NCBI RefSeq assembly: GCF_028641065.1
Contig: NW_026575814.1
Span: forward strand, 124,001-188,000
Reading direction: 5' to 3'
Length of the DNA stretch: 64,000 nucleotides
DNA from: Leucoraja erinacea
Taxonomy: Eukaryota
Part shown: positions 1 to 64,000 of the stretch, in pieces
Position numbering within the stretch: position 1 is the first letter of the stretch
Layout: each line of letters starts with the position of its first letter
Notes under the pieces: generated by a model
What the model was told of the DNA's origin: nothing
Database searches by the model: none
What the model saw: the letters and a program-made list of their open reading frames with translations, nothing else
Translations under genes and position numbers: made by a program

Positions 1-256
1 TAGGGGTAATATGAGGGGGAACTTCTTTACGCAGAGAGTGGTGGCGGTGTGGAATGAGCTCCCAGTGGAAGTGGTAGAGGCAGGTTCATTGGTATCATTT
101 AAAAATAAATTGGATAGGCATATGGATGAGAAGGGAATGGAGGGTTATGGTATGAGTGCAGGCAGGTGGGACTAAGGGGAAAAAAAATTTGTTCGGCATG
201 GACTTGTAGGGCCGAGATGGCCTGTTTCCGTGCTGTAATTGTTATATGGTTATATG
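1..256 (+). mobile_element. CR1-type LINE 3' end, family B (subtype B2), runs off window start
   Basis: [16 protein letters not shown] coding end, 3' UTR, (GTTATATG)n tail. Confidence 0.9.
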
Positions 257-1122
257 GAGAGGGATATGGATCAAATGCGGGCAAATGGGAATAGCTGAGA
301 TGGCTCATCTTGGTCGGCATGGCGTGGACGAATTGGGTCGAATGGTCTATTTCTGTACAGTATGATTCTAGGAAGGTTCCCAATCAGAAACGTTGCCTGT
401 CCATTCTCTCTTTGTTATTTAGACACCAGACATGTGGGTTTGTAGGTCAATTGGTGGGATAACATAGAACTAGTGTAAACGGATGATCAATGGACAGTAT
501 CGACTCGATGGGCCGAATAGCCTGTTTCCATGCTATATCTTTTAATTCAATTCAGAATATGTGGGATGAGGCTATTTGTAGTTTGTTTGTTTGTTTGTTT
601 GTCTTTTTGCAGGAGCATTTGCCACTTTTCATTTCACTGCACATCTCGTATGTGTATGTGACGAATAAACTTGACTTGACTTGAAAAGAGACACGAAAAG
701 CTGGAGTAACTCAGCGGGACAGTTAGCATCTCTGGAGAGAAGGAATGGGTGACGTTTCGGGTCAAGACCATTCTTAGCCCTAACCCTAACCCATTTCTTA
801 AAATGCTTATTTTAGAGTCAAACAGCACAGAAACAGGCCCTTCAGCCCAACTGGTCCATGCTAACCCAGATGTCCCATCTAAGTTAGTCCCACCTGCCCA
901 CATTTCGCCTATATCCCTCTAAACCTTTCCTATCATGATCACAGTGAATGGCCGTGCTGGCTCGACGGGGCGAATGGCCTCCTCCTGCACCTATTGTCTA
1001 TTGTCCATCTGTGTGTTCAGGGAGGTTGCTTTGTGCACTGCACCTGTGCTGGTGCTTATGGTGAATGGAATATTTCCTGGCCTGTTATGAAATTTTAGCT
1101 TAGTTTAGTTTATTATTGTCAC

Positions 1123-1590
1123 ATAACCATATAACAATTACAGCACGGAAACAGGCCATCTCGACCCTTCTAGTCCGTGCCGAACACATAATCTCCCCTA
1201 GTCCCATATACCTGCGCTCAGACCATAACCCTCCATTCCCTTCCCATCCATATAACTATCCAATTTATTTTTAAATGATAAAAACGAACCTGCCTCCACC
1301 ACCTTCACTGGAAGCTCATTCCACACAGCTACCACTCTCTGAGTAAAGAAGTTCCCCCTCATGTTACCCCTAAACTTCAGTCCCTTAATTCTCAAGTCAT
1401 GTCCCCTTGTTTGAATCTTCCCTACTCTCAGTGGGAAAAGCTTTTCCACGTCAACTCTGTCTATCCCTCTCATCATTTTAAAAACCTCTATCAAGTCCCC
1501 CCTTAACCTTCTGCGCTCCAAAGAATAAAGCCCTAACTTGTTCAACCTTTCTCTGTAACTTAGTTGCTGAAACCCAGGCAACATTCTAGT
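1123..1590 (-). mobile_element. CR1 LINE 3' fragment, family B1
   Basis: ORF 1198-1584 ([17 protein letters not shown]...) plus tail. Confidence 0.92.
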
Positions 1591-1652
1591 ACCGAGGTAC
1601 AGTGAAAAGTTATGTTTGCATGCTATCCAATCAAAGTAAAGAATATTACTTT

Positions 1653-2706
1653 GGACGGCATGGCTTCACAGCAGTAGACTTGCTTGTCTTACAGCGCCAG
1701 AGACCCGGGTTGGACCCTGAGCACGGGTGCTGCCAGTCCATAGAAACATAGAAATTAGGTGCAGGAGTAGGCCATTCGGCCCTTCGAGGCTGCACCGCCA
1801 TTCAATATGATCATGGCTGATCATCCAACTCAGTATCCCGTACCTGCCTTCTCTCCATACCCCCTGATCCCCATCTAACTCCCTCTTAAATATGAACTGG
1901 CCTCAACTACCCTCTGTGGCAGAGAGTTCCAGAGATTCACCACTCTCTGCGTGAAAAAAGTTCTTCTCATCTCGGTTTTAAAGGATTTTCCCCTTTATCC
2001 TTAAGGTGTGACCCCTTGTCCTGGACTTCCCTAACATCGGGAACAATCTTCCTGCATCTAGCCTGTCCAACCCCTTAAGAATTTTGTAAGTTTCTATAAG
2101 ATCCCCTCTCAGTCTCCTAAATTCTAGAGAGTATAAACCAAGTCTATCCAGTCTTTCTTCATAATACAGTCCTGACATCCCAGGAATCAGTCTGGTGAAC
2201 CGTCTCTGCACTCCCTCTATGGCAATAATGTCCTTCCTCAGATTTGGAGACCAAAACTGTACGCAATACTCCAGGTGTGGTCTCACCAAGACCCTGTACA
2301 ACTGCAGTAGAACCTCTCTGCTCCTATACTCAAATCCTTTTGCAATGAAAGCTAACATACCATTCGCTTTCTTTACTGCCTGCTGCACCTGCATGCCTAC
2401 CTTCAATGACTGGTGTGCCATGACACCCAGGTCTCACTGCATCTCCCCCTTTCCCAATCGGCCACCATTTAGATAATATGGTGTTCCAGAGTTTGTACGT
2501 TCTCTCCGTGACCTGTGTGGGCTTACTCCGGGTGCTCTGGTTTCCTCCCGCCCTCCAAAGACGTATAGGTTTGTGGGCCAATTGGCTTGGTAAAATTGTA
2601 CATTTCCCTTGTATGTGTAGGGTGGTGTTAGTGCTTATCGGCACGGACTTATTGGGCCAAAGGGCATGTTTCCGTCCTGCATCTCCGAACTAAACTAAAC
2701 TAAACT
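1653..2706 (+). mobile_element. tRNA-derived SINE (HE1/V-SINE-like), split by a CR1 insertion at 1740-2476
   Basis: tRNA-like head with B-box-like GGGTTGGACCC, central GAGTTTGTACGTTCTC...GGTTTCCTCCC domain, (CTAAA)n tail. Confidence 0.75.
1740..2476 (-). mobile_element. CR1 LINE 3' fragment, family A
   Basis: ORF 1978-2421 ([15 protein letters not shown]); (CTATGTTT)n tail. Confidence 0.92.
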
Positions 2707-2769
2707 ACACATGGATACATTCAAACAATCCACAGTGCATAGATAAGGACAGTGTACTCGAATTGGGGT

Positions 2770-2908
2770 GGAAGTGAAACCCGTTGATACAGATGGGCAG
2801 TGTGAACATTATTGTGAAATGCTGACCCTTGCCAGGCAGCTGATTTCTCATCCTCTGTAAGGAAATGAAATCAAGGTTTCAAAAAAAGAAAAATGTGTAT
2901 TGTGCAAT
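2770..2908 (+). promoter_or_regulatory. Candidate immune enhancer: two Ets-IRF composite (EICE) motifs plus C/EBP-like sites
   Basis: GGAAGTGAAA (2770-2779) and GGAAATGAAA (2861-2870) both match GGAAnnGAAA. ATTGTGAAAT (2811-2820) and ATTGTGCAAT (2899-2908) are C/EBP-like. All lie in a short non-repeat island. Confidence 0.4.
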
Positions 2909-3238
2909 TTCCATATATGCCCTCATTGTGCAGAGGAGGCCATTTGGCCCATCTACTAGCTACTCCAGCAACCTGTGTGAAATTTAAAAAAAAAGCACGG
3001 TGAATGCTGGATACACTGAAGAAAGGTCACAACCTTGGGCAGGGACCTACAAAGTGAAGGGTTGGGCTCTGGGGAGAGTTGTAGAGCAGAGGGGTCAATG
3101 AGTGCAGTCACATACTTCCTCACTGATGGCCTTCATCAGTCAGGGTTTTGAGCACAGAGGTTGTGATGTTACGTTACAGCTGTACAAGGCACAAGTGCCG
3201 TATTATGTTCAGTTTTGCTCATCCTTTTGTGTGCAAAA

Positions 3239-4114
3239 TAGAAACATAGAAACATAGAAATTAGGTGCAGGAGTAGGCCATTCGGCCCTTCGAGCCTGCA
3301 CCGCCATTCAATATGATCATGGCTGATCACCCAACTCAGTATCCCGTACCTGCCTTCTCTCCATACCCCCTCATCCCCTTAGCCACAAGGGCCACATCTA
3401 ACTCCCTCTTAAATATAGCCAATGAACTGGCCTCAACTACCCTCTGTGGCAGAGAATTCCAGAGATTCACCACTCTCTGTGTGAAAAAAGTTCTTCTCAT
3501 CTCGGTTTTAAAGGATTTCCCCTTTATCCTTAAGCTGTGACCCCTTGTCCTGGACTTCCCCATCATCGGGAACAATCTTCCTGCATCTAGCCTGTCCAAC
3601 CCCATAAGAATTTTGTAAGTTTCTATAAGATCCCCTCTCAATCTCCTAAATTCTAGAGAGTATAAACCAAGCCTATCCAGTCTTTCTTCATAAGACAGTC
3701 CTGACATCCCAGGAATCAGTCTGGTGAACCGTCTCTGCACTCCCTCCATGGCAATAATGTCCTTCCTCAGATTTGGAGACCAAAACTGTACGCAATACTC
3801 CAGGTGTGGTCTCACCAAGACCCTGTACAACTGCAGTAGAACCTCCCTGCTCCTATACTCAAATCCTTTTGCAATGAAAGCTAACATACCATTCGCTTTC
3901 TTTACTGCCTGCTGCACCTGCATGCCTACCTTCAATGACTGGTGTACCATGACACCCAGGTCTCGCTGCATCTCCCCCTTTCCCAATCGAGGCCACCATT
4001 TAGATAATAGTCTGCTTTCCTGTTTTTGCCACCAAAATGGATAACCTCACATTTATCCACATTATACTGCATCTGCCAAACATTTGCCCACTCACCCAGC
4101 CTATCCAAGTCACC
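3239..4114 (-). mobile_element. CR1 LINE 3' fragment, family A
   Basis: ORF 3336-3986; (CTATGTTT)n tail. Confidence 0.92.
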
Positions 4115-4280
4115 AATAAAATGTTAGTTTATTTAGAGATAGAGTATGGAAATGGATCCTTCAGACCACACTGAGTTCCCTGGCGCTCTAAACCTGCTGC
4201 CGGCCCAGTTTGTACAGCTTCTTTAACAAGGGGTGTTAGTGATAGTGGGGCACAGAAAGCAAACAAGTGGAGGTGGGTTT

Positions 4281-4915
4281 TTAAGAAGGAACTGCAGATG
4301 CTGGAAAATCAAAGGTACACAAAAATGCTGGAGAAACTCGGCGGGTGCAGCAGCATCTATGGAGCGAAGGAAATAGGCAACGTTTCGGGCCGAAACCCTT
4401 CTTCAGACTGATGGGGGTAGAAGAAAGGAAAAAGGAGGAGGAGGAGCCCGAGGGCTGAGGAAGGGGAGGAGACAGCAAGGGCTAACAAAATTGGGAGAAT
4501 TCAATGTTCATGCCCCCGGGATGCAGACTCCCCAAGCGGAATATGAGGTGCTGTTCCTCCAATTGCTGGTGTTGCTCGCCCTGGCCATGGAGGAGACCCA
4601 GGACAGAGAGGTCGGATGGGGAATGGGAGGGGGAGTTGAAGTGCTGAGCCACCGGAAGGTCAGGCAGGTTCTTCAGGGCCAAGCGGAGATGTTCGGCGAA
4701 ACGATCGCCCAGCCTCCGCTTGGTCTCACCGATGTAGATCAGCTGACATCTAGAGCAGCGGATGCAGTAGATGAGGTTGGAGGAGATGCAGGTGAACCTC
4801 TGTCGCACCTGGAACGACTGCTTGGGTCCTTGAATGTAGTCGAGGGGGGATGTAAAGGGACAAGTGTTGCATCTCTTGCGGTTGCAAGGGAAAGTGCCCG
4901 GGGAGGGAGTCGTTT
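4281..4915 (-). mobile_element. Penelope-like element 3' fragment (GIY-YIG endonuclease C-terminus and terminal region)
   Basis: ORF 4482-4808 FTCISSNLIYCIRCSRCQLIYIGETKRRLGDRFAEH is a GIY-YIG motif; it is followed by a hammerhead-like core. Confidence 0.9.
4379..4406 (-). ncRNA. Minimal hammerhead ribozyme-like core in Penelope terminal region
   Basis: Minus strand reads CTGAAGA-AGGGTTTCGGCCC-GAAA-CGTT; stem I pairing is weak. Confidence 0.5.
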
Positions 4916-5104
4916 TCCGAGGGGAGGTGGGTGTTTATTCTGGGATGGTGTCTGCAGGTTGGAGGTGCGATCATTCTGCCAGAGGAGGTAGTTGATGCAG
5001 GAACAACAACAACATATAAAAGGCATTTGGATAGGAACGTTGGTGAGACCACATTTAGAGTATTGTGTTCAGTTCCGGGCACCATGTTATAGGAAAGTAT
5101 AGAA

Positions 5105-5713
5105 GTTGAGTATAGAAGTTGGGATGTAATGCTAAAATTGTACAAGGCATTGGTGAGGCCAATTCTGGAGTATGGTGTACAATTTTGGTCGCCTAATTAT
5201 AGGAAGGATGTCTACCAAAATAGAGAGAGTACAGAGGAGATTTACTAGAATGTTGCTTGGGTTTCAGCAACTAAGTTACAGAGAAAGGTTGAATAAGTTA
5301 GATCTTTATTCTTTGGAGCGCAGAAGGTTAAGGGGGGACTTGATAGAGGTTTTTAAAATAATGAGAGGGATAGACAGAGTTGACGTGGAAAAGCTTTTCC
5401 CACTGAGAGTAGGGAAGATTCAAACAAGGGGACATGACTTGAGAATTAAGGGACTGAAGTTTAGGGGTAACATGAGGGGGAACTTCTTTACTCAGAGAGT
5501 GGTGGCTGTGTGGAATGAGCTTCCAGTGAAGGTGGTGGAGGCAGGTTCATTTTTATCATTTAAAAATAAATTGGATAGTTATATGGACGGGAAGGGAATG
5601 GAAGGTTATGGTCTGAGCGCAGGTGTATGGGACTAGGGGAGAATACGTGTTCGGCACGGACTAGAAGGGTCGAGATGGCCTGTTTCCGTGCTGTAATTGT
5701 TATATGGTTATAT
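5105..5713 (+). mobile_element. CR1 LINE 3' fragment, family B1, inserted in an older CR1 (4975-5980)
   Basis: ORF 5172-5636 plus tail; the flanks encode older CR1 RT (ORF 5761-5943). Confidence 0.9.
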
Positions 5714-6157
5714 GAAAAGATATTGTCAAGCTTGAAAGGGTTCAGAGCAGATTTACGAGGATGTTGCCAGGACTAGAGGGCCTGAGCTATAGGGAGTGGT
5801 TGAGTAGGCTGGGTCTCTATTCCTTGGAGGGCAGGAGGATGAGGGGTGATCTTATAGAGGTGTACAAAATCATGAGGGGAGTAGATCAGGTAGATGCACA
5901 GTCTCTTGCCCAGAGTAGGGGAATCGAGGACCAGAGGACTTAGGTTCGAGGTGAAGGGGAAAAGATTTAATAGGAAACTGTAAAGAAGTGATAGCGACAC
6001 ACTGTAACTTTACTTCATTTTATTCATACTGTATCTTATACAAAGTGCACTAGCTGTACGTGGTCTGTCACGGAAACTAGAGAGCGATATGTGGGTGGGG
6101 AGGTTGTAATTGTACTTGTGATATGGGGAGTGGTTAGTAGTGATGAGGTAACTATAT

Positions 6158-6630
6158 TTTTACTAGAATGTTGCCTGGGTTTCAGCAACTAAGTTACAGA
6201 GAAAGGTTGAACAAGTTAGGGCTTTATTCTTTGGAGCGCAGAAGGTTAAGGGGGGACTTGATAGAGGTTTTTAAAATGATGAGAGGGATAGACAGAGTTG
6301 ACGTGGAAAAGCTTTTCCCACTGAGAGTAGGGAAGATTCAAACAAGGGGACATGACATGAGAATTAAGGGACTGAAGTTTAGGGGTAACATGAGGGGGAA
6401 CTTCTTTACTCAGAGAGTGGTAGCTGTGTGGAACGAGCTTCCAGTGAAGGTGGTGGAGGCAGGTTCGTTTTTATCATTTAAAAATAAATTGGATAGTTAT
6501 ATGGATGGGAAGGGAATGGAGGGTTATGGTCTGAGCGCAGGTATATGGGACTAGGGGAGATTATGTGTTCGGCACGGACTAGAAGGGTCGAGATGGCCTG
6601 TTTCCGTGCTGTAATTGTTATATGGTTATA
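6158..6630 (+). mobile_element. CR1 LINE 3' fragment, family B1
   Basis: ORF 6168-6554 plus tail. Confidence 0.92.
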
Positions 6631-6917
6631 TTAAATCACATGCATATCTCATCTACAGAAACTGAGGAATAACCTTTTCACACAAAGGGTGGTGGGTGGA
6701 TGGAACAAGCTGCCAGAGGTAGTTGAGGCTGGGACTATCCCAATATTTAAGAAACAGTTAGACAGGTACATGGATAGGACAAATTTGGAAGGATATGGGC
6801 CAAGCGCAGGTAGGTGGGACTAGTGTAGCTGGGACATGCTGGCCGGCGTGGGTGAGTTGGGCCGAAGGGCCTGTTTCCACACTGTATCACTCAATGACAA
6901 TGAAAGGTTTGTTAGGA

Positions 6918-7449
6918 TATGGTCGCCCAATTATAGGAAGGATGTCAACAAAATAGAGAGAGTACAGAGGAGATTTACTAGAATGTTGCCTGGGTTTCAA
7001 CAACTAAGTTACAGAGATAGGTTGAATAAGTTAGGTCTTTATTCTCTGGAGCGCAGAAGGTTAAGGGGGGACCTGATAGAGGTCTTTAAAATGATGAGAG
7101 GGATAGACAGAGTTGATGTGGACAAGCTTTTCCCTTTGAGAATAGGGAAGATTCAAACAAGAGGACATGACTTCAGAATTAAGGGACAGAAGTTTAGGGG
7201 TAATATGAGGGGGAACGTCTTTACGCAGAGAGTGGTAGCGGTGTGGAATGAGCTTCCAGTGGAAGTGGTGGAGGCAGGTTCATTGGTATCATTTTAAAAT
7301 AAATTGGATAGGCATATGGATGAGAAGGGAATGGAGGGTTATGGTACGAGTGCAGGCAGGTGGGACTAAGGGGAAAAAAATTTGTTCGGCATGGACTTGT
7401 AGGGCCGAGATGGCCTGTTTCCGTGCTGTAATTGTTATATGGTTATATG
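6918..7449 (+). mobile_element. CR1 LINE 3' fragment, family B2
   Basis: ORF 6836-7297 C-terminal part plus tail. Confidence 0.92.
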
Positions 7450-7890
7450 GGCCAAACGCGGGCAGGTGGGACTATTGTAAAAGGGGAACCTTGGTCAGCA
7501 TGAGCAGGCTGGGCAGCCATCATTATCACAGACATCCCGCCCGATCAAACCTTTCATATCCTCCTTCTCCCAGCTCACATCTGGCAGAAGGTACAGAAGT
7601 TTGAAAGCGCGCACCACCAGACTCAGGAACAGCTTCGTCCCCTCTGTTATCAGGTTTCTGAGCGGTCCTTCCATAAGCTAGGGTACTGTCCGATTCACCA
7701 TTACCACGTTGCATACGTTCAACTTTGTTCATGGAACTGTTACACTTACAAGAGAGTCAAGAGAGTTTTATTGTCACGTGTCCCAGATAGGACAATGAAG
7801 TTCTTGCTTGTCAACGCCAAGAACTAAAGATAGACCATTCTTGCCAACATTTGGCCTATCAGGGAACCACCCTGCCTGAGGGTCCATATG

Positions 7891-8128
7891 TTTAAGAAGG
7901 AACTGCAGATGCTGGAAAATAGAAGATAGACAAAAGTGCTGGAGGAACTTAGCGGGTGCAGCAGCATCTATGGAGCGAAGGAAATAGGCAACGTTTCGGG
8001 CTAAAACCCTTCTTCAGACTCCCGCTGAAGTTCAACGTCTGAAAAAGGGTTTCGGCCCGAAACGTTGCCTATTTCCTTCGCTCCATAGATGCTGCTGCAC
8101 CCGCTGAGTTTCTCCAGCATTTTTGTCA
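7891..8128. repeat. Head-to-head inverted pair of Penelope terminal sequences (~90-bp arms)
   Basis: 7929-8019 is the near reverse complement of 8038-8128. Confidence 0.85.
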
Positions 8129-8349
8129 ACCTGAGGTTATATATTGCCACCCCTGATTTGTCCTGGTGTTTTCTTGCTTCCAGTCCCCCCCCCCCCACTA
8201 CCTTACAATCAGTCTAAAGAAGGGTTCCGATCTGAAACATCACAATCCATTTTCTCCAGAGATGCTCCCTGATCTGCTGAGTTACTCCAGCAATTTTCTG
8301 TCTATCTTTGGTATAAACCAGCATTTGCAGTTCCTTTTTATTACATCAA

Positions 8350-8580
8350 TGCCTTGCAGCGCCAGAGACTGACTACGGGTGTTGTCTGTACGGAGTTTGT
8401 ATGTTCTCCCTGAAACCACGTGGGCTTTTTTCGGGTGCTTTGTCAGTTAATTGACTTCTGGTAAAATTGAAAATTGTCCCTAGCATGTAGGATACTGCGA
8501 GTGTATGGGGTGATTGCTGGCCGGCGCAGACACACTGGGCCGAAGGGCCTGTTTCCTAAAAGGGCTATATCTCTAAAATG
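8350..8580 (+). mobile_element. HE1/V-SINE-like SINE, degenerate
   Basis: CAGCGCCAGAGAC head, GGAGTTTGTATGTTCTCCC core, GGGCCGAAGGGCCTGTTTC tail. Confidence 0.7.
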
Positions 8581-8846
8581 TAAAGCATATTTTCTGCATT
8601 TTCCCCAATGCTCTATCTATTGTGCTCAACTTGAATTAATTTTATTTATGTATAGTATGTCTGTTCTGTTTGCATTGCATACAAAACAAAACTTGTTGCT
8701 GTACCTTGGTACACGGGACGCTGATAAATCTATACCCTAACCTATTCCATCAGGCTCTGGGGGTTTAGTTTAGTTTAGAGATACAGCGTAGAAACAGGCC
8801 CTTCGGGGCACCGAGTCCGCACCGACCAGCGATTCCCCGCACATTA

Positions 8847-9750
8847 ACCATATAACCATATAACAATTACAGCACGGAAACAGGCCATCTCGGCCCTACA
8901 AGTCCGTGCCGAACACATATTCTCCCCTAGTCCCATATACCTGTGCTCAGACCATAACCCTCCATTCCTTTCCCGTCCATATAACTATCCAATTTATTTT
9001 TAAATGATAAAAACGAACCTGCCTCCACCACCTTCACTGGAAGCTCATTCCACACAGCCACCACTCTCTGAGTAAAGAAGTTCCCCCTTATGTTACCGCT
9101 AAACTTCTGTCCCTTAATTCTCAAGTCATGTCCTCTTGTTTGAATCTTCCCTCCTCTCAGTGGGAAAAGATTATACACATCAACTCTGTCTATCCCTCTC
9201 ATCATTTTAAAGACCTCTATCAAGTCCCCCCTTAACCTTCTGCGCTCCAAAGAATAAAGACCTAACTTGTTCAACCTTTCTCTGTAACTTAGTTGCTGAA
9301 ACCCAGGCAACATTCTAGTAAATCTCCTCTGTACTCTCTCTATTTTGTTGACATCCTTCCTATAATTAAGCGACCAAAATTGTACACCATACTCCAGAAT
9401 TGGCCTCACCAATGCCTTGTAAAATGACATCCCAACTCAATGCTCTGATTTATAAAGGCCAGCACACCAAAAGCTTTCTTTACCACCCTATCTACATGAG
9501 ATTCCACCTTCAGGAAACTGTGCACAGTTATTCCTAGATCCCTCTGTTCAACTGCATTCCTCAATTCACTACCATTTACCATGTACGTCCTATTTTGATT
9601 TGTCCTGCCAAGATGTAGCACCTCACACTTATCAGCATTAAACTCCATCTGCCATCTTTCAGCCCACTTCCAAATGGCCTAAATCTCTCTGTAGACTTTG
9701 AAAATCTACTTCATTATCCACAACACCACCTATCTTAGTATCATCTGCAT
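8847..9750 (-). mobile_element. CR1 LINE 3' fragment, family B (intermediate subtype)
   Basis: ORFs 8927-9430 and 9406-9648. Confidence 0.92.
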
Positions 9751-10626
9751 ATATCCCTGATTGTGCCACCTGATTTTGTACACTTACATGGACATCGAAG
9801 GCCCGTCCACAAACAGAACAGACAGGATCATATAACAGTTAAACATATCTCAGAGAAAAATGCTGACCCCGAAAGACTAGACGAGGCTTTGGTCTAGAAG
9901 TGGCCCAGGCGATCAATGTCACATTCAGAAACAGAGTCAGAGGAATTCATTCACATCTTTCACACACACCACCAAGGTTAAAACCACCACAAACAAACAA
10001 AATATTGACTTTCTGGATGGACACCACTGGTTTCAACTTGGCATTAGAAAATGGTGGCCACAAACTAGCTCCCAAAGTCTTTTTACAGACCAACATTGTT
10101 TGAGCACCACAGATCACTGTCCAAAATACACTTTCAGTGATATTAAGACTACCCTACACACATTAGGGATCATTTTATATTTATACCAAGTCAATTAACC
10201 TACAAACCTGTCCATCTTTGGATGGTGGGAGGAAACCGAGAATATCGGAGAAACCCCACGCAGGTCACGGGGTGAACGTACAAATTCCGTACAGCCAGGA
10301 TCGAACCTGGGTCTCTGGGGCTGTAAAAGCCCTGTCCCACAGTACGAGTTCATTCCAAGAGCTCTCCCGAGTTTAAAAAAATTCAAACTCGCGGTAAGCA
10401 CGGAGAATGAACGTAGCGGGTACGTCGGAGCTCGGGGACGTCTCTTAGCGGCTCGTAACGCTAACGGCAGGTACTCGGGATGACTCGCTAACGGCAGATA
10501 AGCACGGGAAGACTCGTGGAGATTTTAAAACACGTTGAAAAATGTCCACGAGAGCCCCGAGTACCGACGAGTGGCCATTACTGTAAATCTCCGAGATCGA
10601 ATCAGGGCAAACTCGGGAGAGCTCTT

Positions 10627-11675
10627 AGAAACATAGAAACATAGAAAATAGGTGCAGGAGTAGGCCATTCGGGCCTGCACCGCCATTCAATATGATCATG
10701 GCTGATCATCCAAATCAATATCCCATACCTGCCTTCTCTCCATACCCCCTGATCCCTTTAGCCACAAGGGCCACATCTAACTCTTTCTTAAATATAGCCA
10801 ATGAACTGTGGCCTCAACTACCTTCTGTGGCAGAGAATTCCACAGATTCACCACTCTCTGTGTAAAAAATGATTTTCTCATCTCGGTCCTAAAAGATTTC
10901 CCTCTTAATCTTAAACTGTGTGACTCCTTGTTCTGGACCCATGATCGGGAATAATCTTCCTGCATCTAGCCTGTCCAACCCCTTAATAATTTTGTAAGTT
11001 TTTATAGAGAGAGTACAGAGGAGATTTACTAGAATGTTGCCTGGGTTTCAGCAACTAAGTTACAGAGAAAGGTTGAACAAGTTAGGGCTTTATTCTTTGG
11101 AGTGCAGAAGGTTAAGGGGGGATTTGATAGAGGTTTTTAAAATGATGAGAGGGATAGACAGAGTTGACGTGGAAAAGCTTTTCCCACTGAGAGTAGGGAA
11201 GATTCAAACAAGGGGACATGACATGAGAATTAAGGGACTGAAGTTTAGGGGTAACATGAGGGGGAACTTCTTTACTCAGAGAGTGGTGGCTGTGTGGAAT
11301 GAGCTTCCAGTGAAGGTGGTGGAGGCAGGTTCGTTTTTATCATTTAAAAATAAATATGGATGGGAAGGGAATGGAGGGTTATGGTCTGAGCGCAGGTATA
11401 TGGGACTAGGGGAGATTATGTGTTCGGCACGGACTAGAAGGGTCGAGATGGCCTGTTTCCGTGCTGTAATTGTTATAAGATTCCCCCTCAATCTTCTAAA
11501 TTCTAGCGAGTACAAGCCGAGTCTATCCAGTCTTTCTTCATATGAAAGTTCTGACATCCCAGGAATCAGTCTGGTGAACCTTCTCTGTACTCACTCTATG
11601 GCAAGAATGTCTTTCCTCAGATTAGGAGAGCAAAACTGTACTTGGGACTGTACTTTCCTCAGATTAGGAGACCAA
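10627..11675 (-). mobile_element. CR1 family A fragment (AGCTCTT TSD), itself split by CR1-B1 at 11003-11477
   Basis: Family A tail at 10627; AGCTCTT at 10620-10626 and 11676-11682. Confidence 0.85.
11003..11477 (+). mobile_element. CR1 LINE 3' fragment, family B1
   Basis: N-terminal part of ORF 11034-11702. Confidence 0.9.
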
Positions 11676-11832
11676 AGCTCTTGGAATGAACTCGCACCGT
11701 GAGACAGGGCTTTAAGGCAGTAGCTCTACCGCTATGCCACCGTGAAGCCCTTGAGCTGATGGGTATTCTCTGGGCATTCGGCCTTTTCGTTTGGTCTGCT
11801 TCTAACACTCTCCCATTGTCTCCTTTGATCAG

Positions 11833-12081
11833 ATTCCCACAGCTTGATATATTTCGCCACCTCCTCCCTCAGTGTCCCTGACCTGCCAGACTTCGCCAGG
11901 GTTGGGATGTTGGATGATCTGCAGATAGATTACTACGACAACTCCCTCGAAGAAGTGGTACCCAGGCAGCAGTGGATTGCGAATGGCTTCACGGCTGAGT
12001 ACTGGGCACGGCAGAAGATGATCGCAGACATCATTCACACGATTGTGTCTAAACAATTGGGAACACATGCCCAATTGCTCG
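11833..12081 (+). CDS. MHC class I alpha1 domain exon (249 bp)
   Basis: Branch-point-like CTAAC (~11802), pyrimidine tract and CAG acceptor ending 11832; donor G|GTATGT at 12082. Translation [83 protein letters not shown] keeps class I hallmarks H3, Y7, D29, W51, Y59, W60. Confidence 0.95.
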
Positions 12082-15000
12082 GTATGTGTCTTTGTACCCC
12101 TCTCAGGCTCACAGTAAATTTCACCTTGCCAAAATATCCGCTATCAGATGGATCCGATGAAGCAGCAGAAATTCCGTCCCCTGCTTTGGAATATGGGAGG
12201 AAACTGGACGGAGGCACCCGGAGAAAACTCATGCTGCGTGGTCATAGTGAGCATGTACAAATTCCGTGCAGTGTGCCCATTGCCCTCATTGTCAGGATCG
12301 AACCCGGGTCTCAAGGCAGCAATTCTACCGCTGCCCCATCATGCCAACAACTTCGGTCTCAATGCGATCGCCCTGCTCTACATACACACTGATGCACACT
12401 ACACCATCTCACACTGTGATTCCCCTGCTCTATATACACACTGATGCACACTACACCATCTCACACTGTGATCGCCCTGCTCTATATACACACTGATGCA
12501 CACTACACCATCTCACACTGTGATTCTCCTGCTCTATATACAAACTGATGCACACTACACCATCTCACTGTGATTCCCCTGCACTATACAAACTGATCCA
12601 CAGTACGCCATCTCTCACTGCGATTCCCTTCTCCGCCCATGATGATGCACAGTACACTCTCTCTCACTATCGCCTGCACTATACACATACTGATGCACAG
12701 TACATCATCGCTCACTGTAACCCCTGCTCTATGCACACTGATGCACAGTAAACCATCTCACTGTGATCCCCTGCTTTGCCCATACTGATGCACAGTACAC
12801 CATCTCTCACTATCCCCTACACTATATAAACTGATGCACAGTACACCATCTCTCACTATCCCCTACACTGCATTGTACACACAATGGATTAACACCGGGT
12901 GGCAGTGTACGATGGCAGCCTCGCCAACAGTCTGTCATGTCCTTTTCTTCTTTTGTTGTTTTTGGTCCATAATTAAATGCATGTTTTAGTGTATTTTCAA
13001 TTTTGTATTATGTTGGGGGGGGCCTTTAAAAAATCTCTTTCCTCGACGGAGATGCAACTTTTTCTGCATCGTAAATCCGTCCACACTGCAGCCTAACATC
13101 GTGCAGCTGACGGTCTCTTGGTTTGGGATCGACTTCGGGAGCTCAAACCACAGGAGATTCGACCGCCCCGATGCGGGAGCTTCATCTCCGGCTGCGGGAG
13201 CTTCCATCACCCCGACTGTGGATGGTTCAACTGCCCCGCAACCGCGAGGAAAAAGCAGGGAAGAAGATAATACGCTATTGCCTTCCATCCCATCACAGGG
13301 GTGGATGTATATGTGAATTTTTATGTTGTTTTATGATTTTTTTTTGTAAGACTGTATGGAAAATCAAATTCTTTGCATGTTTTTACATACTTGGCGAATA
13401 AATTAATTACAACTAGAATTACAATGATGCAATGCACACCATCTCACTGTAATCCCCTGCTCTATACACACCCTGACACACAGTACACCATATAACCATA
13501 TAATATAACCCCATATAACAATTACAGCACGGACACACAGTACACCATCACTGTAACCCTTCTACACACCCTGTCCGTGCCATATAACACATAACAATCT
13601 ACCCGGAAACCCATATCGACCCTTCTAGTCCTCAGAACACATAACCCTCCATATACCTGCGCTCAGACCATAACCCTCCATTCCCTATCCATATAACTAT
13701 CCAATTTATTTTTAAATGATAAAAACGAACCTGCCTCCACCACCTTCACTGGAAGCTCATTCCACACAGCTACCACTCTCTGAGTAAAGAAGTTCCCCCT
13801 CATGTTACCCCTAAACTTCAGTCCCTTAATTCTCATGTCATGTCCCCTTGTTTGAATCTTCCCTACTCTCAGTGGGAAAAGCTTTTCCATGTCAACTCTG
13901 TCTATGCCTCTCATCATTTAAAAAAACCTCTATCAAGTCCCCCCTTAACCTTCTGCGCTCCAAAGAATAAAGCCCTAACTTGTTCAACCTTTCTCTGTAA
14001 CTTAGTTGCTGAAACCCAGGCAACATTCTAGTAAATCTCCTCTGTACTCTCTCTATTTTGTTGACATCCTTCCTATAATTAGGCGACCAAAATTGTACAC
14101 CATACTCCAGAATTGGCCTCACCAATGCCTTGTACAATTTTAACATTACATCCCAACTTCTATACTCAATGCTCTGATTACCATCTCACTGTAATCCCCT
14201 GCTTATACACACTCTGACACACAGTACACCCTCACAGTAATCCCCTGTGCTATACACACCCTGACACACAGTACACCCTCACAGTAATCCCCTGCTCTAT
14301 ACACACCCTGACACACAGTACACCCTCACAGTAATCCCCTGCTCTATACACACCCTGACACACAGTACACCATCTCACTGTAATCCCCTGCCCAGTGTAA
14401 TCTCTCCTCTGCTCTATTGGCTATATTTAAGAGGGAGTTAGATGTGGCCCTTGTGGCCTGGAGAGAAGGCAGGACACACAGTACATGGCGGTGCAGGCTC
14501 ACAGTAATCCCACCCTGCTATTATACACACCCTGACACACAGTACACCATCTCACTGTAATCCCCTGCTCTATACACACCCTGACACACAGTACACAGTA
14601 ATCCCCTGCTCTATACACACCCTGACACACAGTACACCATCTCACTGTAATCCCCTGCTTATACACAGGGGACAGGCTAGATGCAGGAAGATTGTTCCCG
14701 ATGTTGGGGAAGTCCAGGACAAGGGGTCACAGCTTAAGGATAAAGGGGAAATCCTTTAAAACCGAGATGAGAAGAACTTTTTTTCACGCAGAGAGTGGTG
14801 AATCTCTGGAACTCTCTGCCACAGAGGGTAGTTGAGGCCAGTTCATTGGCTATATTTAAGAGGGAGTTAGATGTGGCCCTTGTGGCTAAGGGGATCAGGG
14901 GGTATGGAGAGAAGGCAGGTACGGGATACTGAGTTGGATGATCAGCCATGATCATATTGAATGGCGGTGCAGGCTCGAAGGGCCGAATGGCCTACTCCTG

Positions 15001-17574
15001 CACCTAATTTCTATGTTTCTATGTTTCTATGTTACACACCCTGAGCCACAGTACACCATCTCACTGTAATCCCCTACTCTATACACACCCTGACACACAG
15101 TACACCATCTCACTGTAATCCCCTACTCTATACACACCCTGACACAGTACACCATCCACCATCTCACTGTAATCCCCTGCTTATACACACCCTGACACAC
15201 AGTACACCCTCACAGTAATCCCCTACTCTGCCTACAATCATGCACGGTGTACCCTCTCCTATTTGATCCCCTGCTCTGAACACAATGATGTGAGTGCACA
15301 CACAGCCCCTCTCCATGATCATTCCCCTGTGTACCCACTCACCCTGGCTGTACACATTTGCTCACCGTGATCACAGATTGTTTGAGACACTTTGTGCTGT
15401 ACCACCACCTACGATGCTGCATTCACTCCACCCTCAGCCCCTGCTCTAACATCATCCCCTCACTACAGTCTGCTGCTCCCTGCATCTCGTGGTGACACAG
15501 TGCAGGTCCCATTTAGAAACATAGAAAATAGGTGCAGGAGTAGGCCATTCGGCCCTTCGAGCCTGCACCTCCATTCAATATGATCATGGCTGATCATCCA
15601 ACTCAGTATCCCGCACCTGCCTTCTCTCCATACCCCCTGATCCCTTTAGCCACAAGGGCCACATCTAACTCCCTCCTAAATATAGCCAATGAACTGTGGC
15701 CTCAACTACCTTCTGTGGCAGAGAATTCCACAGATTCACCACTCTCTGTGTGAAAAATGTTTTTCTCATCTCGGTCCTAAAAGATTTCCCCCTTATCCTT
15801 AAACTGTGTGACCCCTTGTTCTGGACTTCCGCAACATCGGGAACAATCTTCCTGCGTCTAGCCTGTCCAACCCCTTAAGAACCCCTTCCGTGTTTGGTAT
15901 GTGTAAAATGATTATGTTGCACAGATCTGGAGTTTAAAGCCATCTCTAATTGTAACACACAGTATAGGGGTACAGCAGGTTGTTAGTTGTTAGTTCATCA
16001 CTACCACTTCCAAGACTACTTAATGTAGGAAGTGGGTGTTAATATAAAGCATACAGTAAGGTGGGGTTAGTGTTGCTACTCTACTATGCTTGGTTCACAT
16101 GCATTAACCAATCTACAGTAGGGAATAGCTTCTCATTCATGACAAATGGTTCTTTACAGGTATCACCTACTTCCAGACGATTTGGGGCTGCACACAGTCT
16201 GAAAATATGAACCATCTGTTTGTAAAGTTTAGCATCCAAGACCTCGGTGCGATTGAGTGTGATCTGGTCACAGTGAACTGTTCCGCCACTGGTATCTTTA
16301 TAATCTTGAACGATCCAAGCACCTTACAGCCTTTCGTTAATAATGTTGCAGTTCAAACAGTGAACAACAGCTGCATTCCAGACTTGCGGGAAGCTCTTCA
16401 GCTTGGTGAGGCGGCACTCGAGAGGAGAGGTAGGTAGGACGGACTTCTCAGTACTTAAGCCCCTGTGTGTGACAGAGTGGGAGCTATGATCCAGGAAGGT
16501 GTGGGTGCTCCCTTTCCGGGACAGTCTGGGGCAGCAATAGAGCGCCCATTTGAGACAGTGAGGGAGCCCAGGGAGGTGAGGGAGCTTCCATTCTGGGACT
16601 GTGAGGTGTCTCTTGACCCAGACAACAAGGGAGCTCACATCGGCTATATTTAATTCCCATTGGCTATATTTAAGAGGGAGTTAGACGTGGCCCTTGTGGC
16701 TAAAGGGATCAGAGGGTATGGAGAGAAGGCAGGTACAGGATACTGAGTTGGATGATCAGCCATGATCATATTGAATGGCGGTGCAGGCTCGAAGGGCCGA
16801 ATGGCCTACTCCTGCACCTATTTTCTATGTTTCTATCCATGATGGTGAGGGAGCACTGATCTGGGACGATTTCCCAATCACGGATGGTGAGGGAGCTTCT
16901 GAGTCAAAATTATTAAAATGAGAAGATTTGGTTACATTCGAAACAGCTCAGATAATGTCTAGGGCCAAAAATAAAAATTTACCTGGAAACATTCAAAAAT
17001 TATTTAACGAGCGTGTGGGGGGTTACAATTTAAGAGGAATATTTAATTTTAAGAAACAAAGAGTCCGTACGACTAGAAAAACCTTTTGTATTTCGGTTTG
17101 TGGAGTAGGAGTGTGGAACAAATTGAACGAGGAATTAAAGCAATGTACAAACATGAATCATTTTAAAATGATATATAAAAAAATAATTTTCATGGGGATG
17201 GCTGACAAGTGGGGGTTAATGTTTATCTATTGCTTTACAATTGTTTACTTATGTTTGGTTGCTTCATATATGAAGTTTGTATGTGTATAATAGCTGTATG
17301 TCTGTAGGTATTATGGGAAAGTGCCTGGGGTAGTATTATTATTATTAATTAATTGATTTTTAAATATGGTAGAAATGTTGGGGAAAAGGGGTGAGATTTA
17401 ATAAGTTATTCTTCTTCTCACTCCTTTTCGAGCTTGTACAGACACAGAGTTGGACATTGGAAATTTGCTTTTTGTTCTTTTCATTGCTTGTAAATATTGA
17501 TTGTAATGTCCAATTGTTTGATAATTTCGATTTTGTTACTATTAATGTCTTTAATGTCTTTACTTGTTCGGAAT

Positions 17575-17605
<31 letters not shown>

Positions 17606-20600
17606 GGCAGGAGAATGGGGTGAGGAAGGAGAGATAGATCAGATTATACTGTACATAAATATAACAACGTTAAACTCAAGTACAATAGATAGTGCTAAGG
17701 GGAAGATACAGTTCATCAGTCCAATAGGCAGAATCCAATGTGGTAGAGGTGAATTGGACAGTACCTTAGCTCAGAAACTTGGTAGCAGAGGTGGTGGTGG
17801 TGCAAGCTTTCAAGCTTCTATACCCTTTGCCCGACTGGAGCAGGGAGAAGAAGGAATGACCGGGGATGGGACAAGTCATTAATTGTGTTGGCTGCTTTTC
17901 TGTGGCAGCGTGGAATGTAGGTGGAGTCAGTGATGGGGAGTCTGGATGCGTGATGGTCTGGGCTACATCTACAACTCTTCGCAATTTTTTTGTGGTCTTG
18001 GGTAGAGCTGTTCCCAAACCAAGCAGTGACAGTATGGAGCTTCTGCAGAGGACTGTAAGAATCATTGGAGTCATGCCAAATTTCCTGCGTCTCCTAAGGT
18101 AGTAGAGGCCTTGGTGTGCCTCCTTGGCTGCTGTATCAATGTGGTAATATTAACGCCAAGGAACTTGAAGATCTGAACCATTTCTACTTCAGCACCATTG
18201 ATACTGAGTGGGGCATGTACTCCACTATGTTTCCTGAACGAGCTAACTAGTTTGTGAGTGAAACAGTGAGACAGCAAGGCTGGTGTGCATAATCTCCATC
18301 TGTAAGTTACTAGGGAAATTGACGAGGGTCAAGCAGTGGTTGTTGTCTATATGGACTTTAGTAAGGCCTTTGACAAGGTTCCTCATGGAAGGTTGGTTAA
18401 GAAGGTTCAACTGTTGGGTATAAATGCAGGAATAGCAAGATGGATTCAACAGTGGCTGAATGGGAGAAGCCAGAGGGTAATGGTGGATGGCTGTTTATCG
18501 GGTTGGAGGCAGGTGACTAGTGGGGTGCCTCAGGGATCTGTGTTGGGTCCTTTGTTGTTTGTCATGTACATCAATGATCTTGATGAAGGTGTGGTAAATT
18601 GGATTAGTAAGTATGCAGATGATACCAAGATAGGGGGTGTTGTGGATAATGAAGAGGATTTCCAAAGTCTACAGAGTGATTTAGGCCATTTGGAAAAATG
18701 GGCTGAAAGATGGCAGATGGAGTTTAATGCTGATAAATGTGAGGTGCTACACCTTGGCAGGTCAAATCAAAATAGGACGTACATGGTAAATGGTAGGGAA
18801 TTGAAGAATACAGTTGAACAGAGGGATCTGGGTATAACCGTGCATAGTTCCTTGAAGGTGGAATCTCATATAGATAGGGTGGTAAAGAAAGCTTTTGGTA
18901 TGCTAGCCTTTATAAATCAGAGCATTGAGTATAGAAGCTGGGATGTAATGTTAAAATTGTACAAGGCATTGGTGAGACCAAATCTGGAGTATGGTGTACA
19001 ATTTTGGTCGCCCAATTATAGGAAGGATGTCAACAAAATAGAGAGAGTACAGAGGAGATTTACTAGAATGTTGCCTGGGTTTCAACAACTAAGTTACAGA
19101 GATAGGTTGAATAAGTTATCTTTATTCTCTGGAGCGCAGAAGGTTAAGGGGGGACCTGATAGAGGTCTTTAAAATGATGAGAGGGATAGACAGAGTTGAT
19201 GTGGACAAGCTTTTCCCTTTGAGAATAGGGAAGATTCAAACAAGAGGACATGACTTCAGAATTAAGGGACAGAAGTTTAGGGGTAATATGAGGGGGAACT
19301 TCTTTACGCAGAGAGTGGTGGCGGTGTGGAATGAGCTCCCAGTGGAAGTGGTGGAGGCAGGTTCATTGGTATCATTTAAAAATAAATTGGATAGGCATAT
19401 GGATGAGAAGGGAATGGAGGGTTATGGTATGAGTGTAGGCAGGTGGGACTAAGGGGGAAAAAAAAAAAAATTTGTTCGGCATGGACTTGTAAGGCCGAGA
19501 TGGCCTGTTTCCATGCTGTAATTGTTATATGGTTATATGGTAAGGTAATGTCCTCTGTGTTAAATTAGTGACGTTACTCTCCATTCTTCCCCAGTTGTTC
19601 CAGGGGTGACAGTGTTGAAAAGGGACAAAGGTGAGGGGCTCCGATGTGTCATCACTCCCTTTTACCCCCGCTCCATCAACGCCACTTGGCTGAGGAATGG
19701 ACAGGCCGTCTCCAATGGCATAAACAAGATCCTTCTACCAAACCACGATGACACGTACAGGATGGAACTGCTCATCGAGCTACACGGCCAAGATCCAAAG
19801 ATGTACAGCTGTCAGGTCCAGCACAGCAGCCTGCCAGAGACGCTGACAATGACACTGAGGGGAGGTAAGTCACTGTATGTTGTCTACAATCTGTTTCACT
19901 CCTGCTTGTAGAAAGGAGATGAGGAGTTTCTTTCGTTGGAGGTTCATTGACACAGAAGGCTGTGGAGGCCGTTAATGGAGATTTTTAAGGAATTATCGTT
20001 TCCTCTGAAGAAGGATGTGCTGGCGTTGGTGAGGGGCCAGAGGAGGATTACGAGAATGAGTCTAGGAATGATTGGGTTCACATATGATAGAAACATAGAA
20101 AATAGGCGCCACTCTCTGTGAAAAATGTTTTTCTCATCTCGGTCCTTGAGGATTTCCCCTTTATCCTTAAACTGTGACCCCTTGTCCTGGACTTCCCCAA
20201 CATCGGGAACAATCTTCCTGCATCTAGCCTGTCCAACCCCTTAAGAATTTTGTAAGTTTCTATAAGATTCCCCCTCAATCTTCTAAATTCTAGCGAGTAC
20301 AAGCCGAGTCTATCCAGTCTTTCTTCATATGGAAAGTCCTGACATCCCAGGAATCAGTCTGGTGAATCTTCTCTGCACTCCCTCTATGGCAAGAATGTCT
20401 TTCCCCAGATTAGGAGACCAAAACTGTACACAATACTCCAGGTGTGGTGTCACCAAGACCCTGTACAACTGCAGTAGAACCTCCCTGCTCCTATACTCAA
20501 ATCCTTTTGCTGATTGTTTTAAGGCACTGGGCCTATACTCGCTGGAGTTTAGATGGATGAGGGGGGACCTCGTTGAAACTTACTGAATTATGAAAGGTCT

Positions 20601-23600
20601 GGATAGAGTGAATGTGGAGAGGATGTTTCCACTATTGGGAGAGTTGAGGACCAGAGGCCATACCCTCAGAATAAAAGGACGTGCCATTAGGAAGGAGATG
20701 AGGAGGAATTACTTTAGTCAGAGGGTGGTGAATCTGTGGAATTCATTGCCACAAACGGCTGTGGAGGTCGTCAATGGATATTTTTACGGCGGAGATTGAC
20801 AGATTCTTGATCAGTAAGAGTATCAGGGGTTATGGGGAGAAGGCAGGAGAATGGGGTTGAGAGGGAAAGATAGATTAGCCATGATTGAATGACAGAGTTG
20901 ACTTGGTAGGCCATTGGCCTAATTTTGCTCCTCGGACTTATGAGCTTAGTGTGAACGGGACCGATAGTCGGCATGGACTCGGAGCATCTTTTGTGGTAAT
21001 CTTCTTCGCTGCTGTGTGCTGGGAAGGCTGGCTCCATCCTGGGGGCAGAGTTGGATTCGTGGGAGGAGGTCTTGGTGGGATGTTCCTCAAACTGCGAAGC
21101 ATCTTGTACAGTAACCATATAACCATATAACAATTACAGCACGGAAACAGGCCATCTCGGCCCTACAAGTCCGTGCCGAACAACTTTTTCCCCCCTTAGT
21201 CCCACCTGCCTGCACTCATACCATAACCCTCCATTCCCTTCTCATCCATATGCCTATCCAATTTATTTTTAAATGATACCAATGAACCTGCCTCCACCAC
21301 TTCCACTGGGAGCTCATTCCACACCGCTACCACTCTCTGCGTAAAGAAGTTCCCCCTCATATTACCCCTAAACTTCTGTCCCTTAATTCTGAAGTCATGT
21401 CCTCTTGTTTGAATCCTCCCTATTCTCAAAGGGAAAAGCTTGTCCACATCAACTCTGTCTATCCCTCTCATCATTTTAAAGACCTCTATCAAGTCCCCCC
21501 TTAACCTTCTGCGCTCCAGAGAATAAAGACCTAACTTATTCAACCTATCTCTGTAACTTAGTTGTTGAAACCCAGGCAACATTCTAGTAAATCTCCTCTG
21601 TACTCTCTCTATTTTGTTGACATCCTTCCTATAATTGGGCGACCAAAATTGTACACCATACTCCAGATTTGGTCTCACCAATGCCTTGTACAATTTTAAC
21701 ATTACATCCCAGCTTCTATACTCAATGCTCTGATTTATAAAGGCTAGCATACCAAAAGCTTTCTTTACCACCCTATCTATATGAGATTCCACCTTCAAGG
21801 AACTATGCACGGTTATACCCAGATCCCTCTGTTCAACTGTATTCTTCAATTCCCTACCATTTACCATGTACAGCTCACCCACTCCATGACACACTGGTCA
21901 ACCTGAGAAGTACCTTCAGCAACAGACTAGTTCCACCAAGATGCAGTACAGATCGCCACAGATCCTTTTTTTCCTGTGGCTTCCAAACCATAACTCCTGC
22001 CCTTTCTGTCGTATAGTAGACTGACTCCCCTCCCCCATCCCCCTCCCCTCTCCATCCATCCCCAAATGTTTGAACATCTCCAATCCTTTCCACTCGTCAC
22101 CATGTTTCATGTGTCTTGTTGTGCTTTATGACTGTTGTCAGTCCAATTTCCTTCCTGGGATAAATTAAACTTCTATCGTATTGTATGGCATTAACCATAT
22201 AACCATATAACATATACCATATAACAATTACAGCACGGAAACAGGCCATCTCCACCCTTCTAGTCCGTGCCGAACACATAATCTCCCCTAGTCCCATATA
22301 CCTGCGCTCAGACCATAACCCTCCATTCCCTTCCCATCCATATAACTATCCAATTTATTTTTAAATGATAAAAACAAACCTGCCTCCACCACCTTCACTG
22401 GAAGCTCATTCCACACAGCTACCACTCTCTGAGTAAAGAAGTTCCCCCTCATGTTACCCCTAAACTTCAGTCCCTTAATTCTCATGTCATGTCCCCTTGT
22501 TTGAATCTTCCCTACTCTCAGTGGGAAAAGCTTTTCCACGTCAACTCTGTCTATCCCTCTCATCATTTTAAAAACCTCTATCAAGTCCCCCCTTAACCTT
22601 CTGCGCTCCAAAGAATAAAGCCCTAACTTGTTCAACCTTTCTCTGTAACTTAGTTGCTGAAACCCAGGCAACATTCTAGTAAATCTCCTCTGTACTCTCT
22701 CTATTTTGTTGACAAATTAAACTCCTCTGCCTGCATGTGAACCACATAGCTCCATTTTCTGCATATCCATGTGCTGATACAAAAGCCTCCTAAATGCCTC
22801 TATCACATCTGCCTCACCACCACAGCCCCTGGCAGTGCATTCCAGGCACCCACCACTTCCCTATGTTTAAAAAAATCCATGCCCCGCACATCTCCTTTAA
22901 AGCCTGTCCCTCTCACCTTAAAGCTATGCCCTCTAGTCTTTGTCATTTCCATGCTGGGGAAAAAAAAAATTCTCACTCTCCATCAAATCTAGATCTGTCA
23001 TAATTTTAGAAACTGCTATCATGCCTACACACAGCCTCTGACGTTCCAGACCAGAGAAAACAATCCAAGCTTGTCCAACCTCTCATTACAGTTAATACCC
23101 TCGAATCCAGGAGCATTATGGCATATGAAACATGAGGGTAATCTAGTTTAGAGATACAGCACGGAAACAGGCCCTTAACATATATAACATATAACAATTA
23201 CAGCACGGAAACAGGCCATCTCGGCCCTACAAGTCCATGCCGAACAATTTTTTTCCCCTTAGTCCCACCTGCCTGCACTCGTACCATAACCCTCCATTCC
23301 CTTCTCATCCATATGCCTATCCAATTTATTTTTAAATGATACCAATGAACCTGCCGCCACCACTTCCACTGGGTGCTCATTCCACACCGCTTCCACTCTC
23401 TGAGTAAAGAAGTTCCCCCTCATATTACCCCTAAACTTCCGTCCCTTAATTCTGAAGTCATGTCCTCTTGTTTGAATCTTCCCTATTCTCAAAGAAAAAA
23501 GCTTGTCCACATCAACTCTGTCTATCCCTCTCATCATTTTAAAGACCTCTATCAGGTCCCCCCTTAACCTTCTGCGCTCCAGAGAATAAAGACCTAACTT

Positions 23601-26600
23601 ATTCAACCTATCTCTGTAACTTAGTTGTTGAAACCCAGGCAACATTCTAGTAAATCTCCTCTGTACTCTCTCTATTTTTTTTATTTTTTTTATTTTGTTT
23701 CCCTTTGTCCCACGCAGACCAGCGATCCCCGCACATTAACACTATCCTACACCCACTAGGGACAATGTTTACATTTACCAAGCCAATTAACCTACATGTA
23801 CGTGTTTGGAATGTGGGAGGAAACCGAAGATCTTGGAGAAAACATACGCAGGTCACGGGGAGAACGTACAAACTCTGTATAGACAGCCACCTTAATCGGG
23901 ATCGAACCCAAGACTCTGGTGCTGCATTCGTTGTAAGGCAACAACTCTACCGCTGCACCACTGCAACTTTGTTGAAAGGGCTGGTACTCAGCAGACGGAG
24001 TCTCCTGTAGGAAGGAACTGCAGATGCTGGTTTAAAACAAAGATAGACACAAAAAGCTGCAGGAACTCAGACAGCATCTCTGAGGTGAAGGAATGCGTGA
24101 TGTTTTGGGTCGAGACCCTTCTTCAGACGGAATCTGATGCTTGGGCCAAACAGCAGGAAACTAGATGACAAAGGGGAAACCCCCATCTTCAAACAGGATA
24201 ATGCATTGTGAAATAAAATTTACGTGCTGCTCCTCAGCCTGGGACTACAATTACTGGGAAGGGGCAGAATGCAATTTACAAGGTAGGGAATTGAAGAATG
24301 TAGGTGAACAGAGGGATCTGGGAATAACTGTGCACAGTTCCCTGAAAGTGGAATCTCATGTAGATAGGGTGGTAAAGAAAGATTTTGGTGTGCTGGCCTT
24401 TATAAATCAGAGCGTTGAGTGATAGAAGCGGGGGTGGTAATGTTAAAATTGTACAAGGCATTGGTGAGGCCAATTCTGGAGTATGGGAGGTACAATTTTG
24501 GTCGCCTAATTATAGGAAGGATGTCAACTAAAAATAGAGAGAGTACAGAGGAGATTTACTAGAATGTTGCTGGGTTTCAGCAACTAAGTTACAGAGAAAG
24601 GTTGAACAATTTAGGGCTTTATTCTTTGGAGCGCAGAAGGTTAAGGGGGGACTTGATAGAGGTCGGAAAATGATGAGAGGGATGAGCCACCGGGAGACAG
24701 AGTTGACGTGGAAAAGCTTTTCCCACTGAGAGTATGGAAGATTCAAACAAGGGGACATGACATGAGAATTAAGGGACTGAAGTTTAGGGGTAACATGAGG
24801 GGGAACTTCTTTACTCAGAGAGTGGTAGCTGTGTGGAATGAGCTTCCAGTGAAGGTGGTGGAGGCAGGTTCGTTTTTATCATTTAAAAATAAATTGGATA
24901 GTTATATGGATGGGAAGGGAATGGAGGGTTATGGTCTGAGAGCAGGTATATGGGACTAGGGGAGATTATGTGTTCGGCACGGACTAGAAGGGTCGAGATG
25001 GCCTGTTTCCGTGCTGTAATTGTTATATGGTTATATGGTTACATGGTAGCTCAGTGAGCCCTTTGTTTCATGACATTGACTTTCCTTATAGTCCCAGCAT
25101 TAACTTTCCTTTGAGCTGTCAGTCAAATATACAGCCCAAAAATAAGAAATATTTTTGACACCAATCTGAGGAAGTGTCTCGACCTGAAACATCGCCATTC
25201 CTTTTCCCCCGGAGGTGCTGCCTGACCCGCTGAGTTACTCTAGCGTTTTGTGTCTATCTTCAGTGTAAACCAGCATCTGCAGTTAATTCTTCCACTTAAC
25301 ATTTTTAATTGATTGACAGATACAGCATGCAAACAGGCCCTTTGCCTACCGAGTCCATGCTGACCACTCATTCCTCCAATCCTCGGACTATCTTTAATCG
25401 GACTTTATCATGCATCAAAAAGTTTTTCATTCACTGTTTCCCAGACAATATACTAAACATCACTAAGCTAAGCTCAACTAAACTCACTCACGTTTGTTCC
25501 ATGTTATCCCATTTTCTCATCCACTCCCTACACACTGGGTGGGGGCAATCCCGCATGTCTTTGGGATCTTCGACGAAACCGGAGCACCCGGAGGAACCAC
25601 ACTCAGTCACAGGGCGAATGTGCAAACTCCACGCAGATGGCACCAGGTATCAGGATAGAAACCGGGTCTCGGGTGCAGTGAGACAGCAGCTCCACCACCC
25701 AGTAGCGGACTGCGTCTAAATATATTGGTTGCCAGGAGACAAAGGGGGCCCACTTCATCAGGGGCCCACTTGATATAGGGGGCCCACTTCATCACGGGCC
25801 CACTTGCCATCGGGCAAGCTGACACCCTGGCCAGTCCGCCACTGGCTCCACCCCATTACCCTGCTATAGGAAGGGTGTCATTAAGCTGGAATGTGTACTG
25901 AGAAGATTTATGAGGATGTTGCTAGGACTTTGGGGCCAATTATAGGGAGAGATGGGGCAGGTTAGGACTTTATTCCTTAGAGCGCAGGACTCTAGAGGGG
26001 TGATCTTACAGCAGTTTATAAGATTATGAGGGGAATAGATAAGGCAAATGCATAATCTGTTAACCAGAGTAAGGGAATCAAGAACCAAGGTGAGAAAGAT
26101 TTAATAGAATTTGAGGAGTAACTTCACACAGGGGACGGTAGGTATATGGAAAGAACTACCGGAAGAGGTAGTGAGGGCAGATACCATAACAGATACAATA
26201 CAATACAATACAATACCTTTATTTGTCATTTGAACCTCACATGAGGTTCAAACGAAATGTAGTTTCTGCAGCCATACAATAAAAGAACCAAAACACACAC
26301 CAACACTATTCACATAAACATCCATCACAGTGGCTCTCCTCCTCACTGTGATGGAAGGCAAAGTTCTTGTCTCTCCCCTGCACTCCATTTCCCTCCCGAA
26401 GTCGAGGTCAAAGCCCCCGGCGGGCGCTAGTCCGCGGCAAATTAAGGCCGCGCCGGGCGTTGTAGGGCCCCCCTCTAGGTCACTCTCAACCCCGCAATTC
26501 GGGCGGGAGAAGTCGCCGCTGCCGGTGCCCCGCAAAGCAGCCTCCCACCAGGGATCCGCGAGCTCCCGGTGTCACCATCCACCGGAGCCGGGCCGCAGCA

Positions 26601-29600
26601 ACGCGCCACCGCCACTCTCCACGCCCCGAAGCCGGCCAGCTCCACGTAGGTAAGTCTGCAGCAGCTCCTCAGCAGCTCCACAGCGGGCTCCACGGCTCTA
26701 CAGCAGGCTCCACGGCTCCACAGCAGCTCCACAGCTCCACAGGCTCCGTGACTTGAGCCTCCAGGTCGTTCCGGTGGAGGCCGCTCCACGGCGCTAGGCC
26801 CCAACGGCAACGGAGCTCCGACAGGGAAAAGGTCAGGTCTCCATACAGGGAAGAGATTAAAGGTTTCCCCCACCCACCCCCCACCCCCCCCACATACACA
26901 TTTAAAAAAAAAAAACGATAAACAGCTACAAACTAAACCCTCAACAGGACAAAAAAACACAGACAGACTGCAGAGGCCGCTGCGACACCGGTAGCGCCGC
27001 CCACAGATCTTTGGATAACCACATGGGTAGGAAAGGGTTATGCGCCAAACCTGGGCAGGTGGGACGGGTGTAGATGGGACATCTTGGTTGGCAAGGGCAA
27101 GTTGGGCTGAAGGGCCTGTTTCCATGCTCTAGGACTATGACTCTACCAGCTGCAACAGAGCCAAATTAGAAATCGATAACTTTCTCAAAACTGGTATGCT
27201 AAATGAATTTTCCCATTATATTAGTTCATTCTGGAGCCACAAAATTGTGTTTAAAGATCCCATTGTATTTTCCTGGTGTTGCCTACATAGATCAACAATG
27301 TTCTTCCTTACACATGTGGTGGTACCTGTTCAACAGATTTCAAGGGTGGTGAAGAAAGCTTTTGGTGTGCTGGCCTTTATAAATCAGAGCATTGAGTATA
27401 GAAGTTGGGATGTAATGTTAAAATTGTACAAGGCTTGGTGAGACCAAATCTGGAATATGGTGTACAATTTTGGTCGCCCAATTATAGGAAGGATGTCAAC
27501 AAAATAGAGAGAGTACAGAGGAGATTTACTAGAATGTTGCCTGGGTTTCAACAACTAAGTTACAGAGATAGGTTGAATAAGTTAGGACTTTATTCTCTGG
27601 AGCACAGAAGGTTAAGGGGGGACTTGATAGAGGTTTTTAAAATGATGAGAGAGATAGACAGAGTTGACGTGGAAAAGCTTTTCCCACTGAGAGTAGGGAA
27701 GATTCAAACAAGGGGACATGACATGAGAATTAAGGGACTGAAGTTTAGGGGTAACATGAGGGGGAACTTCTTTACTCAGAGAGTGGTAGCTGTGTGGAAT
27801 GAGCTTCCAGTGAAGGTGGTGGAGGCAGGTTCGTTTTTATCATTTAAAATAAATTGGATAGTTTATATGGATGGGAAGGGAATGGAGGGTTATGGTCTGA
27901 GCGCAGGTATATGGGACTAGGGGAGATTATGTGTTCGGCACGGACTAGAAGGGTCGAGATGGCCTGTTTCCGTGCTGTAATTGTTATATGGTTATATGGT
28001 ATATGCTGCAAACGTTCACAAGGTTAAGTTTCATTTGTGGTAAGTGAAACAGAGTAACGAGATCAAATATCCTTTATCTATGTTCTGATGCTAGTTGCAA
28101 AACCAGTTTGACTATTTTACTGGAACTGATGCAACTTGAAAGCTATTTTTGTTCAAAGAATGGAAGTGTTCATGAAGTAAGAATGGAAGATGCGTTGGTT
28201 GGTATGCAGTAAGACTTAGAGATACAATGTGGGCATAGTTACAACATCATTAGTCTCGGATGGTCTGTGGTAACACTTGAGCAACCTTGCGTAGAAAGGA
28301 ATTTCAGATAGATGCTGGTTTAAATCGAAGACAGACACAAAGTGCTGGAGTAACATAGAAACATAGAAATTAGGTGCAGGAGTAGGCCATTCGGCCCTTC
28401 GAGCCTGCACCGCCATTTAATATGATCATGGCTGATCATCCAACTCAGTATCCCATACCTGCCTTCTCTCCATACCCTCTGATCCCCTTGGCCACAAGGG
28501 CCACATCTAACTCCCTCTTAAATATAGCCAATGAACTGGCCTCAACTACCCTCTGTGGCAGAGAGTTCCAGAGATTCACCACTCTCTGTGTGAAAAAAGT
28601 TCTCATCTCGGTTTTAAAGGATTTCCCCTTTATCCCTAAGCTGTGACCCCCTTGTCCTGGACTTCTCCAACATCGGGAACAATCTTCCTGCATCTAGCCT
28701 GTCCAACCCCTTAAGAATTTTGTAAGTTTCTATCAGATCCCCTCTCAATCTCCTAAATTCTAGAGAGTATAAACCAAGTCTATCCAGTCTTTCTTCATAA
28801 GACAGTGGGACAGGCAGCATCTCTGGAGAGAATGGGTGATGTTTCGGGTCGAGACCTTTCTTCAGCAACCTTGCTTTGAGAACAGTACAACATGTATAGC
28901 AGACCGTGTTTATGTCCACAGTTACAGTCATAGAACCATAATGTGTGGAAACAGGCCCTTCGGCCCAGCTTGCCCATGCCAGCCAAGGTGCACCAGAAAC
29001 TTCATCCTCACCTGCCATGTTTGGTCCATATACCTCTAAACATTTCCTGTCCACGTACCTATCCAAATGTTTTTTAAAAGCTGTGATAATTTCTGCCTAA
29101 CTACCTCATCCGGCGGCTCATTTCATAACCACCACCTGCTGTCGGGAAAAGTTGCCCCTCAAATTGCTATTAAATCTTTCCCCTCTCACCTTAAACCTAT
29201 CTCCTCGCGGCACGACTCTCGTCAGCAGCGGCCTCTGCAGCCCGTCTGCGTTTTTATTATTTTTTGTCTATTTTTTTACGTAGTTTTTGTTATTTTTTGT
29301 GGGGGGTGTGTGTGTGGGGGGGGGGGGGGGGTGGGGTGGGAGGGAGGGGGTAACTTTTAATCTCTCCCTGCACGGGAGACCCGACCTTTTCTTTGTCGGG
29401 TCTCCGTTGTCGTTGGGGCTGCAACGAGGAGCGGCCTCCAACAGGAGAAGACCGGGGGCTCTGGTGCCGACGACTCACCTCACCGTCGCGGAGCTGGCCG
29501 AGTCCAGAGCGGGTGGAGCGGTGGTGGAGCGCTGCTGCTGCTGCGGCCCGACCTCCGGAGATTCGGAGGCTGCAACTGCGGGTCTGGCGGACGGCGGCAC

Positions 29601-32600
29601 CGGGAGCCCGCGGGTCCCTGGAGGGAGACCGCTTTTCAGGGCTCCCGCAACGGCGACTTCTCCCGCCCGAGTTGCGGGGTCGAAGAGCTCCTGGAGCGGG
29701 GCCTCACAGCACCGCCCCACGCGGCTTGGAATGGCCGCGGGACTCTGCGAGCACACGCCGGGGGCTCTAACATCAAGAACCCGGTGTGCGACCTCGCACC
29801 ACCCGGCGTGGCTTTAATGGCCGCGGGACAATTGCCATCGCCAGCCGGGGGCTTTGACTTTGACTCTGTCATCGGGGGGGGGGGGGGGGGAGTGCAGTGG
29901 AGAGATAAAGAGATACGTTTTTTTGGCCTTCCATCACAGCGATGTGATGGATGTTTATGTAAATTATGTTGTCTTGGGTCTAGTTGTTTGTAATGTATGG
30001 CTGCAGAAACGGCATGTCGTTTGGACCTCAAGGGGTCCAAATGACAAATAAATTGTATCTTGTATCTTGTATTTTGCTTCCCCTACTGTGGGTAAAAGAC
30101 TGGGCCATCTTCACTTCCTGAAGCCCAACACAATCTCCTTTGTTTGCAGTCTAACACAAGAAACTCCAAAAGCTGGGGTGTTGAGGAAAACAGAAAGGGC
30201 TGTACAAACTCAGGCGGTCAGGTTGCCACTGTGGAAGGAAATGGAACAGGTGGCGTATGGGGTCGGACACAAGGAAGTGCAGCGGAATCCTGAACAAAAC
30301 ACAATGTGCTGGAGTAACGCAATGGACCAGGCAGCACCTGTGGAGGGAATGGACTCAAAGAACTTCAGATGCTGTAATCCTGAGCATGAGATTCGACTCG
30401 AAGCGTTGCCTGTCCATTTCCCTCCACAGATGCTGCCTGACCCACTGGGTTCCTCCTCTACTCATTTCATAAGTAACAGGAGCAGAATTAGGCCATTCAG
30501 CCCATCTCCACCTACTCCACCTTTCAATCATGGCTGATCTATATCTCCCTCCTAACCCCATTCTACTGCCTTCGCCCCATAACCCCTGATAGAAACATAG
30601 AAACATAGAAATTAGGTGCAGGAGTAGGCCATTCGGTCCTTCGAGCCTGCACCGCCATTCAATATGATCATGGCTGATCATCCAACTCAGTATCCCGTAC
30701 CTGCCTTCTCTCCATACCCCCTGATCCCCTTAGCCACAAGGGCCACATCTAACTCCCTCTTAAATATAGCCAATGAACTGGCCTCAACTACCCTCTGTGG
30801 CAGAGAGTTCCAGAGATTCACCACTCTCTGCGTGAAAAAAGTTCGTCTCATCTCGGTTTTAAAGGATTTCCCCTTTATCCTTAAGCTGTGACCTCTTGTC
30901 CTGGACTTCCCTAACATCGGGAACAATCTTCCTGCATCTAGCCTGTCCAACCCCTTAAGAATTTTGTAAGTTTCTATAAGATCCCCTCTCAATCTTCTAA
31001 ATTCTAGAGAGTATAAACCAAGTCTATCCAGTCTTTCTTCATAAGACAGTCCTGACATCCCAGGAATCAGTCTGGTGAACCGTCTCTGCTCTCCCTCTAT
31101 GGCAATAATGTCCTTCCTCAGATTAGGAGACCAAAACTGTACGCAATACTCCAGGTGTGGTCTCACCAAGACCCTGTACAACTGCAGTAGAACCTCTCTG
31201 CTCCTATACTCAAATCCTTTTGCAATGAAAGCTAACATACCATTCGCTTTCTTTACTGCCTGCTGCACCTGCATGCCTACCTTCAATGACTGGTGTACCA
31301 TGACACCCAGGTCTCGCTGCATCTCCCCCTTTTCCAATCGGCCACCATTTAGCCTTACTAATCAAGAATTTTTCTCTGTCTTACAAATATCCACTGACTT
31401 GGCCTCCACAGCCTTATGTGGCAAAGAATTCCACAGATTTGCCACCCTCTGACTAAAGAAATTCCTTCTCATCTCCTTCCTAAAAGAACGTCCTTTAATT
31501 CTGAGGCTATGACCTCCTCTGTCGTGGGGTAGACTGAGACTGACTCTCCACTTCCCACCCCCCACCCTCTCCCCTCCCCAATCTTTACACATCCCCAATC
31601 CTTTCCACTCGTCACATTCATTTCATGGTTCATATATTTTGTGTTTTTATGGCTGTGGGCAGATCAATTTCCTTCCTCGGATGAATAAAGTTCTATCGTA
31701 TCTTATCGTTCACCCCATCGTCGAGCACTGCGTACATAGCTCAGCATTTCAAGTACACATTTAGCCAGCATAAATGTGGTGTGTGTTTCTAGCTCCATCA
31801 CACTCTACCAGCAATGATTTCCAGACACCTCCAACCTCTGTGTGGAAAATGTTTCAAACTCTCCTCCAAATCCTACCGATCACATCCAATCTTTCATTTT
31901 GTTTTTGACTGCTCTGTTAAGGACAGTAGGTCTTCCCTATTTACTCTGTTCAGGTCCCTTATTAAATAAATGTGGATAAATGTGAGGTTATCCATTTTGG
32001 TGGCAAAAACGGGAAAGCAGACTATTATCTAAATGGTGGCCGATTGGGAAAGGGGGAGATGCAGCGAGACCTGGGTGTCATGGTACACCAGTCATTGAAG
32101 GTAGGCATGCAGGTGCAGCAGGCAGTAAAGAAAGCGAATGGTATGTTAGCTTTCATTGCAAAAGGATTTGAGTATAGGAGCAGGGAGGTTCTACTGCAGT
32201 TGTACAGGGTCTTGGTGAGACCACACCTGAAGTATTGCGTACAGTTTTGGTCTCCAAATCTGAGGAAAGACATTATTGCCATAGAGGGAGTGCAGAGACG
32301 GTTCACCAGACTGATTCCTGGGATGTCAGGACTGTCTTATGAAGAAAGACTGGATAGACTTGGTTTATACTCTCTAGAATTTAGAAGATTGAGAGGGGAT
32401 CTTATAGAAACTTACAAAATTCTTAAGGGGTTGGACAGGCTAGATGCAGGAAGATTGTTCCCGATGTTAGGGAAGTCCAGGACAAAGGGGTCACAGCTTA
32501 AGGATAAGGGGGAAATCCTTTAAAACCGAGATGAGAAGAACTTTTTTCACACAGAGAGTGGTGAATCTCTGGAACTCTCTGCCGCAGAGGGTAGTTGAGG

Positions 32601-35177
32601 CCAGTTCATTGGCTATATTTAAGAGGGAGTTAGATATGGCCCTTGTGGCTAAGGGGATCAGGGGGTATGGAGAGAAGGCAGGTACGGGATACTGAGTTGG
32701 ATGATCAGCCATGATCATATTGAATGGCGGTGCAGGCTCGAAGGGCAGAATGGCCTCTACTCCTGCACCTAATTTCTATGTTTCTATGTTTCTAAACCAA
32801 CCCTCAGCTTCCTACTTTCCTAAGAGAGAGGAACGGTGGTGCAGTGGTAGAGTTGCTGCCTTACAGTGCCCGAGACCCAGGTTCGATTCCCACTGTGGGA
32901 GTTGGCTGTATGGAGTTTGTACGTTCTCCCCGTGACTGCATGGGTTTTCTCCAAGATCTTCGGTTTCCTCCCACACTCCTAAGACGTAAAAGTTTGTACG
33001 TTAATTGGCTGGTGTAAGTGTAAAATTGTAAATTGGCTCTCGTGCATGTGTAGGATAGCGTTAATGTGCGGAGATGGCTGTATCTCTAAACTAAAAATAA
33101 CCTAAAGAACCACAGCCTATTCAAATATTCCTGACATGGGCAACTGGGTCATCTTGGTCAGCAAGACCAAATTGGGCCAAAGGGCCTTTTTCTGCGCTGG
33201 ATGACTCTATTGCTAATTTACTCAGTCTCTGTAAATCTCACCTGCATCATTGGCAGGGTCCTGGAGTGTATTATAGAGCAGAGGAATCTTGTACAGGGTT
33301 CCATGACAGTGGCATCAAAGGTATTTAGGGTGGTATAGAAGGCTATTGGTACATTGGTCTTCATCAGACATGGTATTGAGGATAGAAGTTGACACGTTAC
33401 ATTTGTACAAGACGTTGGTGAGGCCACAGTTGGAGTATTGTGTTCAGTTTTAGTCATCCTGCCATAACAAGGATATAACCATATAAACCATATAACAATT
33501 ACAGCACAGAAACAGGCCATCTCGACCCTTCTAGTCCGTGCCGAACACATAATCTCCCCTAGTCCCATATACTTGCGCTCAGACCATAACCCTCCATTCC
33601 CTTCCCATCCATATAACTATCCAATTTATTTTTAAATGATAAAAACGAACCTGCCTCCACCACCTTCACTGGAAGCTCATTCCACGCAGCTACCACTCTC
33701 TGAGAAAAGAAGTTCCCCCTCATGTTACCCCTAAACTTCAGTCCCTTAATTCTCATGTCATGTCCCCTTGTTTGAATCTTCCCTACTCTCAGTGGGAAAA
33801 GCTTTTCCATGTCAACTCTGTCTATCCCTCTCATCATTTTAAAAACATCTATCAAGTCCCCCCTTAACCTTCTGCGCTCCAAAGAATAAAGCCCTAACTT
33901 GTTCAACCTTTCTCTGTAACTTAGTTGCTGAAACCCAGGCAACATGTCATTAAGATGGAAAGAGTGCAGAGAAGATAAACAAGGGTGTTGCTAGGACTCA
34001 ACAGACTGAGCATAGGGATGTCTTAATTAGGGTCTTGACCCGAAGCATCACTTATTCCTTTTCTCCAGAGATGCTGCCTGACCCGCGATGTTAGTCCAGC
34101 TTTTTACCTGTATATTTTGAGCATCGGGAGAGGTTAGATAGGCCAGAACTTCTTAGAGCACAGGAGGCTGAGGGGTGATCTTTTCAAGGTGACTAAATCA
34201 TGAGGGGAATAGATAGGGTGAATGCCCAGTCTTTTATCCAGGGTAGGGGAATCAAGAACCAGAGGGTATATGTTTAAGATGAGAGGGACAAGATGTAATA
34301 GGAAGCTGAGGGACTTTGAGGGTGGTGGGTATATGGAACGAAATGCCAGAGGAGGTAGTTGAGGCAGGTACTATAACAGCATTTAAGATACTTGGACTGA
34401 TACATGGACAAATAGGATTAGACATGACTTCAGAATTAAGGGACAGAAGTTTAGGGGTAACATGAGGGGGAACTTCTTTACTCAGAGAGTGGTAGCGGTG
34501 AGGAATGAGCTTCCAGTGGAAGTGGTGGAGGCAGGTTCGTTGGTATCATTTAAAAATAAATTGGATAGGCATATGGATGAGAAGGGAATGGAGGGTTATG
34601 GTATGAGTGCAGGCAGGTGGGACTAAGGGAAGAAAGTTGTTCGGCACGGACTTGTAGGGCCGAGATGGCCTGTTTCCGTGCTGTAATTGTTATATGGTTA
34701 TAAGATGGGGCATCATGGTTGGCAAGAATGAATTTTCACTGTACCTCAGTACACGTGACAATAAACCACACTAACTATACCAAAGAGTTGGGAAAGTTAG
34801 CTGTATGATCCCAAGACATATAAAGAGGGTGGCAAATCTGAGGAATGTTTTGCCACACAAGGCTGTGTAGGCCGTCAGTGGATATATTTAAGGCAGATAA
34901 ATAGATTCTTGATTAGTACAGGTTTCAGAGGTTATGGGGAGAAGGCAGGAGAATTGGGTTAGGAGGGAGAGATAGAGCAACTATGGCGGAGTAGACTTGA
35001 TGGGCCGAATGGCCTAATTCTGCTCTTATCGCTTATGATCTTATGATCTATGTTCTTCGCCTAATATCTACTGTATTTGCTTGCTGGGCAGGTGTTGGTG
35101 GGCCACGTGATGCATTTGGAGCTAGTTACATGCTGGTGCTCGTGGCTACGCTTGTGATGATCATTGGAACATGGTAG
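11833..35177 (+). CDS. Non-classical MHC class I-like heavy chain gene, spliced: join(11833..12081,16160..16429,19595..19864,35092..35177); leader exon not found
   Basis: Four AG/GT-bounded exons in the canonical order, all joined in phase 1. They translate without frameshift to alpha1 (DSHSLIYF...PRQQWI...EYW), alpha2 (FQTIWGC...[20 protein letters not shown]), a C1-set Ig alpha3 ([21 protein letters not shown]...LPNHDDTY...[10 protein letters not shown]) and a hydrophobic TM-like segment. Confidence 0.9.
12895..13420 (+). mobile_element. GC-rich non-coding retroposon-like element (copy 1)
   Basis: Same layout as copies at 26195, 29205 and 59712; ends at AATAAA plus a short repeat. Confidence 0.6.
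13490..14180 (-). mobile_element. CR1 LINE 3' fragment, family B1 (3' end scrambled)
   Basis: ORFs 13663-13917 and 13892-14146. Confidence 0.88.
14668..15032 (+). mobile_element. CR1 LINE 3' fragment, family A
   Basis: Family A 3' coding end, UTR and (CTATGTTT)n tail. Confidence 0.9.
15514..15880 (-). mobile_element. CR1 LINE 3' fragment, family A
   Basis: Family A tail and UTR. Confidence 0.88.
16160..16429 (+). CDS. MHC class I alpha2 domain exon (270 bp)
   Basis: TTCTTTACAG acceptor ending 16159; donor G|GTAGGT at 16430. Translation [90 protein letters not shown] has Q96, G100, C101 and C164 equivalents. Confidence 0.92.
16657..16835 (+). mobile_element. CR1 family A 3' UTR fragment
   Basis: GATCAGCCATGATCATATTGAATGGCGGTGCAGG...CTATGTTTCTA. 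Confidence 0.88.
16905..17602 (+). mobile_element. Crack/L2-group LINE 3' end
   Basis: ORF 16928-17290 (YNLRG..F....[18 protein letters not shown]), AT-rich UTR, (AAAT)n tail at 17572-17600. Confidence 0.75.
17770..18300 (-). mobile_element. Rex1/Babar-like LINE fragment, degenerate
   Basis: [18 protein letters not shown] and [13 protein letters not shown] motifs. Confidence 0.7.
18300..19541 (+). mobile_element. CR1 LINE RT fragment, family B2 (1.2 kb, one frameshift)
   Basis: ORF 18336-19172 with [21 protein letters not shown]; continues in ORF 19174-19452. Confidence 0.95.
19595..19864 (+). CDS. MHC class I alpha3 (C1-set Ig) domain exon (270 bp)
   Basis: Pyrimidine tract plus CAG acceptor ending 19594; donor G|GTAAGT at 19865. 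Contains L-x-C, FYP, W-L-R-N-G, LPNxDxTY and YSCxVxHSSL motifs. Confidence 0.96.
20087..20510 (-). mobile_element. CR1 family A fragment inside an older CR1
   Basis: ORF 20078-20302; ORF 20590-20799 is the older host. Confidence 0.85.
20980..22190 (+). mobile_element. Rex1/Babar LINE 3' fragment, split by CR1-B2
   Basis: IFFAAVCW...LKLRSIL [CR1] [24 protein letters not shown]...SFFPVA. Confidence 0.75.
21112..21870 (-). mobile_element. CR1 LINE 3' fragment, family B2
   Basis: ORF 21196-21894. Confidence 0.93.
22192..22713 (-). mobile_element. CR1 LINE 3' fragment, family B1
   Basis: ORF 22288-22674 plus tail. Confidence 0.92.
23180..23675 (-). mobile_element. CR1 LINE 3' fragment, family B2
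   Basis: ORF 23259-23645. Confidence 0.92.
23706..23965 (-). mobile_element. HE1/V-SINE-like SINE
   Basis: Reverse complement of the tRNA head (GGGTTCGATCCC B box) and core. Confidence 0.78.
24280..25045 (+). mobile_element. CR1 LINE 3' fragment, family B1 (many micro-insertions)
   Basis: ORFs 24165-24422 and 24708-24959. Confidence 0.88.
25700..25844. mobile_element. Small hAT-like MITE
   Basis: TIRs CAGTAGCGGACTG / CAGTCCGCCACTG; GCTCCACC near both flanks (imperfect 8-bp TSD); internal GGGCCCACTT x4. Confidence 0.65.
26195..27002 (-). mobile_element. GC-rich non-coding retroposon-like element (copy 2)
   Basis: ACAGAT TSD at 26189-26194 and 27003-27008; AATAAA plus (TATTG)n tail; two hairpins near the 3' end. 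Confidence 0.75.
27342..28005 (+). mobile_element. CR1 family B fragment, B2/B1 chimera
   Basis: ORF 27405-27920. Confidence 0.9.
28352..28808 (-). mobile_element. CR1 LINE 3' fragment, family A
   Basis: ORFs 28445-28693 and 28614-29066 (part). Confidence 0.9.
29205..30072 (+). mobile_element. GC-rich non-coding retroposon-like element (copy 3)
   Basis: GCAGCGGCCTCTGCAG head shared with copy 2; AATAAA plus (TTGTATC)n tail; inserted in an old CR1. Confidence 0.75.
30589..31352 (-). mobile_element. CR1 LINE 3' fragment, family A
   Basis: ORF 30687-31337. Confidence 0.93.
31967..32793 (+). mobile_element. CR1 LINE 3' fragment, family A
   Basis: ORF 31972-32523 plus tail. Confidence 0.93.
32830..33095 (+). 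mobile_element. HE1/V-SINE-like SINE
   Basis: A box GGTGGTGCAGTGG, B box GGTTCGATTCC, core and CTAAA tail. Confidence 0.8.
33474..33945 (-). mobile_element. CR1 LINE 3' fragment, family B1
   Basis: ORF 33559-33945. Confidence 0.92.
34420..34702 (+). mobile_element. CR1 LINE 3' fragment, family B2
   Basis: Coding end, UTR and tail. Confidence 0.88.
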
Positions 35178-35218
35178 AGACGAGGAGCAATGAGGAGAGA
35201 GGTCAGGTGTGATAACAG
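35092..35218 (+). CDS. Probable connecting-peptide/transmembrane exon of the MHC I-like gene; in-frame TAG at 35175-35177
   Basis: CAG acceptor ending 35091, phase 1 matching the alpha3 donor. Reads [41 protein letters not shown], then a strong donor AG|GTGAGT at 35219. Unique (non-repeat) sequence. Confidence 0.75.
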
Positions 35219-35313
35219 GTGAGTGAGCGCATAGACTCCTTCACTAAGACTCGATGATGTGACAAACTCTCTTCTCATTTATGATCCAATCTATTCTCAT
35301 TTCTCTTTCCCAG

Positions 35314-35390
35314 ATGAACATCCGGTCCTAATCCGAATACTGGATGAAGCTTCTACCTGTTACAATGATGAGTGGCTGTATACCTCATCA
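35314..35390 (+). other. Probable terminal exon start of the MHC I-like gene (after a 95-bp intron); 3' end undefined
   Basis: Strong acceptor TTCTCATTTCTCTTTCCCAG ending 35313; splicing in phase 2 gives AGA TGA. Confidence 0.5.
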
Positions 35391-35449
35391 AGAGGGGTCT
35401 CCACCCGAAATGTCGCCTATTCATTTTCTCCGGAGATGTTGTCTGACTT

Positions 35450-36060
35450 ATAACCATATAACCATATAACAATTACAGCACGGAAACAGGCCATCTCGAC
35501 CCTTCTAGTCCGTGCCGAACACATAATCTCCCCTAGTCCCATATACCTGCGCTCAGACCATAACCCTCCATTCCCTTCCCATCCATATAACTATCCAATT
35601 TATTTTTAAATGATAAAAACGAACCTGCCTCCACCACCTTCACTGGAAGCTCATTCCACACAGCTACCACTCTCTGAGTAAAGAAGTTCCCCCTCATGTT
35701 ACCCCTAAACTTCAGTCCCTTAATTCTCATGTCATGTCCCCTTGTTTGAATCTTCCCTACTCTCAGTGGGAAAAGCTTTTCCACGTCAACTCTGTCTATC
35801 CCTCTCATCATTTTAAAAACCTCTATCAAGTCCCCCCTTAACCTTCTGCGCTCCAAAGAATAAAGCCCTAACTTGTTCAACCTTTCTCTGTACCTTAGTT
35901 GCTGAAACCCAGGCAACATTCTAGTAAATCTCCTCTGTACTCTCTCTATTTTGTTGACATCCTTCCTATAATTAGGCGACCAAAATTGTACACCATACTC
36001 CAGAATTGGCCTCACCAATGCCTTGTACAATTTTAACATTACATCCCAACTTCTATACTC
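35450..36060 (-). mobile_element. CR1 LINE 3' fragment, family B1
   Basis: ORF 35533-36039; TGACTT on both flanks. Confidence 0.93.
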
Positions 36061-36439
36061 ATGACTTGCTGAGTTACTCCAGCTGTTTGTGTCTATCTTC
36101 AGTTTAAACCAGCATTTGCAGTTCCTTCCTCTTCATCAAGCTTAGTGTTGCCTCCAGTGTAGTGACTGGTTACTGAGTCTTCTGATACTTTGCAACAAAC
36201 TCTTTAAGCAATGCTTCAACTTTTTGTTACATTTCACTCAGAATTTAATTTTGATGTTTGAGGTTTTCATCTTATAGAGTCATACAGCCCTGCGGCCCAT
36301 CTCGTCCATTCTGGCCAAGATGTTCCATCTGAACTAGTCCCATTTGCTTGCGTTTGGCCCTTATCCCTCAGAACCTTTCCCACTGATCTACCTGCCCAAG
36401 CGTAATTCAAATGCTGAAATGGTACTTGCCTCAACTACC

Positions 36440-36850
36440 TTTTTTTAATTTCAAAATAGACTTTATTCATTGATAAATATATACAATTCCTGAACCATTC
36501 AAACAAACAAAATTCATCCGACATTTTCGGAGACTATACAAGTTTTTTCAGTACAATTTTTTTACATTTTTCAAATTTCACCAAACAGTCCCCCACCCGT
36601 GCCACTCTGTGGCCCCCTGGCGTGGGATACCTTCCCTTAATTTAATTTGAGGGGCGTCTCCACCATACCGTGCCCCCCATGTCCAGCAGCGGAAGGACCC
36701 TAGACTGTGGCCCTCCCCCACCGAGCCTTGGCGTTGGCTGCACCAAGCTTCAGCGAGTCCCTTAGCACGTACTCATGCAGTCTGCAGTGGGCCAGTCGGC
36801 AACATTCCCTGACGGACATCTCGCTCTGCTGGGTGGTGAGCAACGCTACT
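36440..36850 (-). mobile_element. Tx1/L1-clade LINE 3' end
   Basis: Minus strand reads ECCRLAHCRLHEYVLRDSLKLGAANAKARWGRATV*, then AATAAA and poly(A). Confidence 0.7.
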
Positions 36851-36859
36851 ACCTCTTTT

Positions 36860-37150
36860 ACTTAATTTTAGTCGGAGCATGAAAACAGGTCCCACCGAGT
36901 CCAAGCCGACCATTGATCACCCCATACACTAACACTACCTCCGCACTGGGGTCAATTTACAAAAGCCAATTAATTTACATACCTGTATGTCTTTGGAGTG
37001 CGGGAGGAAACCGGAGCACTCGGAGAAAATCCACATGGTCACAGGGAGAATGTACAAACTCCCTTTAGACAGCACCCATAGTCAGGATTGAACCCGGGTA
37101 TTTATCTGGCGCTGCAAGGCAGCAATTCTATCATTGTGCCACTGTGCTGC
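36860..37150 (-). mobile_element. HE1/V-SINE-like SINE
   Basis: Reverse complement of head, B box and core. Confidence 0.75.
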
Positions 37151-37576
37151 CCAGGGCCCCTACTCCGGCAGCTTGGTCCATATACCCACCACCCTCTGAG
37201 GGAGGAAGGTTCCCACAGGTTTCTATTAAGTCTTGCCCCTCTCACCTTAAACCTAAGTCCACTGGTTCTTAATTCACTTTCAAGGACTGCTTGAGATGAG
37301 CTGCTCCTCCCCAATTTGGCAACAGCATTGGGAGTACTCCATTGCTGGTGTGGTGCATGTCAGACCATTGCTGCCAGATTTGTGTCCAGAAGGCAATGTG
37401 ATGTGACAGAGCAGAGAAAGCTTTACGGGGCATTTGGAAATGCATCGTTGGAAGTGGGAATACAGAATGACAACACTTTCTACTCAAGTAGACCTCTATC
37501 CCCAATTGGAGACTGCCAGTGTTGTTTAAAATGTGAGCAGAACCCAGTAGATATTTGCTCAAAGATAGACACAAAA

Positions 37577-38355
37577 TAACCATATAACAATTACAGCACG
37601 GAAACAGGCCATCTCGACCCTTCTAGTCCGTGCCGAACACATAATCTCCCCTAGTCCCATATACCTGCGCTCAGACCATAACCCTCCATTCCCTTCCCAT
37701 CCATATAACTATCCAATTTATTTTTTAAATGATAAAAACGAACCTGCCTCCACCACCTTCACTGGAAACTCATCCCACACAGCTACCACTCTCTGAGTAA
37801 AGAAGTTACCCCTCATGTTACCCCTAAACTTCAGTCCATTAATTCTCAAGTCATGTCCCCTTGTTTGAATCTTCCCTACTCTCAGTGGGAAAAGCTTTTC
37901 CACGTCAACTCTGTCTATCCCTCTCATCATTTTAAAAACCTCTATCAAGTCCCCCCTTAACCTTCTGCGCTCCAAAGAATAAAGCCCTAACTTGTTCAAC
38001 CTTTCTCTGTAACTTAGTTGCTGAAACCCAGGCAACATTCTAGTAAATCTCCTCTGTACTCTCTCTATTTTGTTGACATCCTTCCTATAATTAGGCGACC
38101 AAAATTGTACACCATACTCCAGAATTGGCCTCACCAATGCCTTGTACAATTTTAACATTACATCCCAACTTCTATACTCAATGCTCTGATTTATAAAGGC
38201 CAGCACACACCAAAAGCTTTCTTTACCACCCTATCTACATGAGATTCCACTTTCAGGGAACTGTGCACAGTTATTCCCAGATCCCTCTGTTCACCTACAT
38301 TCTTCAATTCCCTACCATTTACCATGTACGTCCTATTTTGATTTGTCCTGCCAAA
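37577..38355 (-). mobile_element. CR1 LINE 3' fragment, family B1
   Basis: ORFs 37718-38206 and 38191-38448. Confidence 0.92.
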
Positions 38356-38909
38356 ATGTTGGGAGTAACTCAGCGGGACATGCATCATCTCCGGAGAAAA
38401 GGAATGGGTGACGTTTCGAGGCCTTCTGTAGGCTGAACTGAATTGCATCGTAGAGATGGAGAGGAGGAGATGTGACGATGAACTGCAGTCATAGAATCAG
38501 AGTTGTCTTCACTATTGTAAAATCTAAAACAATAACCTGAAGTGCTGTCACATCCCAGAGTCAGATGTACCATTTGATGTTGTTGGGTGTTCCACATATA
38601 GCACAGTTATATTTGCAGTGACAGAGAAGACAGAGAAGTTGCTGTTGCCCTGTCAACATCACTGGTCCACAGAGAGAGAGCGGTTATTTCCTTAGACCAT
38701 ACGAAATAGGTGCAGAATTAGCCATTCAGCCCATTGAATCTGCTCCTCCATTCGATCATGGCCAATCTATTTTTCCCTCACAACGTAACCTTTGACGCCC
38801 TTACTAATCAAGAAACTATCAATCTCAGCTTTAGAAACACCCACTGGAATAACATTTGGGTATTGTAAGGCGGAAACTCTACTGCTGCACCACCATGCTG
38901 CCAACATGT

Positions 38910-39310
38910 TAGAAACATAGAAATTAAGTGCAGGAGTAGGCCATTCGGCCCTTCGAGCCTGCACCCGCCATTCAATATGATCATGGCTGATCATCCAACT
39001 CAGTATCCCGTACCTGCCTTCTCTCCATACCCCCTGATCCCCTTAGCCACAAGGGCCACATCTAACTCCCTCTTAAATATAGCCAATGAACTGGCCTCAA
39101 CTACCCTCTGTGGCAGAGAGTTCCAGAGATTCACCACTCTCTGTGTGAAAAAAGTTTAGAGTGTCGCCATTTTCTTCTCATCTCGGTTTTAAAGGATTTC
39201 CCCCTTATCCTTAAGCTGTGACCCCTTGTCCTGGACTTCCCTAACATCGGGAACAATCTTCCTGCATCTAGCCTGTCCAACCCCTTATGAATTTTGTAAG
39301 TTTCTATAAG
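38910..39310 (-). mobile_element. CR1 LINE 3' fragment, family A
   Basis: ORF 39131-39334 plus tail. Confidence 0.88.
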
Positions 39311-40669
39311 AAACTTACAAAATTGTGGTGTCATTCCTTGGATGTAATCAAGATTTCTTCAGTGTTGATGGGGCTGTACTCTCAGCCCCTAGATCCCATA
39401 GGCTTATCACTGCTACAACTGCTGCCCCCCAACCTCTTAATCTGATCTCAATCTTCGATAAACCCTTCACCAATACCCCACCATTTATTACACCCGCCAA
39501 GTTTGACAAAGCTTTTGATTGTTGCTCCCTGGTGTATCTGAAGGGGCTTTCACTTGTACCAAAGTGTGCTATGTAACAGCTATCGTCGAGATCTACTGTG
39601 CGTTGAGAGTGCTGTCCATTTGCACGGGATCCTGGTGATTCCTGCAGCACCACATTGCTAAGGAGGCTGGCTCCCAACTGGCAGCAGGGAGACAGACTCC
39701 GCCCTGCTGGACCGCTTGAGTTTTTCATTGTTTTACATAGTTTTACATGGAAAATAGACACAAAATGTCGGCGTAACTTTTGGTTGGCACAGCGGTAGAG
39801 TTGCTGCTTTACAGCTATTGCAGCACCGGAGACCCGGGTTTGATCCTGACTACAGGTGCTGTCTGTACAGAGTTTGTATGTTTTGTAAGGGCCTGTTTCC
39901 ACGCTGTATCTCTAAACTAAACTCAACGGTGGCATCTCTGGAGAAAAGGAATAGGTGACGTTTTGAGTCCATACCCTTCTTCAGACTGAGCCAGGGGAGA
40001 GGGAGAATAGAGGACTAGTTTGCATCTACCCTGACTCTCAGTCCAAAGAATGGTCTAAACCCGAAATGTCATCTATTTATTCCGTTCCTCCAGAATGCTG
40101 CCTGACCCGATGAGTTACTCCAGCATTTTGTGTCTATCTTCGGTGTAAACCAGCGCCTGCAGTTCCTCCCTACATATGTCTTTTTTCAAACTCGTGTACA
40201 TTGGAAATCATTTGACACTGATTAAAAAGTTAAATATGATAAAACCCCAATGATGTGGCACCCAATTATTCAGAATCAGATCTGGTATTTGGCTAGATGT
40301 GAGCTGGGGGTAGAGAATGTAGGTGGATGGGGTCCTGACTCTCGAGAATCAAGAGTCACAAGTGTTTAATAGTCACTAAGTCTATATCACTGGTCGCCCA
40401 ACTCAATATTCCACCTCTCCACCAATTCCAATATTGGTGGCCAGTGGGGGAAGGGGGGGCTTTCTGGTGCGCTAATATGGGTGTTGTGGGCTGAAGGGAC
40501 TGGATTCCAGAGGGATAGCATGGGCATTGTGGGCCAAATGGATTTGTGGGGTGGCAGCTCAAGTCACTCAAGCCAGATGTGCTGGCAGCTCACTCACGGC
40601 TGGTGGACCGGCAGATGACTTGTGGCGATTCCTTGAAATTCCATTTCAAGCAGGGTGCAAGGCCACCAT

Positions 40670-42098
40670 AAAACCACACAAAACATCACACTCACAGTTC
40701 AGTAGACATTGCTCTGCCCTTTGCTTTCCATGTGCTTTAATGGTTGTCTGGTTCATGGTGTCCTGCCAAATGCTATCATGTCTGTAATGTTAGTGCCTGT
40801 GCTTAAAGACAAGGCTGGTAAGCTCAACAGTATTGACAATTATCGACCTATTGCATTAGCCAGTATCTTGTTTAAAGTACTGGAGAGAATACTGCTAACA
40901 AAGCTAGAAATGTATGTCCTTACTACTGACAATCAGTTTGGCTTCAAAAGAAAACATGGAACTGACCAGTGTATCTATGCTCTTAAAGAGATTGCGTTCA
41001 GGTACACAAGCCTGAATTCATCTGTATTCCTATGTTTTATTGATGCGTCCAAGGCATTTGATAGAATTAATCATGAACAATTGTTTGTAAAATTGCTGGA
41101 TAGAGGTGCCCCTAAATTTTTAGTGAGAATTTTAGTGTTTTGGTATGCCCATCAAACGTTTCAGGTTAAATGGGACAATGTTGTATCTGCTCCATTCTGT
41201 GTTAGTGACGGAGTGCGGCAAGGAGGAATTTTGTCTCCCATTTTATTTAATGTTTATATGGACGAATTATCAAATCAGTTAAATAGGTTAAAAACTGGCT
41301 GTCTTGTGGGCAACATTATTGTTAATCATCTTATGTATGCAGACGACCTGGTCCTGCTCTGTCCATATAGTGCTGGGCTGCAGCAGATGTTGAAGGTGTG
41401 CTCTCAGTATGGCCTTGATTATGACATAAAGTATAACGCTAAGAAAAGCCGCATAATGATAGTTAGAAGCGCTGAGGACAGCGAATCAACTTTTACGACC
41501 TTTTATTTGTCAGACAGTCCTCTAACTGTGTGTGAGGAAATTAAATACCTAGGTCATGTCATATCCGATGACTGGACGGATGACAAAGACCTCTACCGAC
41601 AGCGCTGTAAATTTTATTTTCAAGCTAACATACTTATAAGGAGGTTTTCTACGTGCTCTGACTCTGTGAAGTGTTCCTTGTTCAGAACCTATATCACACC
41701 GTTAAATACTGCTCAATTGTGGTCTAACTATAAGAAAGAGTATGCAGAGGCTCAAGGTAGCATACAATGATGCAATGAGGTTGCTGCTTCATGTCCCCAG
41801 GTGGCATAGTGCCAGTCAATTGTTTGTGTCAACTAGAGTGCCAACCTGTGAGGCACTCTTAAGACAGCTGATGTTTAGTTTTATGTGTCGCCTGGACAAG
41901 TCAGAGAACCACATAATTGAAGCCCTAGTCAGCCCTCTGAAAAGCTGCTATAGATTCACTTCTAGGCTAAGATGGCATTGGTGCAATAGCTTGTATATCT
42001 TATAGGCTAATATGCAATTTTTAATGTATTTTTTGTATCTCCTTATACTGTATGATGTGTTATATGGACCTGTGTCTGAAATAAAGCTTTATTATTAT
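40670..42098 (+). mobile_element. Non-CR1 LINE (RTE-X-like) reverse transcriptase 3' half, one frameshift
   Basis: ORF 40709-41770 (NYRPIAL, QFGFK, DASKAFD, GVRQGGILSP, HLMYADD) continues in ORF 41742-42005; AATAAA plus (TTA)n tail. Clade assignment is tentative. Confidence 0.85.
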
Positions 42099-42099
42099 T

Positions 42100-42678
42100 C
42101 GGTGTGTTTAGTTGATTCACAGCTCAGACAGAGTCATGACCTCTCCCTCCCCCATCTTGCAGAGACTGAGCCACATCCACACTTCCAGATTTTATAATCC
42201 CTCCCCCCTCCCACCAGAAGGGGTGTAGCCTTTATGGTGCTTTATTTCGAACCAACCGCCACCAACAACCATTTGCTGTGCTATATTTTGAACCAACCAC
42301 ATTAAGGGCACTCAAGGTCAGTAAAACCACGCTCACAGTTTATTAGAAATGTGTTCAGTGTTATTCACAGCTCCGACTGAGAGGCGTGACCCTCTCGCTC
42401 CCCCATCCTGCAGAGACTGACTGAGGCACTCAACACTTCCGGGTTTTATAGTCTCTCCGGTAGGGGCGTGGCCTTCAGAAGAGAGAATCACAACATTTTT
42501 TTAAACACTAGTAACTCTTACTTTTCATCGTTGAGAAAAATCCTCTTGTCCTGCACAGCGGAGGGGGACTCTGAGTAAGATGACCAAAAATCACAGCCGT
42601 AAGTGGCAGCGTTTTTTCTAAAATCAATAATCAGAACACCAGGAAGTGGTCAAGATCAGATTTTTAGTAATATAGATA
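42100..42678 (-). mobile_element. Probable non-autonomous Helitron-like element 5' part (may continue at 40380-40670 beyond the LINE)
   Basis: Minus strand begins A|TCTATATTACTAAAAATCTG; internal duplicated blocks (CACAGCTC...CCCCATC..GCAGAGACTGA...ACACTTCC at ~42118 and ~42366). Confidence 0.4.
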
Positions 42679-42999
42679 TGTACATAAAATGAAACAATTA
42701 AATCCTTACTTGTAGCAGCGTAAACCGGCCAGTAAACAGTAATCAAGGATAACATAATAAACAAAAATAATTCTAAAAATTGAAAACCCCCCAATATTAT
42801 TGCGAAGATCCTGAAGTCTTTAGTGCATCTGATACAGTTTGTAGTTCATAGTTTATTCGGTGTTTGTAGAGTTCAAGTGGTTGATGGTTGTTGGGATGAA
42901 GCTATTCTTGACCCTTGACGTCACGGTTTTCAGACTCTTAATACCTTCTTCCCGATGGCAGGAGTGCAATGGGAGCATGGGTGAGGGCCACATATCCTC

Positions 43000-43400
43000 C
43001 TTTACATCAGTTATACCAAAGAAGGCTAAGTACCCGTTTTGCCGAACACTTGTGTCTGCTAAGGCCTGCTGGATCACCCGGTTCCCAGCCATTTTAACTC
43101 CCCTTCCCATTTCCAGACCGAACTTTGTGTCTTGGGACTCCTCCATTGCCAGAGTGAGGCCACACGCAAATCGGAGGAACAGCACCTCGTATTCCGCTTG
43201 GGTAGTTAACAAACAAAGGATATGAACACTGAACTCTCCAATTTCAAGTAATGCTTCCCCAAACCCTTCTCCTTCCTGTGCTCCCCCCCATCCCACCATT
43301 TGCACAGCCATTTCTCCCACCACCTCCCACCCACATAATCCCGTTCCTTTCCACTCCTTTAAGCGTTTATCTCCCATCTCCCCGTCCGCTGTGCAGAACG
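43000..43400 (+). mobile_element. Degenerate Penelope-like fragment
   Basis: Similar to 4482-4808 (GAGGAACAGCACCTCGTATTCCGCTTGGG). Confidence 0.7.
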
Positions 43401-43414
43401 AACGCGAGAGCAGG

Positions 43415-45780
43415 CGAACCAACGAGAGAGCAGGCTATTTTAGACTGGGTATTGAGCAATGAGGAAGGGTTAGTTAGCAGTCTTGTTGTACGTGCCCCCT
43501 TGGGCAAGAGTGACCATAATATGGTTGAGTTCTTCATTAGGATGGAGAGTGGCATTGCTAATTCAGAAACAAGAGACCTGAACTTAAAGAAAGGTGACTT
43601 TGAGGGTATGAGACGTGAATTGGCCAAGATTGACTGGCAATTAATTCTAAAAGGGTTGACGGTGGATATGCAATGGAAGACATTTAAAGACTGCATGGAT
43701 GAACTACAAAAAATTGTTCATCCCAGTTTGGCAAAATAATAAATCAGGGAAGGTAGTGCATCCGTGGATAACAAGGGACATCAGGGATAGTATCAAAGCG
43801 AAGGATGATGCGTACAAATTAGCCAGAAAAAGTAGCATACCGGAGGACTGGGAGAAATTCAGTGACCAGCAGAGGAGGACAAAGGGCTTAATTAGGAAAG
43901 GAAAAATAGATTATGAAAGAAAACTGGCAGGGAACATAAAAACCGACTGCAAAAGTTTTTATAGATATGTGAAAAGAAAGAGATTAGTTAAAACAAATGT
44001 AGGTCCCTTGCAGTCAGAAACAGGTGAGTTGATCATGGGGAACAAGGATATGGCGGACCAATTGAATAACTACTTTGGTTCCGTCTTCACTAAGGAAGAC
44101 ATAAATAATCTGCCGGAAATAGCAGGGGACCGCAGGTCAAAGGAGTTGGAGGAATTGAGTGAAATCCAGGTTAGTCGGGAAGTGGTGTTGGGTAAATTGA
44201 ATGGATTAAAGGCCGATAAATCCTCAGGGCCAGATAGGCTGCATCCCAGAGTACTTAAGGAAGTAGCTCCAGAAATAGTGGATGCATTAGTAATAATCTT
44301 TCAAAACTCTTTAGATTCTGGAGTAGTTCCTGAGGATTGGCGGGTAGCAAACGTAACCCCACTTTTAAAGAAGGGAGGGAGAGAGAAAACGGGGAATTAC
44401 AGACCAGTTAGTCTAACATCGGTAGTGGGGAAACTGCTAGAGTCAGTTATTAAAGATGGGATAGCAGCACATTTGGAAAGTGGTGAAATCATTGGACAAA
44501 GTCAGCATGGATTTACGAAAGGTAAATCATGTCTGACGAATCTTATAGAATTTTTCGAGGATGTAACTAGTATCGTGGATAGGGGAGAACCAGTGGATGT
44601 GGTGTATCTGGACTTCCAGAAGGCTTTCAACAACGTCCCACATAAGAGATTAGTATACAAACTTAAAGCACACGGCATTGGGGGTTCAGTATTGATGTGG
44701 ATAGAGAACTGACTGGCAAACAGGAAGCAAAAGAGTAGGAGTAAACGGGTCCTTTTCACAATGGCAGGCAGTGACTAGTGGGGTACCGCAAGGCTCAGTG
44801 CTGGGACCCCAGCTATTTACAATATATATTAATGATCTGGATGAGGGAATTGAAGGCAATATCTCCAAGTTTGCGGATGACACTAAGCTGGGGGGCAGTG
44901 TTAGCTGTGAGGAGGATGCTAGGAGACTGCAAGGTGACTTGGATAGGCTGGGTGAGTGGGCAAATGTTTGGCAGATGCAGTATAATGTGGATAAATGTGA
45001 GGTTATCCATTTTGGTGGCAAAAACAGGAAAGCAGACTATTGTCTAAATGGTGGCCGATTAGGAAAAGCGGAGATGCAGCGTGACCTGGGTGCCATGGTA
45101 CACCAGTCATTGAAGGTAGGCATGCAGGTGCAGCAGGCAGTGAAGAAAGCGAATGGTATGTTAGCTTTCATAGCAAAAGGATTTGAGTATAGGAGCAGGG
45201 AGGTTCTACTGCAGTTGTACAGGGTCTTGGTGAGACCACACCTGGAGTATTGCATACAGTTTTCGTCTCCAAATATGAGGAAGGACATTATTGCCATAGA
45301 GGGAGTGCAGAGAAGGTTCACCAGACTGATTCCTGGGATGTCAGGACTGTCTTATGAAGAAAGACTGGATAGATTTGGTTTATACTCTCTAGAATTTAGG
45401 AGATTGAGAGGGGATCTTATAGAAACGTACAAAATTCTTAAGGGGTTGGACAGGCTAGATGCAGGAAGATTGTTCCCGATGTTGGGGAAGTCCAGGACAA
45501 GGGGTCACAGCTTAAGGATAAGGGGGAAATCCTTTAAAACTGAGATGAGAAGAACTTTTTATAACACAGAGAGTGGTGAATCTCTGGAACTCTCTGCCAC
45601 AAGGGCAGTTCATTGGCTATATTTAAGAGGGAGTTAGATGTGGCTAAGGGGATCAGAGTGTATGGAGAGTAGGCAGGTATGGGATACTGAGTTGGATGAT
45701 CAGCCATGATCATATTGAATGGTGGTGCAGGCTCGAAGGGCCGAATGGCCTACTCCTGCACCTAATTTCTATGTTTCTAT
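43415..45780 (+). mobile_element. Longest CR1 family A copy (~2.4 kb ORF2 fragment: end of endonuclease, RT and C-terminus; several disablements)
   Basis: ORFs 43251-43739 (LGKSDHN), 43699-44712 (NYRPVSL, QHGF, DFQKAF) and 44771-45637 ([14 protein letters not shown]). Confidence 0.95.
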
Positions 45781-45959
45781 CCATGTCCCCTATTTCCCCT
45801 TTATCCTCACTGTTTTCCCTTTCCCCTGCCCCCATCCATCCACATCCTTCCCTTCGGCTTTGCGTTGCACTCCTCTTCTTTTCTCCTTATTCTTTTGACC
45901 CCTTTTCACCTCCGGCCTTTGTTAGTTACTCCACCCCCTCTACCCAGCTCACCTGTACA

Positions 45960-46150
45960 GGTACAACTCCAATGATGTCACCTGCGAATGTGGTATTGAA
46001 TCACAAACAATGGAACACCTGCTGAAATGTCCTCAACTGGAAAACCAACGCACAGCTGCCGATCTCACTGCCTACAATGAAGATGCCGTGAAGTGTGTTC
46101 AGCTCTGGCTGAACAATATCTAATCATGTGATGTGGACTCAATAAGAAGA
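45960..46150 (+). mobile_element. Vingi/I-group-like LINE extreme 3' end
   Basis: YNSNDVTCECGIESQTMEHLLKCPQL...VQLWLNNI* zinc knuckle; very short UTR ending AATAAGAAGA; ACCTGTA on both flanks. Confidence 0.65.
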
Positions 46151-46344
46151 CCTGTAGAGGTGTCAGGGGTTATAGGGAGAAAGTAGGAGAATGGGGATAG
46201 GAGGGAGAGATAGATCAGGCATTATTGAATAGTGGAATAGACTTGATGGGCCGAATGGCCTAATTCTCCTCCAATTACATGACCTATTACACCCACCAAT
46301 CACTTGCCAAACTTTGTCCCTTCCCCACATCTCTTTTCTAACTT

Positions 46345-46768
46345 TATAACCATATAACAATTACAGCATGGAAACAGGCCCTTCTAGTCCGTGCCGAACA
46401 CATAATCTCCCCTAGTCCCATATACCTGCGCTCAGACCATAACCCTCCATTCCCTTCCCGTCCATATAACTATCCAATTTATTTTTAAATGATAAAAACG
46501 AACCTGCCTCCACCACCTTCACTGGAAGCTCATTCCACACAGCTACCACTCTCTGAGTAAAGAAGTTCCCCCTCATGTTACCCCTAAACTTCAGTCCCTT
46601 AATTCTCATGTCATGTCCCCTTGTTTGAATCTTCCCTACTCTCAGTGGGAAAAGCTTTTCCACGTCAACTCTGTCTATCCCTCTCATCATTTTAAAAACC
46701 TCTATCAAGTCCCCCCTTAACCTTCTGCGCTCCAAAGAATAAAGCCTTAACTTGTTCAACCTTTCTCT
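46345..46768 (-). mobile_element. CR1 LINE 3' fragment, family B1
   Basis: ORF 46412-46807. Confidence 0.92.
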
Positions 46769-48242
46769 CCTATCCGTCTGAAGAAGGGCCTTGACCTGAA
46801 ACGTCATCTGTCAATTTGCTCCCCAGATGCTGCCTAACCTGTAGGCTTCCTCCAGCAGTTTGTGTTTTGTTCTAGATTCCAGCAGCTGCAGTTTCTTGCG
46901 TCATCACTGATTTTGGTTTAGGACAGGAGCCAGGATCTCAGACATAAACATATCTCAAACATATTTTTAAAAATTGCATTTGATGATCTTAAGTTCATGT
47001 TAGAGGAGCAGGATTAGGCCATTCGGCCCATTAAGCCTACTCCACCATTCAATCATGGCCCATCTATCTTCCCCTCGCTACACCATTCTCCTGCCCTTCA
47101 AGTGCCAAGTCAAGTCAAGTCAAGTCAAGTCAAGTTTATTTGTCACATACACATACGAGGTGTGCAGTGAAATGAAAGTGGCAATGCTCGCGGACTTTTG
47201 TGCAAAAGACAAACAACCAAACAAACTATAAACACAATCATAACACACATATTCTTTTACATAATAAATAATGGAAGGGTGTCTCTCCATAACCTCTGAC
47301 ACCCGTACTAATCAAGAATCTATCAATGTCTTCCTTAAAAATATCAATTGACAGCCTGCACAGCCTTCTGTGGCGATTAATTCCACAGATTTACCACCCT
47401 CCGACTAAAGAAATTCCTCCTCATCTCCTTCCGAAAGGTAAGTCCTTTTATTCTGAGGCTATGGCCTCTGTCCTCAACTCTCCCACTAGTGTAAACATCC
47501 TCTCCACATCCACTCTATTCGGTAAATTTCAATAAGGTCACCCTTCATCCTTCTAAACTCCAACAAGTCCAGGTCCAGTGCCATCTAACGTTCATCATAT
47601 GTTAACCCTCTCATTCCTGCGATAATAGGAAATTCTCTGAAAAATCCACTAGGTACCAAGAAAGTTCTACGGTTTCCGAATTATTGGAGTTTCACTGTAG
47701 TTAGAAAGGCTGGATGCGCACACAAAAATAATTTCAAACATATATTCAATTAAATTAAAAGGAAAGTTGTTCTTACCTTTCTGCAGACAGTTCATTTCTC
47801 CCATTCGTGTAAATGGTCTGTTGTACATATCGCTGAAGAACATGCCCTGGAATTAGTAGTCTGAATCAGAAGTGTGCATGTTTTCCCCAGCTTTGGGAAT
47901 AAATCATTTCCAGGCCCATTCCCTGGCAGATTTTCGAACGTTTGGCCAAGCGTTAATATGGAAGATTGCCGAGTCCTCTAGTGGCTGCATTCCGTGGTTG
48001 AGCAGTTTCCAAAGCAACAAGTAATTTACATGTACACACAAAAAGCTGGAGTAACTCAGTGGGGCAGGCAGCATCACTGGAGAGAAGGTGTTTAAGAAGG
48101 AACTGCAGATGCTGGAAAATCAAAGGTACACAAAAATGCTGGAGAGACTCAGCGGGTGCAGCAGCATCTATGGAGCGAAGGAAATTGGCAACGTTTTGGG
48201 CCGAAACGTTGCCTACTTCCTTTGCTCCATAGATACCTTGAT

Positions 48243-48582
48243 AGTTGATGTGGACAAGCTTTTCCCTTTGAGAATAGGGAAGATTCAAACAAGAGGACAT
48301 GACTTCAGAATTAAGGGACAGAAGTTTAGGGGTAATATGAGGGGGAACTTCTTTACTCAGAGAGTGGTAGCGGTGTGGAATGAGCTTCCAGTGGAAGTGG
48401 TGGAGGCAGGTTCATTGGTATCATTTAAAAATAAATTGGATAGGCATATGGATGAGAAGGGAATGGAGGGTTATGGTATGAGTGCAGGCAGGTGGGACTA
48501 AGGGGGAAAAAAAAATTTGTTCGGCACGGACTTGTAGGGCCGAGATGGCCTGTTTCCGTGTTGTAATTGTTATATGGTTATA
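48243..48582 (+). mobile_element. CR1 LINE 3' fragment, family B2
   Basis: C-terminal part of ORF 48088-48501. Confidence 0.9.
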
Positions 48583-48960
48583 CCTCTGGAGAGAAGGAAT
48601 GGGTGACGTTTCGGGTCGAGACCTTCTTCAGATTGGTTATGGATAAGGGAAACGAATGATATAAACGATAATGTAGAGAGATCAAGAACAATGAATTAAA
48701 CATATGCACAAAAGTAACGATGATAAAGGAAACAGGCCATTGTTGGCTGTTTGTTGGGTGAAACCAAGAAGCTAGTGGGGGAGGGATAGTGAGAGAGGGA
48801 ATGCCGGGGTTAATTGATGTTAGAGAAATCAAAACTCATACCACTGGCTGTAAGCAGCCCAAGCGAAATACGAGATGATGTTCCTCCAATTTGCGTTTAG
48901 CCTCACTCTGAAAATGGAGGAGACCTAGGGCAGAAAGGACTGTGTGGGAATGGGAATGAA
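48583..48960 (-). mobile_element. Penelope-like terminal fragment with intact hammerhead-like core at 48605-48631
   Basis: Minus strand CTGAAGA-AGGTCTCGACCC-GAAA-CGTC; upstream remnant of the GIY-YIG C-terminus. Confidence 0.7.
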
Positions 48961-49224
48961 AGTGTTAAGTCATTTACTCCATCTTTAATGAGAACAAAGT
49001 TGGCACAGAATGTGACAAATGCCACACCTGCACACAGGAGATTTTGCAGTTTGGAATTGCAAATTAATTGATGTTTGTAGCAGGTCATTGTCAAGAACCA
49101 TGCAAAGTGGGCAATACAGTGGCGTGGCGGTAGAGGTGCTGCCTTACAGCATTAGAAACCCGGGTTCAATCCTGCCGACGAGTGCTTGTTTATATGGAGG
49201 TTTGTATGTTCTCATTGTGACTAT

Positions 49225-49817
49225 GTTGGGATGTAATGTTAAAATTGTACAAGGCATTGGTGAGGCCAATTCTGGAGTATGGTGTACAATTTTGGTCGCC
49301 TAATTATAGGAAGGATGTCAACAAAATAGAGAGAGTACAGAGGAGATTTACTAGAATGTTGCCTGGGTTTCAGCAACTAAGTTACAGAGAAAGGTTGAAC
49401 AAGTTAGGGCTTTATTCTTTGGAGCGCAGAAGGTTAAGGGGGGACTTGATAGAGGTTTTTAAAATGATGAGAGGGATAGACAGAGTTGACGTGGAAAAAC
49501 TTTTCCCACTGAGAGTAGGGAAGATTCAAACAAGGGGACATGACATGAGAATTAAGGGACTGAAGTTTAGGGGTAACATGAGGGGGAACTTCTTTACTCA
49601 GAGAGTGGTAGCTGTGTGGAATGAGCTTCCAGTGAAGGTGGTGGAGGCAGGTTCGTTTTTATCATTTAAAAATAAATTGGATAGTTATATGGATGGGAAG
49701 GGAATGGAGGGTTATGGTCTGAGCGCAGGTATATGGGACTAGGGGAGATTATGTGTTCGGCACGGACTAGAAGGGTCGAGATGGCCTGTTTCCGTGCTGT
49801 AATTGTTATATGGTTAT
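49225..49817 (+). mobile_element. CR1 family B1 fragment inserted in an HE1-like SINE (49115-50005)
   Basis: ORF 49236-49742; TATGTTGG on both flanks. Confidence 0.93.
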
Positions 49818-50250
49818 GTTGGTTTTCTCCGGGTGCTCCGTCTCCTTTCACATTCAAAAGACGTACAGGTTTGCAGATTATTGGCTTTTGTAAATGGTCC
49901 CTAGTGTGTAAGATTGATCTAGTGCACGGGGATCATTGGTTGGTGCGGACCTGATGGGCCAAAGGGCCTGTTTCCACACTGTATCTCTAAACTAAATTCA
50001 ACTAAAGCAGTAAGGTAGCACTAGAGAGCTTGCAGAGTATATTAGTAAACGGAATAGATAGAGGATTGATCGCCAGAACCCATTTCTTCAGGTGGAAATG
50101 TCAAAGACTAGTGGGCACAGCTTTAAGGTGAAATGGGCACATTTTATAGATGAGTGGGACAAGCTTTTTACAGAGCGGTGGGTGCCTGCAATTCACTGCC
50201 AAGGGTGGTGGTGGAGGCAGATATGATAGTGGTGTTGAAGAGGCTTTTAG

Positions 50251-50667
50251 ATACTCTCTAGAATTTAGGAGATTGAGAGGGGATCTTATAGAAACTTACA
50301 AAATTCTTAAGGGGTTGGACAGGCTAGATGCAGGAAGATTGTTCCCGATGTTGGGGAAGTCCAGGACAAGGGGTCACAGCTTAAGGATAAGGGGGAAATC
50401 CTTTAAAACCGAGATGAGGAGAACTTTTTTCACACAGAGAGTGGTGAATCTCTGGAACTCTCTGCCACAGAGGGTAGTTGAGGCCAGTTCATTGGCTATA
50501 TTTAAGAGGGAGTTAGATGTGGCCCTTGTGGCCAAGGGGATCAGAGGGTATGGAGAGAAGGCAGGTACGGGATACTGAGTTGGATGATCAGCCATGATCA
50601 TATTAAATGGCGGTGCAGGCTCGAAGGGCCGAATGGCCTACTCCTGCACCTATTTTCTATGTTTCTA
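50251..50667 (+). mobile_element. CR1 LINE 3' fragment, family A
   Basis: C-terminal part of ORF 50150-50578. Confidence 0.9.
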
Positions 50668-50789
50668 GATAGGCACGTGGTTATGCAGGGATAGGTATCA
50701 TGTGCAGGCAGAGCAGATTAGTTTATCGTAACAGCATGTTGGGCACAGACATTGTAGGTCAAAAGGCTTGTTCCTGTGCTGTACCATTC

Positions 50790-51108
50790 TTGGTTCTTGG
50801 TATCTTGGTCCTCCAAAATATTCCAAATGGAATTTAAACTGGAGGTGGTGAAGGGAGGGCTTAAGCCAGAAAGGGTTATTGGGAAGAAAGAGCTACTTTA
50901 AATTTAGTTGCATCTGGTTGAGTAACAATAGAAGGGTGGAGATTATTCCATGCTTTAATTGTGCGGGGGAAGAATGAATTGCTGTACACTTTGTAGCTGG
51001 GATCACAAATTGGATCGAATGCCCTCGTCTGCTCCTAATTGGTTTGGGTTTGGTGTAGGTCTTGTAATCTATGTCGAGCTGACCATTTAACATTTTGTAA
51101 AAACAGGT
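50790..51108 (-). mobile_element. Distinct CR1/L2-group LINE 3' end
   Basis: LTCFYKMLNGQLDID...RSRRGHSIQF motif in ORF 50893-51285. Confidence 0.6.
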
Positions 51109-53714
51109 TAATCCTATTCTCTGCTGCCTGTGTGGAGTTTGCATGTTTTCCCTGTGACCACGTGCGTGTTCTGGTTTCATCCAACATCTCAAGGATCTGC
51201 CGGTTTGTAGGTTAATTGGCCAATTGGCCGTAGTAAGTTGCTCCTCGTGTGTAGGGAGGGGGTGGATGAGAAAGTTGGGTAACACATAGATTTAGTATGA
51301 ATGGGGGATCGGCAAATGGCATAGACTCAGTGGGCCAAAGGGCCTGTTTCGGAGCTGTACCTCTAAACTAAAAATTAATACAGTGGTGTACACTTATTCT
51401 CCTGTAAAGCTATTGAACTAGTTTACTGGACTCCTCAATAAAATTGAAAACACAGGTTGCCATTTTGGCAACAATTCCTCTGCCCGTAATCCAGGGTTTA
51501 TTTTTATTATTTTTTTTTAAAGTTTTTATATCAGGGAGAGGGATGTACATAGGTAAGGAGTGTGTAGATAATGAAGTGTCAGGTGTGAAAATGGGATAAA
51601 CGGAATGGAGATCAAGGATAATGTAGAATAGATCATTGTTAGTTTGGACAAGGTAACAACAAAGCAAACAGAGATGAAGAAGGGTCTCGGCCCAAAACGT
51701 CACCCATCATCCATCTCACCAGAGATGCTGCCTGACCCGCGAAGTTACTCCAGCATTTTGTGTCTATCCTCTGCAGGCACTGGTGTTTCAGATTCAGATT
51801 CAGATTCAAGATTCAGATTCAATTTTAATTCTTTGGGAATATTGTTGAATAATACCAATATTACATTTATATAATGTGTCAAACAGTGGTTTATGATGTG
51901 ACAACATCATGATATGTAGAGCTGGAGTAAGCACTTTCATGTTCCAGGCTGCCTTTGCCTAGGGGCTTTCAACTGACCTGGGGAGTGTTCTCATAGAATC
52001 GCACAGCCTCTATTTGCAAGGTGTGGAGAGGCCAGCTTGTCTGTGCATGTCAAGAACACAATTCCTTAAAAGGGGCAGTGTAGAAAGGAACTGTAGGTGT
52101 TGATTTAAACCGAAGATAGGCACAAAAAGCTGGAGTAATTCAGCGGGTCAAGCAGCATCTCTAGAGAAAAGGAATAGGTAACTGTTCGGGTCGACACCAA
52201 AGATGCTGCTTGACCCGCTGATTTACTCCAACTTTTTGTGTCTATCCTTAAAAGGGGAATAGGTTCTATGCTTATTACTTATGTGGGCAGCGAGTGCATT
52301 AAGTAGTTTGCAATCTTGTATGCATAGCTGACGGCATGATTTTAGATTATCAGGAATGAGTAGGTTAACCTATGATGAGCGTTTATCGACACTGGGCCTG
52401 TACTTACTGGAATTTGGAAGAATGTGGAAAGAGGCCTCATTGAAACATACTGAATAAAAGCTTGGATAGAGTGGATGTAGAGATTTTGTTTCCACGGTGG
52501 GAGAGTCTAAGACTAGAGGCCATAGCCTCAGAATTAAAGGACGTTCGTTTTAGGAAGATGAGGAGAAATTTATTTTGTCAGAGGGAGGTGAATCTGTGGA
52601 ATTCTTTGCCACAGAAGGCCAAATCAGTGGATATTTTTTAAGGCAGAGACAGATAGATTCTTGATTAGTATGGGTGCCAGAGGTTATGGGGAGAAGGCAG
52701 GAGAATGGGTTTAGGAGGGAAGGATAGATCAGCCATGATTGAATGGCGGAGTAGACTTAATGGGCCGAATGGCCTAATTGTACTCCTATCACTTATGATC
52801 ACAAGATTCAGCAAATATTTGTTTGTTTAGTTAATGTGCAGGATTAACATTTAACTCCAATTGTGCCATGTGAAAGTTTGAGAATCCATCTCTTATAGTA
52901 TGGATATGAACCTTGACCTGGATATATCAATTCTTTGCTCTTTTATTTTTAATCTGAGCTGTTGTCCACAATTGGGAATAAGTTTAAGATTTCCCTTTAT
53001 CCCGAGTTCATCTGCCCCTACATGATGATAAAGAAACGACTAGGTTTGCTTTGCATTTCTTAGATATTAAAACATTTTATTTTGAGTGAAACTGACATGC
53101 ATCTTTCTGATTTTATTTTAGATCATTTTTGAAGTTCACAGTCAATTAATATATTTACCCAAAAACACACAAGTAATCTGGGTTGCATTTGGTTACATAT
53201 ATATCATACAGAGGAGATCATATTGTACAAAAAAGTTACAGTGTACTATATTATTAAGTAATTGTGGACAAAGTTACTCCAGCTCTCAAAAGCCCCAGAC
53301 CACCAGAGCTCAACTTCAAGCCCTGTAAATTAATAGCTTGTTGCAACACTTTCTGCATGATTCATTACTTTGATTGCTCCACTGTGGAGAATATGTCAGT
53401 TGCTTGTGGCTGCCTGTCCCGCTGAGTTACTCCATCATTTTGTGTCCATCTGGTGACTTGCCATCTCATGGAATGTGTCAGAGAATCTGCTCTTCAGTGC
53501 AAATTTGACTTGGATTTCTGCATTCTGGTAGCATTACTTTTCCACACATGTACACACTGGTAACCAGATATAATACCACATGCAACATCCAATGCAGACC
53601 CTAATTTTGTCAACAAATCGTGAGTACTTAAAGACTTTTACTATTTAATCTTCCCCATCTTCATCCTGGAAAGGGGTTGGTCTGCCTAATGCTAGTCTCT
53701 TAATAACAAGACTC

Positions 53715-54468
53715 AATGGTGGCCGATTGGGAAAGGGGGAGATGCAGCGAGACCTGGGTGTCATGGTACACCAGTCATTGAAGGTAGGCATGCAGGTGCA
53801 GCAGGCAGTAAAGAAAGCGAATGGTATGTTAGCTTTCATTGCAAAAGGATTTGAGTATAGGAGCAGAGAGGTTCTACTGCAGTTGTACAGGGTCTTGGTG
53901 AGACCACACCTGGAGTATTGCGCACAGTTTTGGTCTCCAAATCTGTAGGACATTATTGCCATAGAGGGAGTGCAGAGACGGTTTACCAGACTGATTCCTG
54001 GGATGCCAGGACTGTCTTATGAAGAAAGACTGGATAGACTTGGTTTATACTCTCTAGAATTTAGGAGATTGAGAGGGGATCTTATAGAAACTTACAAAAT
54101 TCTTAAGGGGTTGGACAGGCTAGATGCAGGAAGATTGTTCCTGATGTTAGGGAAGTCCAGGACAAGGGGTCACAGCTTAAGGATAAGGGGGAAATCCTTT
54201 AAAACCGAGATGAGAAGAACTTTTTTCACACAGAGTGGTGAATCTCTGGAACTCTCTGCCACAGAGGGTAGTTGAGGGCAGTTCATTGGCTATATTTAAG
54301 AGGGAGTTAGATGTGGCCCTTGTGGCTAAGGGGATCAGGGGGTATGGAGAGAAGGCAGGTACGGGATACTGAGTTGGATGATCAGCCATGATCATATTGA
54401 ATGGCGGTGCAGGCTCGAAGGGCCGAATGGCCTACTCCTGCACCTAATTTCTATGTTTCTATGTTTCT
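53715..54468 (+). mobile_element. CR1 LINE 3' fragment, family A
   Basis: ORFs 53727-53948 and 53970-54275. Confidence 0.92.
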
Positions 54469-55474
54469 AAGACCACGACCACACTTCCCACAGTGTGCTG
54501 CAATCTTCAGGGCAGCCGAGGTGAAACGGTCACGGCGGATTGCCCCTCGCAGATTGCTCGCCGTGGTGTGACGACAGATGGCCGGCCGCCGCGGACGGAG
54601 AATCGCCTGCCGAAGGCCATAGACGGAAGACCTACAGGTAGGACTGGTAGGCCCCTGCACCATGGACTCCGAACCCGGGCCCAAGCCACCGGCATTGACC
54701 AAGAATGAGGAGGGACATGGAACCTCGAGGTCGGAGTACCTGGGCACCAAGGACACGAAGGAGAAAGGGGAACCAGTGCCCCCCTCCCCCCGGAGAACAA
54801 TAGGGACCTGTGCTGGGGAGACAGAAATGGCACCAAAATATTTTCTTTCATTCTTTCTTTCTTTCTCTCCCTTCCTTTCTACCTCTTTCACTCTCTCTCT
54901 ACCTACCTATCTATCTCCAAGAGAGGGCAGTCAAATTACTATTCTGACCTACACTTTACTGACTCTGCTAAAAAGAAATATTTAAATTCCATTTGATAGT
55001 GTATTTGTTGTTACCTTATGTCCTCAGTCTCTTCATACTGTTCAATGTACATTTTCTTTTAATTGGCATTTTCTCTTTATCCTGAGCCCTGGAGAAACTT
55101 TATTGTCCAATACAAAATTAGGTGCTCTCATGTGATTCTATTTATTGGCACGGTGTCTCTTCATTGCAGCACGCTGACTTTGCCAAAATATTATGCCTGT
55201 TTCATTCTTTGAAACTGAACAAGAATCCAGCAAGCAATATTAATGGGTTGAGAGGAATTGTCACTGTCAAATTTCACTTCCTCAAAACTTCCTTCCTTAT
55301 AATAAGCAAGAACATCAATATTGCTTTCAACTATTTCCTTTTAAGGAAAATATAATTATCCCCTTATAGACCTGACCAATTTTCCCTTTTCAAATGCTTT
55401 AAATAGTAATTTATGTTGAAGTTTCTCATGCATTGCAATTTCAGAAATCAGTGAGTCTTGCCCTTGATTCTTTT

Positions 55475-56233
55475 ACATGGTAAATGGTAGGGAATTGAAG
55501 AATACAGTTGAACAGAGGGATCTGGGTATAACCGTGCATAGTTCCTTGAAGGTGGAATCTCATATAGATAGGGTGTAAAGAAAGCTTTTGGTATGCTAGC
55601 CTTTATAAATCAGAGCATTGAGTATAGAAGCTGGGATGTAATGTAAAATTGTACAAGGCATTGGTGAGACCAAATCTGGAGTATGGTGTACAATTTTGGT
55701 CGCCCAATTATAGGAAGGATGTCAACAAAATGGAGAGAGTACAGGGGAGATTTACTAGAATGTTGCCTGGGTTTCAACAACTAAGTTACAGAGATAGGTT
55801 GAATAAGTTAGGTCTTTATTCTCTGGAGTGCAGAAGGTTAAGGGGGGACCTGATAGAGGTCTTTAAAATGATGAGAGGGATAGACAGAGTTGATGTGGAC
55901 AAGCTTTTCCCTTTGAGAATAGGGAAGATTCAAACAAGAGGACATGACTTCAGAATTAAGAGACAGAAGTTTAGGGGTAATATGAGGGGGGAACTTCTTT
56001 ACGCAGAGAGTGGTGGCGGTGTGGAATGAGCTCCCAGTGGAAGTGGTGGAGGCAGGTTCATTGGTATCATTTAAAAATAAATTGGATAGGCATATGGATG
56101 AGAAGGGAATGGAGGGTTATGGTATGAGTGCAGGCAGGTGGGACTAAAGGGAAAAGAAATTTGTTCGGCATGGACTTGTAGGGCCGAGATGGCCTGTTTC
56201 CGTGCTGTAATTGTTATATGGTTATATGGTTAT
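55475..56233 (+). mobile_element. CR1 LINE 3' fragment, family B2
   Basis: ORF 55649-56029 plus tail. Confidence 0.92.
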
Positions 56234-57099
56234 ACATTAGAGATGGTAATGCTTCCAATGGGCACATCTAGATGTCCCCACCCATATTCTCAGTCTGAGA
56301 AGAAAATAAATTGCTTTGAATGGCTTCAGGCAAAACTTTTAGCCCACATTGTGCACAAACTCTGAATTAGGGTTTTAAATTTTCAATGGCTGTTTTGATT
56401 GTGATTTTGTCAAAGATCCTGCCAAATGCATATTCGTAAGTTCCTTGTTTTCACTATAGCACGTTGGAACAGTGCAGAAAATCAAGTATACTTGTCAATT
56501 AAATTAAACTTATTCTATAAACTTGTTATCAATGGATTTTGTTTTTATTTATTGTTAAACAAATTAACCGTTAGAACAATGATGATCGTTACTGGATGAT
56601 GTATTAAGTAATACATTGATTTGCATATTTCACTCACTGGCAATAGACCATGAGAGATTATCTGGATTCACTGGGTTGCCTCTCTGCAAACATCCAGCTG
56701 ACCCAGAGACTTCACCTAAAATCCACACGGTACATTTCCAATTGTGGAGCAACTAACAGATACCTTTTAGGTAATCTGCACAGTTCCTTGGCTCCTGACC
56801 AGCCAAGGTTTATGCTGTAGTAAAGTAGAAAGAGGAATAAATGTCACAGTAATAAAGAAAGGTGTTATTGCAGAAATATCCTGGGCACCAGGGACAGAGC
56901 CTGATGTTGTGGAGAAGTCCAGGGACAGACATTAATACATTATTGGTGTGTCTGAGAAAGAGCCTGGCGCTGGGGGTGCCCAGGGCACAGATGATATTGG
57001 GGGTGCAGGGAGTCCAGTTCTTAATCCAAAGTAGCTGCATGGAGCACCGTGCCAGGATGAAAAGGGTGATCAACGTCCCGTGTGTTTGTTAATTGTGTA

Positions 57100-57930
57100 T
57101 CTCAGGCCATCAGTCAGGCGCGAACTCATTATCAGCTAACTCCACTGGCGGCCATCAGATGGTGTATTTCAGGCTGAGCTAAACCCCCGCTCAGCCCGAT
57201 GTACTGGTTGGACCCACACCTCGGGAGCCAGTCCCACACAACCTGAGCTGTCTTTCACCGGCACCTTTCATACCCTTCCGAGACGAGGGAGGCACCCTCT
57301 GTACCGACTCCTCCACACCATTCATTCCACACCCTTGCCCACTGCCTCAATCCAAAGTGGCAGTCCATTTTACCATCCAGTTGCGAGAAGAACCCCCAGT
57401 GGAGGCCTCTCTATAGAGGGATTCTTCCTCTATATATCGGGGACCTGATATATACGCTGTACTACACTGAGGAGTCCCATGCAACCAATTCCTGAGCCGG
57501 TTCATAGACTCGCCAGCCGCCTGCCACTTCTGCGGTCTGTGTTCCATGTGCACGGAGTGTGTGAGGTTGCAGGCCCAGTTTGAGTATTTGAAGGGGCTGC
57601 TCCTTGCCTCTGGCTATACTTCAGTCCCACCATCCTCACTTTGGCCACCCAGTGCATAGGGGAGTGGATAGAGCAGAGGATGTCCTAGTTGCTTTGCCTC
57701 TGGGCCTGGTCAAGCTGACCATTCATGGGTCACGGCACCAGGAAGAAGAGGGCTCCATCCAAGCCGACTGCCGGCCTCTTTACGCCTGTGCCTGAGGTTG
57801 TCCCTCGAATAGGAACACGCGGTGTCCACGGGCACCGTGGGGGGATTCCGGGACCGCTGGGGACTGCGGGGGAATGAATACATCCTGGACCAGGATTGTA
57901 AAATACTTATTTAATATTTAGTGTAAAGAA
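57100..57930 (+). mobile_element. Degenerate Tx1-like LINE C-terminal region
   Basis: Remnant zinc knuckle (ACHFCG...FHV..EC.RL) and Tx1-like downstream motifs; many frameshifts. Confidence 0.5.
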
Positions 57931-57939
57931 TATTTGGCA

Positions 57940-58303
57940 TACAGAGTTGACGTGGAAAACAGTGTTGACGTGGAAAAGCTTTTCCCACTGAGAGTAGGGA
58001 AGATTCAAACAAGGGGACATGACATGAGAATTAAGGGACTGAAGTTTAGGGGTAACATGAGGGGGAACTTCTTTACTCAGAGAGTGGTAGCTGTGTGGAA
58101 TGAGCTTCCAGCGAAGGTGGTGGAGGCAGGTTCGTTTTTATCATTTAAAAATAAATTGGATAGTTATATGGATGGGAAGGGAATGGAGGGTTATGGTCTG
58201 AGCGCAGGTATATGGGACTAGGAGAGATTATGTGTTCGGCACGGACTAGAAGGGTCGAGATGGCCTGTTTCCGTGCTGTAATTGTTATATGGTTATATGG
58301 TTA
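57940..58303 (+). mobile_element. CR1 LINE 3' fragment, family B1
   Basis: ORF 57934-58221. Confidence 0.9.
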
Positions 58304-58369
58304 TTTTTGCATCTGGTAGTGGGCATTTGTTTTGTAAATATTATTACTTTTAATAATTGAATTTTGTTG

Positions 58370-59510
58370 ACATCATCATTCCCAGGGCCATTCTGAGCGT
58401 TCAGAACATTATCAGACTTTCATACACATTTTGTCCACTCCACTGTGAAATCTCCTCAAGGTATGTCCACTTTGACGAAGATTTCCTCCTCTGTCCGTCG
58501 AGAGTTCAACAACCACTGCTCCCCCTCTGTGATTGACATTTGATCTGTTCAATTAATTTAATCAATCTCTGTAAAGCACTTTGGTTCAAATACTGGTTTT
58601 GTTGAAAAGTGCTATATAAATAAAGATTATTATTATTATTATTATTCCTCCTTCCCTCCGACTCTATGACCACATCTTAACCCACACCCATTACCACGGC
58701 CACATTTGTTTTCTCGGGACATACTTGCGCCTCTATTACCTCGTGGATTCCAGCTCCGGTTCCAGAAATCCCAGCTTGGACCCAACCCGGACTATAGGTT
58801 CCGACAGTCGATCTACCATTTTTCACAACAGTTCTCATTCCGTGCCCTGCGTTCCACACCGCCTGCGATGTGCCAACACAAACAGGCCCTCAATCTGACT
58901 CTCCCAAAGCTCATTCATCCACACCTGCAAGAGACCCCCAACTGCACATTATCCAACGCCAGATCCACGCCTTCAACAAACGCTTCCTTTCCTACTTGGA
59001 CTCCACAAAGGATCACAAACTTGCTCGCCCTCCAGACCGGCCCACCCTAGGCCCAGACCGCTGAAGATGCTGCTGCCGTCAACCTTCACCTGACCGGGAC
59101 TACCGATGCTTCATCCGCTGACCTGGACGACACACCTCGCGGGCCTCCATCAGCAACTCTGCTGACCATCGCAACTCCACTGCCCACCAGTGGGCTGCAG
59201 CCGTCGCCCTACCTGAGTCCCAGGCTCAGCACCGGGCCCACAGTCTCCACGATGTAGACTCTCACACCACGGTGCCTGACTGTACTGGGTCTTACTGCTC
59301 CCCCTTCCCACAGGGAACCTCAGTGCGGGTTCCACTGGGTCTTCCCCGCCTCTTTTAGCCGGGTGACCGCAGCTACTCCCCACCCATACAATAGTCCTCA
59401 AGCCCCCCATCTCTCTTAACACCCACCATCCACCCACCAGACATCGCCTCGGCCTTCATCTACACACCTGCCCTCATCCGACCCCAAACCTTACCCCTGC
59501 TGTGTGTTCA
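58370..59510 (+). mobile_element. Probable Penelope-like 5' region, with an L2-type tail fragment at 58530-58645
   Basis: C-rich degenerate ORF (GFQLRF) resembling PLE N-termini; L2-type TGTAAAGCACTTTG...AAAAGTGCTATATAAATAAA(TTA)n. Confidence 0.45.
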
Positions 59511-59519
59511 CTTTTTAAG

Positions 59520-61750
59520 TGTAGCCCTGTGTAACTTCATATCCATGACTATTTCATTAGTTTTTCTTATTAAGAGATTTATATAAGTTTTGCTGTGAAT
59601 ATGTGTTTTGATGTCATTAGCGGGTTCACATTGATATGCACTACTGCCCCTTTAAATAGTTTTCTGCAGTGTACTTGGTGAACATGTGTGGTAAACAGCA
59701 TACAACCTATGTGGATGGAGGAGCCATCTTGGTGAACGGCTGCTAGCCAGCAGCCGTCCGTTTTAAATTCGTTTTTTTTTAGTAGTTTTTAGTGAGTCCT
59801 GTTTTTTGTTTGTAGGGGATATGGTCTTTTTAATGTGGGGGGTAGGTGTAACTTTATTTCTAGGTCCCTACCTGGTCGGTGTGGCAGCCTTTTCTCCGGG
59901 CTGCCCGTCGACCCGTCCTCGTGGCCTACCAGCGGGCGTGGAGCGCCGTTTCCTGGCGGGGACCGCCCAGCACCTCGGCCTCGGCACAGCGCTGGGGCGC
60001 TGGAGCGGAGCGGGCGATGCCTTGCCTGGGTCGCCGCGCTGGAGCTCCGGTGAGCTGGACCGCCGAGAGCAACATCTCCGGGGTGCGGAGCGGAGAGGGG
60101 GCGTGCGGAGAGGCGGCAGTGTGGAGAGGCGACTTTTTCATCGGCGTCGGCTTCGGCAGCCGCGGGCTCCAACCAGGAAGCCGCCGTTCCAGGTGGCTCA
60201 GCCGCCGAAAGGCCTCTCCCAACGCCGGGCAAGACCACCGGGTGAGAACGGCCAGGGACATCGGGCCTCCGTAGAGGCAATTGCGGTGGCCTCAATAGGC
60301 CTGACTTTGGGGTGAACATGGGGTTGGGGACTGGACATTGGGCCTTCCCCCAGTGCTATCCACCGTGGGGGGATGATTTTTTTGTCTAATTGTAATCCTG
60401 TAAGTCTGTGTCCATGATGGCTGCCGTGAAGAGAGAGTGGACGCTGGCGCGCTTTGGCTGCCGCTGCTCTCTCTTCACACTGTGTTTTTGATTTTCTGTT
60501 TTCGGATTGAATTCTGTTTTTAATTTGTGTCTCTGTGATGTCTTTATTACTTATTTTATTCCGATTATATGTTTTTATTCCGATTACTATGTAAGGTGTC
60601 CTTGAGATGTCTGAAAGGCGCCCATGAAATAAAATTTATTATTATTATTATTATTTAAATGCATTTGATTTGTTGTTAATGAGTTAGATCATTTTTCCTG
60701 TGTGGTGATTGGTTTGGGGGCGGGAGCTGGGGATTGCGGGTAATCGATGAACGGAAGAGTGACAGAAGAAGTCCGCGGGCGGAGCAGAGAGAAATACGAA
60801 GAACAGAGACTGAGAAAAATAAGTTTTGACTATCCTACTCGGTCAGTAAAGTTTAAATATCTTTCCTCGCGGTGAGGTAAGATAAAGACTTTTACAGAGA
60901 ACGTGGTAATTGGACTGTGAGCTGAAGGCTTTTCCTCTGCCGCTGCCTTCATTCATTAGCGTAGTTAGCCGTAGCCTAGCTGCTACCCCTTCAGTTCGGA
61001 GGTGTGGATTAAAGACTGTCGCTGTTTGGACTTTGTGATTACGGGGAGAGTGAGAGCAGCGGTTAGCTGAGCCCTGGAGATAACGAGGGAGAAGGAAGAT
61101 TTCTGCCACATGGGGTCCTCTCTGGTCAGCCAACTCGCCAGCAGCTCGCCATTCGCCCGCCAGCCGTCATCACCAGCAACGTGCCTTTCGCCCGCCATCT
61201 TGTGAGCTTCTGCACTGTGCACTTGTCGGCTTCAACTGTATTTGGCCGCGACGCTCTGCAGCTTCGACCAGGCCTGCAACGTGGGGTTATTCTTGTTTTG
61301 TTTTTCATGTTGCCGGCTTGTGTGAGTGAGTGTGTGGGCCCACATAGCAATTAAGTGAGTGAGTGTGTGGGCCCACATAGCAATTAATACTTAAAGGTAC
61401 TATAAAAGATTGATTTATTGACTGGTGTTGATTGAATATCTGTGTGAGAAACACCAGTAAAACACCATATTTTGGTTATTGATATTTTATTTTGTATTTC
61501 CTTGGCCAACATATATTTTATTTTAATTAATAGAATAAATGTGAAGGTACATTGGAACATAGTTGTCAGTTGATTTATTTTAACTGTTTCTACAGTAAGG
61601 TATACCATTTAATATTGAAATTAAAGGTGCCCTATTGTCCAAATTAAAAGAGTGCATAAATACTTAATTAAGGGTTAACTAACACCTATAAGGGAATTAA
61701 AGTTTACGAACCTGGGGCGCAGCTCATGTAGAGGGCAAAGAGGCGCTACA
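59520..61750. mobile_element. Solo LTR (~1.3 kb net) with a nested insertion
   Basis: Termini TGTAGC...GCTACA; TAAG TSD at 59516-59519 and 61751-61754; 33-bp tandem duplication at 61322-61387. Confidence 0.75.
59712..60655 (+). mobile_element. GC-rich non-coding retroposon-like element (copy 4) with L2-type tail, nested in the solo LTR
   Basis: Same head/T-rich/G-run/GC-body layout; ends TGTAAGGTGTCCTTGAG...GAAAGGCGCCC..AATAAA(TTA)n. Confidence 0.65.
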
Positions 61751-61754
61751 TAAG

Positions 61755-63925
61755 AAAGGCTGGAGAGAGAAAAATGGAATTATAGACCAGTTAGCCTGAC
61801 ATCGGAGGTGGGGACGATGCTGGAGTCGATTATAAAAGATGAAATAGCGGCACATTTGGATAGCAGTAACAGGGTCGGTCCGAGTCAGCATGGATTTACG
61901 AAGGAGAAATCATGCTTGACTAATCTTTGGAATTTTTTGAGGATGTAACTAGGAAAATGGACAAGAGCGAGCCAGTGGATGTGATGTAACTGGATTTTCA
62001 GAAAGCATTTGATAAGGTCCCACATAGGAGATTAGTGGGCAAAATTAGGGCACATGGTATTGGGGGTAGAGTGCTGACATGGATAGAGAAGTGGTTGGCA
62101 GACAGGAAACAAAGAGTACGGATTAATGGGTCCCTTTCAGAAAAGCAGGCAGTGACTAGTGGGGTACCGCAAGGATCGGTGCTGGGATCGCAGCTATTTA
62201 CAATATACATCAATGATTTGGATGAAGGGATTCAAAGTAACATTAGCAAATTTGCAGTTGTCACAAAACCAAGGAGATTGTCGTCGATTTCAGAAGGAAA
62301 ATTCAGCCCAGTCACACTCCACTTTGCATCAACAACTCTGCAGTGGAGCAGGTGAAAAGCATCAAGTTCCTGGGGGTGCATATAATGGACACCTTAACCT
62401 GGTCCTCAAACATTACATCTCTGGCAAAACGGGCACAGCAGCGGTTGTACTTCCTCCGCAGGTTGAGAAGTTTACACCTCCACCCTCCCATCCTCGCCAC
62501 TTTCTACAGAAGCACAATTGAGTCGGTCATGACCAGCTGCATCTCCACGTGGTGCGGCAGCTGTACAGCTGCGGACTGGAAGTGTCTTCAGAGAGTGGTG
62601 AGGACAGCGGAAAAAATCATTGGGACTTCTCTTCCTTCCATCATGGACATGGGGTACAAGCGCTGTCTGATTAGAGCATTATCAGAGCCCCCAGACACCT
62701 ACAATTTGGACTGTTCATACTGCTTAGCTCTGGGAGGAGGTACCGCAGCATGAAGAGCGGGACAACTAGGTTCTGCAACAGCTTCATCCCCCAGGCCATA
62801 AGATTACTGAACAATCAACAAAACCGAGGCTAGAACTTTTTAAATATCGTCACTTTTAAAAACTTTTTAATATATATTTATTTTACAGAACCATGCGCAT
62901 GAGGCATTTTTATGGACGCACCTGGAACTTTTAACTATTAACTGATTTTGGAGAGTAAAATGCAACGAAATTTCGTTCAAGGTGCACTGTGTCTAGGTGT
63001 ATATCTGAATGACAATAAAGTTTTCATTCATTCAAAGCAGTGTGAACTGTGAGGAGGATGCTATGAGAATGCAGGGTGACTTGGACAGGTTGGGGGAGTG
63101 GGCAGATGCATGGCAGATGAAGTTTAATGTGGATAAATGTGAGGTTTGGTAGCAAAAACAGGAAGGCAGATTATTATTTAAATGCCGTCAAGTTGGGAAA
63201 AGGGGGGGGGAAGTACAACGGGATCTGGGGGGTCCTTGTTCATCAGTCAATGAAAGTAAGCATGCAGGTACAGCAGGCAGTGAAGAAAGCGAATGGCATG
63301 TTGGCCTTCATAACAAGAGGAGTTGAGTAAAGGAGCAAAGAGGTCCTTCTGCAGTTGTACAGGGCCATAATGAGACCACACCTGGGGTATTGTGTGCAGT
63401 TTTGGTTACCTAATTTGAGGAAGGACATTCTTGCTATTGAGGGAGTGCAGCATAGGTTTACAAGGTTAATTCCCGGGATGGCGGGTTGTCATATGCTGAG
63501 AGAGTGGAGCGGCTGGGCTTGTATACTCTGGAATTTAGGATGAGAGGGGATCTTATTGAAACATTTAAGATTTTAAAGGGTTTAGACCCGCTAGAGGCAG
63601 GAAACATGTTCCCGATGTTGGGACATTCCAGAACCAGGGGCCACAATTTAAGATTAAGAGGTAAGCCATTTAGAACGGTGATGAGGAAACATTTTTTCAC
63701 AGAGAGTTGAGCCTATGGAATTCTCTGCCCCAGATGGCAGTGGAGGCCGGTTCTCTGGATACTTTCAAGAGAGAGCTAGATAAGGCTCTTAAAGATAGCG
63801 GAGTCGGGGGATATGGGGAGAAGGCAGGAACGGGATACTGATTGGGGATGATCACCCATGATCACATTGAATGGCGGTGCTGGCTCGAAGGGCCGAATGG
63901 CCCTCCTGCACCTATTGTCTATTGA
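61755..63925 (+). mobile_element. Older CR1 family A-related copy split by Rex1/Babar
   Basis: ORFs 62035-62355, 63127-63330, 63355-63543, 63486-63710; (CTATTGT)n tail. Confidence 0.88.
62256..63033 (+). mobile_element. Rex1/Babar LINE 3' fragment
   Basis: ORF 62343-62753 (KFLGVHI..LTWSSN..AQQRLYFLRRL..FYRSTIES); tail AATTTCGTTC...GAATGACAATAAA(TTCA)n. Confidence 0.88.
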
Positions 63926-64000
63926 CCATCCCCCCTGACCTCCCCCTTTCTGATATGGAACGGTCTGTCCTCAGCAGAGGCCTCACCTTTGTTCCACTCC

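What the first reader, a model, noticed from the sequence alone, without database searches (positions are those of the whole stretch)
11833..35218. Highly divergent non-classical MHC class I molecule, possibly an undescribed chondrichthyan lineage
Seen: intact alpha1-alpha3 exons. By manual alignment to HLA numbering, only Y7 and Y59 of the eight peptide-terminus anchors remain: 84=L, 143=N, 146=S, 147=T, 159=T, 171=A (also 123=A, 167=D). The alpha1 helix is aliphatic ([10 protein letters not shown]), and the alpha2 helix region has GIFIIL and three prolines. H3-D29, W60, Q96, C101-C164 and alpha3 P235 are kept; the H93-D119 pair, G120 and D122 are lost. Established: cartilaginous fish have classical UAA and several non-classical lineages (UBA-UFA, one of them CD1-like). 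Inference: a non-peptide (lipid or small hydrophobic ligand) or closed groove with altered beta2m contact. I cannot place it in a known lineage from memory.
Basis: partly seen in the sequence, partly recalled or inferred. Interest (0 to 1): 0.85.

Follow-up and report, generated by a model that had tools for sequence, protein, structure and literature searches.

The report
Little skate UFA class I gene
This is the little skate's copy of UFA, an already named shark-and-ray family of MHC class I-like molecules reported to carry lipids instead of peptides; the gene is intact and expressed, but it is not a new lineage.

Summary
The exons are real and intact. Alpha1 (11833-12081), alpha2 (16160-16429), alpha3 (19595-19864) and a last coding exon (35092-35218, stop at 35175-35177) all lie on the + strand in phase 1.

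Their translations are 100% identical to RefSeq XP_055521808.1 of Leucoraja erinacea (316 aa, auto-named "MR1-like"). The window is therefore little skate and the gene is already annotated.

All three domains match PDB 8GM8 best, "shark nonclassical MHC class I, UFA" (245 bits). UGA (9CH4) scores 126 bits and classical class I 100 or less. The alpha2 exon alone matches nothing else in the PDB.

Relatives occur in sharks, skates, electric rays, sawfish and stingrays. Their tree follows the species tree, with one copy in skates.

Spliced transcripts of about 1.1-1.35 kb encode the same protein in many runs, with about 22 variable residues. Contigs of an older run (RNA by the tool's guess) stop at the exon borders.

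The "undescribed lineage" claim fails. The "hydrophobic, non-peptide ligand" reading agrees with what is reported for UFA.

The whole family ends right after a short hydrophobic segment. This looks like a GPI-anchor signal, but that is inferred, not tested.

The parts
11833..12081 (+). Alpha1 exon (249 nt, phase 1 at both ends). It encodes residues 26-108 of XP_055521808.1 and the first base of codon 109.
   Evidence: AG at 11831-32 and GT at 12082-83. Pfam MHC_I 1.9e-9. Best PDB hit 8gm8_A at 4.8e-18. 82/82 identical to P0032. A contig of run X1 stops at 11830 (record 1).
12082..16159 (+). Intron 2 (4078 nt), filled with LINE fragments.
   Evidence: ORF list. Read depth is zero or near zero (at most about 5) in the unique intron bins and very high on the repeats.
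16160..16429 (+). Alpha2 exon (270 nt). It holds C119 and C180 (the C101-C164 equivalents) and an extra cysteine pair, C142 and C149, in the motif [14 protein letters not shown].
   Evidence: AG at 16158-59 and GT at 16430-31. No Pfam hit. The only PDB sequence hit is 8gm8_A at 8.6e-13. 89/89 identical to P0032. X1 contigs start at 16159 and end at 16429 (records 7 and 8).
16430..19594 (+). Intron 3 (3165 nt), with a reverse-transcriptase ORF at 18336-19172.
   Evidence: RVT_1 3.6e-23.
19595..19864 (+). Alpha3 exon (270 nt), an Ig C1-set domain with C216 and C271.
   Evidence: AG at 19593-94 and GT at 19865-66. C1-set 2.7e-13. 8gm8_A at 5.3e-26. 89/89 identical to P0032.
19865..35091 (+). Intron 4 (15227 nt), made of LINE fragments and a pair of GC-rich inverted repeats.
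   Evidence: Homologues join alpha3 directly to the last coding exon.
35092..35218 (+). Last coding exon. It encodes the GVGG motif, a 9-residue spacer and a 16-residue hydrophobic end (residues 289-316). Stop TAG is at 35175-35177, followed by 41 nt of untranslated sequence up to a GT at 35219-20.
   Evidence: 27/27 identical to P0032 and P0024. The same abrupt end is seen in skate, sawfish, stingray, manta and four shark models.

Best explanation
The region holds exons 2-5 of the little skate (Leucoraja erinacea) orthologue of UFA. UFA is a non-classical, MHC-linked class I lineage of sharks and rays.

Shown here:
- The gene is intact.
- It is spliced as modelled and transcribed.
- It is single-copy in this window.
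- It is the same protein as RefSeq XP_055521808.1.
- It groups with the crystallised shark UFA in every domain.

Inferred:
- The heavy chain folds as a class I platform. Its groove has lost the residues that clamp peptide ends and is lined by aliphatic side chains (I, A, I, I and V at the positions of HLA 66, 67, 70, 73 and 74).
- It therefore most likely holds a lipid or lipid-like ligand and shows it to lymphocytes. The discoverers report this for shark UFA from crystal and mass-spectrometry data.
- The protein has no cytoplasmic tail. It ends in small residues, a spacer and 16 hydrophobic residues. It is therefore probably GPI-anchored, or at least lacks any endosomal sorting motif. If so, it would load ligand in the secretory pathway or at the cell surface, not in endosomes as CD1b-d do.
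For: Identity:
- All four exon translations are 100% identical to P0032 = XP_055521808.1 of Leucoraja erinacea.

Lineage:
- By phmmer, P0032 scores 245 bits against 8gm8_A, 126 bits against 9ch4_A, and 100 or less against every classical, MR1 or other chain.
- The alpha2 exon matches 8gm8_A only.
- With an AlphaFold model of P0032 (pLDDT 71.6), Foldseek and VIA-align both rank 8GM8 first: E 6.8e-26, TM 0.86; Z 23.4, rmsd 2.4 over 250 residues. The entry title is 'shark nonclassical MHC CLASS I, UFA'.

Family:
- 25 relatives come from 6 shark and 8 batoid species. They share the extra alpha2 cysteine pair and the tail-less end.
- The tree splits sharks from batoids at 100/100. Leucoraja pairs with Amblyraja at 100/100.

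Expression:
- The 90% cluster holds 42 distinct 316-aa proteins. Of the 15 members listed, 14 come from Logan contigs of 1.1-1.35 kb, which can only be spliced cDNA.
- Contigs of run X1 (RNA by the tool's guess) break at 11830, 16159 and 16429.
- Raw oligo-dT reads cover the exons at depth 1-10. The unique intron bins read zero or close to it.

Groove:
- The HMMER alignment to a classical chain gives N, S, T, T and A at positions 143, 146, 147, 159 and 171.

Reported function:
- PMC12562908 says crystal structure and mass spectrometry suggest UFA and UGA bind lipids like those of CD1d.
Against: - No ligand, beta2m pairing or anchor type was tested here.
- The lipid claim for UFA is so far only 'unpublished data' or 'personal communication' in the two papers I could read.
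- The model is of middling confidence, so I could not measure the shape of the groove.
- Skate UFA is only 42-44% identical to the crystallised shark UFA. Its alpha2 is 33-43% identical to non-skate relatives, so its ligand could differ.
- CD1 chains are not among the 50 nearest structures.
- Expression in the two raw-read runs is low.
- I had no sequences of UAA-UEA in hand, so there is no per-domain tree against the other lineages. Lineage placement rests on PDB scores and shared signatures.
Confidence: 0.85

Rival explanations
1. It is a UFA orthologue, but it does not present antigen. The hydrophobic groove is closed or holds a structural lipid. The GPI-linked molecule would then serve as a ligand for NK-type or other innate receptors, or as a carrier, in the way of Qa-2, ULBP, EPCR or FcRn.
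For: - The protein has no cytoplasmic tail and a GPI-signal-like end, as in ULBP and Qa-2.
- FcRn chains appear among the structural neighbours at Z of about 19.5.
- Differences between the two skate genera fall mostly on outward-facing alpha1 helix positions (the equivalents of 58, 61, 62, 65 and 69). The inward aliphatic positions are unchanged. This would fit a receptor-contact surface.
Against: - The discoverers report bound lipids for UFA and UGA (PMC12562908).
- The nearest structures after UFA are chicken YF1*7.1 with bound lipid or lipopeptide (Z 20.4-21.0).
- Variation at about 17 alpha1 and alpha2 sites fits a ligand-showing surface.
Confidence: 0.2
2. It belongs to a chondrichthyan class I lineage that nobody has described.
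For: - Pfam does not recognise alpha2.
- RefSeq gives family members only automatic names, among them MR1-like, CD1d-like and HFE homolog.
- No research paper on UFA is in the searchable library.
Against: - All domains match the deposited UFA structure best, by a wide margin.
- The lineage is named in PMC10751288 and PMC12562908.
- The lineage signatures are shared: the extra alpha2 cysteine pair, the GMLDDLQ strand and the tail-less end.
Confidence: 0.03
3. It is a decaying or unexpressed pseudogene.
For: - The stop comes directly after the hydrophobic segment. A basic stretch (RRGAMRRE) follows in frame and could look like a truncated tail.
- Introns are very long and full of repeats.
- Read depth is low.
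Against: - The same stop position is shared by skates, sawfish, stingrays, mantas and sharks, so it is ancestral.
- All exons are open, and all six structural cysteines are kept.
- Alpha3 differs from Amblyraja at 3 of 90 residues, against 12 of 83 in alpha1 and 14 of 90 in alpha2.
- Full-length spliced transcripts are assembled in many runs.
Confidence: 0.02

Closest known systems
Shark UFA (PDB 8GM8, 'Crystal structure of shark nonclassical MHC CLASS I, UFA', released 2024-11-27)
   Same: - Best match in alpha1, alpha2 and alpha3.
- Same domain order.
- Same extra cysteine pair in the alpha2 hairpin.
- Same loss of the peptide-end anchors.
- Same conserved GMLDDLQ floor strand.
- The shark genome models of the family share the tail-less end.
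   Different: - Only 42-44% identical overall, with a long skate stem branch (0.42) in the tree.
- Several helix residues differ, for example the equivalents of positions 66, 73 and 81.
- The crystallised construct lacks the C-terminus, so it says nothing about the anchor.
Shark UGA (PDB 9CH4, released 2026-03-18)
   Same: It is the second elasmobranch class I lineage said to be CD1-like. It is next-best by sequence (126 bits) and a close structural neighbour (Z 20.1).
   Different: - 29% identity.
- In the printed alignment it has no cysteine at either position of the extra alpha2 pair.
- By sequence, the alpha2 exon does not find it at all.
CD1 (mammals, birds, reptiles)
   Same: What it may work like: a beta2m-type class I fold with a hydrophobic groove, reported to bind CD1d-type lipids (PMC12562908).
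   Different: - Not a member. Pfam MHC_I_3 scores 15.1 bits against a cut-off of 35.
- No CD1 chain is in the top 50 structural matches.
- It has no cytoplasmic tail, so it lacks the tyrosine-based endosomal motif that I recall for CD1b, CD1c and CD1d (from my own knowledge).
Chicken YF1*7.1 (PDB 3P73, 9EB2-9EB6)
   Same: After UFA itself, these are the nearest solved structures to the model (Z 20.4-21.0). YF1*7.1 is a class I-type molecule whose narrow hydrophobic groove holds lipids or acylated peptides.
   Different: About 24% identity and an unrelated lineage. The margin over classical chains is only about 1 Z unit, which is close to a tie.
GPI-anchored class I-like molecules (mouse Qa-2, human ULBP1-3; from my own knowledge)
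   Same: The C-terminus has small residues, a short spacer and a hydrophobic stretch that ends the protein, with no basic stop-transfer residues or tail.
   Different: No sequence relationship beyond the class I fold. GPI attachment of UFA is my inference, not a tested fact.
Classical elasmobranch class I UAA (PDB 6LUP)
   Same: Same exon layout and phases. Alpha1 is recognisably similar over residues 1-61 (4.4e-11).
   Different: UAA keeps the peptide-end anchors. By sequence, the skate alpha2 does not find it at all. The whole-protein score is 83 bits, against 245 for UFA.

Membership tests
UFA lineage (elasmobranch non-classical class I) | Every extracellular domain is closer to the reference UFA than to any other class I lineage. 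| tested here: met
   8gm8_A is the top hit for alpha1 (68 bits), alpha2 (the only hit, 51.5 bits) and alpha3 (93.7 bits). The whole protein scores 245 bits, against 126 for UGA and 100 or less for the rest. Structural rank is 1.
UFA lineage (elasmobranch non-classical class I) | It clusters with family members of other sharks and rays in a tree that follows the species tree. | tested here: met
   sharks versus batoids 100/100, Leucoraja plus Amblyraja 100/100. No other lineages were available as outgroups, so monophyly against UAA-UGA was not tested by tree.
UFA lineage (elasmobranch non-classical class I) | Shared sequence signatures: an extra cysteine pair in the alpha2 hairpin, the GMLDDLQ strand, and loss of the peptide-terminus anchors. 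| tested here: met
   Alignment A1 and the alignment to 8gm8. C142 and C149 are present. The 143, 146, 147, 159 and 171 equivalents are N, S, T, T and A.
UFA lineage (elasmobranch non-classical class I) | It maps in the MHC class Ib cluster with UDA and UEA (PMC10751288). | not testable with these tools
   The window holds only this gene and transposon debris.
UFA lineage (elasmobranch non-classical class I) | Single or low copy number (PMC12562908). | tested here: met
   There is one copy in the window, and one 90% cluster each for Leucoraja and Amblyraja. Stingrays and mantas have 5 or more copies.
UFA lineage (elasmobranch non-classical class I) | Binds lipid in the groove and pairs with beta2m. 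| not testable with these tools
   Known only from statements in PMC10751288 and PMC12562908. No skate beta2m sequence was in hand for a complex prediction.
CD1 | A CD1-type alpha1-alpha2 domain (Pfam MHC_I_3) and nearest structural neighbours among CD1 chains. | tested here: not met
   MHC_I_3 scores 15.1 bits against a cut-off of 35. No CD1 chain is in the top 50 of Foldseek or VIA-align.
CD1 | A cytoplasmic tail with a tyrosine-based endosomal sorting motif (CD1b, c, d; from my own knowledge). | tested here: not met
   The protein ends at W316, directly after the hydrophobic segment.
Classical class I (UAA) | The conserved set of residues that bind the peptide N- and C-termini (7, 59, 84, 143, 146, 147, 159, 171). 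| tested here: not met
   Only Y7 and Y59 remain.
GPI-anchored proteins | A C-terminal signal made of a small omega, omega+1 and omega+2 triplet, a spacer of about 5-10 residues, and a hydrophobic tail of about 10-20 residues that ends the protein. | tested here: inconclusive
   The pattern fits by eye: G-V-G, a 9-residue spacer, and 16 hydrophobic residues with mean Kyte-Doolittle 2.16. It is conserved in 20 or more family members. No GPI predictor or experiment was available.

The most novel reading that the evidence does not exclude
UFA, including this skate gene, may be a GPI-anchored lipid-presenting class I molecule. The missing cytoplasmic tail dates back to the common ancestor of sharks and rays. 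If so, the oldest known CD1-like system would sample lipids without endosomal targeting. In skates it would also be oligomorphic, with variation and between-genus change concentrated on the outward face of the helices. None of this is stated in the papers I could read.
Probability: 0.35. Interest if true: 0.5.

Novelty: new member of a known kind. Interest (0 to 1): 0.25.

Why it matters
It matters little as a discovery. The lineage has a name, a crystal structure and a RefSeq entry for this very protein.

It is useful as annotation. RefSeq calls the family by misleading automatic names, among them MR1-like, CD1d-like and HFE homolog. This work ties the skate, sawfish, stingray, manta, electric-ray and shark genes to UFA.

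Two family-wide features deserve a bench test because they bear on how an ancient CD1-like molecule gets its ligand:
- the tail-less, GPI-signal-like end;
- the extra alpha2 disulfide.

The little skate is a laboratory animal in which that could be done.

Tried and rejected
- I searched the spliced model exon by exon, by reference. For whole-protein work I used database protein P0032, which the tools returned and which equals the four exon translations.
- **Alpha1 exon search.** The search for homologous proteins saw only one short sawfish fragment because of its length window. The alpha2 exon in the representative library gave the first full-length relatives.
- I therefore had no DNA of orthologues, no dN/dS, no check of synteny in other species, and no check whether the basic stretch after the stop is conserved.
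- **Leader exon.** I found none in 1-11832 by local alignment or exact words. It lies upstream of the window.
- **Papers.** Nothing was found for '8GM8'. Hits for '9CH4' were unrelated. The two J Immunol papers on UDA and UEA are not held. The supplements of PMC10751288 do not mention UFA. No paper on GPI anchoring of shark class I turned up.
- **Per-domain tree against UAA-UGA, CD1, MR1 and the teleost lineages.** Not done. I used PDB bit scores and fold ranks instead.
- **Beta2m complex prediction.** Not run, because no skate beta2m sequence was in hand.
- **Pseudogene idea from the stop after the hydrophobic segment.** Rejected, because the stop is shared across the family.
- **Variable sites.** The excess in alpha1 and alpha2 over alpha3 is not significant: 17 of 173 against 3 of 90, Fisher p = 0.08.
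Full report
**What is in the sequence**

Four coding exons lie on the + strand, each with AG/GT borders and all in phase 1, the usual class I layout.
- Alpha1: 11833-12081.
- Alpha2: 16160-16429.
- Alpha3: 19595-19864.
- Last coding exon: 35092-35218, with TAG at 35175-35177.

The introns are 4078, 3165 and 15227 nt. They are packed with fragments of reverse-transcriptase elements. Pfam recognises alpha1 as MHC_I (1.9e-9) and alpha3 as Ig C1-set (2.7e-13). It finds nothing in alpha2. The leader exon is not in the window. An earlier unchecked note of this scan places a signal-peptide exon about 1.1 kb before the window start. That would make intron 1 about 13 kb.

**How I handled the spliced model**

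Whole-protein work used a database protein that the tools returned.

**Whose gene it is**

The alpha2 exon, searched against 1.8 billion representative proteins, found three full-length relatives. A search from the sawfish relative found 26. [quoted passage not shown] All four exon translations equal that protein at 82/82, 89/89, 89/89 and 27/27 residues. The window is therefore little skate, the gene model is confirmed, and the gene is already in RefSeq under an automatic name. The thorny skate orthologue, XP_032903622.1, differs at 12 of 83 residues in alpha1, 14 of 90 in alpha2 and 3 of 90 in alpha3.

**Which lineage**

Each exon matches one PDB chain best, 8gm8_A. For alpha2 it is the only match in the whole PDB. 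The whole protein scores as follows:
- 245 bits against 8gm8_A;
- 126 bits against 9ch4_A;
- 100 or less against every classical, MR1 or other chain.

An AlphaFold model of the RefSeq protein (25-row alignment, pLDDT 71.6) ranks 8GM8 first in both structural comparisons:
- Foldseek: E 6.8e-26, TM 0.86.
- VIA-align: Z 23.4, rmsd 2.4 over 250 residues.

Those outputs give the entry titles. 8GM8 is 'Crystal structure of shark nonclassical MHC CLASS I, UFA' (released 2024-11-27). 9CH4 is the same for UGA (released 2026-03-18).

UFA is named in Verissimo et al. 2023 (PMC10751288). [quoted passage not shown] A 2025 review (PMC12562908) says UFA and UGA occur in sharks and rays, are single or low copy, and by crystal structure and mass spectrometry seem to bind CD1d-type lipids. 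Both statements are flagged there as unpublished or personal communication. I found no primary paper.

**The family**

The 25 members I aligned come from six sharks and eight batoids. They share:
- the GMLDDLQ floor strand;
- C101-C164;
- an extra cysteine pair in the alpha2 hairpin, also present in 8GM8;
- an abrupt end after a short hydrophobic stretch.

The tree separates sharks from batoids (100/100) and pairs the two skates (100/100) on a long stem of 0.42. It shows duplications only in sawfish, stingrays and mantas. The skate gene is thus the single-copy orthologue, not an odd paralogue. I had no outgroup sequences of the other named lineages, so membership rests on the PDB scores, the fold ranks and the shared signatures.

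**Is it alive**

The 90% cluster holds 42 distinct 316-aa proteins. Of the 15 members listed, 14 come from Logan contigs of only 1.1-1.35 kb. With 22 kb of introns, these must be spliced transcripts.

I laid reads on 11600-16600. Contigs of an older run (RNA by the tool's guess) stop at 11830, 16159 and 16429, which are the exon borders. One of them carries 359 further letters downstream. Raw oligo-dT reads of two 2026 runs, of which about 5% were sampled, cover the exons at depth 1-10. The unique intron bins read zero or close to it.

The reads carry G>A at 11874 (V40I) and at 16232 (S133N), and a silent C>T at 16284. These are the same variants seen among the transcript-derived proteins. The 15 proteins listed vary at:
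- 10 sites in alpha1;
- 7 in alpha2;
- 3 in alpha3;
- 2 in the C-terminal exon;
- 5 in the leader.

Pairwise they differ by 1-15 residues. The excess in alpha1 and alpha2 is not significant (p = 0.08). Some variants could also come from a sister species.

- H3, Y7, D29, Y59, W60, Q96, C101 and C164 are present in the exon translations.
- Position 84 is T or L, depending on the gap.
- By the same numbering, the inward-facing alpha1 helix positions 66, 67, 70, 73 and 74 are I, A, I, I and V. They are unchanged between the two skate genera.
- The between-genus changes sit at the equivalents of 58, 61, 62, 65 and 69, which face outward in classical molecules (the numbering is my own).

**How it most likely works**

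Shown: it has a class I fold and belongs to the UFA lineage. The peptide-end anchors are lost and the groove face is aliphatic.

Inferred: it holds a lipid-like ligand and displays it, as reported for shark UFA.

It is not a CD1 family member:
- Pfam's CD1-type domain scores 15.1 bits against a cut-off of 35.
- No CD1 chain is among the 50 nearest structures.
- The nearest structures after UFA are chicken YF1*7.1 with bound lipids or acylated peptides (Z 20.4-21.0). That is only about one unit above classical chains.

**The end of the protein**

After alpha3 come the residues G-G-V-G-G, then a 9-residue spacer, then 16 hydrophobic residues, then the stop. There are no basic residues and no tail. 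Skates, sawfish, stingrays, mantas and four sharks all end the same way. The stop is therefore ancestral and not a recent lesion.

The pattern is that of a GPI-attachment signal. This is my reading by eye, because no predictor was available. The alternative is a tail-less membrane span, though 16 residues is short for that. Either way there is no endosomal sorting motif, which sets the protein apart from CD1b-d.

**Verdict**

The 'non-peptide groove' reading agrees with what is reported for the lineage. The 'undescribed lineage' claim is refuted. The gene is an ordinary, working member of a known and thinly published family, and interest is low. The anchor question and the skate polymorphism are the only parts that might be new.

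**Limits**

- I could compute no dN/dS and check no synteny.
- I ran no beta2m test and no outgroup tree.

Noticed in passing
window 35175-35218: Directly after the TAG, the same frame reads a basic stretch (RRGAMRREVRCDN) up to the GT at 35219. It looks like the start of a class I cytoplasmic tail. The stop is ancestral to the family, so this may be chance in a purine-rich untranslated region. I could not compare it with other species.
   Followed up: partly
window 11874, 16232, 16284: RNA reads of other individuals carry G>A (V40I), G>A (S133N) and a silent C>T. Among 15 transcript-derived proteins of the 90% cluster, 27 sites vary, and residue 76 has three states (N, S, K). The reference allele (V40, S133) is the rarer one.
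   Followed up: partly
alignment A1 (P0018-P0022, Hemitrygon and Hypanus): One stingray subclade of UFA copies has a 4-residue deletion in the alpha2 hairpin and has lost the second cysteine of the extra pair. Four of the five copies have also lost the first. Stingrays and mantas carry five or more UFA copies, whereas skates and sharks show one.
   Followed up: partly
P0027 (Narcine bancroftii model): The electric-ray family member ends in a charged stretch instead of the hydrophobic segment. It may be a secreted form or an incomplete gene model.
   Followed up: no
window 26242-27124 and 28946-30030: A pair of GC-rich elements sits in inverted orientation inside intron 4. The arms are 71-135 nt and 77-80% complementary. 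Both carry glycine-rich ORFs.
   Followed up: partly
window-wide, e.g. 1198-1584, 6168-6554, 13663-14146, 22288-22674, 33559-33945, 49236-49742: More than 20 copies, in both orientations, of the same LINE 3' end (reverse-transcriptase C-terminus beginning [23 protein letters not shown]). Longer RVT_1 ORFs lie at 18336-19172, 40709-41770 and 43699-45637. Repeat parts of the laid stretch reach read depths in the hundreds to thousands in RNA runs.
   Followed up: partly
upstream of window start: The leader exon of this gene (MESCNVPVSLLF...) is not in the window. It may be exon 1 of this gene and not a separate paralogue.
   Followed up: no

What the first reader, a model, noticed from the sequence alone, without database searches (positions are those of the whole stretch)
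35092..35320. Stop codon directly after the TM segment: tail-less, possibly GPI-anchored class I
Seen: ...[48 protein letters not shown]. The basic residues after the TAG look like a former cytoplasmic tail cut off by one substitution. The resulting C-terminus (small residues, polar spacer, terminal hydrophobic run) fits a GPI signal. The stop lies 41 nt before the next junction, inside the ~50-nt zone that usually escapes NMD. Established precedents: mouse Qa-2, MICA*008 and ULBP/RAE-1. The alternatives are a null allele or a sequencing error.
Basis: partly seen in the sequence, partly recalled or inferred. Interest (0 to 1): 0.7.

Follow-up and report, generated by a model that had tools for sequence, protein, structure and literature searches.

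The report
Skate UFA: ancient tail-less, GPI-type end
The stop codon is the normal end of a skate's copy of UFA, a known shark-and-ray immune gene likened to lipid-presenting CD1; its relatives across sharks and rays stop at the same spot with no inner tail, so the protein is likely tethered to the cell surface by a glycolipid (GPI) anchor.

Summary
In detail: TAG at 35175-35177 follows the hydrophobic segment and lies 41 nt before the donor. The gene is skate UFA, the named CD1-like MHC class Ib lineage (nurse shark structure 8GM8; one branch with 100/100 support). The stop is neither an error, a null allele nor a recent substitution. Two probable-RNA contigs splice alpha3 to this exon and keep the TAG, and runs of four other organisms keep it too. 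Of 27 UFA models, 23 (13 species of sharks, rays and skates) end at the same place; the other four have aberrant ends, none a membrane helix plus tail. Of 55 other class I proteins with a hydrophobic C-terminal segment, 54 have a tail. The UFA end fits a GPI signal (small-residue site, polar spacer, weak terminal hydrophobic run), so a GPI anchor is likely (~0.7). No GPI predictor or bench test was run, and the skate end is the most helix-like in the lineage. The 'fossil tail cut by one substitution' idea is not supported. Nine library searches found no report of a GPI anchor on UFA, but the primary UFA paper was not held. This scan noted the same thing on six other windows.

The parts
11833..12081 (+). 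UFA alpha1 exon. The leader exon lies just outside the window, starting at G000:C633:122784, about 1.2 kb before position 1.
   Evidence: leader
16160..16429 (+). UFA alpha2 exon
19595..19864 (+). UFA alpha3 (Ig C1) exon; its last base begins the codon of Gly289, the best candidate GPI attachment (omega) residue
   Evidence: spliced to 35092 in contigs X6 and X8 (loose end)
35092..35218 (+). Last coding exon (127 nt, phase 1 in, phase 2 out): rest of the omega region, polar spacer, terminal hydrophobic run, stop and 41 nt of 3' UTR
35092..35174 (+). Predicted GPI signal, residues 289-316: Gly289-Val-Gly, spacer 292-298, hydrophobic run to Trp316
   Evidence: feature list from PMC2571997
35175..35177 (+). 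TAG, the normal lineage-wide stop codon
35178..35218 (+).
35219..35313 (+). 95-nt GT..AG intron in the 3' UTR
   Evidence: joint seen in 2 of 4 runs
35314..35460 (+). Following 3' UTR exon, which runs into a genome-wide repeat from about 35390; its true end was not determined

Best explanation
This exon is the normal last coding exon of skate UFA, and the tail-less end that it shares with shark and ray UFA likely works as a GPI-attachment signal. Shown: the gene is intact, spliced through this exon with the TAG kept, orthologous to nurse shark UFA (8GM8), and the stop position is conserved across elasmobranchs. Inferred: after signal-peptide entry into the ER, GPI transamidase would cut at about Gly289, discard the 27-residue hydrophobic tip and attach a GPI anchor. 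UFA would then sit on the outer leaflet with no cytoplasmic sorting motif. It would pick up lipids in the ER, at the surface or in GPI-type recycling routes rather than through CD1b/d-style tail-directed endosomal traffic, and phospholipases could shed it. Lipid binding comes from a review's personal-communication statement, not from a test here.
For: Exons translate exactly to P0003 residues 27-316. All 15 listed members of its 42-member cluster are 316 aa and end at the same Trp; 14 of them come only from Logan contigs. Probable-RNA contigs X6 and X8 show alpha3 joined to the exon with the TAG and the 95-nt intron removed. Four of 4 runs of organisms B-E cover the TAG and both splice sites with no difference listed. 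Of 27 UFA models, 22 pass my rule (no more than 3 residues after the hydrophobic run, plus an omega candidate 17-31 residues from the end with a polar spacer), and a 23rd has the same end but just misses the hydrophobicity cut-off. Of 55 other class I proteins with a hydrophobic segment, 54 have a tail; the one exception has a strong helix and no omega candidate. The best 19-residue Hessa sum has a median of +2.2 in UFA against -3.6 in the tailed controls, so UFA tips are poor membrane helices. Changes in the hydrophobic run among skate runs all keep apolar residues. The layout matches PMC2571997. GPI-anchored, beta2m-associated class I-like proteins exist in mammals (MILL; PMC6193965).
Against: No GPI predictor and no experiment were run. 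My rule was written after seeing the UFA ends, so it is partly circular. The skate tip is the most helix-like in the lineage: 21 uncharged residues, Hessa sum -0.45 against -0.6 for the weakest genuine controls, and a helix at 296-315 in a low-confidence part of the model. One minor contig in run X13 changes the omega+2 Gly291 to Val. Four of 27 UFA models have other ends without a hydrophobic run (P0023, P0037, P0050, P0051), which may be model errors or soluble isoforms. The raw-read runs did not cover the stop, and the RNA status of X6 and X8 is the tool's guess. Most shark and ray models are database predictions whose transcript support I did not see.
Confidence: 0.7

Rival explanations
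1. The hydrophobic end is not cleaved and acts as a short, tail-less membrane helix, at least in skates.
For: The skate run has 21 uncharged residues and a Hessa sum of -0.45, at the edge of the range of true class I membrane segments; the model shows a helix at 296-315. One control (P0118) is nearly tail-less with a strong helix.
Against: Most orthologues have only 12-15 uncharged residues after a Pro, with positive Hessa sums (+1.2 to +5.8) and no basic stop-transfer cluster. Every model passing the tail-less test keeps a small-residue site about 10-13 residues upstream.
Confidence: 0.14
2. The weak hydrophobic tip slips through the translocon or is clipped, and UFA is a secreted lipid carrier in the manner of ZAG, or is held in the ER.
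For: Shark tips are poor helices (Hessa up to +5.8). Some models lack the hydrophobic exon altogether (P0023, P0050).
Against: A hydrophobic run of nearly fixed length, with spacer and small-residue site, has been kept across 13 species, which plain secretion would not need.
Confidence: 0.1
3. Stop-codon read-through gives a minor membrane isoform with the 14-residue basic tail that the first reader saw.
For: The 41 nt are open, with no indel or stop in 6 runs. Six of 14 codons are Arg; only 0.4% of 42-nt stretches of the window are open and this basic.
Against: Shuffles of the stretch's own bases reach 6 basic residues 11% of the time (6% also open). Five of 7 changes are non-synonymous, including two Arg losses. 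The context after TAG is not a known strong read-through motif (recalled). The N/S count has little power, as the coding part gave a similar ratio (11 of 14).
Confidence: 0.04
4. The TAG is a recent nonsense mutation, a null allele or a sequencing error.
For: None beyond the look of the single sequence.
Against: The same end is present in all 15 listed cluster members, in Amblyraja, in runs of four other organisms and across sharks and rays; all exons are open.
Confidence: 0.01

Closest known systems
Elasmobranch MHC class Ib lineage UFA (nurse shark ectodomain, PDB 8GM8, released 2024-11-27; Gcirratum_UFA in supplementary file 10 of PMC10751288)
   Same: Best PDB sequence hit (E 1e-71, against 1e-35 for UGA 9CH4), top Foldseek hit, one branch with 100/100 support, and on the same contig as UDA, as PMC10751288 describes.
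   Different: The crystal construct stops at alpha3. The two papers read that mention UFA say nothing of its anchor ('GPI' occurs 0 times in both).
Mammalian GPI-anchored class I-like proteins: MILL1/2 (PMC6193965, passage seen); Qa-2, MICA*008, ULBP/RAE-1 (recalled)
   Same: Class I fold ending in a GPI-type signal instead of a membrane helix plus tail.
   Different: Those are mammalian and bind peptides, NKG2D or other ligands; MICA*008 is a recent allele (recalled). Here the trait is fixed across a whole ancient, reportedly lipid-binding lineage, and is predicted only.
CD1 (mammal, bird, reptile) and elasmobranch UGA (PDB 9CH4)
   Same: Non-classical class I said to bind lipids (PMC12562908, section 2.1, personal communication cited there).
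   Different: CD1 is a membrane protein sent to endosomes. The UGA candidate membrane exon in this genome has a full helix and a basic stop-transfer cluster; UFA has neither. Orthology of UFA to CD1 is left open in PMC10751288.

Membership tests
UFA (elasmobranch MHC class Ib) | Groups with nurse shark UFA to the exclusion of other class I lineages | tested here: met
   Tree of 31 rows: 15 UFA rows, including this protein and the 8GM8 sequence, form one side of a 100/100 branch; the 8GM8 title names UFA and its alpha1 and alpha3 match Gcirratum_UFA by eye
UFA (elasmobranch MHC class Ib) | Single or low copy, in the class Ib cluster with UDA | tested here: met
   The next-best alpha3 in G000 is 42% identical and the next-best alpha1 44%; UDA exons lie on the same contig C633 at 48.9-61.6 kb. 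Counts are lower bounds.
UFA (elasmobranch MHC class Ib) | Lipid ligand in the groove | not testable with these tools
   Only the statement in PMC12562908 section 2.1
GPI-anchored protein | N-terminal signal peptide | tested here: met
   Hydrophobic 25-codon leader exon found at C633:122784; judged by eye, no predictor
GPI-anchored protein | Small residues at omega to omega+2, about 20-30 residues from the C-terminus | tested here: met
   Gly289-Val-Gly, 27-residue propeptide; a candidate is present in all 22 UFA models passing the tail-less test (rule)
GPI-anchored protein | Polar spacer omega+3 to omega+9, then hydrophobic run to the C-terminus with no cytoplasmic tail | tested here: met
   own rule with thresholds set after seeing the sequences
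GPI-anchored protein | Positive call by a trained predictor (NetGPI, PredGPI) | not testable with these tools
   No such predictor is installed; the ESM Atlas search of residues 280-316 gave only sub-0.9 Ig C1 leads
GPI-anchored protein | PI-PLC release or dependence on PIG genes | not testable with these tools
   Bench test
Type I membrane class I heavy chain | Membrane helix followed by basic stop-transfer residues and a cytoplasmic tail | tested here: not met
   0 residues follow the hydrophobic run; 54 of 55 controls have a tail
Pseudogene or null allele | Lesion private to one haplotype, other disabling changes, no spliced transcript | tested here: not met
CD1 family | Orthology with tetrapod CD1 | not tested
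   No CD1 rows in the tree; PMC10751288 calls orthology hard to assess

The most novel reading that the evidence does not exclude
UFA is a GPI-anchored, CD1-like lipid-presenting MHC class I molecule, with the anchor fixed since before sharks and rays split. That would make it the first GPI-anchored class I outside mammals and the first lipid-presenting one with no cytoplasmic tail at all. Elasmobranchs would then split lipid surveillance between a tailed form (UGA) and a raft-bound, sheddable form (UFA).
Probability: 0.5. Interest if true: 0.65.

Novelty: new variant of a known kind. Interest (0 to 1): 0.46.

Why it matters
CD1 isoforms divide lipid sampling by their cytoplasmic tails. If the oldest CD1-like molecule has no tail and a GPI anchor, lipid loading can work without tail-directed endosomal sorting, and the earliest jawed vertebrates already had two trafficking solutions (UFA and UGA). 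It would also push GPI-anchored class I far back beyond the mammalian cases. The claim can be tested with one transfection and a PI-PLC treatment. The gene, its lineage and its ectodomain structure are already known; only the anchor may be unreported.

Tried and rejected
Sequencing error, null allele and recent single substitution: rejected. A weak alternative donor that would place the TAG in the intron, or a different membrane exon: not seen; both contigs run through the TAG to the 35219 donor and begin in alpha3 (two low-depth contigs, so rare isoforms are not excluded). N/S count after the stop (5 of 7 non-synonymous, 79% expected if neutral): uninformative, because the coding part gave 11 of 14 with 74% expected. 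Raw-read runs X22 and X24 put one or two reads on the exon and none on the stop. The ESM Atlas feature search on residues 280-316 gave only weak Ig C1 hits. The AlphaFold model was middling (mean pLDDT 62.5; residues 290-309 under 50) and served only to reach the PDB titles; the VIA second look gave tied class I hits. The attempt to print the ends of UFA-like units inside the long fused models P0052-P0060 returned nothing, so those were not assessed. The treekit one-clade test was not available under the name tried. A search for the PDB codes found only unrelated papers. The UDA and UEA papers are not held. No complex prediction was run, as no binding claim is made.
Full report
Observation. 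The window shows the exon as described: acceptor at 35090-35091, exon 35092-35218, TAG at 35175-35177, donor GTGAGT at 35219, a 95-nt intron and the next exon from 35314. The stop lies 41 nt before the junction. An exon scan found alpha1 at 11833-12081, alpha2 at 16160-16429 and alpha3 at 19595-19864. These three exons plus the finding's exon translate exactly to residues 27-316 of P0003, NCBI XP_055521808.1 of Leucoraja erinacea. The leader exon lies about 1.2 kb before the window, at G000:C633:122784. The gene is intact.

Is the stop real? The cluster of P0003 has 42 members; 40 were read and 15 listed. All 15 are 316 aa and end at the same Trp, and 14 come only from Logan contigs. Of 4 runs laid to test splicing, X6 and X8 (two samples, one study; RNA is the tool's guess) each give one low-depth contig. 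Each begins in alpha3 sequence, crosses the exon with no other letter at the TAG and skips the 95-nt GT..AG intron. The raw-read runs X22 and X24 did not reach the stop. In 4 of 4 runs from organisms B-E the TAG and both splice sites are covered with no difference listed, although the codon before the stop and seven places after it vary across the runs. Error and private allele are excluded.

What gene is it? The best PDB sequence match is 8GM8 (E 1e-71), then 9CH4 (1e-35). Their titles name shark non-classical class I UFA and UGA. The 8GM8 sequence matches Gcirratum_UFA in supplementary file 10 of PMC10751288 by eye. In a tree of 31 proteins, the 15 UFA rows chosen (one per genus) form one side of a 100/100 branch that includes this protein and the 8GM8 sequence (midpoint root; no CD1 rows). 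No close paralogue was found in G000, and UDA exons lie upstream on the same contig, fitting the UDA/UEA/UFA cluster of PMC10751288. PMC12562908 says, citing a personal communication, that UFA and UGA bind lipids like CD1d.

How old is the tail-less end? Three homologue searches gave UFA models from skates, sawfish, mantas, stingrays, an electric ray and several sharks. I scored 27 models, leaving out the nurse shark ectodomain, two alpha2-less isoforms with the same end and the other members of the skate cluster. Twenty-two end within 3 residues of a hydrophobic run and carry an omega candidate; one more (P0024) has the same end but misses my hydrophobicity cut-off (1.83 against 2.0). Four end differently with no hydrophobic run: a Narcine isoform, an alternative Chiloscyllium model, a partial Scyliorhinus model and a truncated Mobula model. 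None has a helix plus tail. The 23 come from 13 species: Leucoraja, Amblyraja, Pristis, two Mobula, Hemitrygon, Hypanus, Heptranchias, a Pristiophorus-labelled record, Heterodontus, Chiloscyllium, Cetorhinus and Carcharodon. The stop falls in the same alignment column. It therefore predates the shark-ray split, roughly 250-300 million years ago (recalled).

Control. Of 153 other proteins were set aside for size (outside 280-430 aa; some of the long ones may contain UFA units and were not assessed), 9 for lack of the Ig motif, 17 for lack of a hydrophobic segment and 3 as too short. Of the remaining 55, 54 have a tail. The one exception has a strong helix and no omega candidate. The best 19-residue Hessa sum has a median of -3.6 in the tailed controls (53 of 54 at or below -0.6) and +2.2 in UFA (range -0.45 to +5.8). 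In this genome the candidate membrane exons of UGA and UDA encode full helices followed by basic residues (candidates, not checked against RNA).

Mechanism. PMC2571997 describes a GPI signal as small residues at omega-1 to omega+2 about 20-30 residues from the end, a spacer from omega+3 to omega+9, and a hydrophobic tail from omega+10. The skate end fits with omega at Gly289 and a 27-residue propeptide; ray orthologues fit with 24 residues and the hydrophobic run starting exactly at omega+10. I infer cleavage and GPI transfer in the ER, display on the outer leaflet without a sorting motif, and possible shedding by phospholipases (confidence 0.7). Against this: no predictor or experiment was run, and my rule was written with the sequences in view. 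The skate tip is the most helix-like in the lineage (21 uncharged residues), and one minor contig of run X13 has Val at omega+2. A tail-less helix (0.14) and secretion or ER retention (0.10) remain open.

The 'fossil tail'. The 41 nt after the stop are 79% purine. Six of 14 codons are Arg, which shuffles of the same bases reach 11% of the time (6% also open), although only 0.4% of window stretches are open and this basic. Five of 7 observed changes are non-synonymous, but that test has little power, as the coding part gave 11 of 14. The exon is 127 nt and exits in phase 2, whereas the UGA and UDA candidates are 108 and 132 nt, phase 1 to 1. Descent from a tailed ancestor is plausible, since an intron still follows the exon, but 'one substitution' does not describe it. 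NMD escape rests on the recalled 50-55 nt rule; spliced transcripts exist, but further downstream introns were not excluded.

Known versus new. The lineage and its ectodomain structure are known. GPI-anchored class I-like proteins are known in mammals: MILL (PMC6193965, one passage seen), and Qa-2, MICA*008 and ULBP/RAE-1 (recalled). Nine library searches listed no paper reporting a GPI anchor on UFA or on a non-mammalian class I; hits other than the four papers below were seen as listings only. 'GPI' does not occur in the main text of PMC10751288 or PMC12562908. The UDA and UEA papers are not held, and no primary UFA/UGA paper was found although 9CH4 was released in March 2026; such a paper or its supplements may already state this. 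Papers seen: PMC10751288 (passages, section 9, supplement searches and part 97), PMC12562908 (passages, section 5), PMC2571997 (passages), PMC6193965 (passages). After I had recorded my reading, the scan's notes showed six earlier agents reaching the same view on other genomes; these are not independent evidence.

Verdict. A real, ancient and lineage-wide feature of a known gene. A GPI anchor is likely but untested. Novelty: new variant of a known kind; interest 0.46.

Noticed in passing
window 16160-16429 (alpha2; P0003 Cys143 and Cys149): An extra, closely spaced cysteine pair in alpha2, kept in many but not all UFA orthologues including the nurse shark one.
   Followed up: no
P0019-P0021, P0024, P0047 (Mobula); P0022, P0026, P0028, P0029, P0034 (Hemitrygon): UFA, described as single or low copy, has at least five diverged copies each in a manta and a stingray, all with the tail-less end.
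   Followed up: partly
P0038, P0039: Stingray UFA isoform models lack the whole alpha2 exon but keep the same C-terminal signal.
   Followed up: no
P0023, P0050: Narcine and Scyliorhinus models run on past alpha3 without the hydrophobic exon; these could be soluble isoforms or model errors.
   Followed up: no
window 11833-16429; P0001, P0003-P0016: The 15 listed cluster members differ at several alpha1 and alpha2 positions (for example residues 76, 79, 103, 134), so skate UFA may be modestly polymorphic, or the set may mix related species.
   Followed up: no
window 35040-35400, run X13: Up to four different contigs cover the exon in one run, hinting at a duplicated UFA in that organism; one carries a change at the omega+2 position.
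   Followed up: partly
window 35314-35455: Read in phase 1, the 3' UTR exon is open for about 47 codons with several tyrosines; the observed splice does not use that frame. It could be a relic cytoplasmic exon or chance.
   Followed up: no
G000:C1104:3122-39679 and G000:C732:113244-140938 (L002, L004, L039, L040): Two near-identical UGA genes on different contigs, either haplotypes or a recent duplication.
   Followed up: no
window, about 56% of bases; 40706-41770 and about 43400-44400: The introns are packed with LINE-like fragments; there is a 354-aa reverse-transcriptase-like ORF at 40706-41770 and another retroelement-like open stretch near 43400-44400.
   Followed up: no
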